From NCBI GenBank assembly GCA_964491165.1, contig CAZBFI010000001.1:1-42786 (forward strand): a DNA stretch of 42,786 bases, in the 5' to 3' direction. Positions 1 through 42,786 of the stretch are shown one piece after another; positions within the stretch are counted from its first letter, which is position 1, and every line of letters begins with the position of its first letter. The translations under genes and the position numbers were made by a program. The notes below the pieces were generated by a model that did no database searches, had not been told where the DNA came from, and saw only the letters and a program-made list of their open reading frames with translations. Source of the stretch: an uncultured Faecalibacterium sp. Lineage in GTDB: Bacteria; Bacillota; Clostridia; Oscillospirales; Acutalibacteraceae.

Positions 1-2
1 AG

Positions 3-2150
3 GATATTCTTGCCGCTTGCGGAACTTACTCAACAGAAAACAACATGGGTGTAACTGTTTCTTCAATCACCCACTCCGGTCTTACGATTTGGCAGTATAT
101 CTTTGAGCCTATCGTTTATTGGATGGAGAACGTTCTCTTCGTTTCACCCGTTAAGACCATCGCTGAGCTTCTTCCGAACCTGCTCACTCTCCTTGAGTAT
201 GACCAGCTTCTTCCCAAGCTCAAGAATATTGTTGTTGATATCAACGCAATCGTAAAGCCCGTTGGTATTACAGTTAACATTGATGTTACTGTTCTTAACC
301 TTTCCGAGATCATTATGCCTCTTCTTGAGGGTCTCGGCTTGAATGCTGAAACCATGAAGACAGGTATCAGTGGCTTGCTGGCTGCACTTCTCGGTGGTAC
401 GAGGACGACAAATTATAACAAAGATGAAGACGCAAGTTGGTTGATGAAGGTCGAAAAGGTCACCAAGGAAGACGAATTCGGCAATAAGGTCACAACCAAT
501 GTAACAAGTGACATATATCCGGCTCAATGGAAAGCAAGTGACGGAAAGATTTACTACATCAAGAATCCGGGTCTTTTGACCTCGGCTCTTTACGGCATGA
601 TGCTCAATGCCGACGATCCGGCAACTGCTGAAGAAAATGAAACACTCAACAATGCTTTCCTTGATTGGATGTTCATGAACGGTGGCTCGGTTGCACAGGT
701 ACCTCTCCAGATTCCTGTTAACCGCTTCATGTCAACCGGCTCACTCAGAGGCGGTGACCACCCCAACAATGAGTATGCAACCATTCAGGGTGTTTTCGAC
801 GGCAATATCAAGAACTATCATATCTATTCCGATCCGGGTGCCACATTGCTCACCCTGCTTCGTTGGCTCCTCAACGACGGCACACTTGATATCCTCATGC
901 CTCTCCTTGAGGGTCTCATCACTCCCACAAAGAATGCAGATGGCACAGAGTCAAGCATTCTTGACACAATCGTTCCCATCATTGACGGTCAGGCTGATAC
1001 CCTTATGGCTATCATCATCTGCTTGCTCAATGACTATGTAATCAACTTTGAAGCATTCCAGGATCCTGCTCAGGACACTGAGAACTGGGGTAAATGGAAC
1101 GCTGAGGGTACTGAATTCACAGGCTTCCTTAACAAAGACGGTTCTTCAAAATTCACTGTCGGTAAGGTTCTCGAAGAGTATCTTTCACAGAAAAATGTTA
1201 ACATTACAGCTGACGAGCTTGCAAGCAAGAACTACACCGATGCTGACCTTATCGCTAAGGCAGACCTTGCTGTTGCAAACGCTGATAAGCTTATCAACTC
1301 TCTCATAACAACAATCGTTGTTGCTCTTGAGGGAACACTCATGAACATTGACATCGTCAGAGATCTCGGCTTGGGCGACATCATCGACCAGATGAAGCAG
1401 TCCATCGCTGATGTCGGTGTTGCAAAGGTTACTCTTGAGGACATCGTTTCCGAGGTTGTCATCAGTAACGAGCTTGTTGACCTTATCATGAACCTTGTGT
1501 TCGGTGACGGTCTTCCCAAGCAGGCAACAGACGCCAACGGCAATAAGATTCAGGCTAAGTCTGACAGTGCCACCATGACTCTCGACGGCAAAACATATTA
1601 CATTGATGCCGGCACAGAAAATGGCGAACCTGTTGTTGACGCTGACGGCTATCCCGTATATGTAAGCGCTACAAATAAGGTTGTCGATGAGGAAGGCAAC
1701 GAGACAGATGAGCTTGAATTTGCCGTTAACGAGGGTATCCTTGCAGGACTCATGGGCGATCCCAACAGCATTCTTGTTAAGGTTCTCGACGCTCTCGGAC
1801 AGTTCAACCTTGACATCACTCCCGCAGGCTTCTATAAGCTCTTCACAGACAATTCAACAAGTGCTTATAACACCCAGCTCGCAGCATGGCTCAAGGCTCA
1901 GGCTGTTAAGCATAATAATGGCGTTGACATTGCAAACAATGATGTTTATGATTACATCAAAGACAACATGACATGGGGCAATGTAAGAGCTCCTAAGGGT
2001 ACAAAGTGGTTTGAAGAAGATGGAGATATGAGCGTTCGTTTCGACAACTTCGGTGAAATGCTTTGCGACCTGCTTGCACCTCTTAATCCCATTCTCGGCT
2101 TCCTGCTTTCCGGTCAGGATATCCTCCTGTTCGACGAGCTTAAGCTTCAG
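3..2150 (+). repeat. giant-protein unit 0 (partial, B-like)
   Basis: Opens inside the post-core block (PVKTIAELLPNLLTLLEYDQ, nt 147-206; compare PISTILELVGTVSYFVANNG in unit 8). It continues with ICLLNDYVINF (1020-1049), NLDITPAGFY (1806-1835) and TWG (1971-1979). Unit phase is arbitrary: I start units at the GxxGY core. Confidence 0.7.
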
Positions 2151-5100
2151 GGTGAGAACGGCTTCTCAAAGGGTATTGTTGCCATCTTTGAGGCTCTCGG
2201 ACTTACCACCGCTTGCATGAGCCAGAACAGCTTTGATAACTTCGTTTACACTGCTGCTCCCGGCACAGATCCCGCAAATTACACAAATGAGAATAATGTT
2301 GATGTTGATGAGCTCAGTAAGGGTACACTTCCTGACGGAAGAACAAAGAGATTCGCAGAAACAAAGAACTCTCCTCTCAAGCCTCTTATGGTCGCTATCA
2401 AGGAGCTTCTTATCGGTATGGGCGATGAAGCCGGTCTTCTTGATGCTCCTCTTACCGTTCTGTTCTCAAAGCTTCCCAACATTGCATATAACCTTTACAA
2501 CTTCAAGGGCGAAAACGGAAAGAATACCTGCAACTTCTCAATTGCAGTTAAGAACCTCATTTCCCCGATCACAAAGATCCTTGAAATCGTCGATCCCGTT
2601 CTCGCAAGAGTTGTAAATCTTGACATCAACGAGCTTCTTGACTCATTCCTTGATCTCGAATCACTCGTTAATAACCTCCTCGGCAGCCTTGTTGCAGAGG
2701 GTACAGAAGCTACAAGCATCCACATCTTTGACTTTGGTAAGCTTGCAGCAGATTCATCAACTGTTGACCGTAACGCTAAAACATATCGTCACGGTGCAGA
2801 TAAATTCACTAACTTTGTCGGTTCACCCGGTAAGCTTCTCATCACTCTTGTCAGAACAATTCTCACTAAGGACGTTGTTGACGCAGTCGGCCGTCTCATT
2901 GAGGGTATCTTCAACAAGGATACCGCTGACAAGACAGAAGAAGAGCTTGAAGCCGACCAGAGAGTCAGAAACATCATCAGCATGATCTCCACAAACCTTT
3001 GCAAGGCTGACACTAAGGGTGAGCTTGAAGGCGGCGCTTATGTTGACTATCTGACAAGTATCGTAATCGACATCTTGACAGACTATGAACCCGATAACGG
3101 CGAATTCTACTTCTATGAGATCATTAACCGTGTTGACGAAGATCTTATCAAGGCAGAAGATCAGATTGCCGCTATGGGTACAGTAGACAACCCGAAATAT
3201 GCTGTTAAGCATGAAGGCTATGATTGGGATGCCGTTCCCGCAGATCCGAATGATGCTTCCAAGAAGCTTTATACTCAGGATGAAGTTGAAAAGGCAATCG
3301 AAAACATCGACTATGTTGTTCGTAAGGCTGTTCCCGCAGTTTTTGCAACTCTTCATGATGAAGGTATCATAGGCGGAAATCTTGCAGAAGAGTTCAGCGG
3401 TGAAAACGGTCTTTGGGTACTTCTTCAGGATCTCTTAAATGGTCTCATCCTTAAAGATGATGCTCTTAACACAATTACTAACCTGCTTACAAATCTCTTG
3501 GGCGCTTCAGCCGGCTCATCAACAACCGGTATTATTCAGCAGGCTCTCAAGTCAGCAGGCTTTGACATCACATTCAATGCATTCCTTTATGAAAGCGACG
3601 GCTCTAAGTCAGCAGTCTTTGATTACCTCACCTACGGCTTTAAGAAGGACGCAAGCGGTGATCTTGTTCCTGCTGCATCAGGCGGATACGATATGTATCA
3701 GCTTACAGACGGCACAGAAGCTGAGCTTACATGGGCACAGGTTTACAAGAACCACAGCTACAATGTTTATGCTTTTGATGAAAACGGCGAGCTTATTCTC
3801 AACGATGATAACACACCCAAGCTTGCTGTCGTTCAGGTTCAGAATACTCGTCAGATCGGTGATACAACCGAGTACGAGTATAAGTACACAGATGCTTCCG
3901 GCAATATCCAGAAGGTATGGCTCGCAGAAGCAGGCAAGACAGAATATGTTGTAGGCACTGACACCTTCACTCTTACAGCTTCAACTGTTGATAAGATGGA
4001 AAACGACAAGCCCGTATATGAATACGCTCTTCTCACAACAGCTTATCCGCAGGAAACTCAAGACGGAAAGTATGTCTACACTTACACAGACAGCGACGGA
4101 ATCGAGCAGACTTATACCTCAGAGTATCAGCAGCTCAAGGTTCTCAAGAGCGCTGAAAAAGACGATCAGGGTAAGGATATTTTCTATACCCTTACGGCAG
4201 TATACTCAAAAGACACCACAAAGAAGCTCTGGACATGGGGCATTGATGAAGCTGCTGACTTCAGTGCAAAGAAGAATGCTCTTCTCGACATTCTTTGGAG
4301 TGTTCTCAGCCCGTTTGCAAAAATCTTCTCAACACTCTTTGCAGGCGATGCACTCAAGCTCTTTGACAATACCCTCAACATCGAGGGCGGTTACGGATAT
4401 AAAGATTATATCCTTCCGATAATGCGTGCATTCGGTCTCGACACAATCCTCAGCAAGCTCGGTGCAGAGAAGATTGCTGAAATGAACAAGGCTCATGCCG
4501 ATGGTGATAAGATCCCCGATGCTCTTATGACCAACGATGAATATCTTGCCCTTGTTTATAACAACAACGCAGGCAGTGCTGACCGTGAGCTTGATGTTGA
4601 CGGCTTGGGTCAGGCTGTTAAGCAGATTATCAACTATGTATTCTACTTTGTTGAAATCCTTGCAACATATCCCGTTGAAACACTTAGTAACGCACTTCCC
4701 ACACTCGCTTACTTCTTGTATGCAGACGGTTTGACAACTGTTGTAAGTAACCTTCTTGTTCCCCTCACAACCTTGACAAACAGACTCAGCGAGATCATCG
4801 ACCTTGACATTAACGCTCTCGGTGCAGGTCTCATTGATATGCTTGCAACAGGCTCATGGGAGAACTTCCAACTCGCACTTAACTCGTTCGTTTATATTGA
4901 TCCCGAAACCGGTAATCTTGTCACAAATCTCGACAAGGATATCTCATTGACTTACTCGCTGTTCACACTCTTGACAAACCTCGAATTTGACCTTTCGGGC
5001 ATCGTCGGAAGTGATGATATTTACGGCGGTAAGTACGGTATCGTTCTCTTCCTTGATAAGGACGCAGAGCATCATGCAAAGGCACTCAACAAGCAGGCTG

Positions 5101-8100
5101 ATGAGCTTGCAGAGGCTGATGCAACAGCTAATGCAGATCAGATCGCTCAGCTGCGTGAAGAAGCAAGAAAGAGCCGTGCAGATGCTTTGAAGAGCTTCCT
5201 TGGTTCAATCGTTGCTCTCGGTGATCCCGTCAGCGCTTATAAGAACGAAGCTAACGAATATATCTATAATAATTACGCTGATTATGTATATGTTTCCTCG
5301 AACGGTCAGGTTAATGTAAGCAAGTCAGAAGTTGTTATGTTCCTTCTTGACTTCATCTTTGAAAATCAGACCCTCAAGGAAATTATCGGCAAGCTCCTCG
5401 GTTACGATATCACCGATGAAAACACTGCCGATGCAGAACTCCTCGATGAAATCATCACAAATGTATTCAACAATCCCGAAGTGCTTGTTGACCTTATCGT
5501 AGCTCTTCTTGTTGACTACGATGTACAGAAGATTGTTGGTGTTGAGCTTAAAACTCTCGAGGCTGAAAATCACTTCCAGTTCTATGAAGATGCAGGTTAC
5601 ACTTCACATCAGGATGTTCTCGACCACAACAACAATCTTCCCGAAGGCGAAGAAAAGGTTACAGAGATCTCCCGTGTCAAGACCTCCGCAACTATCGACA
5701 ACCTTGATAACCTTGTTGGTACAATCCTCAACCTCTTCAAGTCTGAGCTTACCAAGGAGGGCGGTCTCTTTGCTCAGTTCGGCTTGACAGCTGATGATGA
5801 TATCACTCTTCAGGCTCTCGTTGACGCTATCTTTGAAACATACCTTTATGACGATAAGGGTCTTAATGGTATCATGGATATGCTCATCGGCTTGCTCGGT
5901 GGCGAAAGCTCTGCACAGATTGTCAACATCGTTCTTGATATTCTCAAGGGTGCAGGCTATGACCTTACACCTGCAAGCTTCAAGACTAACGTTCCTCAGC
6001 TTGCCGAAACAATCGGTGACGCTAAGAAGTGGAGCGAGGTTGTTAAGAACAACTCCAAGTATGAGTATGTTGTTAAGAACGAAGACGGTGATGTTGTTGA
6101 AACACTTTATGCTGATGAAGCAAAATTAACTGAAATCACAGTTGACGGTGTTGTTAAGACTGTTACACCTGTTATGATTCAACAGCAGGAAAGCCGTAAG
6201 GCAACAGATGCCGAAGGCAAAGAATACACCGAATATAAGTATGTATATTCCGTTAAGAATGAAGCCGGCGAGCTTGTAGATACAGTAGTATGGCTCAAGG
6301 AAGCAGGCAAAACCGAATGGATTGAAACTCCTGCCGATGAAGCAACCGGCACTGCTGAGGTTAAGCATGTTGTTGAAGCTGTTATGGTTGACACAACAAA
6401 GCAGAAGACAGCAGTTAAGATCAACGCAACATGGGGTCTCAAAACCCGTGACGATTTCGTTGATATGCTTTGGAATTGCATTAAGCCTCTCGCACCGTTG
6501 TTCGCAGCACTCTTCTGCGAGGGTGATCTGACAGTATTTGACAAGATCACAATCAAGGGCGCAGCAGGTTATGAAGGCTTTGTTCTTCCCTTGATCAACG
6601 CTCTCGGTATCCCCGTACTCAAGGCTAACAAGAATGCCGACGGTACATGGTCTGACGATACATCAACAGCAAATGAAAACGAAGGCGAGCTTTACCTTGC
6701 AGCAGATAAGTATTACACTTATGATCAGTACAAGGCAGCTGTCTACGGAGCTGACGATGTATTCGGCACAGAGGATGACAATGCAAAGATTATGCTCACA
6801 ACAATCACAGATGCTCTCTTTGCTCTGGTTGATTCACTCTGCGCAAGACCCGTTGCAACACTTCTCACAATTATTCCGTATCTTGCTCACTTCATCGAAA
6901 GTGACGGCATAGATATGATCCTTTCAAATCTTCTTGTTCCGATCACAACAATCACCACAATGATTGAAAAGATTTACAAGGTAGATCTTCTCGGTATTGT
7001 TAAGGATCTCCTCAGAGGCCTTATCAAGAACCTTAATGACAATGCAGGTCAGCCGACAGACAGCACTGACCCCGCAGCTCAAGGCACAACATCGGCAGCC
7101 GCAGCAGCTTATGTTCTCACAGCAGTTGAAAATGTTGAAAGAACAAGCGGCAAGTCCGGTTTTGAGACTTCTGTTGCAGCATTGGCTGAAACAAATCCGG
7201 CTCCCGCAATTGATTTGAGCGGTGATGACAGCTCGAACTATACCTTCAAGGATATTATCGTTGAGCTTGTCAACGGCCTTTCAATCAACGGCACTAAGCT
7301 TTCATCAATCATTGATGCCGATACAGTATTCCTTGACCTTGCTTCAATCGCATGGATTCCCAAGACTATTGTTGTAGATGGTGTAGCTACAGTACAGCCC
7401 TCTCAGAAGATTACTGTAACAATTTACGAAGACAGAGCAAGCGGTGTAGCTTCAAGATCCGAGGCAACCGAATACACTGTTGACCGTGAATCCGTTCTTA
7501 TCAACCTTCTCAACGATATCGTATTCACTCCGGGCATCCGTGATCTTATCGGCGGCTTGCTGAAATATGACTTCAGCGACGAAAAGATGACAACACTCAC
7601 TGAGGAAGATTCAGAGTATCTGCTCACAGTTCTTCTTTACGGTGTGTTTGAAGATCCCGAGGCTCTTGAAAGACTTCTTATCGACCTGCTCTCTTGGTAT
7701 GATCTCGAATATCAGGATGCAAGAGTATCCAAGAAGGACTTCTCAGACATTAACTCAACATCAACTGCAATTGATTATGACGCAATCGGTCTCGACAAGG
7801 CTCAGATGGAAAAGCTTCCCGAGGACTTCGACTCTCTTATCGCTAAGATAGTTCCCGCTGTTATCGGTATGCTTCCCGATGGCGCTCTCGGTGACCTCAA
7901 GCTTGAAGGTGCAAACCTTGAAGAGATGGTTCACAACCTCCTTGCCGATCTCATGATGGATAAGGAAGTTGAGGGCTCAACAACAGTTAAGTCCGGCCTT
8001 GCAACACAGCTCGTTCAGCTTCTCGTAAGCACACTCGGTGGCAATGCAACCGTTTCCATGATCGTCGGTCTCCTTCCCTCGATTGTTGACGGAGTTGACA

Positions 8101-11100
8101 TTGAGCTTAAGGACTTCAAGAAGGTTAACGCAGCGTTCAATGCTTACTTTGCTGACTATAACACATGGGCAGAAGCTTATGAGGGACTCAAGTCAGTTAA
8201 GAAGTATGTTGCTTCCACAGATTCCACAGCAGATGTTCCTGCACACGATGCAGACAATAATCTCTACGCAACAGATGCAAACGGCAAGCCCGTTGCAGAG
8301 TATGCACTTGACGAAAACGGCGCTAAGATTCCCGTTTACGCTAACGGCAATAAGGTAACTGACGATTGGGGCAGTGAATGGTACACATCAGCAGGTACAC
8401 CTGCAACAGATGACGAGCAGCCTCTCGAAAACACCTATGTTGTTAAGACAGCTGACGGCAAGATCGTTTACGGCTATCAGTATGAGCTTGTTCTTAAGGA
8501 TACCGATTCCTTCGGTGTTAAGAATTACGACGATATTCTTGAGCTTGTATCACAGATTCTCGCTCCCTTCGCACCTATCTTCAGATTCCTTCTCACAGAA
8601 GACGACCTCGTTCTTCTCGACGGTGTACATCTGACAGGTGGCGACGGCTACGACCGTTTCATCATTCCTCTGTTTGAGGTTCTCGGTGTTGATAACTATA
8701 TCGGCAGCGACAAGTTCCTTGACAAGCACGCTTTTGCGGCTCTTGATAACACTGCATTCACCGCAAAGGTAGTTGAATATATCGACGCAGTTATCTCAAT
8801 GGTTGTTAACACTCCGATTCAGACAATCGTTGACCTCGTTCCCGAGCTTGTATTCTTCGTCTACTCCGACGGTCTTGCACAGGCTGTTGAGCAGTTCGTT
8901 GCTCCCTTGCTTACTCTCATTGATATGGTCAATGACATTACTGCAAAGGAAATCGAAATTCAGGGCAGAGAAGATAAGCTTGTAGCACTTGATATCGTTG
9001 CTCTCATCACTGACCTTGTCAACAACGGTATCATGACACCGAATAAGCTTGCAGAAATTGACGGCTTCTACGGTGACAACGGACTTATCACAAGAGTCCT
9101 TTCCGGTCAGGGTCTTGAAGAGCTTCTTCAGGGTCTCCTCACCAATGCAAACACTTACATTTATGCTTACGAATACACTGTTCCCGCTGATTCCGCAGTT
9201 GAGGGTTCAACCGACACAGTTGTAACCGTATACCTTGACAGTGCTGAGCTTGATGGCACAGATTATCAGCCCGATAGCGAAAAGACTGGAACATATACTC
9301 TTACTGCTGTTCACGAAAAGAACAAGACTCCCATCAGTCTCGGTCTCGATAAGGACGCTGACGGAGTTGTTGATGCTGAGCAGATCACCGGCATCTTCAA
9401 GTGGCTCATTCAGAAGATCGCTAAGGTTGAAAAGGTTGACACTGTTCGCTACTTCGGTGCAGACGGCGCAGGTAACAACCGTAAGGTTTGGGGCGTTGTT
9501 GCCAACAGAGCCGACACTCTCGTTCAGGTTATTTCCGAAACACTTCTTGGCGGAAATATGATTACAAGCCTGCTCGAAACATTCGGTGTTAAGCTTGACG
9601 GCACAGTTCAGACAATCCTTGACGCTGTAACAGGCGAAAACAGATATGTAATCTTCCAGGTTCTCCTCAAATACTTCAACGAGTATGATGTTGAGACCAT
9701 GGTAATGGATTACCTGTCATTTGAAAAGGTTGAATATGCTTACGATACCTATGTTGAAGGCACAAACCTCACACAGCGTAAGCTCAGAAGAGCTATCAAG
9801 AAGCTCGACGGTTCAATCCTTACAGTAATTCCCGAGCTTGTTCCCATCCTTGCAGAAAATGAGCTTGTTAAGACTCTCCTTGAAAAGATTGGCGGTTACC
9901 ACGGCCAGAGCCTCAAGGATCTCGTTCATGAGCTTCTCGAAGCTTATGTATTCAACGATGAGACAATGAACAGCATCATGGGTCTGCTTGTAGGTCTCCT
10001 CGGTGGCGAAAGCCTTGAGGGAACACTTGCAACAGTTCTCCCGCTTGTAAGAGATATCGTTGACATTGATATCACACCTTACGGCTTCTATGAGGCTACT
10101 TCATCTGATGCAATCAAAGCATACATGAAAGAAGCCTTTGATGCGTTCCCGTCAGCGCCTGTTGTTGACGGCGACGGCAATCCCGTTCTCGAAAGCGACG
10201 GCACTCCCAAGCTCACAACAATTGAGAATGACTTCACATGGAAGGATCTCGCTGACTATTACACAAAATATGTTTACACATACAATGAAGTTACAACAAC
10301 AACAAAGTATGAGTACACTTACGAAAAGGACGGCGTTACCGAGCATTACTATGTTGAATCCAAGATTGAAGATACAACTAAGCTTGTAATCACAATCGAC
10401 GGTGTAGATTATGCTCTCACCGCATCAATGAACGGTGAAAATCAGGTAACTAAGGACTTCTATTCCTACAACACAATTTCTAAGTACAGCTCAGATTCGG
10501 ATCTCAACGGCACACCGGTTGAAGGTGTTGACGGTAAGACATGGTTCGCTTATGAGCAGGCAACTGATGAAAACGGCAATCTCCTTTGGTACGACGAAGC
10601 TAATGGTATCCCGACAGCTAAGACTGTTGATGTTACCGATGAAAACGGTACTGTTATCGGTACAGAAATGGTTCGTGCAACAAGAGTTAACGCTCTTAAT
10701 GGCGAAGAAGCATTTGATTGGGGTATTGATTCAGCTGAGAATTACGAAGGCAGAAAGGACGCATTCATTGATGTCTTTGCCGGTATCCTTGTACCTCTTG
10801 AGGGTGTTCTCAACTTCCTTCTCAGAGGTGAATCTCTCAGAATTCTTCCCGACGAAAGCGGCAACGGTGAAGTTCTTGAGTTCTACGGCAACAACGGTTA
10901 TGACAATGTTATCGTACCTCTCTTCAAGGCTCTTGCAGTTGACCAGTTCGGCACAATAATGTCAACAGATGAATATGTTGCAGGCAAGAATTCGGCAGTT
11001 ACTCTCACAGCTATCACTGACGGTATCTTCACAATCCTTGAAGCCCTCACTGATGGACCGATCGAGTATCTCCTCACTCTCCTTCCCTCACTTTCATATT

Positions 11101-14100
11101 TCATCAGCTGTAACGGTCCGGAAATCATTCTGAACAACCTTCTTTCACCCATCCTTGCTCTCCTCAATCTTGCAGATCCCATCGTCGGTGATCTTCTTGA
11201 CGATCTGCTCGGCAAGACACTCAGCGGAGTATTCGGTGCTTACATGCCCGATGACATCAAGTATGAAATTGCAACCGATTATAAGTCACCCGTATACGCA
11301 GAAGTTGAAGAGGGTGTTGACGCTGACGGCAATGCAATTATGGTTAAGGTTCCCGCAACAGATAACGGCAAAACTGTTATCTTCAAGGATAAGACCTATT
11401 ACATCACCGCTGGTGACGGTAATGTAATCGACGGTGAATATGTTGTTACAACCACAACAGATGCAGAAGGTAACACTATCCCCGTATTTGAAACTTATAA
11501 ATCATACGCTCTTACAGATCTGTTGAAGATCTGCGGCGAGAACGGTGACAACCTCATCAAGATTATCAACGGTCTTGTTGGTCCTCTCCTTCTCGGCAAC
11601 GATGCAACAGATGCAGAAATCGCAGCATTTGAAATCCTTCCTGCAACCTTCTTTGAAGCTTATGCAGAGCATGCAATCACAATCAACAAGGCTGGTGCCG
11701 GTGCAAGCTACTATTACTGGTACGAAAATGCAGAAGGCAAGCTTGTTAAGATTGCTCAGGATTATTACGATGTATCAATGGGCGAGATTAAGGCAGCACG
11801 CTATGTTGTTGACTGGTTCAAGGTTGACATCGCAGACTCGGCAGTATATCTGCTCGACAGCGTTCTTTCAGAATCACTTCTCAGAGAAATCGCAAAGCTT
11901 GCTAACATTGATGTTGATGATTCAAGCAACATCCTCGGTGTAATTCTCAAGAATCTCATCGAAGGCAAGTTCAACGGCCTCGTTGTTGCAGACATCATCA
12001 CAGCGCTCTTTGAAAATTACACAATCACTTACAATGAGCTTTACGGCGAATACATCGTGCCGAACCATGATCACCTTAACAATATCAGTGCAGATGATCA
12101 GGCTAAGGCTGAAAGAGTTCCCGCACAGCTTGACACCATCATTGAAGAAGCACTTCCCATCGTGGCTCCCATCCTCTCGGATCTCTTTGCTCCCAAGGAC
12201 GGAAAAGAACCCACGATCATCAACGATATCTTCGATAATTATGCAACAATCGCCGATGACGAAGCAGTTGCAGACCTTTACGAAATCGTTGAATATCTCC
12301 TCGATGACATGATATGGTCTGACGAAATGGTCAACACCATCGCAGCTCTCATCGTTAACCTCGTCGGTGACGGCGGCGTTATCGGTACTGTTCTCGATTA
12401 CGTCGGAGTAACAGGCATTAAGCTTGATCCTCAGAATTATCTTGCAACAGTTAAGAAGGCTTATGGCGCAAAGGCTGAAATGAACGAGGCTGTTGCAGCT
12501 CTCGCAGGCATTATCGGCACTGCTGAAACATGGGCTGATGTTGTCAAGAATGACACAACTCCGCTTTATGCTTATGAGTATGTATCAGGCAAGAACGATA
12601 AGGATGAGGACATCAAGACTACCGTTTACCTTGCAGATGCAAGCCTTGACGGTGAAGCTTACACAGTCGCAGAAGAGGATTATATCCTTGCAGCTGTTAA
12701 GGACGCTGACGGCAACCATGTTGTTAAGGCTGAATTTAATGTAGACGGTGTAGCTGACATCACTTGGGGCGTTAACGCTGCAACTGATAAGAAGGATGCC
12801 TTCATCAAGGCTCTTGCAGTTATCGTTGAACCTCTCTTCCCTGTTCTCCAGCTTGTGCTTCAGGGCAAGATCCTCACACTCGTCGGTCACGACAAGGCAA
12901 GCTATGAGCCGGTTAACATGTTTGAATACGATGCTGACGGTGCAGCTCATAAAGTTATCGACGACAGCAGAACAGGTAATGAAATCGGTAACGGTTACAT
13001 TGAGCTTATGGGCGTCAACGGCTACGAGGAGCTTCTCGTTCCCATTCTCGACGCAGTAGGCGGACTTGAGGCATTCGGTGCTTACAGTGCCGACAACACA
13101 GACGGCATTATGACCGCTGCTGAGTTCTGCTCAATCAACAACGCTTATGATATGCTTGCATACATCGTAAATGTAGTATTCGGATTCGTTAATAAGCTTG
13201 TAGCAAATCCGTTCGAATACCTTGCAACATATCTTCCCTCACTCCTCTACTTCATCGGTTCAGACGGAGTATACAACGCAATTCAGTCTGTTCTTCAGCT
13301 TGTAAACGCTCTGATCGCAATCGTTGAGCCTCTCATCGGTTCAGATGGCATCAAGCTTTCAGACACACTTTCATTGCCTCTTGATCTTAAGATGCTTAAG
13401 CTTGAAGATACAGTCGTAATTGAAAATGTCTTCAATGCTGAAACAGGCGTGAACGAAGAAAAGAAGACAACGATCAAGGGTCTTTGCTCGATGATCAATG
13501 ATCTTCTTCCCGGCAGCACGGCATTCAAGCTCACAAAGGATATGATCCTCAAGCTTGCCGGCTACCTCGGTGAATACAAGGTTATCGACACCGTAAGATC
13601 AACTGCTTCAACTGCACTTGTTAAGTACGATGCAGAAACCGGCTCGATGGTTTATGTCGATAAGGATGGCAATGTCATCAGCGATGCAAATCCGGCTGAA
13701 AAGAACAAGATCACAACAATCGTCGGTAACACTAAGTACACTCTCACAGGTCTCCTTCAGTTTGCTCTTGCAGACGGACTTGTAGGTAGTATCGTTGATA
13801 CCTCAACAGTAACAGGTATCCTCAAGACGATCCTTGACAATGTAATGGGTGAAGATGCAACTGCTAATGTTTCCGCAGTTATCATCAAGCTCCTTAATAA
13901 GTATGTAGTTGAATATAAGGCAATCGAAGAACCTGCTGAAGCTCTCAGCAATGTCGGTGTTGATTACACCAAGTACGGTGTAGAGCATGCTGACGTTCAG
14001 ACTGCTCTTCAGAATCTCCAGAACCTTATCCCCGGTGTTCTCAGCCTGCTCAATCTCGGCAGTGTTCAGGATCTCGTTGCGGATAACCTCTACACAGATA

Positions 14101-17100
14101 AGCTCGTTAACGGCATTATTAATCTGTTTATCGGTCTGCTCGGCGGCTTCGATGAAAACACCTGGAACCTTGTTGTTGACATCCTCGGCTATGTAAGAGA
14201 TATCGTCGGTATCGACATTGATATCACACCTGCTCACTATGCTGAAAACGCAGTCCTTGCTGACTTCATCAACGCTGTTGAAAAGAGAGTCGATGAACAA
14301 GGCAATGAGCTTGAGCTTACATGGGCAGATGTCGCTAAGCATTACACCAAGTACGAATACAGATACAAGGTTGAAGATGCTAAGCCGGCAACTGAAACAG
14401 AAGCAGCAACAGATGCTAAGTATGTAACAGTATACTTTGCAAATGCTGATCTTGACGGACAGAAGCATATCCCCACAGAGGGCACTTATGCAGGTAAGGA
14501 ATTCACACTTGAAAAGGTTGAAACCGTTAAATATGAATACAAGTACACAGTTGTGGAAAATGACACATCTGTTGAAAAGACCTTCGTTTCCGATGAGAGC
14601 GATCTTACAGAATACAAGGTTGGCGATGCAACTTACGTAGTAACTTATGTCGGTGAGGTCAGAACTCACAACAATAAGGTTGAGTCTGACTTCGTATGGG
14701 GTCTTGCAGACATCGCAGAACTTAACGGTAAGGCTGATAAGCTTGTTGATATCCTTGCAGCTCTTCTCAGTCCTCTTGACGACTTGCTCGCACTTCTCCT
14801 TTCCGGTGGTGTATACGAGTCTGACGGCACAGAATATGGTGACTCACTCGGTGCATTCAAGGAAATCAACATCATGGGTGGTAGCGGTTACAACTACGCT
14901 GTTATCCCGTTCCTTGAGGCTCTCAGCGTTCCTGCTGCAAGCATCAAGTCACAGGCTGAATATGAAGCATCAATCGAAACAGACGGTGCTCTCGGTTATA
15001 TTCTCAAGACAGTTCTTCATACTGTAAACGATAACCTCGACACTCCGCTTGACTTCGTTCTCGGTCTCTTCGCAAATCTTGCATACACTGTTTCTAAGAA
15101 CGGACTTACAACAATCGTCTCCAACCTTATCGCTCCGTTGAGTGAGCTTATTAAGGCTGTTGAATGTGTAATCCCCGTAGCTATCAAGATTGACCTTATG
15201 GCTCTTATCGACGGTGGTTCAATTGCAGAGATTCTCCTTGGTGATGAGGTTGAACTCAAGAATGCAGAAGTCGGTCTCACTCTTGACCTCGACGGTGACA
15301 CTCTTGAAGCTCTCGTTGCTAAGCTGATTGCAAAATACCTTTCAGGCTTTGACATCATTGTTGACTTCGAGGATATTGCTTCCAAGACAGCAAAGCTTGA
15401 TGAGACAGGTAACATCATTTACAGTGATTCCAAGGTTGATCCTAAGTGGGATAACTGTGTCGGCACTCCCGGCAAGAATATCGAGGGTGATCCCTCAGCA
15501 ACTATCGTTACATTGTTGACAATGTTAATAACTCCTGAGAATGTTGAGGCTCTCCTCAAGATGCTCAATGTTGACCTTAGCACACTTCCTGCTGAGCTTG
15601 TCACAATCATCAACAATGCAATCGACAATCCCGATGCTCTCATCGGTGCAATCATTAAGCTTCTTGCTTCAAACTATGAGCTTGATTCAGCTCTTACAAT
15701 GATATTCTACTTCCTCGGTGAATCCGAGTATGATTACAGCTCGGTTGACGGCGGAAAGAACGCAGTTGAAAAGGCAATCGCTAAGTTTGACAAGATGGTT
15801 AATAACCTCATTCCGAAGATCCTCAAGCTCCTCGGTAATGATCTTGAAACACCCGTTGCAATCATCGCCGATATCTATAACGGACTCGGTGAAGATGCAG
15901 CAAACGCAAACATCAAGACAATTGTTGATTACCTGCTCAATGACCTCGTATTCAACGACAAGATGATGAATACTCTCCTTACTCTTGTTGTAGGTCTGCT
16001 CGGCGGTATGGATGCAAATACATTTGCAACAGTGGCTAACATTGTCAAGGAAGTCCTTCACATTGATATCACTCCCGCAGGTATTGCAGCTATCTCCAAG
16101 ACCGAAGGCGGCAAGATCGCAGCATTCATCGAAAGCCATGTTACCGACGAAACAACACTCGACGAGCTTACATGGAATGACATCACAGCAGCACATCAGT
16201 ATTACGAATACAGATATAAGACTAAGGACGCAGTCGGCACAGAAGGCTCTGAGGGTTATGTTGCAGCAGAGTATGCAACAGTACACTTTGCAGATGCAAA
16301 TCTTGACGGCACGGACTACACAGTTGACTCCAAGACCTATAAGCTTGAAGCAGTCGTCAACGACAAGGACGAAAGAGTCACAAAGACTGTTCTTGATGAA
16401 GCATGGAATGTTACCGATAAGGATTCCTTCCTCGGTATCCTCTATGAGATCACAGCAGTCATCGAGCCTCTGCTTGCATTCCTCTTCAAGGGTGAGGACA
16501 TCAACATCATTATTGATGATCTCCATCTTGTAGGAAACAACGGTTACGAAAACGCAATCGTTCCTCTTGCAAAGGCATTGAACATTGACATCAACGAAAA
16601 TGCAGGTTCATTTGAAAATGCAAATGATATGCTCAAGGAAGTTATCAACGGAATCTTCGGTCTTGTTGAAAAAGTCGAGGCAGCTCCGATTTCAACAATC
16701 CTCGAGCTTGTCGGTACAGTATCGTACTTCGTTGCAAACAACGGTGTAGAAATCGTTCTTAAGAATCTCATCACACCTGTTACAAGCCTTGTCAGCCTCT
16801 TCGGTGAGGTTGTCACAATGGACGATGTTAACGCACTTCTCAAGAAGTATATCAACATCAGCCTTGACGAGATAACAGGTATCGCAGGTGAAGACGGCAG
16901 CAAGCTTGTATCACTCATCAACGGACTTCTTCCCAAGGTTGAGGTTGTCGGTGAGGACGGTGCAGTAAGAGTTATCGAGCCGCTTCCCGCTAAGTTCTTT
17001 GAAATCATGAGCAGCTACGCTATCAGCTATGACAGCCTTACAGCAGCTCAGAAGAATGATGAGAATATCAGAAAGCTCGCAGTAAACAACTGGTCAGTCA

Positions 17101-20100
17101 AGAAGGCAGATGTACTTATGTATCTTCTTGCAACAGTATTTACAGATGACTTCCTGACTCTCATTGCAAAGCTTGCCAACCTTGAAGCAGGCACAATGAT
17201 CGGTGATGTTGTCCTCGGTCTTGCAGGCGATGAAGATGTTGTTATCAACCTCATCTCAATGCTTCTCAACGAGTACAAATTGGTATACAACAAGTATGCT
17301 CAGATTGACATCACAAAGATCAATGTCGATCCCAAGGCTCCGCTTACAGATGAAAATCTCAAGCAGGCAATTCAGGCAATCGACGGCCTTGTTCCGGCTC
17401 TTATCGGTCTGTTCGTTAAGGATGCAGATTCACTTGCCGGCTTGGTTGAAAACCTTGTTGCAGGCGCAGACCTCGGCAATCTCCTTATGAACATGCTCGT
17501 TCCCGTTCTTTCGGGTCTTGACCTTGAAGAAATTCTCGGCTATGTCAAGGAATTCTCCAACCTTGATATCAAGCTTGATGCATCTGCATGGGCTTCGGCT
17601 GATTCTTCAATCGCAGCATTCATCAAGGCAGCAGATGACCTTGACGGTAACGGCGAAATCTCATGGGCAGAAGTTGAGGCATTCTATACTCAGTATGAAT
17701 ACACTTACACAGTTCCCGCTGTCGGTGTTGAAGGTGAAGAAGGCTATGTTGCAGCTGAGACTGTAACAGTATTCAAGCCCGCAGGCACAACAACTATCAC
17801 CGTAGGTGAAGGCGAGAGCGCTAAGACTTATGACCTTGTTGCTGTCAATAAGTACGAATACACTTATGAAGCTGTTAAGGCAGACGGCACAACAGAGACT
17901 AAGACAATCGTTCTTGACAAGGCAGGTCTCACTGAAACCACTATCGGTGACGAAACCGTTCAGCTCACTTACTCAAAGGCAATCCAGAACAGCAAGATGG
18001 TCAGCGAATACAACTGGAACATTAAGACCTTCGATGATCTTAAGGACTTCGTTGTTGAGCTTCTCAAGCCCTTGGATGTCGTATTTGAGATTCTCCTTTC
18101 GGGTGGCGAAATCGTCGCAATTCCCGATAACAAGCCCGATGTAGAACCCTATCCCGCACAGATCACAATCCGTGGCGGTGAAGGCTACAACTTCGCTATC
18201 ATTCCTCTGTTTGAGGCTCTCGGTGCAACCGGACTCAAGACTCAGGCAGAATATGAGGCACAGGCAGCAGCCGACGGTTCACATCTCAAGTATGTTCTCG
18301 ATGTACTCTTCGCAGAAGTTGAAACGATTCTTGACGCTCCCATAACAGAGCTTCTTTCAAGACTCGCAAACATCTTCTACTTCATTGGAAACAACAGCAT
18401 TAACACTCTTGCAGACAACCTGCTTGCTCCGGTTAACACTCTCCTTGATAAGATTTACGAGGTATTCCCGATTTCTATCGCTATTGATGTTAACAAGCTC
18501 GGCGTTGCAGGCGCAAGCGTACTTGACACTGAATTCGGTACAGCTAAGAAGGGACTTCCCTCAGGCATTACCGTAAATGTTGAAGCAACCGGTCTCGCAA
18601 CTCTTCTTAACGACCTTCTTGCAGGCATTGAAATCAACGGTGCTAAGCTCGGTCTCTCACTTGAGCTTAACTGGATCGAAATCGCCGCTAAGATGGCTAA
18701 GACTGCTAACGCAGACCAGCAGAGCGTAACAGGTGCAGCAATTGAGAAGTTCGCTTCCTCAATGGATTACGATGCATACGAAGGCGTTATCGGCACAACC
18801 GAATACGCTGACGGCAAGTATTACAACATTAAGGGCGATGTTGTTGATACCTTCGTAACACTTCTTCAGGTTATCCTCACATCAGACAACACAGAGGCTA
18901 TTAAGAACCTCGTAACAGGTCTGCTTAAGGACGCTCCGACAGAGGTTAAGGATATTCTCAACGATATCCTTTCAGATCCCGATGCAATCGAGAAGCTTAT
19001 CGGTGTAGTAGTTCTTCTTCTCACCGGCGAAAGTGATCTCAGCGGTTATCCGTTCGAGTTCGTTTATAAGTTCCTCGGCAAGCTCGACTTCAATTACAGA
19101 TCAAATGAAATTGAATCGGCAATCGGTAAGTTTGACAAGATGATCGCAAGAGAGGCAGTTTCCGTAATTAAGCTTCTCGGCACTCCCGCAGCAGATGTTG
19201 CTGAAGCTGACTACTCCTTCTTCAACAAGATGGCAGTGGCTCTCGACGATGGCGATTCACTTGCAGACATCGTTGCATGGCTCCTTGGCGAGTTCGCATT
19301 CACAGGTGCAAACTTCGACGGACTCATGGCAATCATCAATAATCTCCTTGCAGATGCTATCACAGCAGAGCTTGCAGACATTATTTCAACAATTCTTCCC
19401 ATCAACCTCATGCCGTATGCATACGCAAATGCATCTGGTAATGCACAGCTTATCGCTTATGTCGCTAAGGCAATTCCTGCCGGTGCAGACGAAGACGCTA
19501 AGAATGCAGTAACATGGGCTGATGTAAGAAATGCAAACGCTACAAGCACAACAGTTGACGGCAAGACAACATGGACTTATAACGAGTCATGGAATGTTGA
19601 AGGTAAGGACGCATTCGTCAATACTCTCCTCGACCTTCTCAAGCCGCTTAACCCGATCCTTGACTTCCTGCTTACAGGCAAGAACCTCAGCTTCACAATC
19701 GACGGTGTCGAAATCTGGGGTGCAGACGGATATGCAAACGCTATCGTAACTCTCCTTAACGCTCTTGGCGCTAAGCAGTTCGGTATCGATGTTCCCGCAA
19801 CCGCAGAAACCTCAACAGAAGCTATCGGCTACATCATCGATGTACTTCTCGGTAAGGATGTAACTGAGCTCAAGGGTGAACCCGCAATCGAAACAACTGT
19901 TCATGTCAATGGCTTGGTAGATGTAATTTGCGAAGCACCGCTTACCTCAATTCTCACAATTGTCGGTAACCTCAGCTTTGTAATTGCAAACAACAACCTT
20001 GCTCCGTTGCTCAAGAATCTTCTTGCTCCGGTACTCGGTATCGTTGAGCTTGCAGAATCTCTCATCTCAATGGAACAGCTCGATGCACTCATCGCAGGTC

Positions 20101-23100
20101 TTGTAAACATCACTCTTCCCAACGGTAAGCCTCTCAACATTACCAACATCATCAACATTGCCGGTGAAGGCGGTGCAGATCTTGTTGCTCTTATCAACGG
20201 ACTTATCGGCGGCATTAAGGCTTATGAGAAGATTGACGGCAAGCTTGTTGAGTATACTCAGCAGCAGGTTGAAGCTGATACTTCAGGCGCAACCTATGCA
20301 GAAGTTACGGTTAAGGACGAAAACGGTCTTGAAAGAACTATCTACTGTAAGGTTCTTCAGGTTATCAACATTCTTCCCGACGACTTCTTCGTTGACCTTG
20401 CTAAGTATGTCGTTGAAGACAGTAAGCTTAACGGCGTTGCCGTAACAACAGTCGGAAACGATGTAGACGAATGGACAATCAATGTTTCAGACGCTTTGAT
20501 GTATGTTCTTTCAATGGTTCTCGATTATGACTTCTTCGAGACAATTCTCAAGAAGGTCGGACTCGATCTGAGTCAGGGCATCGGTGAGACAATTCTCACA
20601 ATGGCTGACAAGGAAAATGAGCTTATTGACATCATTGTAATGCTCCTGAATGATTACAAGGTTGTATATTCAAAGATTGAACAGCCTGTTCTCACAGATG
20701 CAACAACTCCGTACAGCTCATTCGGTAAGGATGAAAGCGGTAAGGATCTGCTCAACAATGGAAACACATCAAAGGCTATCGCAGCTCTTGATCCCATTCT
20801 CAACACGGTAATTGCAATGCTTGCCGACGGCAAGACACTCGGCGGTCTTGTTAACGGACTTGTTGCAGATGCCGATCTTGCAAACCTTATCATGAACGCT
20901 CTTGTTCCCGTACTTTCAGGACTTGACCTCGATGCAATCCTCAAGTATGTCAACGAGCTGACAAATATCAACCTTACAACTCTCGATCCTGCACTTTGGA
21001 CAGAGAATGACAAGGTTAACTTCGGTTCACAGCTTAAGAACTTCATCAATGCAGCAGCAGACCTTGACGGTGACGGCAAGCTCTCCTGGGCAGAGGTTGA
21101 AGCATACTATACTCAGTATGAATACACATACACCGTTCCCGCAGTCGGTACAGAAGGCGCAGAAGGTTATGTTGCAGCTAAGACCGAAACAGTCTTCAAG
21201 CCCGCAAACACAGCAGAAATCACTGTTGGCGAGGGCGAAGGTGCAAAGACTTATGCACTCACTCCGGTTTATACCTATGAGTACACCTACCTTGATGCAC
21301 AGGGCAATACTCAGACCTATTACTCAGCAGAGAAGAACCTGACTGTTGCTGATGTTGACAACAACGCTGAAACACCCGATGTTGCAGTAGCTTATGTTGA
21401 CAAGGCTCAGAACAGCAAGATGCTCAGCGAGTTTGACTGGAAGATTGACGATCTTAACGATCTCATTCCTCTTGTCTGCGATCTGCTCCAGCCCTTCGAC
21501 ATCATCTTCCAGATTCTCCTGTCAGGTAAGCCCATCATCGCTCTTGAAGACGAAACAGGCAACCGTGCAGATGTCAGAATCATGGGTGGCGTCGGCTACA
21601 ACTATGCAATCATCCCGCTTCTTGAGGCATTCGGAGTTTCCGAGCTTAAGACACAGGCTGAATATGATGCACAGGTAGCTGCTGACGGCTCATCACTCAA
21701 GTATATCCTTGAGGTTCTCATCGGTGAAGTTAACGATATTCTCGAAACTCCGCTCAATGAGCTTCTCTCAAGACTTGCTAACCTCTTCTACTTCATCGGC
21801 AGTGACGGTATCAACACCATCGCCGATAACCTGCTCGCTCCTCTCAACACTCTCATTGCCGAGGTTGACGATCTCTTCCCGTTGGCAATCAGAATTGATG
21901 TTGCAGCAGACAGCATTCTCCAGACTTACCTCGGTAAGGCACACGACGGCGTTCCGGCAGGCATCACAGTCAATGTTTCCGGTGCTGACCTTGCAAAGCT
22001 TATTAACAGCTTGATTGATGAAATCGTAATCGGTTCAACAACAATCAATCTCAGCCTTGACCTTAACTGGACAGCACTCGCTGCTAAGATGGCTAAGAAG
22101 GATACAGACGGAAAGATTCTCACAACAGGTACAAAGCAGGTATACAATATCGGCACTGTTAAGAATCCGGAGGCAGCTGACCTTGTAAATCTTACAGGCG
22201 ATGCAGCTAACGCAATCGTAACGCTCCTTGACACAGTTCTCACTAAGGACAACTGCGAGAACATTTATAAGCTTGTTGACAGTCTCCTTCCCGCAGACTT
22301 CGATGCAACAATCAGAGGTCTCATCATGGATATCGTCGGCAGTGAACAGTCCATTAAGGGCGTTCTTGCAGCAGTCGTTCTCCTGTTGACCGGTGCTTAC
22401 GATGTCGAAACTCTCGACTATGTATTCAAGTATCTCGGCGTTCTCAGCTTTGCAAAGGCTGACGATGCTAAGACAGCAATCGCAAGTCTCGATAAGGCAC
22501 TCGTTAAGGCAGTTCCCGTGATTATTGAGCTTCTCGGTAAGGGACAGACAGACCCGAACAATATCCTTTACAAGCTTTACAACGGCACAAAGGATCTTGA
22601 GGGCGGTTCAAGCCTTACAAACATTGTTAACTATCTGCTTAATGACCTGCTCTTCACAACTGATATGATGAGCACAATCACAGGCGCACTTCTCGGTATC
22701 CTCAAGGGTCTCAGCGCTGACCTTGTCGGCACACTCAAGGATATCCTCGGAATCGATCTTGCTCCCGTTGCATTCGCAGCAGCATCCGGTAATGCTGAGC
22801 TTATCAGCTATGTCGGCAATGCTGAAACATGGGCAGAGGTTGCAGCCGCACACGGCACAGAAGTTCCTGTATACGAAGCAGACGGTGTAACTCAGGCTAA
22901 GAATGAGGACGGCTCACCGAAGACTAAGACAGTCTACGATCCCGTATTCGCAAATGCTGACGGTAAGAACGCATTTGTCGGCGCTCTTCTTGACCTGCTC
23001 AAGCCTCTCGAAAGCATTCTCGCATTCCTTCTTACAGGCGAGGATCTCACAATCACAATTGAGAATAACGGTGAAAAAGCAACTCTTACTCTCAAGGGTG

Positions 23101-26100
23101 GTAACGCATACGAAACAGCTATCGTTCCGCTTCTCTTACAGGGTCTCGGACTCGAAGAGATAAAGACCGGCACTAACAAGTCCGTTGTTAACGGTGCAAC
23201 TGCTGTTGACAACGCAAACGATGCAATCAAGGCAACTCTCGATTACATTCTCGTTGACCTTCTCGGTGCAATCGAAAAGGCTCCGATTTCAACAATCCTC
23301 ACAGTTGTTGCAAACCTCGGCTACTTCATTGCAAACGACGATGTCGCAGTTGTTATCCAGAACCTTATTGCTCCGGTACTCGGTATCGTTGATGCACTCG
23401 GCGGTGTAATCTCAAGAGCTCAGCTTGACGCTCTCATCGAAGGTCTTGTTAAGGTAGAGCTTCCCAACGGTAAGAAGCTTAACCTTACAAACATCATCAA
23501 CATCGCAGGCGATAACGGTGCAATACTTGTCGATCTCATCAACGGCTTGCTTCCCTCAATCGAAATGAAGGATCCTGCAACCGGCGAGGTAATCGGTGTT
23601 GTTAATGCACTTCCCAACACATTCTTTGTTGATCTTGCAAAGGCAGCCGTTAAGGTTGTTAAGCCGACAGGTAGCCTTGCAGTCGGAACAGCTGTAACAG
23701 AGTGGACAACAGATAACGGCGGCGCTATCATGTATGTTCTTTCAACAGTTCTCACAACTGACTTCCTCAACATTCTCTGTGATATGCTCGGACTTGAGCC
23801 GACAGACGCAGAGGGTAATGAGAACATGGTTTACAACATCATCATGTCACTTGCTGACAGTGAAGATGCAGTAATCGACCTTCTCCTCATGCTTCTTAAC
23901 AGATACCTCGTTGAGTATAAGGGCTACAACCTGCCTGTACTCGATAAGATCGATGTTAAGTATTCATCAGAAGCCGACCACAAGCAGTTCAATCAGGTTA
24001 TCTCCAACCTCGACGGACTCATCCCCGTTCTCCTTGATCTTCTTATCAAGCCGGACGAAAACGGAAATAAGGCTTCAAATCTCGCAGATATCGTTTATCC
24101 GTTGTTCGTCAAGGACGATATCGCAAACATGCTCGTAAGTGCAATCGTTAAGCTTCTCGCAGGTCTTCCCGCTGATACACTTACCATGATTGAGGGTTAT
24201 GTAAACGATCTTACAAGCCTCAAGAACGGTAGCGACGCATCAGGCAACGAAACCTTCAGCATTGCACCCGCAGCATTCAAGAACGGCAAGTTCGGTTCTA
24301 AGCTCGCTGCTTATATCGGCAACGCTCAGACATGGAATGATGTCTGGATGGCTCACAGTGCAGAACAGGTTAACGCTGAGACAGGCGAAACAGAAAGAGT
24401 TGCAACAGCTTACGCTTGGGGCATCTCAAAGACTGATGATCTCATCAATCTTGTTTCCGACTTCTTAATGCCTCTTGACTGTGTACTCAGCCTTCTCCTT
24501 CAGGGCGGTATGGTAAGAGCTGACTTTGACGCAAATGACCCGAACAACACCTTCGTCGGTAAGACACTCTCCGTATTCGAAGAAATCGCAATCAGCGGCG
24601 GTAGCGGTTACAACTACGCAATCGTTCCCTTGCTTGAATTGCTCGGCATCACACCTAAGACTCAGGAAGAGTACGATGCTTATGTCGCAGCACATAACGG
24701 CAGCACCTTGCATTATGTACTTGTTGCAATCTTCGATAAGGTTGACGAAATTCTCGCAGCTCCGATTGAAAATGTGCTTGATATGCTTGCTAACATCTGT
24801 TACGCACTCGGCACAGGCAGCATTGCAACAATCGTTGAGAATCTCATCGCACCTATAAATCATGTGATTGAGGCAGTTGATCCCATCTTCCCGATCGCAA
24901 TCCCGATTGATATCGGTGCACTCATCAACGGCGGACAGCTTGAAACTTACCTTGGCAAGTCACATGAAGGCATTGATGCCGGCATTACCTTCAAGCTTGA
25001 GGGTAACGACATTGCAACGCTTCTTGAAAACATCATCGCAGGCATTGCAATCGGTGGCACAGCACTCAATCTCTCAGTTGATTTTGATTGGATCACTCTT
25101 GCACGCGCCGCAGCAGCAGATGCAAACGGTGACGGTAAGGTTGACTTCAACAGATCGGTAATGAATGGTAAGTGGGATATCTACAACGGCGACGCTTATA
25201 AGAACCTTGTTGCAGATCCCGGTGACACATTCGTAACCTTAATCAAGACAATTCTCACTAAGGAGAATTGGGAAGCTATCAAGAAGGCACTCAACATCAA
25301 CTTGGGCGACTTCGACAGCATCATTGAAGATATCATCAATGATCCCACATCAATCATCGGTCTTATCGGTCAGCTTCTCAACGGCGGTTCAGTAAATTAC
25401 ATCCCCGTTCAGAACAGAAAGGTTGAAGTTAAGAGCTATAACTACACAACCTACCTGTACATGACAGAGCAGAATGCCGATATCATCGCAGCAAATATTG
25501 ATAAGCTCATCAATGATATCCTTTCAAAGACAGACTTCGGCTCACTCAAGGGTCTTGTCGGCGGCTTACTTACCAATGACCTCGCATCTAACCTTGTCGG
25601 TATGATCACCGGCTTGCTCGGCGGCGACAGCATCAGCGGTATCCTCAGCACAGTCGCAGGTCTCACTTGCGGTGAAGACGCAATCCTCGTTGTATACGAC
25701 GCAGCAGGCAATGTTCAGCCTCTCAATCTTGACCTTACAGTTCAGGGTTACGCTGCAAAATATGCAACATACAAGAACGCAAATGTTGAATTTGCTAAGA
25801 GACTTAAAGCAGCAAACACATGGGCAGATGTTGATGTATCAGGCATCAACTGGGGTGTAAACGGCACAGTCACAAGCTTTGCTAACGCACTCGCTTCAAT
25901 CCTCAATCCTCTTAACAATGTTCTCGAGCTTCTTCTTATCGGTGAAGGCAAGACACTCGGTGTACTTCCCGGCAAGGACGAAAACGGCAACTATGTCAAG
26001 GATGAAAACGGAATGCCCACTTGCGTTGCAAACATCAAGGGTGGCAACGGTTACGATTACGCAATCATTCCTCTCCTCGAAGCATTCGGTCTCAAGGCAA

Positions 26101-27125
26101 GCGAGGTTAAGAACATCGCAGCTTATAAGAACAGCTTCAATGCAGATAATGCTCAGCTCATGGGTTATCTCCTTGAAAGAATCGGCTTCTTCGCTGACAG
26201 ACTTCTTAACAAGCCCGTTGACGGACTTCTTACAATCCTTCCCAACGTTGCATACTTCATTGCAAACGAAGGTGTTGGCCTCGTCGTAAGAAACCTCATC
26301 GCTCCCGTATATTCAATCCTCAGCGTTCTCGGCATCGACCTGATGTCCGTACTCAACATCAGTGACTTGCTCGGCAGCATCGAAATTCCCATCAACCTGC
26401 TTGGTGAGAAGCTCGGTCTCCACCTTCCCAACATTGATTGGATGAAGCTTGCACAGGAAGGCGCATCTGAAATCGTTGAAGTTGCAACTTCACGCTCACA
26501 GGCTGCTAACTCCTATGTAAACGAGCAGAGAATCAAGAATGCAAATGACCTTGCTAATTACATCAGCACATATCCCGAAGCACCTTACGGTTCAAGACCT
26601 AACAAGACAACTCAGACCAATATCGTAGCAGATAAGGGTGACGTTCTTACACTTGTATTCACATGGCTCTTCGAACTGTTCGAGGATAAGGATAATCAGG
26701 AAGCTCTTGTACAGTGGATCGTTGCAACCTTCAATCTCCAGTCCGGTGCTGAAGAGACTGTAAGATATGCTATCAACCAGCTCTTCCTCAAGGCTCAGAT
26801 CTATAACGCACCTGACATCATCGTCGGTGGTCTCTTCTCAGCTCTCGGTATCGCAATCATTATCGACAACGCTCTCAGAGGCAACATTGCCGAGGTACAG
26901 AAGATCTTCAAGGAGCTCTTCGGTGCAGCCGGCAGCGGCGGATGCTCATACGCAAGCATCGCTAAGATCATGGAAGATCTCACAGGTGTTTGGGATGTTA
27001 CAATCGGTTCAGATGACGACCATCAGGGTGCAGTTGATGATGCAGAAGAGACACTCAACTGGTTCCAGAGACTTCTTCAGAAGATTAAGGACTTCTTCGC
27101 TAAGATCTTCAGCATCTTCAAGTAA
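3..27125 (+). CDS. giant acidic modular repeat protein, 5'-truncated by the window (9,040 sense codons visible); function unknown
   Basis: One stop-free frame runs from nt 3 to the TAA at 27123-27125. Codons 3-44 (DILAACGTYSTENN) are in frame without a stop. No Shine-Dalgarno precedes the ATG at 45. The first residues align to the middle of the internal repeat unit, so the true start is upstream of the window. The whole body is tandem 480-750-aa units. A strong terminator follows. Confidence 0.9.
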   Translation, partial: DILAACGTYSTENNMGVTVSSITHSGLTIWQYIFEPIVYWMENVLFVSPVKTIAELLPNLLTLLEYDQLLPKLKNIVVDINAIVKPVGITVNIDVTVLNLSEIIMPLLEGLGLNAETMKTGISGLLAALLGGTRTTNYNKDEDASWLMKVEKVTKEDEFGNKVTTNVTSDIYPAQWKASDGKIYYIKNPGLLTSALYGMMLNADDPATAEENETLNNAFLDWMFMNGGSVAQVPLQIPVNRFMSTGSLRGGDHPNNEYATIQGVFDGNIKNYHIYSDPGATLLTLLRWLLNDGTLDILMPLLEGLITPTKNADGTESSILDTIVPIIDGQADTLMAIIICLLNDYVINFEAFQDPAQDTENWGKWNAEGTEFTGFLNKDGSSKFTVGKVLEEYLSQKNVNITADELASKNYTDADLIAKADLAVANADKLINSLITTIVVALEGTLMNIDIVRDLGLGDIIDQMKQSIADVGVAKVTLEDIVSEVVISNELVDLIMNLVFGDGLPKQATDANGNKIQAKSDSATMTLDGKTYYIDAGTENGEPVVDADGYPVYVSATNKVVDEEGNETDELEFAVNEGILAGLMGDPNSILVKVLDALGQFNLDITPAGFYKLFTDNSTSAYNTQLAAWLKAQAVKHNNGVDIANNDVYDYIKDNMTWGNVRAPKGTKWFEEDGDMSVRFDNFGEMLCDLLAPLNPILGFLLSGQDILLFDELKLQGENGFSKGIVAIFEALGLTTACMSQNSFDNFVYTAAPGTDPANYTNENNVDVDELSKGTLPDGRTKRFAETKNSPLKPLMVAIKELLIGMGDEAGLLDAPLTVLFSKLPNIAYNLYNFKGENGKNTCNFSIAVKNLISPITKILEIVDPVLARVVNLDINELLDSFLDLESLVNNLLGSLVAEGTEATSIHIFDFGKLAADSSTVDRNAKTYRHGADKFTNFVGSPGKLLITLVRTILTKDVVDAVGRLIEGIFNKDTADKTEEELEADQRVRNIISMISTNLCKADTKGELEGGAYVDYLTSIVIDILTDYEPDNGEFYFYEIINRVDEDLIKAEDQIAAMGTVDNPKYAVKHEGYDWDAVPADPNDASKKLYTQDEVEKAIENIDYVVRKAVPAVFATLHDEGIIGGNLAEEFSGENGLWVLLQDLLNGLILKDDALNTITNLLTNLLGASAGSSTTGIIQQALKSAGFDITFNAFLYESDGSKSAVFDYLTYGFKKDASGDLVPAASGGYDMYQLTDGTEAELTWAQVYKNHSYNVYAFDENGELILNDDNTPKLAVVQVQNTRQIGDTTEYEYKYTDASGNIQKVWLAEAGKTEYVVGTDTFTLTASTVDKMENDKPVYEYALLTTAYPQETQDGKYVYTYTDSDGIEQTYTSEYQQLKVLKSAEKDDQGKDIFYTLTAVYSKDTTKKLWTWGIDEAADFSAKKNALLDILWSVLSPFAKIFSTLFAGDALKLFDNTLNIEGGYGYKDYILPIMRAFGLDTILSKLGAEKIAEMNKAHADGDKIPDALMTNDEYLALVYNNNAGSADRELDVDGLGQAVKQIINYVFYFVEILATYPVETLSNALPTLAYFLYADGLTTVVSNLLVPLTTLTNRLSEIIDLDINALGAGLIDMLATGSWENFQLALNSFVYIDPETGNLVTNLDKDISLTYSLFTLLTNLEFDLSGIVGSDDIYGGKYGIVLFLDKDAEHHAKALNKQADELAEADATANADQIAQLREEARKSRADALKSFLGSIVALGDPVSAYKNEANEYIYNNYADYVYVSSNGQVNVSKSEVVMFLLDFIFENQTLKEIIGKLLGYDITDENTADAELLDEIITNVFNNPEVLVDLIVALLVDYDVQKIVGVELKTLEAENHFQFYEDAGYTSHQDVLDHNNNLPEGEEKVTEISRVKTSATIDNLDNLVGTILNLFKSELTKEGGLFAQFGLTADDDITLQALVDAIFETYLYDDKGLNGIMDMLIGLLGGESSAQIVNIVLDILKGAGYDLTPASFKTNVPQLAETIGDAKKWSEVVKNNSKYEYVVKNEDGDVVETLYADEAKLTEITVDGVVKTVTPVMIQQQESRKATDAEGKEYTEYKYVYSVKNEAGELVDTVVWLKEAGKTEWIETPADEATGTAEVKHVVEAVMVDTTKQKTAVKINATWGLKTRDDFVDMLWNCIKPLAPLFAALFCEGDLTVFDKITIKGAAGYEGFVLPLINALGIPVLKANKNADGTWSDDTSTANENEGELYLAADKYYTYDQYKAAVYGADDVFGTEDDNAKIMLTTITDALFALVDSLCARPVATLLTIIPYLAHFIESDGIDMILSNLLVPITTITTMIEKIYKVDLLGIVKDLLRGLIKNLNDNAGQPTDSTDPAAQGTTSAAAAAYVLTAVENVERTSGKSGFETSVAALAETNPAPAIDLSGDDSSNYTFKDIIVELVNGLSINGTKLSSIIDADTVFLDLASIAWIPKTIVVDGVATVQPSQKITVTIYEDRASGVASRSEATEYTVDRESVLINLLNDIVFTPGIRDLIGGLLKYDFSDEKMTTLTEEDSEYLLTVLLYGVFEDPEALERLLIDLLSWYDLEYQDARVSKKDFSDINSTSTAIDYDAIGLDKAQMEKLPEDFDSLIAKIVPAVIGMLPDGALGDLKLEGANLEEMVHNLLADLMMDKEVEGSTTVKSGLATQLVQLLVSTLGGNATVSMIVGLLPSIVDGVDIELKDFKKVNAAFNAYFADYNTWAEAYEGLKSVKKYVASTDSTADVPAHDADNNLYATDANGKPVAEYALDENGAKIPVYANGNKVTDDWGSEWYTSAGTPATDDEQPLENTYVVKTADGKIVYGYQYELVLKDTDSFGVKNYDDILELVSQILAPFAPIFRFLLTEDDLVLLDGVHLTGGDGYDRFIIPLFEVLGVDNYIGSDKFLDKHAFAALDNTAFTAKVVEYIDAVISMVVNTPIQTIVDLVPELVFFVYSDGLAQAVEQFVAPLLTLIDMVNDITAKEIEIQGREDKLVALDIVALITDLVNNGIMTPNKLAEIDGFYGDNGLITRVLSGQGLEELLQGLLTNANTYIYAYEYTVPADSAVEGSTDTVVTVYLDSAELDGTDYQPDSEKTGTYTLTAVHEKNKTPISLGLDKDADGVVDAEQITGIFKWLIQKIAKVEKVDTVRYFGADGAGNNRKVWGVVANRADTLVQVISETLLGGNMITSLLETFGVKLDGTVQTILDAVTGENRYVIFQVLLKYFNEYDVETMVMDYLSFEKVEYAYDTYVEGTNLTQRKLRRAIKKLDGSILTVIPELVPILAENELVKTLLEKIGGYHGQSLKDLVHELLEAYVFNDETMNSIMGLLVGLLGGESLEGTLATVLPLVRDIVDIDITPYGFYEATSSDAIKAYMKEAFDAFPSAPVVDGDGNPVLESDGTPKLTTIENDFTWKDLADYYTKYVYTYNEVTTTTKYEYTYEKDGVTEHYYVESKIEDTTKLVITIDGVDYALTASMNGENQVTKDFYSYNTISKYSSDSDLNGTPVEGVDGKTWFAYEQATDENGNLLWYDEANGIPTAKTVDVTDENGTVIGTEMVRATRVNALNGEEAFDWGIDSAENYEGRKDAFIDVFAGILVPLEGVLNFLLRGESLRILPDESGNGEVLEFYGNNGYDNVIVPLFKALAVDQFGTIMSTDEYVAGKNSAVTLTAITDGIFTILEALTDGPIEYLLTLLPSLSYFISCNGPEIILNNLLSPILALLNLADPIVGDLLDDLLGKTLSGVFGAYMPDDIKYEIATDYKSPVYAEVEEGVDADGNAIMVKVPATDNGKTVIFKDKTYYITAGDGNVIDGEYVVTTTTDAEGNTIPVFETYKSYALTDLLKICGENGDNLIKIINGLVGPLLLGNDATDAEIAAFEILPATFFEAYAEHAITINKAGAGASYYYWYENAEGKLVKIAQDYYDVSMGEIKAARYVVDWFKVDIADSAVYLLDSVLSESLLREIAKLANIDVDDSSNILGVILKNLIEGKFNGLVVADIITALFENYTITYNELYGEYIVPNHDHLNNISADDQAKAERVPAQLDTIIEEALPIVAPILSDLFAPKDGKEPTIINDIFDNYATIADDEAVADLYEIVEYLLDDMIWSDEMVNTIAALIVNLVGDGGVIGTVLDYVGVTGIKLDPQNYLATVKKAYGAKAEMNEAVAALAGIIGTAETWADVVKNDTTPLYAYEYVSGKNDKDEDIKTTVYLADASLDGEAYTVAEEDYILAAVKDADGNHVVKAEFNVDGVADITWGVNAATDKKDAFIKALAVIVEPLFPVLQLVLQGKILTLVGHDKASYEPVNMFEYDADGAAHKVIDDSRTGNEIGNGYIELMGVNGYEELLVPILDAVGGLEAFGAYSADNTDGIMTAAEFCSINNAYDMLAYIVNVVFGFVNKLVANPFEYLATYLPSLLYFIGSDGVYNAIQSVLQLVNALIAIVEPLIGSDGIKLSDTLSLPLDLKMLKLEDTVVIENVFNAETGVNEEKKTTIKGLCSMINDLLPGSTAFKLTKDMILKLAGYLGEYKVIDTVRSTASTALVKYDAETGSMVYVDKDGNVISDANPAEKNKITTIVGNTKYTLTGLLQFALADGLVGSIVDTSTVTGILKTILDNVMGEDATANVSAVIIKLLNKYVVEYKAIEEPAEALSNVGVDYTKYGVEHADVQTALQNLQNLIPGVLSLLNLGSVQDLVADNLYTDKLVNGIINLFIGLLGGFDENTWNLVVDILGYVRDIVGIDIDITPAHYAENAVLADFINAVEKRVDEQGNELELTWADVAKHYTKYEYRYKVEDAKPATETEAATDAKYVTVYFANADLDGQKHIPTEGTYAGKEFTLEKVETVKYEYKYTVVENDTSVEKTFVSDESDLTEYKVGDATYVVTYVGEVRTHNNKVESDFVWGLADIAELNGKADKLVDILAALLSPLDDLLALLLSGGVYESDGTEYGDSLGAFKEINIMGGSGYNYAVIPFLEALSVPAASIKSQAEYEASIETDGALGYILKTVLHTVNDNLDTPLDFVLGLFANLAYTVSKNGLTTIVSNLIAPLSELIKAVECVIPVAIKIDLMALIDGGSIAEILLGDEVELKNAEVGLTLDLDGDTLEALVAKLIAKYLSGFDIIVDFEDIASKTAKLDETGNIIYSDSKVDPKWDNCVGTPGKNIEGDPSATIVTLLTMLITPENVEALLKMLNVDLSTLPAELVTIINNAIDNPDALIGAIIKLLASNYELDSALTMIFYFLGESEYDYSSVDGGKNAVEKAIAKFDKMVNNLIPKILKLLGNDLETPVAIIADIYNGLGEDAANANIKTIVDYLLNDLVFNDKMMNTLLTLVVGLLGGMDANTFATVANIVKEVLHIDITPAGIAAISKTEGGKIAAFIESHVTDETTLDELTWNDITAAHQYYEYRYKTKDAVGTEGSEGYVAAEYATVHFADANLDGTDYTVDSKTYKLEAVVNDKDERVTKTVLDEAWNVTDKDSFLGILYEITAVIEPLLAFLFKGEDINIIIDDLHLVGNNGYENAIVPLAKALNIDINENAGSFENANDMLKEVINGIFGLVEKVEAAPISTILELVGTVSYFVANNGVEIVLKNLITPVTSLVSLFGEVVTMDDVNALLKKYINISLDEITGIAGEDGSKLVSLINGLLPKVEVVGEDGAVRVIEPLPAKFFEIMSSYAISYDSLTAAQKNDENIRKLAVNNWSVKKADVLMYLLATVFTDDFLTLIAKLANLEAGTMIGDVVLGLAGDEDVVINLISMLLNEYKLVYNKYAQIDITKINVDPKAPLTDENLKQAIQAIDGLVPALIGLFVKDADSLAGLVENLVAGADLGNLLMNMLVPVLSGLDLEEILGYVKEFSNLDIKLDASAWASADSSIAAFIKAADDLDGNGEISWAEVEAFYTQYEYTYTVPAVGVEGEEGYVAAETVTVFKPAGTTTITVGEGESAKTYDLVAVNKYEYTYEAVKADGTTETKTIVLDKAGLTETTIGDETVQLTYSKAIQNSKMVSEYNWNIKTFDDLKDFVVELLKPLDVVFEILLSGGEIVAIPDNKPDVEPYPAQITIRGGEGYNFAIIPLFEALGATGLKTQAEYEAQAAADGSHLKYVLDVLFAEVETILDAPITELLSRLANIFYFIGNNSINTLADNLLAPVNTLLDKIYEVFPISIAIDVNKLGVAGASVLDTEFGTAKKGLPSGITVNVEATGLATLLNDLLAGIEINGAKLGLSLELNWIEIAAKMAKTANADQQSVTGAAIEKFASSMDYDAYEGVIGTTEYADGKYYNIKGDVVDTFVTLLQVILTSDNTEAIKNLVTGLLKDAPTEVKDILNDILSDPDAIEKLIGVVVLLLTGESDLSGYPFEFVYKFLGKLDFNYRSNEIESAIGKFDKMIAREAVSVIKLLGTPAADVAEADYSFFNKMAVALDDGDSLADIVAWLLGEFAFTGANFDGLMAIINNLLADAITAELADIISTILPINLMPYAYANASGNAQLIAYVAKAIPAGADEDAKNAVTWADVRNANATSTTVDGKTTWTYNESWNVEGKDAFVNTLLDLLKPLNPILDFLLTGKNLSFTIDGVEIWGADGYANAIVTLLNALGAKQFGIDVPATAETSTEAIGYIIDVLLGKDVTELKGEPAIETTVHVNGLVDVICEAPLTSILTIVGNLSFVIANNNLAPLLKNLLAPVLGIVELAESLISMEQLDALIAGLVNITLPNGKPLNITNIINIAGEGGADLVALINGLIGGIKAYEKIDGKLVEYTQQQVEADTSGATYAEVTVKDENGLERTIYCKVLQVINILPDDFFVDLAKYVVEDSKLNGVAVTTVGNDVDEWTINVSDALMYVLSMVLDYDFFETILKKVGLDLSQGIGETILTMADKENELIDIIVMLLNDYKVVYSKIEQPVLTDATTPYSSFGKDESGKDLLNNGNTSKAIAALDPILNTVIAMLADGKTLGGLVNGLVADADLANLIMNALVPVLSGLDLDAILKYVNELTNINLTTLDPALWTENDKVNFGSQLKNFINAAADLDGDGKLSWAEVEAYYTQYEYTYTVPAVGTEGAEGYVAAKTETVFKPANTAEITVGEGEGAKTYALTPVYTYEYTYLDAQGNTQTYYSAEKNLTVADVDNNAETPDVAVAYVDKAQNSKMLSEFDWKIDDLNDLIPLVCDLLQPFDIIFQILLSGKPIIALEDETGNRADVRIMGGVGYNYAIIPLLEAFGVSELKTQAEYDAQVAADGSSLKYILEVLIGEVNDILETPLNELLSRLANLFYFIGSDGINTIADNLLAPLNTLIAEVDDLFPLAIRIDVAADSILQTYLGKAHDGVPAGITVNVSGADLAKLINSLIDEIVIGSTTINLSLDLNWTALAAKMAKKDTDGKILTTGTKQVYNIGTVKNPEAADLVNLTGDAANAIVTLLDTVLTKDNCENIYKLVDSLLPADFDATIRGLIMDIVGSEQSIKGVLAAVVLLLTGAYDVETLDYVFKYLGVLSFAKADDAKTAIASLDKALVKAVPVIIELLGKGQTDPNNILYKLYNGTKDLEGGSSLTNIVNYLLNDLLFTTDMMSTITGALLGILKGLSADLVGTLKDILGIDLAPVAFAAASGNAELISYVGNAETWAEVAAAHGTEVPVYEADGVTQAKNEDGSPKTKTVYDPVFANADGKNAFVGALLDLLKPLESILAFLLTGEDLTITIENNGEKATLTLKGGNAYETAIVPLLLQGLGLEEIKTGTNKSVVNGATAVDNANDAIKATLDYILVDLLGAIEKAPISTILTVVANLGYFIANDDVAVVIQNLIAPVLGIVDALGGVISRAQLDALIEGLVKVELPNGKKLNLTNIINIAGDNGAILVDLINGLLPSIEMKDPATGEVIGVVNALPNTFFVDLAKAAVKVVKPTGSLAVGTAVTEWTTDNGGAIMYVLSTVLTTDFLNILCDMLGLEPTDAEGNENMVYNIIMSLADSEDAVIDLLLMLLNRYLVEYKGYNLPVLDKIDVKYSSEADHKQFNQVISNLDGLIPVLLDLLIKPDENGNKASNLADIVYPLFVKDDIANMLVSAIVKLLAGLPADTLTMIEGYVNDLTSLKNGSDASGNETFSIAPAAFKNGKFGSKLAAYIGNAQTWNDVWMAHSAEQVNAETGETERVATAYAWGISKTDDLINLVSDFLMPLDCVLSLLLQGGMVRADFDANDPNNTFVGKTLSVFEEIAISGGSGYNYAIVPLLELLGITPKTQEEYDAYVAAHNGSTLHYVLVAIFDKVDEILAAPIENVLDMLANICYALGTGSIATIVENLIAPINHVIEAVDPIFPIAIPIDIGALINGGQLETYLGKSHEGIDAGITFKLEGNDIATLLENIIAGIAIGGTALNLSVDFDWITLARAAAADANGDGKVDFNRSVMNGKWDIYNGDAYKNLVADPGDTFVTLIKTILTKENWEAIKKALNINLGDFDSIIEDIINDPTSIIGLIGQLLNGGSVNYIPVQNRKVEVKSYNYTTYLYMTEQNADIIAANIDKLINDILSKTDFGSLKGLVGGLLTNDLASNLVGMITGLLGGDSISGILSTVAGLTCGEDAILVVYDAAGNVQPLNLDLTVQGYAAKYATYKNANVEFAKRLKAANTWADVDVSGINWGVNGTVTSFANALASILNPLNNVLELLLIGEGKTLGVLPGKDENGNYVKDENGMPTCVANIKGGNGYDYAIIPLLEAFGLKASEVKNIAAYKNSFNADNAQLMGYLLERIGFFADRLLNKPVDGLLTILPNVAYFIANEGVGLVVRNLIAPVYSILSVLGIDLMSVLNISDLLGSIEIPINLLGEKLGLHLPNIDWMKLAQEGASEIVEVATSRSQAANSYVNEQRIKNANDLANYISTYPEAPYGSRPNKTTQTNIVADKGDVLTLVFTWLFELFEDKDNQEALVQWIVATFNLQSGAEETVRYAINQLFLKAQIYNAPDIIVGGLFSALGIAIIIDNALRGNIAEVQKIFKELFGAAGSGGCSYASIAKIMEDLTGVWDVTIGSDDDHQGAVDDAEETLNWFQRLLQKIKDFFAKIFSIFK
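2151..4385 (+). repeat. giant-protein unit 1 (long, B-like)
   Basis: Core GENGFSKGIVAIFEALGL (2151-2204). Post-core LPNIAYNLY...KNLISPI. Ends with a 171-aa Tyr/Thr-rich cassette (3729-4241). Confidence 0.8.
4386..6557 (+). repeat. giant-protein unit 2 (long, B-like)
   Basis: Core GGYGYKDYILPIMRAFGL (4386-4439). Post-core LPTLAYFLYADGLTTVVSNLLVPL. Also carries the MLIGLLGGESS and YDLTPASF blocks. Confidence 0.8.
6558..8636 (+). repeat. giant-protein unit 3 (long, B-like)
   Basis: Core GAAGYEGFVLPLINALGI (6558-6611). Post-core IIPYLAHFIESDGIDMILSNLLVPI. Confidence 0.8.
8637..10886 (+). repeat. giant-protein unit 4 (long, B-like)
   Basis: Core GGDGYDRFIIPLFEVLGV (8637-8690). Post-core LVPELVFFVYSDGLAQAVEQFVAPL. 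Also LLVGLLGGESL and DIDITPYGFY. Confidence 0.8.
10887..13010 (+). repeat. giant-protein unit 5 (long, B-like)
   Basis: Core GNNGYDNVIVPLFKALAV (10887-10940). Post-core LLPSLSYFISCNGPEIILNNLLSPI. Also ILPATFFEAYAEHAI and ALFENYTITY. Confidence 0.8.
13011..14876 (+). repeat. giant-protein unit 6 (B subtype)
   Basis: Core GVNGYEELLVPILDAVGG (13011-13064). Post-core YLPSLLYFIGSDGVYNAIQSVLQLV. Also KLLNKYVVEY, LFIGLLGGFDE and DIDITPAHY. Confidence 0.8.
14877..16532 (+). repeat. giant-protein unit 7 (A subtype)
   Basis: Core GGSGYNYAVIPFLEALSV (14877-14930) followed by KSQAEYEASIETDG. Post-core LFANLAYTVSKNGLTTIVSNLIAPL. Also the AIAKFDKMVNN block and LVVGLLGGMDA. Confidence 0.8.
16533..18173 (+). 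repeat. giant-protein unit 8 (B subtype)
   Basis: Core GNNGYENAIVPLAKALNI (16533-16586). Post-core LVGTVSYFVANNGVEIVLKNLITPV. Also PLPAKFFEIMSSYAI and MLLNEYKLVY. Confidence 0.8.
18174..19718 (+). repeat. giant-protein unit 9 (A subtype)
   Basis: Core GGEGYNFAIIPLFEALGA (18174-18227) followed by KTQAEYEAQAAADG. Post-core LSRLANIFYFIGNNSINTLADNLLAPV. Also AIGKFDKMIAR. Confidence 0.85.
19719..21584 (+). repeat. giant-protein unit 10 (B subtype)
   Basis: Core GADGYANAIVTLLNALGA (19719-19772). Post-core IVGNLSFVIANNNLAPLLKNLLAPV. Also LPNGKPLNITNIINIAGEGGADLVALINGL and MLLNDYKVVY. Confidence 0.85.
21585..23096 (+). repeat. giant-protein unit 11 (A subtype, close paralogue of unit 9)
   Basis: Core GGVGYNYAIIPLLEAFGV (21585-21638) followed by KTQAEYDAQVAADG. 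Post-core LSRLANLFYFIGSDGINTIADNLLAPL. Confidence 0.85.
23097..24596 (+). repeat. giant-protein unit 12 (B subtype, close paralogue of unit 10)
   Basis: Core GGNAYETAIVPLLLQGLGL (23097-23153). Post-core VVANLGYFIANDDVAVVIQNLIAPV. Also LPNGKKLNLTNIINIAGDNGAILVDLINGL and MLLNRYLVEY. Confidence 0.85.
24597..26048 (+). repeat. giant-protein unit 13 (A subtype)
   Basis: Core GGSGYNYAIVPLLELLGI (24597-24650) followed by KTQEEYDAYVAAHNG. Post-core LDMLANICYALGTGSIATIVENLIAPI. Confidence 0.8.
26049..27122 (+). repeat. giant-protein unit 14 (terminal, truncated A-like unit)
   Basis: Core GGNGYDYAIIPLLEAFGL (26049-26102). Post-core LTILPNVAYFIANEGVGLVVRNLIAPV. GDVLTLVFTWLFELFEDKDNQEAL aligns to the VDTFVTLLQVILTSDNTEAI block. 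The protein stops after the helix that aligns to the FDKM block of A units. Confidence 0.7.
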
Positions 27126-27159
27126 GTTTCACGGTTAACATCAACCGCAAACAAAAATC

Positions 27160-27194
27160 AATTCCCCACTTCGAAAGAGGTGGGGAATTTTTTG
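27160..27194 (+). terminator. rho-independent terminator of the giant gene
   Basis: Perfect 10-bp stem AATTCCCCAC (27160-27169) / GTGGGGAATT (27180-27189) with a 10-nt loop, running into a T-tract (27188-27193). It starts 35 nt after the stop codon. Confidence 0.85.
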
Positions 27195-27479
27195 CGTTGC
27201 CTTTCTTGGTCTTATGGCGTTGCCGTTCTTTAAGCAGGTAATTGGAAAAAGCGTGCGTATAGATGAGCTTAAAATGTGTTGTAAAAAGTGAGCGTAATCT
27301 CGCCCAAAAAGAGACAGCAATACCCATCAAGAAGCATTTTGACAGCGTCAGAAAGCTTATGACTTTTCTTTTCATCATGGAAAGCAGTGTACAACTTATC
27401 CGGCAGGGGAGAATTACGGGAAACAGACATTATTATTCTTGCAAAAGCCAAAAAGCTCTGCCGAAAAAAACACAGAACG

Positions 27480-27538
27480 CAAAAAAAAATATCCCCCTTA
27501 ACAACAATGAGTGAAAGCTCAGAGTCGTTGGGGGATAT
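27480..27538 (-). terminator. probable terminator of the peptidase-GDPD operon
   Basis: On the minus strand ATATCCCCC pairs with GGGGGATAT (plus 27489-27497 / 27530-27538), followed by a T9 run (plus A-run 27481-27489). The loop is large (about 32 nt), hence only moderate confidence. Confidence 0.5.
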
Positions 27539-27598
27539 CTGTAAGTTTCATGAAAATGTCCGGTGAATCACTGTCTTTCACGCTTTCCCGTGAAACAT

Positions 27599-28447
27599 TC
27601 AAGGCTTGTCGATTATCAGCTTGTTTGTCGTGATGATTTCAGCACCGAAAAGCACCATCACATCTTTGTAAACTGTGTTGTCAACTGTCCATGCTGCCAA
27701 GCTTAAACCGGCTTGCTTTGCAGCCTTCCAACCCTTTATGCTTTTGTAGAAATTTAAATACTTGAAATTGACAGTGTTGACACCGTTTTCAACGCACCAG
27801 CTCACATCGTCGGGCTTAATCACACTGACAAGGAGCATGAGGTCGGCATTAGGATCAATTTCCTTATAAAGTCTTAAATATTCCCTTTCAAAAGAGATGA
27901 TGCTGCATTTTTCCGTAAGACCGTATTTGTCGATAATCTCTTTCAATTCCGGCAGACGCTTTGTGTCGCAGCTTTTTATCTCGATTATCGCAGCCGTTTT
28001 GCCCTTGCTCAAGGTCTCGGCAGCTTCTTCAAAGGTCGGGATTTTCAGCTCGCCGTAGCTTTCGATTCCGTTACCGCTGTCAAGCTTGAATTTTTTCAGC
28101 TCCTCAAGAGTGTAATCCTCAACCTTTCCGCTTCCGTCTGTCATGGCATCAATCGTGTCATTGTGAATTACAACCCACTTTCCGTCTTTTGTTGTGTGAA
28201 CATCAAGCTCACAGCCGTCATAGCCGTATTCCATGGCAAGCTCAAATGCAGGAATTGAATTTTGCGGAGCAAGACTCGAAAGTCCTCGGTGAGCAACCAT
28301 AAGAGGCTGCTTTTCGGTGTGACTGGAGATTGAAAGATTGTCGCTTATTTTCGGAATATACATGTGCGGAATCATAATGAGTGCTACTGCAACGGCAAGC
28401 ACGCAGATTATCGCAACGAGCGTTTTTGTTTTTTTACTTTTTTTCAT
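27599..28447 (-). CDS. membrane-anchored glycerophosphodiester phosphodiesterase (GDPD family)
   Basis: 282 aa. N-terminal TM anchor (LVAIICVLAVAVALIMI). GDPD signature VAHRGLSSLAPQNSIPAFELAMEYGYDGCELDVHTTKDGKWVVIHNDTID. RBS AAAGGTGA lies upstream. Confidence 0.85.
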   Translation of the reverse strand: MKKSKKTKTLVAIICVLAVAVALIMIPHMYIPKISDNLSISSHTEKQPLMVAHRGLSSLAPQNSIPAFELAMEYGYDGCELDVHTTKDGKWVVIHNDTIDAMTDGSGKVEDYTLEELKKFKLDSGNGIESYGELKIPTFEEAAETLSKGKTAAIIEIKSCDTKRLPELKEIIDKYGLTEKCSIISFEREYLRLYKEIDPNADLMLLVSVIKPDDVSWCVENGVNTVNFKYLNFYKSIKGWKAAKQAGLSLAAWTVDNTVYKDVMVLFGAEIITTNKLIIDKP

Positions 28448-28450
28448 CAG

Positions 28451-28504
28451 TTTTCACCTTTTCTTTAACTTGTTTTTTTCAAGTATACTATTAAAGGTGA
28501 AAAG
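28451..28504 (-). promoter_or_regulatory. intercistronic inverted repeat overlapping the GDPD ribosome-binding site
   Basis: Plus-strand TTTTCACCTTT (28451-28461) is complementary to AAAGGTGAAAA (28493-28503), an 11-bp pairing. On the mRNA the 3' arm contains the AAGGTGA Shine-Dalgarno of the GDPD gene. An inner ACTTG/CAAGT hairpin sits in the loop. Confidence 0.3.
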
Positions 28505-28513
28505 ATTCAAGCC

Positions 28514-29470
28514 TTATTTTTTTAAGACGAATCTGTCGGGATTCGGATAAGCAGATAAAAGGCTTTGCAGTGTGGAACGATTATTTGAGCCGGGGTCATG
28601 GATAAGAAATTTATCGGCGGAAAGCTCACCCGAGCCGCTGTAACCGTAAATTACAACCCAATGCTGTTTTCCACCGGAGGTTTTTGCGCCGAAGATGACC
28701 GGATCGCCACCCTTTAAAAGTGAATAAATCTGCTTTAAATATCCGTTTTCGGCATTTTTCCTCACATAATCCGACGGCCAATACAGTGAACCCGAAGCCG
28801 AGTAAGAAAGCTTTTTTGCCATCTGTGCAGGCGTGAGCGTGTAAGCCGAATAGTAGCTTTCCGTCATGGCAATTGCCGTGGTCAAGCAGCCAATAGTCCC
28901 CATCGTGCCACCCTGTGTGCCGATGGGGGTGTCCTTCCACCTTTGATCGAATTGCTTGAAGGAAGTGACCGAAAGCTTAACGGCAGGGTATTCAAGGCTT
29001 GTGAGCCTTTGAAGATATTTCTTTGCCACATAGCCTGTCTTGTTGCCCTGATAAACGATTCCCGCCCACTCGGAGTTGCTTTTGACAGCAAGGATCTTTT
29101 CGCCTTTTTTCAGCGTGTCAATCACGGGATAGTTGCTTCCTGCCTTAGAGCGTACATTTAAAACGCCCGATGTGATTTTTACCTCACCCTCAACCGTAGC
29201 AGGATAATTTTTGATGTAAGCCGAATTTGCATAAGCCGTCTTACCGTTTTTATAAGCGACCTTATACCATTCACCGCTTTTTTCCTCGATTGTCAGCCAG
29301 CTTCCGTTTTCTGCCGATGAAACGACACTTGAGCTTAATGACGGTGAGCTTCTCAGGTTAAGTTTACCGCCTGCCGTCACAACCTTTCCTGCCGTTGCAG
29401 CCGATGCGCCAAATGAGAGCATTACAAAAGCTGTAGCAAGGCTCAAGCAAAAATAAATCAGTTTTTTCAT
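28514..29470 (-). CDS. secreted SH3b-SH3b-C39-like (Peptidase_C39_2/YvpB-like) cysteine peptidase
   Basis: 318 aa. Signal peptide MKKLIYFCLSLATAFVMLSFGASA. Two SH3b-like segments (GKLNLRSSPSLSS...WYKVAYKNGKTAYANSAYI and GVLNVRSKAGSNY...WAGIVYQGNKTGYVAKKYL). C-terminal papain-like triad context: GTIGCLTTAIAM, KQHWVVIYGY, LIHDPG. RBS CAGGAGG. Confidence 0.75.
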   Translation of the reverse strand: MKKLIYFCLSLATAFVMLSFGASAATAGKVVTAGGKLNLRSSPSLSSSVVSSAENGSWLTIEEKSGEWYKVAYKNGKTAYANSAYIKNYPATVEGEVKITSGVLNVRSKAGSNYPVIDTLKKGEKILAVKSNSEWAGIVYQGNKTGYVAKKYLQRLTSLEYPAVKLSVTSFKQFDQRWKDTPIGTQGGTMGTIGCLTTAIAMTESYYSAYTLTPAQMAKKLSYSASGSLYWPSDYVRKNAENGYLKQIYSLLKGGDPVIFGAKTSGGKQHWVVIYGYSGSGELSADKFLIHDPGSNNRSTLQSLLSAYPNPDRFVLKK

Positions 29471-29619
29471 TTATACCTCCTGTGATACCCGTGAGTTTTT
29501 TTGAAACGGGTAACGCTCCACGATTATAACATGAAAAAGGGGATTTTTTGTCAGGTAAATAATGTAAACCGAAAAGCTGAATATTTTTTCGTTAAAGGAA
29601 GCTTTTTTCAAGATAAGAC

Positions 29620-29648
29620 TTGAACATTTGCTTAAAATGTGTTAATCT
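29620..29648 (+). promoter_or_regulatory. candidate sigmaA promoter for the 29702 gene
   Basis: TTGAAC (29620-29625), 17-nt spacer ending in TGT (extended -10), then TAATCT (29643-29648). Confidence 0.4.
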
Positions 29649-29701
29649 ATTAAGTACATTAGCTAAGAATGAAAACTTTCAGTGAAAGGAAGAATAACTA
29701 T

Positions 29702-30382
29702 ATGCTTGAACAGGTTGAAAACAAAATTCAGGAGTTGAAAAAGCTCCGTGCAGAAGAGTATTACAAGAAAAAGGACGCAGATTTGAAATCATGGGGACTG
29801 ACAACCAAGACAGACGGAAAAAAGGTCACTCCCATTATCGTGACAGATGAGGAATACGAGGAGCTTGTTAAGGCATCAAACGGTGTCGGCAAGATCGGAA
29901 GAAATCCCGTTGCAATCACCTTGAACGCTTTGTCATATCTGATTGTTGTCATCGGTGTGATTGCCGGCTTGATTATTGCCGATCTGAGTGACGGCTCGTC
30001 ATTCATCTCTTTTTCGGCATCGGTCGGAATTTCCTTGATCATCGCAGTCCTTTTCAGAGGCATTGCCGAAGCTATCCGTTTGCTCCAGCAGATTCTTGAC
30101 TCAAAGCCGATTGAAAAGCCGGATCCGGCAGCCTTCAAAAAGCCTCAGGTGAAAAAGGCAGGCGCTCAAAAGCAGCCTCAGCCCAAGGCTCAAGCTCCGA
30201 TGTATGTGCCTTATCCTGCACAGAATCAGACTTATGTTTATCCTTATCCGGTTTATGCTGCTCCTCAACAGCCCGTTGCAGGTGCTCAGCCGGCAAACAT
30301 CGCTTACACTCCCGAGGGCATTCAGGCTTATTATCAGCAGCCGGCAGCTCAGACAGCACAAAGCGAAAACGAGGACAAATAA
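29702..30382 (+). CDS. hypothetical two-TM membrane protein with a Pro/Gln/Tyr-rich C-terminal tail
   Basis: ATG at 29702 is preceded by GAAAGGAAG with 9-nt spacing; the ORF-track ATG at 29669 has no RBS. The protein has a charged N-terminal helix, two hydrophobic spans (AITLNALSYLIVVIGVIAGLIIADL and FISFSASVGISLIIAVLF), then the low-complexity tail QPQPKAQAPMYVPYPAQNQTYVYPYPVYAAPQQPVAGAQP. Confidence 0.6.
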   Translation: MLEQVENKIQELKKLRAEEYYKKKDADLKSWGLTTKTDGKKVTPIIVTDEEYEELVKASNGVGKIGRNPVAITLNALSYLIVVIGVIAGLIIADLSDGSSFISFSASVGISLIIAVLFRGIAEAIRLLQQILDSKPIEKPDPAAFKKPQVKKAGAQKQPQPKAQAPMYVPYPAQNQTYVYPYPVYAAPQQPVAGAQPANIAYTPEGIQAYYQQPAAQTAQSENEDK

Positions 30383-30401
30383 TTTCAAAGTGAAAAAACA
30401 A

Positions 30402-30452
30402 AAAGGGTTTCTTTTGACTTTGCGGTCAAAGGAAGCCCTTTAAGCTTTTTTT
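30402..30452 (+). terminator. rho-independent terminator
   Basis: 17-bp stem AAAGGGTTTCTTTTGAC / GTCAAAGGAAGCCCTTT (two G-U pairs) with a 6-nt loop, followed by AAGCTTTTTTT. Confidence 0.75.
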
Positions 30453-30555
30453 GGAAAATTTAAGCTTAAAGCAAAAATCTTAATGCCGTCTGCGTTTTTT
30501 AGTTGACAGAGAATTTACGACTTTTTTCCGTCATATAATTAACGGGGTGATATAT

Positions 30556-30852
30556 ATGAACTGTTCAATTACGGATTTGAGAAACAAGGAGGTAATCAAC
30601 GCAAAAAACGGTTGCCGGCTTGGAAATGTCTGTGATGTTGAAATTGACACCTGCTCCGGCTGTATCGTGTCGCTGATAATCTGGGGAAAGGGCAAGTGCT
30701 TAGGCTTGCTTCCGGCAGAAAACGACATCAAAATTTGCTGGAAAGATGTTGAGGTTATCGGAGACGATACGATTCTTGTGTGCAGCGAAAAGGATTTTTC
30801 ATGCTGTCAGTGTCGGCGAAAAAGAAATTTTTTTGAATCGCTTTTTAAATGA
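30556..30852 (+). CDS. ylmC: YlmC/YmxH-family sporulation protein (PRC-barrel)
   Basis: MNCSITDLRNKEVINAKNGCRLGNVCDVEIDTCSGCIVSLIIWGKGK..LLPAENDIKICWKDVEVIGDDTILV matches the YlmC/YmxH pattern (SELR.KEVIN..DG..LG...D.EID...G.I..I). ATG 30556 follows GGGGTG. The ORF-track GTG at 30547 is probably not the start. The Cys-rich C-terminal tail is unusual. Confidence 0.75.
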   Translation: MNCSITDLRNKEVINAKNGCRLGNVCDVEIDTCSGCIVSLIIWGKGKCLGLLPAENDIKICWKDVEVIGDDTILVCSEKDFSCCQCRRKRNFFESLFK

Positions 30853-30862
30853 TTCACCCGTC

Positions 30863-30891
30863 TTGACCGTTTGAAGCGGAAAGTATATAAT
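30863..30891 (+). promoter_or_regulatory. sigmaA promoter of the GH3 gene
   Basis: TTGACC (30863-30868), exactly 17-nt spacer, TATAAT (30886-30891). GGAGG RBS at 30910-30914 and ATG at 30920. Confidence 0.65.
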
Positions 30892-30919
30892 AAGTGTAAT
30901 AAAGCTTTGGAGGTTTAAT

Positions 30920-33361
30920 ATGAAGAACAGCACGCTTTTAAATAAAATGACACTTGAAGAAAAGGCAGGGCTTTGCTCCGGCAAGGACTTTTGGACACTC
31001 AAGGGCGTTGAGCGACTCGGCATTCCGGAAATCACTCTCACTGACGGCCCTCACGGACTGAGAAAGAAGAACCCCGAAAGCACTAAGTCAAGCCTTTCCG
31101 ATTCCGTTCCGGCAACCTGCTTCCCGACAGCCGTAACAACGGCTTGCTCATGGGATGAGGAGCTTCTTTTCAAAATGGGTGAGGCAATGGCAGAGGAATG
31201 TCTCAGCGAGAGGGTCAGCGTTATTCTCGGCCCGGGAGTCAACATCAAGCGTTCTCCGCTTTGTGGCAGAAACTTTGAATATTTTTCGGAAGATCCCTTG
31301 CTTGCCGGTAAAATGGCAGCGGCTTTAATAAGAGGTATACAGTCCAAAAATGTTGGAGCATCATTGAAGCACTTTGCGGCAAACAGTCAGGAAAAAAAGA
31401 GAATGACAATCGACAGTGTTATTGATGAAAGAGCCTTGCGTGAAATTTATCTCACTGCATTTGAAATTGCCGTCAAGGAAGGCTCACCGTGGACTGTTAT
31501 GAACGCTTATAACAAGCTCAACGGAGTTTACTGCTCGGATAACGGAGAGCTTCAAAACAAGATTCTGCGTGACGAATGGGGCTTTGACGGAGTTGTTGTG
31601 ACCGATTGGGGTGCAGCCAATGACAGAGTGACCGGAATGGTGAACGGCAATGACCTTGAAATGCCGTCATCGGGCGGATATAACGATGCAAAAATCTGCA
31701 AGGCTGTCCGAGAGGGCAGAATGAAGGAGGAAAGCGTTGACATCTGTGCCGACAGAGTGCTTTCTCTCATTCTCAAATCAAAGGACGCTTTCACTGTCAC
31801 CTCTTATGACAAGAAAGCACATCATAGGCTTGCAGGTGAAATTTGCAAGGAATGTCTTGTGCTTTTGAAAAACGAGGATAATATTCTTCCATTGAAAAAG
31901 GAAAAGACAGTGGCAGTTATCGGTGAAATGGGCCGTTGTCCGAGATATCAGGGTGCCGGAAGCTCAAACATCAACCCGACAGAGCTTGACGATGCCTTTG
32001 ATGCTTTGCTTAAAAAGGGCTACAATGTCAATTTTGCCCCCGGCTATAACAAGAAAAAAGATGAAGTGAATGAGATTATGCTCAATGATGCCTGCATCGT
32101 TGCCGGAAGAGCCGATACAGTTCTGCTTTTCATCGGACTTACAGAGGAATATGAGTCTGAGGGCTATGACAGAAAGCACATGAATCTGCCCGAATCTCAT
32201 GTCAAGCTGCTTGAAAGAGTGCTTGAGGTCAATGAAAATGTGGTTGTTGTGCTTTCAGGCGGTTCACCCGTTGTGATTCCTCAGCTTGACAGAATCAAGG
32301 GTCTGCTCAACGGATACCTTGCAGGACAGGCAGGCGGAAGTGCAATTGCGGAAATTCTCAGCGGTGATGCAAATCCCTGCGGTAAGCTTGCGGAAACTTA
32401 TCCTCTGTCTCTTGAGGACACACCCTGCTTTAAGCTTTATCCGTCGGAAAAAGCCACGGCAGAGCATAGAGAAAGCATCTTCATCGGTTACAGATATTAT
32501 GACACGGCAAAAAAAGATGTTCAGTTCCCGTTCGGCTTCGGCTTGTCATACACTGAGTTTAAGTACAGCGGCATTAAGCTTTCAGCAAAGAAAATTAAGG
32601 ACACAGATGAGCTGACGGTCAGCTTTAAGGTTAAGAATGTGGGGAAAACGGCAGGCTCGGAAATTGCACAGATTTATGTCAAGGCTGACAAAAGCACTGT
32701 TTTCTGTCCCGAAAAGGAGTTAAGAGCGTTCAAAAAGCTCCACCTTGAAGCAGGTGAGGAAAAGACTGTTGAAGTGATTCTTTCAAAAAGAGCCTTCGCA
32801 TATTATAATGTCAACATCAAGGACTGGCATGTTGAAAGCGGCAACTTTGAAATTCTTGTGGGTGCTTCAAGCCGTGATATCAGGCTCAACGCAACGGTAT
32901 TCGTTCAAAGCACTGTTGAGGCTGTTATCCCAGATTACAGAGAAGCAGCTCCGTGTTATTATGAGGGCAGGGCAAACGAGGCAACGGCAGAGGAATTTGA
33001 AGCCGTTTTGGGAAGAAAGCTTCCACCGTCGGAAATTGACAGGAACGCACCCTTAACCTTGCTTAACTCTCTCAAGGACGCACAGCACACGAAATACGGC
33101 AAAATGCTCAACGGCATTATCGACAAAGCACTTTCAGCAGTCGGTGGTGACGATCAGGCGATGGGAATGATGAAAGCGATGGCACTTGAAATCCCGATGA
33201 GAAACTTTGTCACCATGAGTGGCGGTGTTTTCAGCGAGGAAATGGCAAAGGGACTTTTGATGATTCTCAACGGAGAAAGAGCCGCTTTGGGACTCGGCAA
33301 AATTCTTGCCGGACTTGTCACTGCGATAAGAAAGCTGCCTGAGCTGTTGAAGGCAATATGA
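30920..33361 (+). CDS. GH3 beta-glucosidase (BglX-like), intracellular
   Basis: 813 aa with no signal peptide. GH3 hallmarks: LEEKAGLCSG..FW, TDGPHGLR, KHFAANSQE, nucleophile context GFDGVVVTDWGA, and a C-terminal Fn3-like region (FGFGLSYTEFKYS). Confidence 0.9.
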   Translation: MKNSTLLNKMTLEEKAGLCSGKDFWTLKGVERLGIPEITLTDGPHGLRKKNPESTKSSLSDSVPATCFPTAVTTACSWDEELLFKMGEAMAEECLSERVSVILGPGVNIKRSPLCGRNFEYFSEDPLLAGKMAAALIRGIQSKNVGASLKHFAANSQEKKRMTIDSVIDERALREIYLTAFEIAVKEGSPWTVMNAYNKLNGVYCSDNGELQNKILRDEWGFDGVVVTDWGAANDRVTGMVNGNDLEMPSSGGYNDAKICKAVREGRMKEESVDICADRVLSLILKSKDAFTVTSYDKKAHHRLAGEICKECLVLLKNEDNILPLKKEKTVAVIGEMGRCPRYQGAGSSNINPTELDDAFDALLKKGYNVNFAPGYNKKKDEVNEIMLNDACIVAGRADTVLLFIGLTEEYESEGYDRKHMNLPESHVKLLERVLEVNENVVVVLSGGSPVVIPQLDRIKGLLNGYLAGQAGGSAIAEILSGDANPCGKLAETYPLSLEDTPCFKLYPSEKATAEHRESIFIGYRYYDTAKKDVQFPFGFGLSYTEFKYSGIKLSAKKIKDTDELTVSFKVKNVGKTAGSEIAQIYVKADKSTVFCPEKELRAFKKLHLEAGEEKTVEVILSKRAFAYYNVNIKDWHVESGNFEILVGASSRDIRLNATVFVQSTVEAVIPDYREAAPCYYEGRANEATAEEFEAVLGRKLPPSEIDRNAPLTLLNSLKDAQHTKYGKMLNGIIDKALSAVGGDDQAMGMMKAMALEIPMRNFVTMSGGVFSEEMAKGLLMILNGERAALGLGKILAGLVTAIRKLPELLKAI

Positions 33362-33397
33362 GTTGAGGGAAGAAGTAATAGTAATAGTGAAGAAGTA

Positions 33398-33434
33398 AGG
33401 TAAGGCAGAAAAGCATCGCTTTTCTGCCTTACCT
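33398..33434. terminator. shared hairpin terminator between convergent GH3 and GH2 genes
   Basis: Perfect 17-bp stem AGGTAAGGCAGAAAAGC / GCTTTTCTGCCTTACCT with a 3-nt loop. It lies between the two stop codons (33361 and 33436). T-tracts are weak on both sides. Confidence 0.6.
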
Positions 33435-33435
33435 C

Positions 33436-35682
33436 TTACTTCAAACTCACTTCATTGAGCTTTTCATTGAGTGCCAAAAGCTGTTTTTTGTCAAGCTTAA
33501 ATCCAAGCATATCTCCCGACATGTTGAGCAGTCTCAGCAAGGTGAAGTCGCCGAGCATGGCACTCATGGATTCGTTTTTCATGACTCCGGCAAAGACCGA
33601 CGAATCTTCGTTTTCGGCAGCGAGTGAGGCTCGCATAAGATCGGTGAAAATCTCGTTTCCCCGTTGTGTTGCAGTGATATCCTTGATTTTTGAGTTGAGT
33701 GAAAGATATCCCTCAGGCTCGGAAACATCAAACCAGTTTAATATTGCCCCTTTTTCTTTCAAGCGATATTTTTCATTGAAGGAATCAACCTTTCTTATGA
33801 GGCTCTCGTCACGGTAATCTCCTGCTACTGCGGTGATAAGGCTGATTGCCTTGTTCGGCACTTTGAAATGAAAAAAGTGATCGTCGGATTTTTTCTTTGC
33901 AAGACTGTGACTGTTGACAAAAAGCTCAACCTCAGGCTGATTTGAATAAACAGTGACGGTTGTTTCGTCCTCGGTTCTGTCCGTGTACCTTTTTGAACAG
34001 ATATGCACGAACGGCTCCTTTGAAAGCCAAGCCTTATAGGCGTAAAAGGCATCTTTTTTGTATTTTCTGTCAAAGGTAACAAGTCCCTTGTGATTTTGCC
34101 CGTTCTCACCACCCTCATTTCTTGCATCAGCTCCGAAATCGAACATATTCCACACATAAGTTGCCCAAAGATATTTCCTGCTGTAAAGCTGCTTGATGAG
34201 CTGCTCGTGATAGTAGGCTTGATATTCCTCGGTGTAATCACCCTGAACGGGCGAGGAGGTGTGCCAGTCGAGTCCCTCACAGCCGTATTCACTGCAAGCG
34301 ATGGGAACTGTCGGATGCTCCTTGTGGAATTTGTCGAACCACGGGCCGTTCATTGAAGCCTCTCCACCGTACCAGCCGAAGTAATGGTTATAAGCGACGG
34401 TGTCGGGGATTTTGAGATAAGGCGAATCCGTGGGACAGGGGGAGACAACTGCCATGGTGGTTAAGCGTGTCTTGTCTGTTTCGTGGCAAAGTCTGTTGAG
34501 CTTTTTGTGAGCTTCGAGCATATCGGGATCTCTGTCGCCCTTCATGGAAATTTCATTTGAAAGCCCCCAGACAATAATCGACGGGTGGTTGTAATTTTGT
34601 GCGATAAGCTCTTTCATTTGCAATATGGCGTTTTCGTTTGCCGATGGGTTGTGTTGAGAAATATAAGGGATTTCCGCCCAGACGATGATACCTTTTTCAT
34701 CGCACAGGTCATAAAAATACCGGTCATGCTGATAATGGGCGAGTCTTACGGTTGTTGCGCCAAGCTCATCAATCAGCTCCATGTCCTCACGATGATGCTC
34801 CGGCAGTAACGCATTGCCCACACCCAGTCTGTCCTGATGCCGTGAAACACCCCTTAAAGCATATTCGTGTGAGTTGAGAATGAAGCCCTTTTCAGCACTG
34901 ATTTCAAAAAAACGGCAACCGAAACGGGTGTGAATGCAGTCGATAACCTCTTTGTCCTTGAAAAGCTCAGCCTTTGCGGTGTAAAGATAAGGGTCGGCTT
35001 TTCCGTGCCAGAGATGAGGAGATTCGATTGTTATGAGTGCGTGTCCGTCTTTGTCTGCCGGCACAACGGCAATTTCATTTTTTTCCTTGTCGGTTATTGT
35101 GAAAACAACCTTTAAGCCCTCGGCATTTTTTGTCCTTGCAAAAAGAGAAATGTCGGCTTTTTCCTTTGTGACGGTGGGAGTGACCTCGATTCCGCTTGAA
35201 CCCAGATATTCAAGCTCAAAGTGACTTTCCGGAACACAGATGATGTTCACATCACGGTAAAGTCCACCGTAAAAGGTGAAGTCGGCAACCTGAGGATAAA
35301 CGCTTTCATCGGGACTGTTGTCTGTTACTATCGTAATGATAAATGAGGGCTTAACATAGGGCGTTATGTCAAAACGGAAGGTGCTGTAGCCTCCCTCGTG
35401 CTTTCCGATGCTTTTTCCGTCAATGAAAACCTCAGCCGAGGAGTTCGCTGCGTTTATTTCAAGAAAATAGCTTTAGGAATCGGGAAGCTCATGAACCTTG
35501 TTTATTTTTTTCATGTAGCAGGCTTTTCCTCTGAAATAGTCATTTCCTCCGTCTTGTCCGTCAATGGCGTTATAGGTGTGAGGCAGGTTGACAAAGCACC
35601 AGCTTTTGTCCAAGTCCGGCAGGGGTGAAGCAACACCCTTTCTGAAAAGCCATTTTTTGTTGATGTTAATGGTTTGACGCAT
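33436..35682 (-). pseudogene. GH2 glycoside hydrolase (beta-galactosidase/beta-glucuronidase-like) interrupted by one in-frame TAA
   Basis: The 69-aa ORF (35473-35682, MRQTININKKWLFRKG...) and the 604-aa ORF (33436-35250) are in the same frame. I translated the gap codon by codon: ...HELPDS-TAA-SYFLEINAANSSAEVFIDGKSIGKHEGGYSTFRFDITPYV...YGGLYRDVNIICVPESH. The only stop is at 35473-35475. GH2 motifs are present: NHPSIIVWGLSNE (acid/base) and ACSEYGCEG (nucleophile). The RBS AAGGAGA is intact, 6 nt before the ATG at 35682. Confidence 0.8.
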
Positions 35683-35703
35683 AAAAAATCTCCTTTGAAA
35701 AGT

Positions 35704-37104
35704 TTATTCGTTGCTTTGCTCATGCTTGATTTTAAGAAGTCGTACATTTTCCTCGACCTGTTTTTTGTCAAGCGGATACCAGAACCATAAAATCAAGCCG
35801 AGAAGTATCAGACCTATGGCAGGAACGAGGGTGGAAATGTCAAAGATTCCGTCCTTGACCTTTTGGGTGATGTTGTCCGCATCATAGCCGATAAAGGTTA
35901 AAAGTCCACCGGAAATTCCGGAGGATGCCGCTTGACCGAGCTTTCGTGCAAAGGAATAAAGTGCATAAACCGAGCCGTCCTCTCTTATGCCGTTTTTCAG
36001 CTCGCTGTAATCAATCACATCGGTGATAAGCGCCCAACAAACCATTGAAAAGCAGCCGAGGCCTATCCATGAAACAGCTTGAAAAATCATGAAAACAATT
36101 ACGCTTTTCGGACGGACAAGGTATAAGACAAGGTTGGCAACACCTGCGAAAAGGTTTGACACAACACTTAATTCAGCCTTGCCGAAGCGCCTGGAAAGAG
36201 GCTTTGCAAAAAAGGCTGAAACGCTCATGCCCAAAAGCATCAAAACAGTTGAAGCGCTGATCATTTTCGCATTGGAATAGGTCACGGGATAAACATAATT
36301 TGCCATCTGCTGCATGGTAAGCTGAGCAAGGAGCATAACAACCGAGGCGGCAATGATTGAAATTAACGCTCTGTTTTTTGCGGCATTTTTAAGCATGGTG
36401 AAAACATTGTTATTTTCCCGTGCTTGCTTAGGGGTGACGCTGTGAACCCTTTCGGTTGTCAGTGAATAGCAAAGCAGATAGCAAACGACTGCAAGAACGG
36501 AAAAAATTCCGGCAGTGAGGGTGAAGCGTGAGCCGTCGATGACATCAATTCCGAGTGCCTTGTTGCTTTTGAAAGCGAAAAGCGGAACTCCGGCAGTGAC
36601 AAATGCACCGGCAAGCATTCCACCGAAGGTGCGAAAGGTTGAAAGCGACTGCCTGTCCGCAGGCTCAGCGGAAATTGCGGAAGCCATTGAGCCGTAAGGA
36701 ATGTTGATGGAGGTATAAAAAACAGACCCCCACAGAATATAGGTGACAAAAAGGTAAGCGGCCTTAAAGCCATAAGGAAAAGAGGCAAGCGAGCCTTGAT
36801 ACATCAAAAATGAGGAAACGGCAACGGGCAGACACATTCTTTTTATCCACGGCTTGAACTTTCCGTTTTCGGTATGAGGGCTTCTGTCACAGAGTCGTCC
36901 CATGGCAATGTCGGTGAATGAATCGACAAACCTTGCAACCATCATCACAATTCCGACAACACCTGCACTGACACCCATGATGTCGGTGTAAAACTTCATC
37001 AGAAAGCTTGAAGAAAAAAGAAAAGTGAAATCATTTCCGAAGTCACCGAAAAGATAGCCTATTTTATCCTTAATGCCGAACGGCTGTTGAGATTTGCTTT
37101 TCAT
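35704..37104 (-). CDS. GPH-family (MelB/YicJ/UidB-like) glycoside:cation symporter
   Basis: About 466 aa and 12 TM. N-terminal GPH signature KIGYLFGDFGNDFTFLFSSSFLMKFYTDIMGVSAGVVGIVMMVARFVDSFTDIAMGRLCDR. ATG 37104 is preceded by GGAAAGGA. The ORF-track start at 37125 is a TTG without an RBS. Confidence 0.85.
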   Translation of the reverse strand: MKSKSQQPFGIKDKIGYLFGDFGNDFTFLFSSSFLMKFYTDIMGVSAGVVGIVMMVARFVDSFTDIAMGRLCDRSPHTENGKFKPWIKRMCLPVAVSSFLMYQGSLASFPYGFKAAYLFVTYILWGSVFYTSINIPYGSMASAISAEPADRQSLSTFRTFGGMLAGAFVTAGVPLFAFKSNKALGIDVIDGSRFTLTAGIFSVLAVVCYLLCYSLTTERVHSVTPKQARENNNVFTMLKNAAKNRALISIIAASVVMLLAQLTMQQMANYVYPVTYSNAKMISASTVLMLLGMSVSAFFAKPLSRRFGKAELSVVSNLFAGVANLVLYLVRPKSVIVFMIFQAVSWIGLGCFSMVCWALITDVIDYSELKNGIREDGSVYALYSFARKLGQAASSGISGGLLTFIGYDADNITQKVKDGIFDISTLVPAIGLILLGLILWFWYPLDKKQVEENVRLLKIKHEQSNE

Positions 37105-37251
37105 CGTGTCAGAATCCTTTCCCAATGTTTCATGTGTTACAAAAGGAACATGAAAAAACTTGTTCGGTTATTATTTTGGGAAGAAAAGAGAAAACAATTC
37201 ACAAAAAATGAAAACAGGAGAAAAAAACTTTTTTTATGGGCTTTAAGTGTA

Positions 37252-37280
37252 TTGAGTTAAGGGTGCTTTTGTGCTATAAT
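37252..37280 (+). promoter_or_regulatory. sigmaA promoter (extended -10) of the DUF554-EamA genes
   Basis: TTGAGT (37252-37257), 17-nt spacer ending TGC, TATAAT (37275-37280). Confidence 0.6.
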
Positions 37281-37318
37281 TTTCAACAGTTTTAAAAAAG
37301 TGAAAGAGGAAAAAGAAA

Positions 37319-38035
37319 ATGACTGGCGTTCTTGTTAATGTGGCAACGGTTTTAATCGGAAGCTCAATCGGCTTAATTTTCAAAAAAGGAATTTCAAAAA
37401 AATACAGTGATGCTGTCATGATCGGCATAGGACTTTGCACTGTGCTTATCGGTGTTCAGGGAATGCTCAAGGGCGAGAATGTTCTTGTCACAATCATCTC
37501 AATGGTTCTCGGAGCGCTTGTCGGCTCTGCTGTTGACATTGACAAAAGGCTTAACAGTGTCGGAGACCTTCTTTCAAAAAAGCTTAAAGGGCTTTCCGAC
37601 GACAAAACGGGCATTGCACAGGGCTTTGTGACTGCGAGCCTGCTTTTTTGCGTCGGAGCAATGACTATTGTCGGCTCACTCAATTCCGGCTTGAAATCGG
37701 ATCACACAATGCTTTTGACAAAAAGCGTGCTTGACTTTTTTTCCTCGATGATGCTTTCGGCATCACTCGGAATCGGAGTGATGCTTGCGGCTGCTTTTGT
37801 GCTTGTTTTTCAGGGCAGTATAGTGCTTCTTGCAGGACTTCTCGAACCGATTTTAAGCACGGGAGCGATTGCCGAAATCACCTGCGTCGGCTCGCTGATG
37901 ATTCTCGCATTGGGCTTGAACTTGACGGGAATTTCAAAATTCAAGGTTGCAAATTATCTTCCTGCGTTGTTTTTTTCGCCCTTTGTTTATCTGCTTTTTG
38001 ATTTTCTCGGAAAATACATTCCCGCACTGGCTTGA
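37319..38035 (+). CDS. DUF554-family (YqgA/YdfK-like) membrane protein
   Basis: 238 aa, polytopic. The N-terminus MTGVLVNVATVLIGSSIGLIFKKGISKKYSDAVMIGIGLCTVLIGVQ...VLGALVGSAVDIDKRL matches the DUF554 pattern. Confidence 0.75.
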   Translation: MTGVLVNVATVLIGSSIGLIFKKGISKKYSDAVMIGIGLCTVLIGVQGMLKGENVLVTIISMVLGALVGSAVDIDKRLNSVGDLLSKKLKGLSDDKTGIAQGFVTASLLFCVGAMTIVGSLNSGLKSDHTMLLTKSVLDFFSSMMLSASLGIGVMLAAAFVLVFQGSIVLLAGLLEPILSTGAIAEITCVGSLMILALGLNLTGISKFKVANYLPALFFSPFVYLLFDFLGKYIPALA

Positions 38036-38076
38036 GGCGATAAAAAACAACAGTTAAAAAAAGAGGTTATTATCAC

Positions 38077-38997
38077 ATGAAACAAAACAGTAAAAATCAA
38101 CTCATCGGCTCACTTTTTCTTTTGATCTGTGCTTTTATCTGGGGCAGTGCCTTTGTCGCACAGACAACGGGAGCAGAATATGTCGGGCCGTTTACATTCA
38201 TCTGCCTTAGAAATATTCTCGGTGGACTCGTCATTATTCCCGTGGTTTTCATTTCCGACGGCATTAAGAAGAACGGAAATTATCACAAGAGTGAAAAAAA
38301 AGACAAAAAGAATCTTATTCTCGGCGGTATTTGCTGCGGCACGGCACTTTGCTTTGCCTCTGTTTTTCAGCAAGCCGGCATCGACAGGGGAACTGATCCG
38401 GGAAAGGCAGGCTTCATCACTGCACTTTATATCCTTTTGGTTCCGCTTTCGTCGATTTTCATGAAAAAGCGTGTCCGCCCGATAATCTGGCCCTGCATTC
38501 TTGCCTCGGTGGTTGCACTTTATCTGCTTTGCGTGACGCAGGATAATTCTGTTGCGTTTTCCGATTTGCTTGTGCTTATCTGTGCAGCACTTTACACGGT
38601 GCATATTCTCGTTATCGACAGGGTTTCACCCCATGTTGACGGTGTCAAGCTTTCATGTATACAGTTTTTTGTCGCAAGCTTAATAAGCTTTTTCCCTGCC
38701 GTTTTTTATGAGGGCTTCGATTTCAAGTCGATCATCGCAGCCCTGCCGTCGATTGCTTATGCCGGCATTATGTCAAGCGGGGTCGCTTATACCTTGCAGA
38801 TTCTCGGTCAGCAGAAAACAGAGCCGACCTTAGCGTCAATGATAATGAGTCTTGAAAGTGTTTTTGCCGTGCTTACATCAATGCTTGTTTTGCACCTTAC
38901 TCCCTCACCGAGAGAGGCTGTCGGCTGTGTTATCATGTTTGCGGCGATTATTGTTGCCCAGCTTCCCGAAAAAAAGAAAAAGCAATTTACAAACTGA
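38077..38997 (+). CDS. EamA/DMT-superfamily transporter
   Basis: 306 aa and about 10 TM, with two EamA-like halves (LICAFIWGSAFVAQ...; CAALYTVHILVIDRV...GVAYTLQILGQQK). Confidence 0.8.
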   Translation: MKQNSKNQLIGSLFLLICAFIWGSAFVAQTTGAEYVGPFTFICLRNILGGLVIIPVVFISDGIKKNGNYHKSEKKDKKNLILGGICCGTALCFASVFQQAGIDRGTDPGKAGFITALYILLVPLSSIFMKKRVRPIIWPCILASVVALYLLCVTQDNSVAFSDLLVLICAALYTVHILVIDRVSPHVDGVKLSCIQFFVASLISFFPAVFYEGFDFKSIIAALPSIAYAGIMSSGVAYTLQILGQQKTEPTLASMIMSLESVFAVLTSMLVLHLTPSPREAVGCVIMFAAIIVAQLPEKKKKQFTN

Positions 38998-39011
38998 AAA
39001 TAATATGATAA

Positions 39012-39047
39012 AATTAGCCGGTAGAAGCTTATCGGCTAATTTTTTTA
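39012..39047 (+). terminator. rho-independent terminator
   Basis: AATTAGCCG / CGGCTAATT 9-bp stem with a 12-nt loop, then a T7 run. Confidence 0.7.
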
Positions 39048-39063
39048 TAGGAGTAGAGAGAAA

Positions 39064-40104
39064 ATGAGCGTTGTAAAAACACTTTTTGACACCATGGCTG
39101 ACGGAACTGCCGTTCATCTTTTCACCATTGAGAACAATAACGGTGTTTCAGCAGGTATTATTACAAGAGGAGCAACTCTTCAGTCGTTTTGCTGTCCGGA
39201 CAAGGACGGAAAAATGGGTGATATAATCATGGGCTTTGACAATATTGCCGGACACATTGCCTCCACAACTTACACCGGAAACATCATCGGTCAGTATGCC
39301 AACAGACTTTGTAACGGCAAATTCAGCATTAACGGCAAGGAATATCAGGTCACACAAAACGAAAAGGGCAAAACCTGTCTGCACGGTGGCGGTGAATTTA
39401 ACAGTGCTGTCTGGGATTCAATCATCGTTGACGATAATGCCGTTGAGTTTTCTTATAAAAGTCCCGACGGAAAAGAGGGCTTTCCGGGAAACCTCGATGT
39501 CACTGTCACTTATGTTCTGACAGACAAGAACGAGCTTGAAATTCATTACCGTGCAAAGACGGACAAGGACACCTTCATCAACATGACAAACCACGCTTAT
39601 TTCAACCTCGGCACAACGGCAAACGGTGACATTCTCGACACTGAGCTGATGCTCAACTGCGATTATTACACTCCGACCGATGCCGACAGCATTCCCACCG
39701 GAGAGCTGAGAAGCGTCAAGGGTACGGCATTCGATTTCACCGAGGGAAAGAAAATCGGCAGGGATATCGGAGCAGACGATGAACAGCTTATCATGTGCAG
39801 AGGCTATGACCACAATTTCTGCGTCAACGGAGAAATCGGAAAGCTTCGCCTTGTTGCAAAGGCAAAGGACGAAAAAAGCGGAAGAAAGCTTGAGGTTTAC
39901 AGCGACCTGCCGGGTGTACAGCTTTACACGGGAAACTTTATTGACTCAACGGAAACCGGCAAGGATAACATTGTTCTTAAAAAGCATTACGGCTTCTGCC
40001 TTGAAACACAGTATTATCCCGACACACCGAATCACCCCGATTTTCCGCAGTGCTTCTTTAAAAAGGGAAGCGAATATAAGAGCCTGACAATTTTTAAGGT
40101 TTAA
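39064..40104 (+). CDS. galM: aldose 1-epimerase (galactose mutarotase)
   Basis: 346 aa. Family motifs: GFDNIAGHI...GNIIGQYANRLCNGKFSINGKEYQVTQNEKGKTCLHGG..F....W, HAYFNL, and the C-terminal FCLETQYYPD. Confidence 0.9.
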   Translation: MSVVKTLFDTMADGTAVHLFTIENNNGVSAGIITRGATLQSFCCPDKDGKMGDIIMGFDNIAGHIASTTYTGNIIGQYANRLCNGKFSINGKEYQVTQNEKGKTCLHGGGEFNSAVWDSIIVDDNAVEFSYKSPDGKEGFPGNLDVTVTYVLTDKNELEIHYRAKTDKDTFINMTNHAYFNLGTTANGDILDTELMLNCDYYTPTDADSIPTGELRSVKGTAFDFTEGKKIGRDIGADDEQLIMCRGYDHNFCVNGEIGKLRLVAKAKDEKSGRKLEVYSDLPGVQLYTGNFIDSTETGKDNIVLKKHYGFCLETQYYPDTPNHPDFPQCFFKKGSEYKSLTIFKV

Positions 40105-40112
40105 CAAACAAA

Positions 40113-40166
40113 AAAGAGATACTTTTTTCGGCAATAAGCCTCGAAAGGTATCTCTTTCATTTTTTA
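40113..40166. terminator. bidirectional hairpin between convergent galM and aroK
   Basis: AAAGAGATAC (40113-40122) / GTATCTCTTT (40148-40157) with a partly paired interior. A-rich before and T6 after, so it can serve both strands. Confidence 0.55.
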
Positions 40167-40661
40167 TCTTTGACATTCCTCAACGATTTTGTTCACACAT
40201 TCCTCAGCAGTAAGCCCCGTACAGTCAACGGTAATGTCGGCGTATTTTTTGTAATACGGCAGTCTTTCAAGGTAAAGCTCGTCGAGAGTCGTTCCCTCTT
40301 TCATTGCAACGCCCCTCGTTTTGATGTCACTGAGCCGTTTTTTGATTTCACCGATGGGAACATCAAGAAAGATGACTTTTCCGCTGCTTTTCAGCTTTTC
40401 CATTGCCCCTTGACCGAAAACGGCACTGCCACCCGTGGCAATGACGCAGTTTTCAAAGCTTTGCGAACAGATTATATCGTTTTCGGTTTCAAGAAAGCGC
40501 TCTGTTCCGTTTTCTTCAATCAGAGTGCAAAGGCTTTTTCCGGTGACCTTTTGAATGATTAAGTCGGTGTCAACAAAATCATAAAGCAAGCTCTTTGCAA
40601 GAATAACACCGATGGTGCTTTTTCCTGCACCGGGCATACCTATAAGCGTTATATTTCCCAT
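40164..40661 (-). CDS. aroK: shikimate kinase
   Basis: 165 aa from the ATG at 40661, preceded by AAGGAGG. P-loop ITLIGMPGAGKST, DTD shikimate-binding motif, ATGGSAV. The 34-aa N-terminal extension in the ORF track lacks an RBS. Confidence 0.85.
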   Translation of the reverse strand: MGNITLIGMPGAGKSTIGVILAKSLLYDFVDTDLIIQKVTGKSLCTLIEENGTERFLETENDIICSQSFENCVIATGGSAVFGQGAMEKLKSSGKVIFLDVPIGEIKKRLSDIKTRGVAMKEGTTLDELYLERLPYYKKYADITVDCTGLTAEECVNKIVEECQR

Positions 40662-40688
40662 TTTAAAGCCTCCTTTTTTACGAGTAAG

Positions 40689-40717
40689 ATAATAACACAA
40701 ATTCCGTTTTTCTTCAA
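40689..40717 (-). promoter_or_regulatory. sigmaA promoter of aroK
   Basis: Minus strand: TTGAAG (plus 40712-40717), 17-nt spacer ending TGT, TATTAT (plus 40689-40694). Confidence 0.55.
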
Positions 40718-40763
40718 GAGTGAAAAAGGTAAAGCAGAGCATCGGTAAAATCGGTATTTTCAC

Positions 40764-40793
40764 TTGACAAGAGGGGGGAAAATATATTACAAT
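40764..40793 (+). promoter_or_regulatory. sigmaA promoter of the TAXI-TRAP operon
   Basis: TTGACA (40764-40769), 18-nt spacer, TACAAT (40788-40793). The leader to the ATG at 40880 is about 85 nt. Confidence 0.55.
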
Positions 40794-40879
40794 TATAAAA
40801 ATATGAAATATCGAGTAATTATCAATAAGCCTTGCTCATATATTTCAAAAAGAAAAATCAGAAAACGGAGGAAAAAATC

Positions 40880-41908
40880 ATGAAAAAGTTTTTAGCAGTT
40901 CTTCTTGCAGCTGTCATGCTTTTCGCATTCGCAGCTTGCGGCGGAAACAATGCAACAGACGGTAACGCTTCGGGTGGTAACGCTTCGGGTGGTAATGCTT
41001 CTGGCGGAAACGCAAGCTCAGTCAAGTCGGTAACCATCGGTACAGGCGGAACATCAGGTACATATTACGGTTACGGCGGAATTCTCGGCAGTCAGATCAA
41101 GTCGTCAACAGGTATCAACGCAAATGTTGTTTCAACCGACGGCTCAAAGGCTAACATTCTCGGCATGGATGCCGGAAACTATCAGCTCGGTACAGTTCAG
41201 TCCGATGTTATGGCTTACGCTTGGGAAGGTTCACGCACATTTGAAGCTGAGGGCAAAATCGACTCATTCCGTGTAATCGGTGGTCTTTATGCAGAAGCTG
41301 TTCAGCTTGTAACAATGAATTCTTCAATCAAGAGTGTTGCAGACCTTGCAGGCAAAAAGGTTTCCATTGGTGCTTCGGGTTCAGGCGTTTACTTCAACGC
41401 TGTTGACATTCTTGCAGCAGCAGGCTTGAGCGAAAACGACATTCAGCCTCAGTATCAGTCATTTGCAGATTCGGCAGATGCTCTCAAGGACGGAAAGATT
41501 GACGCAGCATTTATCGTTGCAGGCGCTCCCACTCCCGCAATTCAGGAGCTTTTCACATCCTCAAAGGCATATCTTGTTGCTATTGACGGCGATGTTGCCG
41601 ACAACCTTATGCAGACTTCACCTTATTACACATCATATACTGTTCCCGCAGGAACTTATGACGGTCAGACAGAAGATGTTACAACCGTTACCGTTAAGGC
41701 AACTCTTATTGTAAGCGCTTCCTTGTCTGAAAATGATGTATACAACATCACAAAGGCTATTTTTGACAACGCTGAAGCAATTACGGCAGCTCACGCTAAG
41801 GGTGCAGAGCTTTCACTTGAAAACGCAACCGGCGGTATGACTGTTCCTTTCCATGCAGGCGCTGCAAAATACTTTGCCGAAAAGGGCATCACAGTTGAAT
41901 CAAAGTAA
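40880..41908 (+). CDS. TAXI-family TRAP transporter solute-binding lipoprotein
   Basis: ATG 40880 follows GGAGGA with 7-nt spacing. Lipobox MKKFLAVLLAAVMLFAFAAC-G. TAXI signature TIGTGGTSGTYYGYGG, GSKANI and LGTVQSD. Confidence 0.85.
   Translation: MKKFLAVLLAAVMLFAFAACGGNNATDGNASGGNASGGNASGGNASSVKSVTIGTGGTSGTYYGYGGILGSQIKSSTGINANVVSTDGSKANILGMDAGNYQLGTVQSDVMAYAWEGSRTFEAEGKIDSFRVIGGLYAEAVQLVTMNSSIKSVADLAGKKVSIGASGSGVYFNAVDILAAAGLSENDIQPQYQSFADSADALKDGKIDAAFIVAGAPTPAIQELFTSSKAYLVAIDGDVADNLMQTSPYYTSYTVPAGTYDGQTEDVTTVTVKATLIVSASLSENDVYNITKAIFDNAEAITAAHAKGAELSLENATGGMTVPFHAGAAKYFAEKGITVESK
40961..41020 (+). repeat. 15-nt tandem repeat x4 encoding (GNASG)n in the lipoprotein linker
   Basis: ggtaacgcttcgggt (40961-40975) is repeated exactly at 40976-40990. 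Two diverged copies follow: ggtaatgcttctggc and ggaaacgcaagctca. Confidence 0.85.
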
Positions 41909-41927
41909 TTTTGCTTGATTTCTTATC

Positions 41928-41953
41928 GGCTGCAGTCTAACAAAGCTGCAGCC
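41928..41953 (+). other. intercistronic stem-loop between the TAXI binding-protein and permease genes
   Basis: GGCTGCAG (41928-41935) / CTGCAGCC (41946-41953) with a 10-nt loop and only a weak AATTTTA tail. This is more likely an mRNA-stabilising or partial-attenuation hairpin than a full terminator. Confidence 0.4.
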
Positions 41954-41978
41954 AATTTTATATGTAGGAGGTTAAAAT

Positions 41979-42786
41979 ATGGCATTTTTGAAGAAAAAAG
42001 CCACTGTTGAACAGACACCCCCCGAAGCAATGGATCTTGACGATGTCATGAAAAAATTTGACCGTGAGTCAAATACTCGTGTTTGGGAGGGAAAACCCAA
42101 GATCGTTGTCAACACGGTTCTTGCGGCTTTTTCTGTTTTTTGCATTTATGTGACATTGTTTGCAACTTGGTTGGACGAGCTCAGACTTGCAAGCTTCATG
42201 GCATTCATCATTTTCATCGGATATATGGTCTTTCCGGCAAAAAAGGGAGTCCAAAAGGTAAACTATATGCCTTGGTACGATGTCATAATTATGCTGGTTG
42301 GCACAGGTGCGTTTTTGTATTATGCAATCAATGCCGCCGACATCGTTTCACGTTACAAGATAACCGAAATTGAGGTAGCCATCGGCATCGTCGGTATCCT
42401 TTGTCTTGCCGAGCTTTGCCGAAGAAGTGTCGGTTTACCGATACTGATTGTTGCGGCTGTTTTGTTGGTTTATGCTTTGATCTGGGGTTCAACGAATCCG
42501 AGCATGGTTGCAAGAGTTGTTGAAAACATCAGAGTTCTCTTTTATTCAAAGGAGGGCATACTCTCAACACCGGTAAATGTTTGTTCAAAATATATTGCAC
42601 TGTTCATAATTTTCGGTGCATTCCTTGAAAGAACAGGTATTGCAGATTTCTTCATCAACATTGCAAATGCACTTGTCGGCCGTTTTTCAGGTGGTCCGGC
42701 AAAGGTTGCCGTTGTTGCTTCTGCACTTGAGGGCATGGTTTCAGGCTCATCGGTTGCAAACACGGTTGGTTCGGGTGCTGTTACAA
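41979..42786 (+). CDS. TRAP transporter fused permease (TAXI-associated), 3'-truncated by the window
   Basis: Not in the ORF track because it runs off the window. ATG 41979 follows AGGAGG (41966-41971). My translation is MAFLKKKATVEQTPPEAMDLDDVMKKFDRESNTRVWEGKPKIVVNTVLAAFSVFCIYVTLF...GGPAKVAVVASALEGMVSGSSVANTVGSG. The FDRESNTR N-terminus, hydrophobic spans and GSSVANT motif are typical of this family. Confidence 0.8.
   Translation, partial: MAFLKKKATVEQTPPEAMDLDDVMKKFDRESNTRVWEGKPKIVVNTVLAAFSVFCIYVTLFATWLDELRLASFMAFIIFIGYMVFPAKKGVQKVNYMPWYDVIIMLVGTGAFLYYAINAADIVSRYKITEIEVAIGIVGILCLAELCRRSVGLPILIVAAVLLVYALIWGSTNPSMVARVVENIRVLFYSKEGILSTPVNVCSKYIALFIIFGAFLERTGIADFFINIANALVGRFSGGPAKVAVVASALEGMVSGSSVANTVGSGAVT

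Follow-up and report, generated by a model that had tools for sequence, protein, structure and literature searches.

A giant protein of GGxGY-motif repeat units, with a proposed C-terminal membrane-binding helix, from an uncultured gut Clostridia bacterium

Introduction

The window (the whole stretch of 42,786 nucleotides analysed here) opens inside a reading frame that is still uninterrupted 27 kb downstream. Is this frame a real gene, and if so, what kind of protein does it encode? The original prediction, made from the letters alone, took it for a new family of giant structural or surface protein in a Clostridia-like organism. Here the gene, its repeat units, its C terminus and its relatives were analysed, and the possible roles of the product were compared.

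Results

The reading frame

Six-frame translation gave a single stop-free frame of 9,040 sense codons on the forward strand (nt 3-27122), closed by TAA at 27123-27125, exactly as predicted; the runner-up stop-free run across all frames is 828 codons. The frame is open at the 5' edge of the window, and its stop codon is followed by a strong terminator.

3-27125, + strand: giant open reading frame, 5'-truncated by the window edge (translation; estimated full length about 10,150 aa)
27160-27199, + strand: intrinsic terminator of the giant gene (13-bp stem at 27160-27189 with 6 GC pairs, 4-nt loop, T-run)
27599-28447, - strand: GDPD gene, next after the giant gene and convergent with it

The first ATG lies at nt 45. 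The 14 codons ahead of it (DILAACGTYSTENN) are in frame and free of stops, and no GGAGG-like Shine-Dalgarno sequence is present in the bases preceding this ATG (ACAGAAAACAAC), both in line with the first reading. As had also been noticed, the earliest residues encoded in the window match the middle of a repeat unit: residues 2-75 correspond to positions 64-134 of the N-module HMM (135 positions in all) and residues 23-464 to positions 86-470 of the unit HMM. The gene was therefore expected to continue upstream and the protein to exceed 9,040 aa, with mis-assembly or an interruption named as the danger; independent assemblies and orthologues showed an uninterrupted gene with a continuation upstream. 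In the nearest orthologue (L081, about 10,260 aa), which begins with a signal-peptide core, residue ~1103 aligns to residue 2 of the window protein, with 64% identity over 2,213 aa. Judging from this alignment, about 1,100 N-terminal residues lie outside the window, and the full protein is estimated at about 10,150 aa and 1.1 MDa. A reading of the L081 orthologue as two split frames (3,344 aa and 6,933 aa) was rejected, the break being a scaffold N-run and not a stop. Syntenic orthologues differ in size, 5,829 versus about 10,260 aa.

The composition over the 9,040 codons is L 11.7, A 9.7, D 8.4, V 8.3, I 7.6, G 7.5, T 7.3, E 6.5, N 6.4 and C 0.28%, which agrees with the predicted richness in D/E/T/L/V/N and poverty in Cys; the abundant Ala had been left unmentioned. 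The part of the protein within the window has a net charge of -732 and a mass of about 979 kDa.

Chimeras are a well-known problem with giant repetitive frames assembled from metagenomes, and this contig stops inside the gene. The frame might have been an artefact of assembly, a pseudogene in decay or non-coding DNA that is open by chance. We regard this explanation as effectively refuted already, with a probability close to nil. Chimeric mis-assembly is unlikely because the internal DNA repeats are too diverged to be mis-assembled (at most 73% identical, the longest exact repeat being 25 nt) and because six independent assemblies are collinear through the gene at 99.66-99.84%. Decay is opposed by the pooled strain differences, 36 synonymous versus 10 nonsynonymous, with omega (0.06-0.2) far below 1. 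Orthologues are collinear unit by unit, the same open frame persists through all 10 kb upstream of the C terminus in about 50 species-level genomes, and at 45% GC chance cannot account for a run of 9,040 open codons. The giant gene is thus real, intact and under purifying selection. A gene that fills about 30 kb and is maintained by such selection must matter to the organism.

Repeat units

The protein in the window consists of one partial unit and 14 units of 424-743 aa, each carrying the motif GGxGY..AIIPLLEALG. A unit is laid out as an N-terminal helix, a beta hairpin, the motif GGxGY..(A)IIPLLEALG and then P..LL..LPNL.YF.

3-2024, + strand: 3' part of a unit begun upstream of the window, followed by a variable region (aa 1-674)
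2025-14717, + strand: units 1-6, long type, 647-743 aa, starting at nt 2025, 4230, 6432, 8511, 10740 and 12777 (aa 675, 1410, 2144, 2837, 3580 and 4259)
14718-25850, + strand: units 7-13, compact type, 478-616 aa, starting at nt 14718, 16404, 18015, 19590, 21438, 22950 and 24417
25851-27122, + strand: unit 14, fused to the conserved C-terminal module (nt 26133-27122, aa 8711-9040)
17637-17672, + strand: EF-hand-type loop, DLDGNGEISWAE (Pfam EF-hand_5, 25.7 bits, just under the 25.9 cutoff)
21060-21095 and 25119-25154, + strand: further EF-hand-like loops, DLDGDGKLSWAE and DANGDGKVDFNR, by similarity to the loop at 17637-17672

The two subtypes that alternate along units 7-13 make up a super-repeat about 1,100 aa long. 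Each unit is more similar to its orthologous units (55-75% identity) than to its paralogous units (22-45%), and the repeat modules are ancient. Loops of the type D.[DN].[DN]G number six in the protein, against 1.2 expected. The AF2 model of unit 13, built on an MSA of orthologues (pLDDT 73.8), is mostly alpha-helical with short beta hairpins, and a Foldseek search with this medium-confidence model found no match among solved or viral (BFVD) structures. For unit 9, modelled from a 14-row paralogue MSA, pLDDT was 60 and the Foldseek result uninformative.

Searches for known families

The claim that the protein carries none of the hallmarks of known giant proteins held up: Pfam-A and NCBIfam gave nothing above threshold, and regular expressions found no LPXTG, YD or NRPS/PKS core motifs. 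The same searches speak against each class in particular. For LPXTG-type anchoring, the Gram_pos_anchor model was likewise without match, and for RHS/YD toxin or NRPS/PKS character no Pfam or NCBIfam model matched; the C terminus is a conserved module and not a variable toxin. There is no tandem GGxGxDxUx array and no HemolysinCabind match (Pfam) as in RTX proteins, only a single isolated GGxGxD at aa 2879, attributable to chance. FIVAR/GA modules gave no Pfam match even at E<=1; neither did SLH, cohesin or dockerin, apart from the isolated EF-hand-like loops below threshold. DUF5776 and SH3 domains were without match, and no adhesive or enzymatic domain is recognisable in the giant protein or in the N-terminal regions of its homologues.

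A match of the units to a described repeat family, by HMM or by structure, had been named as what would speak against novelty; the searches returned no described HMM family and no solved or viral structure. The PDB sequence-profile search gave only designed helical repeats (E ~1e-4), and the PHROGs search only one family of unknown function (E 2e-4). A phage, mobile-element or defence origin was rejected in view of the chromosomal housekeeping context, the native GC3 and the lack of a BFVD match or of any PHROG match beyond that family.

The homologous family

In public data, an exhaustive HMM profile search detected 629 clusters of homologues (clustered at 50% identity), every one unnamed or annotated as "hypothetical protein"; the unit profile retrieved 368 proteins at E<=1e-30. 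Word-indexed searching was far less sensitive, with one protein for a single unit and three for the unit alignment, and by itself would wrongly have suggested an orphan. The "new family" of the original prediction is accordingly undescribed but not unseen, and indeed widespread: for proteins with the GGxGY unit we found no name, Pfam or NCBIfam model, PDB structural relative or literature. The matching genomes are uncultured gut MAGs of Acutalibacteraceae/Oscillospiraceae, in agreement with the Clostridia-like organism that had been proposed.

The length of the 83 complete members ranges from 1,036 to 7,691 aa and is correlated with how many units they have (r = 0.94), one unit corresponding to about 540 aa. 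A Sec-type signal peptide was identified at the start of 126 of 172 family proteins. Many of these peptides carry Cys near the end of the hydrophobic core, and a lipoprotein signal was considered and rejected: the Cys is not conserved (P0005 has none), the residues after it are hydrophobic, and sites of the AXA type occur downstream of it.

The C-terminal module, its hydrophobic segment and the tail

The C-terminal module was aligned with five homologues at 35-57% identity, with 48 invariant columns, and a genome search found 68 loci that carry it. Two segments of the module were considered as membrane anchors.

26808-26870, + strand: hydrophobic segment PDIIVGGLFSALGIAIIIDNA, aa 8936-8956 (Kyte-Doolittle mean 2.1, borderline TM-like)
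27054-27122, + strand: cationic amphipathic tail LNWFQRLLQKIKDFFAKIFSIFK, aa 9018-9040, proposed in-plane membrane anchor (23-residue helix, muH 0.66, net charge +4)

The hydrophobic segment was rejected as a TM anchor because the equivalent segment of P0005 contains the acidic residues E and D; it is more likely a buried helix. The hydrophobic moment of the tail is the highest of the whole protein, and was reached by none of 2,000 shuffles. Within the family the tail is conserved, and 84 of the 172 members end in one of this type. In P0001, P0080, P0135 and P0153, a classical TM helix followed by KKR stands in its place, and this substitution supports a membrane-anchor mechanism. The tail is modular, terminating giants of two subfamilies, and a related tail, there flanked by Cys motifs, closes adjacent secreted proteins of 1,650-1,860 aa. 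It matched none of the curated sorting-signal models.

Gene neighbourhood

The terminator and the convergent GDPD gene bear out what had been reported for the 3' end of the gene. The window neighbours of the giant gene are sugar-metabolism genes, and the window gave no match to Rfam or in a tRNA scan. Partner genes for export or modification had been expected upstream. This expectation failed: in seven sampled contexts the upstream genes of family members differ, and neither a secretion system or dedicated export genes nor a candidate sorting enzyme recurs. Conserved partner genes were also rejected on the downstream side, where synteny is limited to the closest 6-8 relatives.

Discussion

The earlier view of a structural or surface protein is supported by the homologues with Sec signal peptides, and the predicted C-terminal anchor fits it; the function itself is read from sequence features. 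With moderate confidence, we favour the view that the protein is a polyanionic fibre or scaffold of the cell surface, exported by Sec and tethered to the membrane at its C terminus. The protein would be exported by the general Sec pathway, by means of a signal peptide that, to judge from the orthologues, should lie upstream of the window; the signal peptides of the family and the lack of recurring secretion genes nearby speak for this route. A cationic amphipathic helix at its very C terminus, comparable to that of E. coli PBP5, would keep it on the cytoplasmic membrane, on the outer side. Some 15 large modules, mostly alpha-helical and together strongly acidic, would project through and beyond the wall of the carrier, an uncultured gut bacterium of the Acutalibacteraceae, along with a unique N-terminal region that spans about 1,100 aa. 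The protein would then act as a very long fibre or scaffold at the surface, used for attachment, as a spacer or in building a matrix. Evidence counted for a stalk or scaffold is the correlation of length with unit number, the differing sizes of syntenic orthologues, the helical AF2 unit model, the charge of -732, the Ca-loop motifs and the parallel in overall design with Embp/Ebh (PMC7587433) and the A. kunkeei Giants (PMC12863079). Tethering to the membrane, extension outside the cell and a part in adhesion or scaffolding are what we infer.

The tail could instead be a signal for sorting, oligomerisation or wall binding. In one such alternative, which we consider unlikely, the protein is secreted but released or wall-associated, as a polyanionic protein of an extracellular matrix or coat, its C-terminal helix serving for bundling or for binding anionic wall polymers and not for membrane insertion. 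The extreme negative charge and the Ca-loop motifs would suit a cation-bridged matrix, the net positive tail could bind teichoic-acid-like polymers, and the Giants of Apilactobacillus kunkeei, which have a positive C terminus, occur both on cells and in the supernatant (PMC12863079). A membrane target is nevertheless indicated by the bona fide TM helix with KKR stop-transfer that replaces the tail in some homologues, and the Phe/Trp/Ile-rich face of the tail is typical of interfacial membrane helices. The modular occurrence of the tail, on giants of two subfamilies and on the adjacent Cys-flanked secreted proteins, and its failure to match any curated sorting-signal model would also fit a sorting signal recognised and processed by a dedicated machinery, comparable to LPXTG/sortase or PEP-CTERM/exosortase and serving a small set of very large secreted proteins. 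The signals known for sortases and exosortases combine a TM segment with a basic cluster; the tail has no such combination, no candidate sorting enzyme recurs in the seven sampled contexts, and we consider this role of the tail quite improbable.

A component of the spore surface (coat, exosporium or appendage), in place of a vegetative cell-surface protein, was suggested by P0017, a subfamily-2 member preceded by two CotH-kinase genes and YfhO, and by P0001, whose genome is that of a spore-former with SpoIIP and GPR genes nearby. The CotH context was, however, seen once among seven, SpoIIP and GPR belong to a housekeeping neighbourhood that is conserved, and the genes next to the giant gene in the window are for sugar metabolism. 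A Sec signal peptide suits export across the cytoplasmic membrane better than deposition by the mother cell, and we hold a spore-surface location to be very improbable.

Typical stalk repeats are near-identical. The units of the tethered fibre or scaffold, unlike these, are individually conserved, and may therefore have distinct functions rather than a spacer role. A bolder proposal, on balance doubtful, extends this point: about 15 individually specialised modules of new fold, not spacers, would form a surface organelle or scaffold of 0.1-0.3 um, and the tail, of the type FFQKI..FF, would be a C-terminal signal for anchoring or sorting that has so far escaped recognition and that marks out a dedicated secretome of very large proteins (the giants and their Cys-flanked partners of 1,650-1,860 aa) in uncultured gut Oscillospirales.

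The family is carried by Clostridia that are common in the gut of humans and ruminants but uncultured, and its definition would provide a handle on how these bacteria contact fibre, mucus or other cells. The unit, the C-terminal module and the tail, once defined, would allow the annotation of hundreds of "hypothetical" giants. If confirmed, the C-terminal helix would represent a new anchoring mode for very large surface proteins of Gram-positive bacteria.

Among known systems, the mechanism proposed for the tail has an analogue in the low-molecular-weight PBPs 5 and 6 of E. coli, Sec-exported proteins that an amphipathic helix at the extreme C terminus anchors to the cytoplasmic membrane, on its outer face (PMC2909392). 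The hydrophobic moment of the giant's tail exceeds that of the PBP5 tail. The analogy is one of mechanism, with membrane binding predicted here; there is no sequence relationship, and the cargo is about 25 times larger. Giants of 10,000-30,000 aa, for which adhesion was proposed, have been described from mammalian-gut metagenomes of Clostridia/Oscillospiraceae (West-Roberts et al., bioRxiv 10.1101/2023.11.21.568195); they are built of RCC1, Listeria-Bacteroides repeat, YG repeat, dockerin and LRR, whereas the GGxGY-unit family contains none of these. On the reading favoured here, the window giant is an analogue of the A. kunkeei Giants and of the staphylococcal Ebh and Embp; it is not homologous with them. 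Giant1-5 of A. kunkeei (3,000-8,000 aa) have a signal peptide, a distinct N-terminal region, imperfect alpha-helical repeats and a positive C-terminal attachment element (PMC12863079), and this design, a long helical array with a positive C terminus in a host-associated Firmicute, resembles the present one. Their C-terminal DUF5776/SH3b-like wall-binding domains, N-terminal beta-solenoid and repeats of 62-366 aa set them apart; the window giant has no DUF5776 match, and its unit and tail are unrelated to theirs. Ebh of S. aureus and Embp of S. epidermidis are megadalton proteins of about 10,000 aa with C-terminal membrane attachment (PMC7587433, PMC9302970). Size, Gram-positive host, overall design and (here proposed) C-terminal membrane attachment are shared (PMC7587433). 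The repeats of Ebh and Embp are Pfam-recognised FIVAR/GA (F/FG) alpha-helical-bundle modules, in contrast to the 424-743-aa GGxGY..IIPLLEALG units of the window giant, and their anchor is a TM segment where an amphipathic helix is proposed here. At its estimated 1.1 MDa the window giant would rank among the largest recorded bacterial proteins, on a par with Ebh.

The giant open reading frame is a real gene

The giant open reading frame at the 5' edge of the window and the features around it are listed below.

Features of the giant gene and its downstream flank
nt 3-27122, plus strand: giant open reading frame (frame 3), 9,040 sense codons without a stop
nt 45, plus strand: earliest ATG, with no Shine-Dalgarno sequence ahead; the 14 in-frame codons 5' of it are open
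nt 27123-27125, plus strand: TAA stop codon
nt 27160-27189: intrinsic terminator with a 13-bp stem
nt 27599-28447, minus strand: GDPD family gene, which, being on the minus strand, is convergent with the giant gene

The longest other stop-free run in the six frames of the window is 828 codons, and the long frame, the terminator and the convergent neighbour of the original prediction were all confirmed. The protein (L 11.7%, A 9.7%, D 8.4%, V 8.3%, C 0.28%; net charge -732; in-window mass about 979 kDa) has the acidic, Leu- and Val-rich, Cys-poor composition described before, to which Ala should be added. DNA self-comparison of the reading frame gave only two self-hits (67% and 73% identity) and a longest exact repeat of 25 nt; since the repeats are so strongly diverged at the DNA level, a repeat-driven mis-assembly is implausible. 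The locus is present in six independent short-read assemblies (Logan contigs; SRR22923252, SRR19576302/04/07/12/13), which are collinear with window positions 17594-33422 at 99.66-99.84% identity, and in one of which 5,485 open codons of the giant gene were called. The strains differ from the window by 36 synonymous and 10 nonsynonymous changes, nonsynonymous sites being about 3.3 times as numerous as synonymous sites (omega 0.06-0.2). GC and GC3 are in line with those of the adjoining genes. The giant reading frame is a real gene, and the chance of an artefact or pseudogene is negligible.

Repeat units and the search for known folds

Self-comparison of the giant protein revealed a diverged array of large repeats spanning roughly aa 600-8,900, in which iterated HMMs placed unit starts at aa 675, 1410, 2144, 2837, 3580, 4259, 4906, 5468, 6005, 6530, 7146, 7650, 8139 and 8617. 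Units are about 735 aa long toward the N-terminus, dropping to 424-504 aa toward the C-terminus, and consist, in order, of a helix W...F...L..LL.PL...L..LL.G, a hairpin, GGxGY..AIIPLLEALG and P...LL..LPNL.YF....G....NLLAP. Paralogous units share only 22-45% identity, against 55-75% with the orthologous units of the nearest full-length relative, which indicates that they are old, individually conserved and not homogenised. A conserved non-repeat module makes up the C-terminal 330 aa. At the window edge, residues 2-75 and 23-464 correspond to mid-unit and later unit positions, so the gene starts upstream of the window, as had been deduced from the first residues.

No match above threshold was obtained for the whole protein in Pfam-A or NCBIfam, in line with the earlier report of no recognisable domain. 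A few canonical EF-hand-type loops (for example DLDGDGKLSWAE; D.[DN].[DN]G loops, 6 observed versus 1.2 expected) account for near-threshold EF-hand scores in Pfam. PHROGs gave a single family of unknown function (E 2e-4), and the unit profile matched only designed helical repeats among all PDB sequences (E about 1e-4). AlphaFold2 modelling of the unit reached pLDDT 60 with a 14-row paralogue alignment, and pLDDT 73.8 and pTM 0.61 with 24 rows including homologue units; the latter model is a mainly alpha-helical domain with short beta hairpins, residues about 60-290 scoring 80-90. Foldseek, which here covers solved and viral structures, gave no match for either model in PDB (best E 3.3 and 1.2, TM about 0.1) or for the modelled unit in BFVD (best E 0.74). 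The checks proposed with the original prediction, HMM searches and Foldseek of a modelled unit, matched no described family and no solved or viral structure.

A widespread family of giant proteins

The nearest full-length relative, locus L081 (ENA scaffold_717), was called as 3,344-aa and 6,933-aa reading frames; a true break was ruled out, the split being a scaffold N-run. The joined protein of about 10,260 aa begins with a signal-peptide core (..IMMIVSSCSVCFSVLGA..), and its units pair with those of the window protein one by one and in the same order, at 55-75% identity. Window residue 2 pairs with L081 residue about 1,103, and therefore about 1,100 residues are absent from the window and the full protein would have about 10,150 aa.

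HMMER, run exhaustively with the unit profile, detected 629 representative clusters at E<=1e-3 (368 at E<=1e-30), many of 2,000-7,700 aa with 5-16 matched stretches, while a word-indexed protein search returned merely 1-3 relatives. Orphan status judged from word-indexed search alone is misleading for this GGxGY-unit family. The only name of its members in any source is "hypothetical protein [Clostridia bacterium]". Complete members (n=83, looser heuristic) range from 1,036 to 7,691 aa, with length rising with unit number by about 540 aa per unit (r = 0.94). A scan of the genome collection with the C-terminal module gave 68 loci (best 79% identical), nearly all in MAGs labelled Acutalibacteraceae, Oscillospiraceae or Clostridia from the gut of human, deer, sheep, goat, cattle, buffalo, rabbit and chicken, with no cultured isolate among them; at about 50 loci the whole 10 kb upstream of the C-terminus is open in frame.

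A Sec-type signal peptide, such as MKLAKKTLSVFLSLLMIF.., stands at the N-terminus of 126 of 172 family members. In many signal peptides (P0013, P0015, P0018, P0041 and others; the L081 N-terminus) a Cys lies close to where the hydrophobic core ends, as in ..LMAFSC.. or ..MIFSAC... The fit to a lipobox is loose, and this reading was rejected: family protein P0005 lacks the Cys, the residues after the Cys are hydrophobic, and there are AXA-type sites further downstream.

The C-terminal tail and a proposed mode of attachment

The giant protein ends in 23 residues, LNWFQRLLQKIKDFFAKIFSIFK, with the highest helical hydrophobic moment of the whole protein (0.66, matched by 0 of 2,000 shuffles) and a net charge of +4; the tail alone gave no match above threshold in Pfam-A or NCBIfam. 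A basic, aromatic amphipathic tail ends 84 of the 172 members, 61 of which also have the signal peptide (strict heuristic). In place of this tail, four members (P0001, P0080, P0135, P0153) have a classical TM helix and, after it, KKR or KKK, which indicates that tail and TM anchor are probably interchangeable. Partner proteins of 1,650-1,860 aa end in CxCxCHKDGF..IFRFFQKIxKFFT..CC.DPD, a related tail, likewise amphipathic, with Cys motifs on either side, suggesting that the tail may be a modular element.

PBP5 is tethered at the membrane by a C-terminal amphipathic helix (PMC2909392). We lean toward a model in which Sec would export the giant protein, with cleavage of the signal peptide, the C-terminal helix would tie the protein to the membrane's outer leaflet in a PBP5-like manner, and the acidic helical modules and unique N-terminal region would reach outward as a very long fibre or scaffold. 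A polyanionic matrix protein, released or wall-bound, is a less probable reading; that the tail is a sorting signal for a machinery outside the known ones is more doubtful still, and a spore-surface component is very unlikely. In overall design the proposed tethered scaffold resembles Ebh/Embp (PMC7587433, PMC9302970) and the A. kunkeei Giants (PMC12863079), but Pfam search detected neither the FIVAR/GA that defines the former nor the DUF5776 that defines the latter, so the protein belongs to neither group. Giant Gram-positive surface proteins with signal peptide, repeat array and C-terminal attachment are already known as a kind; the repeat unit, C-terminal module and tail are undescribed, no paper on any of them being found in the literature, including giant-protein surveys. 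The family is large, widespread, conserved and wholly uncharacterised, and we infer its function from architecture only.

Genomic context

Downstream of the giant gene lie genes for GDPD, an SH3b+C39-like peptidase, a hypothetical protein, GH3, GH2, an MFS sugar transporter, DUF554, EamA, an aldose epimerase and an NMT1-like binding protein, an order that is conserved in the 6-8 nearest genomes only. The block GDPD / SH3b+Peptidase_C39-like / hypothetical 237 aa / GH3 (27599-33361) is inverted relative to these genomes (L013-L019), where GH3 comes first after the giant gene, on the opposite strand. The 237-aa reading frame (29669-30382, plus strand), adjoining the SH3b/C39 gene, has no Pfam match and is 67-71% identical in the closest relatives.

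Upstream contexts vary among complete relatives. Directly upstream of P0005 and P0007 are co-directional secreted proteins, the 1,650-1,860-aa partners (L008:4226-9802; L082:4689-9692, L082:1-4363), mutual homologues at 26-44% identity with a weak Listeria-Bacteroides repeat match. A YfhO-family gene and two CotH-kinase genes in tandem (L010:2804-9352) lie upstream of the subfamily-2 giant P0017 (MBQ6066663.1, 7,691 aa), an arrangement that occurs only once among seven sampled contexts; VanY is found upstream of P0155, and hypotheticals upstream of P0035. P0044 (3,482 aa; L086:13365-23117) has a dlt-like set (AMP-binding ligase, PLP decarboxylase-like, PP-binding carrier, MBOAT) downstream, with another reading frame of >2,500 aa beyond it. 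No secretion system recurs across the sampled contexts, which fits general Sec export. At L001:10001-15463, the minimal member P0001 (899 aa) consists of a signal peptide, two units and a TM helix with KKK; a 605-aa reading frame without Pfam domains lies upstream of it, and directly downstream is a 919-aa gene in which ABC_tran and FtsX are fused (MacB-like).

Follow-up and report, generated by a model that had tools for sequence, protein, structure and literature searches.

A giant gene of an uncultured Oscillospirales bacterium encodes at least 15 tandem copies of a ~480–750-residue module from an undescribed family

Ebh of Staphylococcus aureus is built from Pfam-recognised modules of ~126 aa, each a FIVAR plus a GA, and is held by a transmembrane segment. 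Together with the Mrp-like FIVAR-GA proteins of Streptococcus, it represents near-megadalton proteins of dozens of tandem, mostly helical modules with a presumed rod shape, a signal peptide and a C-terminal retention element. Bap, SiiE, LapA, the RTX adhesins and the proteins with Big, cadherin-like or Flg_new repeats likewise extend outward from the cell as long, secreted chains of repeats, and the repeats of the classic beta-repeat adhesins are beta-sandwiches of 60–110 aa. Retention by a C-terminal amphipathic helix is known from PBP5 and PBP6 of E. coli, which are exported enzymes. Giant, predicted extracellular proteins with RCC1 repeats have been described from gut Oscillospiraceae (West-Roberts et al. 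2023 preprint, doi 10.1101/2023.11.21.568195). In the human and ruminant gut, Oscillospirales form an abundant group, most of it uncultured, whose cell contact with fibre, mucus and other cells is poorly known.

The window (the whole 42,786-nt stretch of DNA that was analysed) holds the C-terminal part, at least 9,040 residues, of a ~1-MDa protein whose giant, chromosomal gene belongs to an uncultured member of the Oscillospirales; the loci closest to this gene are labelled Oscillospiraceae or Acutalibacteraceae. The window edge truncates the open reading frame (nt 3–27125, + strand; at least 9,040 open codons) on its 5′ side. The first ATG lies at nt 45, from which 9,026 codons follow, with 14 further open codons before it, and no stop codon interrupts the frame as far back as nt 3. 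Its translation opens with DILAACG, the closing residues of a core block, indicating that the first unit, U0, is cut by the window edge and that the gene continues upstream. The visible part of the protein amounts to 977.5 kDa with a very acidic pI of 4.2, and, because the gene is cut, the whole protein is larger. A metagenome scan for upstream sequence holding the missing 5′ part gave no match. At the opposite end, the stop codon (nt 27123–27125) is followed 35 nt later by an intrinsic-terminator-like hairpin (nt 27160–27199, + strand), which has a 13-bp stem with six G-C pairs and precedes a T run.

The encoded protein is made up of a single ~480–750-aa module in at least 15 tandem copies, which are divergent and collinear. 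This architecture had been proposed by an earlier sequence-only reading, and profile tiling, leave-one-out searches, self-BLAST and the alignment consensus agree on it. A unit profile of 596 positions tiles the 9,026-aa translation in 15 successive matches (57–544 bits), each of them a single collinear alignment that spans most of the profile. In leave-one-out searches, every unit was recovered by the profile of the other 13 (131–360 bits, E from 3e-42 to 2e-111). Self-BLAST with the whole protein returned only the identity match; 400-aa pieces were used instead and gave E values as low as 1e-119. The core motif, as first written in strict form, matches only three sites, and, since the blocks are degenerate, profiles were used in its place. 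The consensus of the unit alignment contains nine ordered blocks, recurring between cores in the same order as had been claimed, of which the core motif G-x-x-G-Y...P-L-L-E-A-L-G and an N-L-x-A-P block are near-invariant. Chance recurrence of the motifs, raised as a possible refutation by the same reading, is contradicted by this collinearity and by the reversed sequence and 20 locally shuffled copies, none of which matched the unit profile. All 14 of the previously assigned core positions fall in frame with the core block and 13 coincide exactly with G-x-x-G-[YF]; the remaining one, 26049, is 9 nt late, the block being at 26040. The core-to-core spacings listed with them proved correct on recomputation. 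The predicted shrinkage of units toward the C-terminus is also borne out: spacing drops from 745 to 481 aa (Spearman rho −0.91, p = 1e-5), and both the beta-rich linker cassette and the unit body are affected.

The gene is real and not a misassembly: its units are 17–43% identical to one another, a search for DNA tandem repeats found none, and a terminator follows the stop codon. That the contig or window terminates within the gene, and that the majority of database relatives are fragments at contig ends, would fit repeat misassembly, a pseudogene or low-complexity matches recurring by chance. Such an artefact is extremely improbable and was rejected on the strength of 27 kb of reading frame uninterrupted by stops, units that differ too much to confuse an assembler, collinear orthologs across dozens of independent assemblies and the empty reversed and shuffled controls. 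In ~57 species, the frame is open and tiled by units over the entire 10-kb flank upstream of the C-terminus.

All units lie on the + strand and were placed by profile matches; the full units and the terminal one are 474–757 aa long. The truncated U0 (nt 3–1778) matches profile positions 149–484 at 57 bits. It is followed by six full units: U1 (nt 1779–4049, 757 aa, core G-x-x-G-F at 2151), U2 (nt 4050–6218, 723 aa, core at 4386), U3 (nt 6219–8294, 692 aa, core at 6558), U4 (nt 8295–10538, 748 aa, core at 8637), U5 (nt 10539–12563, 675 aa, core at 10887) and U6 (nt 12564–14519, 652 aa, core at 13011). Among the full units, the final seven, U7–U13, alternate between two subtypes and form an A/B super-repeat of ~1,120 aa per pair (nt 14520–25691, + strand). 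Identity is 31–43% among A units and 37–42% among B units, as opposed to 20–24% between A and B. Subtype A comprises U7 (nt 14520–16187, 556 aa, core at 14877), U9 (nt 17841–19385, 515 aa, core at 18174), U11 (nt 21270–22802, 511 aa, core at 21585) and U13 (nt 24270–25691, 474 aa, core at 24597). Subtype B comprises U8 (nt 16188–17840, 551 aa, core at 16533), U10 (nt 19386–21269, 628 aa, core at 19719) and U12 (nt 22803–24269, 489 aa, core at 23097). In the terminal U14 (nt 25692–27122, 477 aa, core at 26040), the first two thirds fit the unit profile and the remainder is a C-terminal domain conserved across relatives. The variable cassette between units is itself a mini-repeat of beta-rich modules with the pattern x-Y-E-Y-x-Y ... 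T-x-T-V ... L-T-E ... Y-x-L-T-x-V. A profile of these mini-modules gives 14 matches between nt 3867 and 21392; a junction has zero to two of them, and the final three junctions have none. The cassette at nt 17688–17978 (+ strand), for example, contains two mini-modules of ~45–55 aa.

Relatives of the module are numerous. An exhaustive profile search returned 638 representatives at E ≤ 1e-3, with 376 at E ≤ 1e-30; many are 2,000–7,700 aa long with 5–17 matched stretches, and all are unnamed or annotated as "hypothetical". A word-index homolog search, which found seven fragments only, underestimates the size of the family relative to this search. Genome scans with the C-terminal alignment located relatives in ~60 species of gut and rumen Oscillospirales, whose 10-kb flanks have 7–9 profile matches each (about 7–8 units). 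Family membership is defined here by tandem ~420–750-aa units recognised by the window-derived unit profile, of which the giant protein has 15, by a conserved aromatic amphipathic C-terminal tail, which the giant protein also has, and by a signal peptide with a non-repeat N-terminal region, both known from complete relatives. Most database copies of the family genes are fragments at contig ends; such genes break metagenome assemblies. Complete relatives carry a signal peptide, an N-terminal non-repeat region of ~700–1,300 aa, 5–13 units and an aromatic amphipathic C-terminal tail, and most full-length representatives have a signal-peptide-like N-terminus with about 450–1,400 aa before the first unit. 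The units of the window map one to one and in order onto those of relatives, with 57–80% identity for some (L005–L010, P0008) and 31–51% for another (P0009). Ortholog identity at these unit positions far exceeds paralog identity, and by this comparison every unit has its own ortholog in other species. With each copy kept in this way, the protein offers a good system for studying how very long ordered fibres are assembled and preserved.

Searches of the whole giant protein found no Pfam domain above threshold and no match in NCBIfam or among PDB sequences; PHROGs gave a single weak match of unknown function (E = 2e-4 over 50 aa). As far as these sequence searches reach, the module constitutes a large family that is unnamed and has no counterpart in Pfam, NCBIfam, PHROGs or the PDB. 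In the literature, the giant-protein classes found were the RCC1 type and a megaplasmid S-layer/MBG type, and the present family was not among them. Hundreds of members, each taking 10–30 kb of a small genome under no name or domain model, amount to a sizeable annotation blind spot. The RCC1-type giants resemble this protein in their size, predicted extracellular location, single repeat type and origin in gut Oscillospiraceae, but their repeat is the RCC1 beta-propeller (PF00415), for which the giant protein has no match. No Ig-like or other beta-repeat domain (Big_1–Big_13, cadherin-like, Flg_new, fn3, MucBP) was detected over the whole protein at E ≤ 0.1, in keeping with the earlier remark that the repeats are unlike the Ig-type repeats of classic adhesins. 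The only beta elements that can be set against the beta-sandwiches of those adhesins are the 45–55-aa inter-unit mini-modules, and the module itself is ~5 times larger than usual adhesin repeats. The giant protein shares with Ebh and the Mrp-like proteins its near-megadalton size, tandem and mostly helical modules, presumed rod shape, a signal peptide (here from relatives) and a C-terminal retention element (here putative). It differs from Ebh in a module that is 4–6 times larger, combines helices with hairpins and has no Pfam model; FIVAR and GA modules likewise gave no Pfam match.

The fold was modelled with AlphaFold2 for U13 and for two consecutive units. The two-unit model has a pLDDT of 75.7 and a pTM of 0.61, and is composed of 52% helix and 12% strand. 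The description of the repeats as mostly non-beta therefore holds in that they are mostly helical, but not in the sense of purely non-beta, given these strands and the beta-rich cassette mini-modules. The junction between the two units (residues 471–560) has a pLDDT of 77–90, compared with 45–69 for the N-terminal junction segment modelled without its predecessor, and the C-terminal third of a unit rises from 30–70 without a successor to 65–90 (mostly >70) with one. These models suggest modules of mainly helical structure with some short beta hairpins, each locked into the next along the chain and not strung as beads on a string. Since the underlying alignments are shallow (31 and 19 rows), giving models of moderate confidence, and pLDDT and pTM are the only readouts, the proposed rod-like packing is judged from these two measures. 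Foldseek found no significant match in the PDB (E ≥ 0.95, TM-scores of about 0.1 or lower), and its best match in BFVD has E = 0.5; the family is thus without a fold match in the PDB or a viral structure library. The top non-significant matches of the two-unit model are CAND1, exportins and RRP12, proteins of HEAT or ARM type, with which it shares a long helical architecture. Its period of ~500 aa, as opposed to ~40, and its beta hairpins set it apart from these alpha-solenoids, and an alpha-solenoid was rejected on the Foldseek scores and on the lack of any Pfam match to HEAT, ARM or TPR. A phage structural protein (tail fibre or tape measure) was rejected in view of the weak PHROG and BFVD matches and the non-phage neighbours.

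The protein ends in an aromatic amphipathic tail, LNWFQRLLQKIKDFFAKIFSIFK (nt 27054–27122, + strand), with a hydrophobic moment of 0.66 that is matched by 0.05% of shuffles. The tail is rich in Phe and Trp and is conserved across the family to its last residues. It is also found, without any units, on proteins of 1,400–2,000 aa with Flg_new, fn3, MucBP or Big_2 domains, where the C-terminal tail of these proteins from the same genomes is identical. Variant forms occur on large and small secreted proteins that flank the giant gene at two loci (L083 and L017), the small ones beside the gene being 119–149 aa long. Its presence on unrelated, adhesin-like proteins from these bacteria is the reason for reading the tail as a modular surface tether; it could equally serve oligomerisation or sorting. 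A tail-profile search yielded tiny unnamed fragments only, sorting-domain models did not match the tail, and no SLH or other known anchor was found in the giant protein. A sortase substrate was rejected, as the C-terminus, read directly, has no LPXTG and the NCBIfam sorting models gave no match. The giant protein ends in this amphipathic helix, unlike Ebh with its transmembrane segment. Like PBP5 and PBP6, it combines a ~20-residue terminal helix of high hydrophobic moment with Sec export (which here is presumed); unlike them, it shows no sequence relation, its tail is Phe/Trp-rich, its lineage is monoderm and its anchor is putative. If the tail is a new surface-retention or sorting signal, it would aid surface-proteome prediction in these bacteria.

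What the data show is the architecture of the giant protein; its function we infer. At a probability of roughly 0.55, it would be a semi-rigid surface fibre that is exported by the Sec route, tethered to the envelope and part of an undescribed family. The N-terminus lies outside the window, and a signal peptide is therefore assumed from relatives (34–37% identity in the shared part); by analogy with the complete ones, the protein probably begins with a Sec signal peptide, followed by ~700–1,300 aa of non-repeat sequence, and is exported. The modules would then join end to end into a long semi-rigid fibre, which the conserved aromatic amphipathic C-terminal helix may hold at the cell envelope. 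Such a fibre, projecting from the cell like Bap, SiiE, LapA and similar proteins, would likely act as a surface stalk or adhesin that shows the distal N-terminal region far from the cell. The individual retention of unit positions in evolution would fit a structure of defined length or position-specific contacts. More tentatively, the ~500-aa module may be a new fold that builds an interlocked fibre of at least 1 MDa with a fixed, position-specific unit order, serving as a surface stalk or ruler, and the F/W-rich tail a hitherto unrecognised, lineage-wide retention signal for many secreted proteins in a monoderm envelope; this fuller picture we regard as possible rather than probable.

Alternatively, the protein could be exported and released, as an extracellular matrix or scaffold or a large effector, with its C-terminal helix acting in oligomerisation or as a sorting or secretion element. 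Release would be consistent with the lack of a recognised wall or membrane anchor, and the tails on the 119–149-aa secreted proteins adjoining the gene would suit a shared tag for assembly or sorting; the acidic pI and few calcium-loop motifs are common among extracellular proteins. However, a high hydrophobic moment with modest hydrophobicity is as expected for a surface-seeking helix, the tail occurs on typical adhesin-type architectures that are normally cell-bound, and Pfam searches gave nothing useful, and no toxin or enzyme domain, for the N-terminal regions of relatives, nor does the giant protein have one. Release is accordingly considered unlikely. Rated slightly lower still is the idea that every unit binds a ligand, for example a plant or host glycan or the surface of another cell, and that the array is a multivalent platform and not mainly a spacer. 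Conservation of each unit position as its own ortholog and the near-invariance of the core motif and N-L-x-A-P block speak for binding, as do hosts that live in fibre-degrading gut communities and the glycoside hydrolase genes nearby. Yet sequence and fold searches alike gave no match of carbohydrate-binding, cohesin, dockerin or lectin-like type, the near-invariant residues are Gly, Pro and hydrophobic ones that point to structural turns and cores rather than binding sites, and gene neighbourhoods are not shared across the family.

A search for conserved partner genes around the giant gene across the family found none. One distant relative has a YfhO gene and a pair of CotH genes upstream, whereas others do not. 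The neighbours in the window are housekeeping and sugar-use genes. Neighbouring genes are syntenic at 56–85% identity, which further speaks for a real gene over a misassembly.

Two canonical-pattern EF-hand loops are present, in U8 (nt 17637–17672) and U10 (nt 21060–21095), along with six D-x-[DN]-x-[DN]-G motifs. The Pfam scores fall just under their cut-offs (EF-hand_5, 25.8 against 25.9 bits; EF-hand_1, 23.7 against 25.4), and the loops are isolated and not the basis of the architecture. A cellulosomal scaffoldin was rejected, with only these loops and motifs present and no Pfam match to cohesin or dockerin. Finally, the most hydrophobic stretch of the protein, APDIIVGGLFSALGIAIIIDNAL (nt 26808–26876, + strand; Kyte-Doolittle 19-residue mean of 2.1), is kept in close relatives and may form either a buried helix or a membrane segment.

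The giant gene (nt 3-27125, plus strand) was identified by ORF search as a single frame that runs from the window edge to the stop codon at 27123-27125. The first in-frame ATG, at nt 45, yields a protein of 9,026 aa, the frame is stop-free back to nt 3, and the 14 residues ahead of this ATG start with DILAACG, the tail end of the repeat's core block. Because the frame is open to nt 3 and the first residues end a core block, the gene is cut by the window and its product exceeds 9,040 aa; the window edge, which lies inside the gene, is probably a contig end. The visible portion (977.5 kDa) is very acidic (pI 4.2) and rich in Leu, Ala, Asp, Val and Ile.

The sequence-only reading described this protein as an array of tandem units (here U0-U14 from N- to C-terminus, with U0 cut by the window edge and U14 terminal), each with a core block of the G-x-x-G-Y-x-x-x-[IV]-[IV]-P-[LI]-x-x-A-[LF]-G type. 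When 400-aa pieces were compared by BLAST with the full protein, many off-diagonal matches appeared (E down to 1e-119), and a profile of the core region found 14 full cores and one partial core at the N-terminal edge. All 14 core positions listed by that reading are in frame with the block; 13 are exact, and the last (26049) is 9 nt late, the block beginning at 26040. With a whole-unit profile, 15 consecutive matches tile the protein, each as one collinear alignment (57-544 bits), and in a leave-one-out search each unit is recognized by a profile from the other 13 (131-360 bits). No match of the unit profile was found in the reversed sequence or in 20 locally shuffled copies. Non-collinear chance recurrence, named beforehand as the refutation, was thus not seen, and an artefact is effectively excluded. 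The nine blocks proposed for each unit occur in the proposed order in the consensus of the aligned units, and the reported shrinkage toward the C-terminus is borne out by core-to-core spacings that fall from 745 to 481 aa (Spearman rho -0.91, p = 1e-5). Tandem repeats at the DNA level are absent from the gene. The visible sequence is a real, truncated giant gene of 15 homologous, collinear units, which also contains a two-unit super-repeat and a nested mini-repeat.

In the N-terminal half, the units are pairwise 17-29% identical. U7-U13 alternate between two subtypes, A (U7, U9, U11 and U13) and B (U8, U10 and U12), with identities of 31-43% among A units, 37-42% among B units and just 20-24% between A and B. 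This alternation accounts for self-matches offset by ~1,120 aa, and the half of the protein at 14520-25691 arose by duplication of two-unit blocks of that length. The same alternation is found in the orthologs and is therefore old. A variable cassette separates each T-W-A-[DE]-V block from the W-[GN] block that follows it, and this cassette shortens from 169 to 11 aa along the protein; this shortening is part of the unit-length gradient, to which the unit bodies also contribute (~580-630 aa to 430-500 aa). The building block of the cassettes is a beta-rich 45-55-aa mini-module (x-Y-E-Y-x-Y ... T-x-T-V ... L-T-E ... Y-x-L-T-x-V). A mini-module profile gives 14 matches over 3867-21392 (e.g., 17688-17978); a junction has 0-2 of them, and the final three junctions lack them altogether. 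One copy, at aa 3040-3090, lies within U4 and not at a junction.

Two loops with the canonical EF-hand pattern, D-L-D-G-[ND]-G-[EK]-[IL]-S-W-A-E, are located at aa 5865-5876 (nt 17637-17672, U8) and aa 7006-7017 (nt 21060-21095, U10), directly before the T/S-W-A-E-V block of these B-type units. Since the loops abut this block, block 8 in U8 and U10 would form the exit helix of a predicted calcium loop. The protein has six D-x-[DN]-x-[DN]-G motifs versus 1.2 expected, and its only Pfam matches are EF-hands, all sub-threshold. Near the C-terminus, the sole strongly hydrophobic stretch (aa 8922-8944, nt 26808-26876) is also the protein's most hydrophobic 23-residue segment (APDIIVGGLFSALGIAIIIDNAL). 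It lies ~80 residues ahead of the C-terminus, is conserved in close relatives and may either cross the membrane or lie buried as a helix.

To model the repeat, AlphaFold2 was run on U13 with a 31-row alignment of units (mean pLDDT 74, pTM 0.57; residues 40-300 at 80-93) and on U12 plus U13 (966 aa, 19 alignment rows; pLDDT 75.7, pTM 0.61). Helix makes up 52% of the two-unit model and strand 12%. The elements follow one another identically in the two units: first a hairpin cassette, then the long helix of block 9, a hairpin that closes in the G-x-x-G-Y turn, a long-helix bundle, a section that mixes helix and strand, and further helices. Confidence is among the highest at the U12-U13 junction (residues 471-560), with values of 77-90 versus 45-69 for the same segment modelled without the preceding unit. 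Likewise, the last third of a unit scores 30-70 without a following unit and 65-90, mostly above 70, with one. Because confidence rises when the neighbour is present, consecutive units are predicted to pack against each other. These one- and two-unit predictions, proposed by the sequence-only reading, hint at a continuous fibre and not at beads on a string. Foldseek gave nothing significant: the best PDB matches have E-values of 3.3 and 0.95 with TM-scores of about 0.1 or lower, and the best match among viral models has E 0.5. A PDB-sequence profile search found no match at E <= 1. The repeat module is possibly a new fold.

A word-index protein search retrieved only seven proteins, none of them named and each a C-terminal fragment from the end of a contig. 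An exhaustive profile search of 1.84 billion representatives returned 638 proteins with E <= 1e-3, of which 376 reach E <= 1e-30; many of them span 2,000-7,700 aa and match the profile in 5-17 stretches, and those looked up are unnamed or labelled 'hypothetical protein'. When the C-terminal alignment was used to scan GTDB genomes, one per species, it gave 78 loci, all in metagenome-assembled genomes labelled Acutalibacteraceae, Oscillospiraceae, Ruminococcaceae, 'Faecalibacterium', Eubacteriales or Clostridia, from the gut of cattle, sheep, goat, roe deer, water buffalo, rabbit and human. The best locus is 79% identical across the terminal unit, and in ~57 of these species the frame is open and unit-tiled over the entire 10-kb upstream flank. 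As far as sampled, the units define a large unnamed family restricted to Oscillospirales of the gut and rumen. Many of its database 'proteins' are pieces of larger genes. Gene calling divides the giant gene into two overlapping genes on two metagenome scaffolds (L004, around 5526-5556; L003, around 2784-2809), and the split in L004 falls at a run of N.

One-to-one collinear orthologs were found for U8-U14 in loci L005-L010 (57-80% identity) and for U3-U14 in the database protein P0008 (58-77%); in P0009, the order of U2-U14 is nearly kept at 31-51%. Identity between orthologous units far exceeds that between paralogous ones. The array is old, and every position has been maintained separately, without concerted evolution.

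Among N-terminally complete representatives, most start with a signal-peptide-like sequence followed by 450-1,400 aa before the first unit; four such regions have no Pfam match. Nearly all members close with a conserved aromatic amphipathic tail, E-E-[ST]-L-N-W-F-Q-[RK]-[IL]-[IL]-K-K-I-K-[DE]-F-F-A-K-I-F in the window's subfamily and P-N-G-F-I-x-F-F-Q-K-I-x-x-F-F-K-K-I-x-x-F-F-K-N-L-F in more distant members. In the window, the tail (27054-27122) is found on the giant protein only, and its helical hydrophobic moment of 0.66 is attained by 0.05% of shuffles. At fourteen scan loci the match was confined to the final 26-40 residues of the query. Their proteins (L069-L081 ORF ends) lack the unit repeats, and those scanned carry Listeria-Bacteroides (Flg_new) repeats, fn3, MucBP or Big_2 domains; complete ones have 1,478-2,026 aa, plus one of 411 aa. 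In the complete relative P0013, the giant gene is closely preceded by genes for two large proteins with Cys-flanked tail variants at their ends and closely followed by one for a secreted protein of 119 aa that has a further variant. A similar small secreted protein follows the giant gene at L017, and these downstream proteins span 119-126 aa. Tail-variant genes lie at L083 (1-4363, 4689-9692 and 27691-28050) and L017 (7107-7487). The tail is thus modular and common to the giant family and adhesin-type proteins. It matches no NCBIfam or Pfam model, and its profile search returned tiny unnamed fragments only. This undescribed tail may be an unrecognised surface-retention or sorting signal.

Giant secreted repeat proteins are a known kind, and the window protein resembles Ebh, the Bap, SiiE and LapA-type adhesins and the RCC1-type giants of Oscillospiraceae (West-Roberts et al. 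2023 preprint, doi 10.1101/2023.11.21.568195) in being a giant, predicted surface repeat protein. It differs from Ebh in lacking FIVAR/GA and from the giant proteins of gut megaplasmids, which carry S-layer and MBG domains. Assignment as a beta-repeat adhesin (no Ig-like domains by Pfam), RCC1-type giant (no RCC1), cellulosomal scaffoldin (no cohesin/dockerin) or sortase-anchored protein (no LPXTG motif) was rejected. NCBIfam gave no match to the giant protein and PHROGs one weak match of unknown function. No description of the G-x-x-G-Y family was found in the literature; the repeat module is undescribed and unusually large.

The architecture is solid and the family large and unannotated; for function, we infer a surface stalk. 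The signal peptides predicted on complete members would direct export through Sec, and the amphipathic tail may retain the protein at the envelope. E. coli PBP5 is an example of such a C-terminal amphipathic anchor. Units that interlock end to end, as the models suggest, would form a long stalk displaying the distal N-terminal region or serving in adhesion. Less likely alternatives are a released matrix or effector protein, with the tail used for sorting or oligomerisation, and a multivalent ligand-binding array. The stalk reading draws on the predicted packing between units and on the tail shared with adhesin-type proteins.

Downstream, a strong intrinsic-terminator-like hairpin (27160-27199, plus strand; 13-bp stem and T run, 35 nt past the stop codon) separates the giant gene from a convergent GDPD gene. 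The genes 3' of it are ordinary chromosomal ones (GDPD phosphodiesterase, SH3 plus C39-like peptidase, GH3, GH2, MFS sugar transporter, aldose epimerase and others) and show synteny with the closest loci, at 56-85% identity; the giant gene is therefore chromosomal and vertically inherited. In the loci examined, no neighbouring gene proved to be conserved family-wide. In L084 and L085 (2804-9352), genes for one YfhO-family and two CotH-family proteins immediately precede the giant gene of P0021, a distant complete relative, on the same strand, an arrangement not seen in the other loci examined. Near the window's giant gene, 28514-29470 (minus strand) encodes a secreted protein that combines two bacterial SH3 domains with a peptidase domain of C39-like or papain-like type; the gene is syntenic in relatives, where identity is 53-66%.

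Follow-up and report, generated by a model that had tools for sequence, protein, structure and literature searches.

The adhesion of gut bacteria to their hosts, to food particles and to each other is influenced by giant surface proteins. Ebh of Staphylococcus aureus is a giant rod of helical FIVAR-GA repeats with an N-terminal signal peptide and a C-terminal membrane anchor; to our knowledge, nested insertions of beta modules are not a described feature of this protein. In flagellin, the conserved helical D0/D1 regions flank a central domain that is hypervariable and beta-rich, lies exposed at the surface, and is close to absent in some homologues and hundreds of residues long in others. Giant1-3 of Apilactobacillus kunkeei are extracellular proteins of 3,000-8,000 amino acids with a predicted surface role, comprising an N-terminal beta-solenoid, a rod that makes up most of the chain and is built from parallel alpha-helical repeats of a kind not described before, and C-terminal DUF5776/SH3b-like wall-binding domains, with no transmembrane (TM) anchor (PMC12863079). 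The RCC1-type and other beta-propeller giants of Oscillospiraceae and Clostridia in the mammalian gut are repetitive and predicted to be extracellular, and carry RCC1, Listeria-Bacteroides-repeat or YG-repeat beta domains without anchors (bioRxiv 10.1101/2023.11.21.568195). The window analysed here, a stretch of 42,786 nucleotides from an uncultured Faecalibacterium sp., encodes a giant protein of tandem, mostly helical units, into which beta-like cassettes are inserted chiefly at one loop.

Organization of the giant open reading frame

3..27125, + strand: giant ORF with partial unit 0, 14 tandem units and a C-terminal tail; frame open from base 3
17343..19097, + strand: unit 9 in its natural phase (aa 5767-6351), phased from the mature N-terminus of P0002

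The product of this ORF has at least 9,026 amino acids. The reading frame stays open as far as base 3, so that the window lacks the 5' end of the gene and further units lie upstream. Each of the 14 units contains about 470 scaffold residues, mostly helical. The giant ORF is conserved at five MAG loci, with a scaffold dN/dS of about 0.2. The natural phase of the unit was taken from P0002, a two-unit homologue whose mature N-terminus coincides with a helix about 110-150 amino acids upstream of the first of two conserved motifs (motif 1). The cassette site is therefore inside the unit, and the alternative placement of the cassettes between units was ruled out. Unit 9 thus reads as a helical pre-segment of about 107 amino acids, motif 1, a 113-aa cassette, motif 2, and the core with a post-segment. 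A functional coupling with the downstream neighbour (SH3 plus C39-like peptidase, or GDPD) was also considered and rejected, since the block of four genes to which this neighbour belongs has the opposite orientation in each of the four long orthologous loci, so that a different gene adjoins the giant there.

The cassette site and its bracketing motifs

Cassette lengths were counted from the V of motif 1 to the W or F of motif 2.

1986..2006, + strand: unit 1 cassette site, minimal state (7 aa)
3744..4235, + strand: unit 2 cassette (164 aa), at least one YEY module
6042..6431, + strand: unit 3 cassette (130 aa), two YEY modules
8178..8510, + strand: unit 4 cassette (111 aa), of a different type with D-x-N-G hairpin strings
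10251..10718, + strand: unit 5 cassette (156 aa)
12543..12764, + strand: unit 6 cassette (74 aa), one YEY module
14334..14696, + strand: unit 7 cassette (121 aa), two YEY modules
16185..16403, + strand: unit 8 cassette (73 aa), one YEY module
17676..18014, + strand: unit 9 cassette (113 aa), two YEY modules; modelled with AlphaFold2
19527..19589, + strand: unit 10 cassette site (21 aa)
21099..21437, + strand: unit 11 cassette (113 aa), two YEY modules
22842..22946, + strand: unit 12 cassette site (35 aa)
24345..24416, + strand: unit 13 cassette site (24 aa)
25833..25850, + strand: unit 14 cassette site, minimal state (6 aa)

A sequence-only reading of the window had proposed that two motifs, present in every unit, bracket a segment of very different length. 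Two conserved motifs do bracket a variable segment in 14 of 14 units, and the segment ranges from 6 to 164 amino acids, but the strict form of motif 1, [TS]W[AN][DEQ]V, is found in only nine units (nine occurrences against 0.03 expected from 500 shuffles). The other five read TWGNV, KWSEV, TWAEA, TWKDL and TWNDI, and motif 2 begins with F in units 4 and 12. The positions given in that reading are correct: TWAQV begins with its T at 3729, SWAEV with its S at 17661 and again at 21084, TWADV with its T at 25818, and MTWGNV occupies 1968-1985. The strings it quoted were likewise located, KYEYRYKV in unit 7, YEYTYTV in units 9 and 11, YEYKYTD, YVYTYTD and VWLAEAGKTEY in unit 2, and VWLKEAGKTEW in unit 3. 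Its statement that the cassettes differ in composition from the scaffold also holds, as the cassettes are enriched relative to the rest of the protein in Y (2.5x), T (2.1x), E (1.6x) and K (1.5x) and poor in L (0.30x) and I (0.28x).

The YEY module and other variable loops

9162..9320, + strand: off-site YEY module copy in unit 4, about 217 aa after motif 2 (independent E = 1e-18)
11256..11540, + strand: second-site insert in unit 5, about 95 aa, beta-like, after scaffold column 264

The YEY module is a sequence of 40-55 amino acids with four strands and the pattern YEYxY, loop, xTVxV, turn, TYxL. HMM matches to it are found in the cassettes of units 2, 3, 6, 7, 8, 9 and 11 and off-site in unit 4; by these matches, the cassettes in at least eight units are one or two copies of a single module. 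The off-site copy reads YAYEYTVPADS...TVVTVYLDSAELDGTDY...TYTLTAV, and the relative P0004 has the same off-site copy. The YEY module occurs in a single clade and turned up in no other protein context. Long inserts of distant family members are also poor in L and I (about 0.5x), with sequences unrelated to the cassettes of the giant.

The earlier idea of a fixed insertion site needs to be softened. The site is dominant, accounting for 1,019 of the 3,193 variable-length residues (about 32%) and forming the largest variable site, but it is not unique: length differences of 20-100 amino acids are seen in at least seven other loops, other loops also take beta-like inserts, and unit 4 has its YEY copy elsewhere.

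Predicted structure

Unit 9, the sole unit whose cassette was modelled, was predicted with AlphaFold2 both as a whole unit and as an isolated cassette, from shallow alignments (14 and 22 sequences). The whole-unit model (pLDDT 72, pTM 0.65) places helices at 3-115, ten cassette strands at 116-220 (pLDDT 80-88) and helices from 230 onwards. The isolated cassette is predicted as a ten-strand beta fold with the same strand pattern as in context (mean pLDDT 94.6, pTM 0.76). These models favour the proposal of a conserved helical scaffold with a separate beta domain in a loop, and the cassette would be able to fold as an autonomous domain.

Foldseek searches with the isolated cassette gave no convincing neighbour in PDB (best E 1.8, TM at most 0.25) or BFVD (best E 0.31), and a cassette profile found no relative among PDB sequences (best E 0.5). 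The cassette model matches none of the known beta adhesin modules (Ig-like, FN3, lectin and other known beta folds) in PDB and BFVD. For the unit of about 470 residues, no relative was found structurally (Foldseek, PDB and BFVD) or in PDB sequence searches.

EF-hand-like loops, DLDGNGEISWAE and DLDGDGKLSWAE, are located between predicted helices at the cassette base in units 9 and 11. The Pfam EF-hand_5 match (21.1 bits) is below its cutoff (25.9), and only four canonical EF-hand sites, with the 12-residue loop DxDxDGxIxxxE, are found across the family, in three proteins. The possibility that motif 1 is an EF-hand exit helix in all units was rejected, as the canonical loop is present only in units 9 and 11.

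Family distribution and probable secretion and anchoring

The carrier belongs to a family defined by the repeated core W-G...D-x-F...L-x-P-L...L-L-x-G...I-x-G-G-x-G-Y-x-x-A-I-x-P-L-x-E-A-L-G...P...L-P-N-L-x-Y-F-I...N-L-L-A-P, of which the window protein contains 14 copies. Word-indexed searches matched only 2, 1 and 2, and the family came to light by an exhaustive profile search with the core profile A1, which recovered 613 representatives (clusters at 50% identity) at E <=1e-3 and 340 at <=1e-30. Most matches have 4-15 core copies, the family range is 2-15 units, and the largest proteins among the 150 listed reach about 7,700 amino acids. Scans against Pfam and NCBIfam gave nothing above any curated cutoff for the giant, and the same was true of ten family members against Pfam-A (hmmscan). 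No source names any member of ten family clusters, and no paper on the family was found in the literature. The carrier is thus a member of an unnamed family with no Pfam or NCBIfam model and no known structural relative.

27051..27122, + strand: C-terminal amphipathic basic tail TLNWFQRLLQKIKDFFAKIFSIFK, putative membrane anchor, identified by hydrophobic moment

A signal-peptide-like N-terminus is found in 112 of 154 family sequences; the N-terminus of the giant itself is outside the window, and its secretion is inferred from these relatives. At the other end, 101 of the 154 possess the amphipathic tail motif and 13 others a TM helix with a basic tail instead. The helical hydrophobic moment of the giant's tail is 1.82 against 0.62 +/- 0.32 for shuffles, and this tail may serve as the anchor. 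No LPXTG motif ([LIV]P.[TSA]G) is present in the last 300 amino acids.

Origin and conservation of the cassettes

Outside the close clade, 77% of 596 units (including those with overlapping profile matches) have a gap of 12 amino acids or fewer between the motifs and 11% have one of 50 or more; the median gap is 69 amino acids in the close clade and 112 in the giant. This distribution marks the insertion as the derived state, and units and homologues with a 6-12-aa junction show that the scaffold can do without a cassette. Length also differs among units of the same subtype, which carry 121, 113, 113 and 24 amino acids in one case and 73, 21 and 35 in another. Orthologues L001 and L002 lack the second YEY module of unit 11, and L002, L004 and L005 have an extra 18-aa hairpin at the unit 13 site.

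The orthologues come from five Acutalibacteraceae/Oscillospiraceae MAGs, in which cassette positions and most lengths are kept. Identity reaches 58-62% in the cassettes and 72% in the scaffold, and the unit 12 cassette is poorly conserved (25-33%). Cassette dN exceeds scaffold dN by a factor of 1.7-1.9, with dN/dS at about 0.24-0.29 in the cassettes and 0.19-0.21 in the scaffold; these dN/dS values are approximate because dS is near saturation (0.94-1.43). Between the paralogous units 9 and 11, cassettes are 60% alike and scaffolds 50%. The Tyr ladder of the cassette is conserved. The cassettes are under purifying selection and are not hypervariable at the divergence available. These figures are from a comparison between five MAG species. 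Antigenic variability, which had been suggested for these modules, is unsupported at this divergence, given the kept positions, the low dN/dS and the units 9 and 11, whose cassettes are more alike than their scaffolds.

Probable function of the cassettes

Most likely, the product forms a giant surface fibre that is tethered to the membrane and bears beta modules with a binding or a structural role. The host appears to be one of the gut Clostridia, of an Acutalibacteraceae-like lineage, and the giant gene, most of which lies in the window, would encode a secreted product. Complete relatives begin with a Sec-type signal peptide; at the other terminus they have a basic amphipathic helix or, in some cases, a TM helix with a basic tail. 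On this basis the chain is most likely tethered by its C-terminus to the cytoplasmic membrane and reaches outward as a fibre. Some 110-150 residues into each unit, a permissive loop, linking a short helix that ends T-W-x-[DE]-V to a long helix that starts W-[GN]-...-D-x-F, would act as an insertion hot spot. In the clade of the giant this loop would have been filled unit by unit with one or two detected tandem YEY modules, the longest cassettes holding other beta-like sequence beside them. Two YEY copies are predicted to fold alone as a beta domain of about ten strands. Module copy number would have shifted after unit duplication, and it differs between species to this day. Placed outside the fibre, the modules would offer a multivalent Tyr/Thr-rich surface for glycans, other cells or matrix, and would not be antigenic decoys. 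The anatomy of the units, the predicted ability of the cassette to fold alone, the derived state of the insert and the purifying selection are shown by the analysis; we consider the account as a whole, including outward modules that act in binding, to be moderately probable, although Pfam and NCBIfam scans found no ligand, binding-site signature or known adhesin domain.

The cassettes might instead be structural struts or spacers with no ligand of their own, making the fibre stiffer, longer or resistant to proteases, or keeping its units at set distances. Purifying selection, the kept positions, the resemblance between the unit 9 and 11 cassettes, the lack of a match to a known binding fold and the EF-hand-like loop at the cassette base in these two units all agree with such a role. 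It is nevertheless the less likely of the two, as junctions of 6-24 amino acids in the same fibre, and a family mostly without cassettes, indicate that the scaffold has no need of them; whole modules are gained and lost between species, and exposed Tyr/Thr-rich sheets are typical of interaction surfaces.

That the cassettes are functionless, near-neutral in-frame expansions, produced by duplication or slippage and tolerated by a floppy loop, is improbable. A dN/dS of about 0.25 is far below 1, identity across species is 58-62% where synonymous sites are nearly saturated, and the predicted fold is very confident with a conserved Tyr ladder; the indel-prone main site and several other loops, the restriction of the module to one clade and protein context, and the raised dN of the cassettes would nonetheless fit. 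Least probable is a role as antigenically variable knobs escaping antibody or phage recognition. The carrier is presumably exposed at the surface, non-synonymous divergence is faster than in the scaffold, orthologues show module-level indels and the short unit 12 cassette has diverged strongly, but no non-synonymous excess is seen, positions and most lengths persist across the five MAG species, and paralogous cassettes are no more diverged than their scaffolds.

If the modules of the favoured membrane-tethered fibre bind glycans or cells, avidity could be tuned by the number of modules per fibre, and the YEY module, small, confidently predicted and Tyr/Thr-rich with little aliphatic core, could be a compact binding scaffold. 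The locus is also a record of domain evolution, in which one loop is empty, holds one module, holds two, or extends to 164 amino acids within one polypeptide, with orthologues differing by whole modules; it shows by what steps a repeat protein acquires and multiplies a new domain. More tentatively, this may be an undescribed, widespread family of Clostridial surface fibres in which a new autonomous fold, YEY, was born in a scaffold loop of one lineage, multiplied there through nested duplications and also spread to a second loop. If so, it would be a case of natural domain birth and of "loop display" by a repeat scaffold, and one protein would preserve intermediates of 6, 21-35, 73, 113 and 164 amino acids.

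Comparison with known systems

The 613 clusters, with no name, Pfam/NCBIfam model or structural relative, constitute an annotation blind spot among giant surface proteins. The likeness to Ebh is in general plan, a giant Gram-positive protein with a tandem alpha-helical array (presumed to be a rod) and, here judging from relatives, a probable signal peptide and C-terminal membrane anchor. FIVAR (PF07554), GA (PF01468) and DUF1542 (PF07564) are however absent from the giant and ten family members (Pfam-A), and the unit comprises about 470 scaffold residues with small beta elements, against about 126 amino acids in Ebh. In contrast to Giant1-3, the protein matches none of their families, its C-terminus is of the amphipathic or TM type, and its beta modules lie within the repeat units. 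The family differs from the RCC1-type giants in having no RCC1, Listeria-Bacteroides-repeat or YG-repeat domains in Pfam scans of the giant and ten members. With flagellin, to which the giant has no Flagellin_N or Flagellin_C match (Pfam), it shares a design principle, conserved helices flanking one loop with a beta insert of variable length; here, however, the scaffold is repeated at least 14 times in one polypeptide rather than polymerised, and its inserts are under purifying selection and not hypervariable.

Unit architecture of the giant protein

The gene of the giant protein is a single ORF whose frame is open upstream to base 3. The gene's 5' end therefore lies outside the window, and the full-length protein must exceed the 9,026 amino acids read; the open frame also rules out the listed ATG at base 45 as the real start codon. 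In alignment, the first residues read fall mid-unit. The giant has no match at or above the curated cutoffs of Pfam and NCBIfam, and none among PDB sequences.

Features of the window
45-27125, plus strand: single ORF of the giant protein
2823-3356, 13803-14669, 15687-16526 and 16544-17008, minus strand: antisense ORFs of 154-288 amino acids within the giant gene
13980-26867: units 7-14, in which two unit subtypes alternate
17637-17672 and 21060-21095: DLDGNGEISWAE and DLDGDGKLSWAE, loops of canonical EF-hand type immediately at the base of the unit 9 and unit 11 cassettes
17712-17741: acidic loop A-V-G-T-E-G-E-E-G-Y, one example
27051-27122: conserved basic amphipathic C-terminal tail TLNWFQRLLQKIKDFFAKIFSIFK, common to about two thirds of family sequences
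27599-33361: four-gene block of GDPD, SH3/C39-like peptidase, orf237 and GH3

The antisense ORFs are presumably by-products of repetitive sequence and codon composition, not genes. The remaining genes of the window encode GDPD, an SH3 and C39-like peptidase, GH3, GH2, an MFS transporter, DUF554, EamA, an aldose epimerase and an NMT1-like binding protein; outside the giant gene the window is ordinary bacterial chromosome. The four-gene block has the opposite orientation in each of the four long orthologous loci, L001, L002, L004 and L005 (at positions of about 13.3-19.3 kb), an inverted stretch of about 6 kb that follows immediately on the giant gene.

With the conserved W of motif 1 (T-W-x-[DE]-V) as the cut point, alignment yields 14 units and a partial unit 0. 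Their natural phase is set by P0002, a distant homologue of 899 amino acids in which two units stand between a signal peptide and a C-terminal TM anchor, and whose mature N-terminus starts at the helix matching that found about 110-150 amino acids before motif 1 in the giant. Each unit accordingly runs from a helical pre-segment ending in motif 1 through the cassette site and the conserved core to a post-segment, and the cassette site, between motif 1 and motif 2 (W/F-[GN]...D-x-F), is a loop inside the unit. A linker between units is ruled out by the same N-terminus. Without cassettes the units measure 453-667 residues, those of units 7-14 about 470. Among units of the alternating subtypes, 7, 9, 11 and 13 are mutually 33-50% identical and 8, 10 and 12 mutually 34-43%, which suggests that the C-terminal half expanded when a block of two units was duplicated. 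P0001 and P0002, the shortest members of the family, possess exactly two units each.

The coordinates and strings quoted in the sequence-only reading are all correct. Its strict motif 1, [TS]W[AN][DEQ]V, supposedly conserved in every unit, is present in nine units (0.03 expected from shuffles), but five possess relaxed versions. The sharp differences in segment length that it described are real: cassettes of units 1-14 are 7, 164, 130, 111, 156, 74, 121, 73, 113, 21, 113, 35, 24 and 6 amino acids long. So is their distinct composition: they hold more Y (2.5x), T (2.1x), E (1.6x) and K (1.5x) and less L (0.30x) and I (0.28x) than the remainder of the protein.

Other variable sites

The scaffold was defined as the 393 alignment columns filled in at least 12 of the 14 units, and its major variable sites are listed below.

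Variable residues (3,193 in total) by scaffold position
Columns 103-114 (cassette site, three adjacent runs): 1,019
After column 264: 318 (up to 99 amino acids in unit 5)
After column 312: 213
After column 290: 199
After column 24: 189
After column 89: 175
After column 179: 152
After column 150: 120

Scanning for windows low in L, I, M and F, which avoids circularity, assigns 1,034 residues to the cassette site and 540 to other places. The proposed fixed insertion site is thus the main hot spot, but other loops vary too; it is the dominant variable site and not the only one. In L005, an extra beta-like insert of 31 amino acids (QKTSADGKTYAYIVKGDETKTEIYLDKAGLT) is found at the secondary site of unit 6, opposite residue ~4462 of the giant and about 221 amino acids after motif 2, which shows that YEY-like sequence is gained at this site, too, from one species to another.

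The YEY module and structure prediction

With the unit-8 cassette as seed, a profile search detects a module of about 55 amino acids, in full copies, in units 6, 7, 8, 9 and 11, and an off-site copy in unit 4, about 217 amino acids after motif 2. The alignment of paralogous and orthologous cassettes shows that a second module may or may not follow the first, and that a conserved lead-in, NSKMxSEFxW, precedes motif 2. Another profile, built from the second module, recovers the first as well and also matches units 2 and 3, which contain the strings VWLAEAGKTEY and VWLKEAGKTEW. Together, the profile matches and the alignment indicate that a single four-stranded YEY module (YEYxY, loop, xTVxV, turn, TYxL) of 40-55 amino acids makes up the cassettes in at least eight units, each with one or two copies. 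The cassette of unit 4 itself differs in type and consists of D-x-N-G hairpin strings. The module is confined to the clade of the giant, and a word-indexed search found none in other protein contexts.

The acidic loop joins the first two YEY strands and is strikingly conserved in paralogues (units 8, 9 and 11) and in the aligned orthologous cassettes. The EF-hand-type loops lie between two predicted helices, with motif 1 as the exit helix; their Pfam EF-hand match does not reach threshold, and such a loop is no general feature of the family.

A model of unit 9 was built from the 14 paralogous units (mean pLDDT 72, pTM 0.65). Helices occupy residues 3-115, ten strands residues 116-220 (pLDDT 80-88), and helices resume from 230; the other variable loops form small beta elements and low-confidence stretches. 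Modelled alone (122 amino acids, 22-sequence alignment), the unit-9 cassette (residues 5873-5994) folds with a mean pLDDT of 94.6 and pTM of 0.76 and the same strand pattern as in the whole unit. This is good predicted evidence that the cassette is an autonomous beta domain, and the proposed arrangement, in which beta domains are set into one defined loop of a helical scaffold, is borne out. Foldseek found no neighbour for the unit model (best E 0.22), nor for the cassette model in PDB (best E 1.8, TM at most 0.25) or BFVD (best E 0.31).

Evolution of the cassettes

For 668 paired units, insert length was taken as the gap from the motif-1 profile match to that of the core.

Insert length by group
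Outside the close clade: 596 units; median gap -16 (matches overlap); 77% at most 12 amino acids; 11% at least 50
Nine closest representatives: 59 units; median 69; 8% at most 12; 57% at least 50
Giant: 13 units; median 112; 8% at most 12; 69% at least 50

This distribution indicates that insertion is the derived state. The long inserts of distant members likewise contain little L and I, but their sequences are unrelated.

Five orthologous loci were found in MAGs of Acutalibacteraceae and Oscillospiraceae, four of them covering units 7-14. The cassettes are not hypervariable: their positions are kept, and pooled identity is 58-62% against 72% for the scaffold. By the Nei-Gojobori method, dN is higher in cassettes (0.32-0.36) than in scaffold (0.19-0.20), and dN/dS, with dS near saturation, is about 0.24-0.29 versus 0.19-0.21. 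These comparisons point to faster evolution of the cassettes under continuing constraint, with no diversifying selection. Indels of at least 8 amino acids cluster at the cassette site and in loops 88, 132 and 215-245 amino acids after motif 2; at the cassette site, two loci have lost the second module of unit 11 and three have gained an 18-amino-acid hairpin in unit 13. Between the paralogous units 9 and 11, cassettes are 60% identical and scaffolds 50%.

Family, anchoring and possible function

The unit core, used as the profile in an exhaustive search, gathered 613 cluster representatives at E <= 1e-3 (340 at E <= 1e-30), most with 4-15 cores and, among the 150 matches listed, up to 7,691 amino acids long. 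A signal-peptide-like N-terminus is present in 112 of 154 family sequences. At the C-terminus, 101 of 154 carry the basic amphipathic motif (...FFQKIxxFFKNLF), for which a TM helix with basic tail stands in in some members (13 of 154). The tail of the giant has a helical hydrophobic moment of 1.82 (0.62 +/- 0.32 in shuffles) and no LPXTG motif, and probably serves as membrane anchor or sorting signal.

The giant would most likely form a surface fibre tethered to the membrane, with Tyr/Thr-rich beta modules as optional parts of its units. These modules may serve in binding, and the acidic loop is a candidate functional site for contact with a cation or ligand; the main rival is that the modules are purely structural. 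None of ten clusters checked is named in any source, ten family members contain no Pfam domain, and the literature search found nothing on this family, only analogous giant proteins. Family and fold are undescribed, and in kind the protein is a giant repetitive Gram-positive surface protein.
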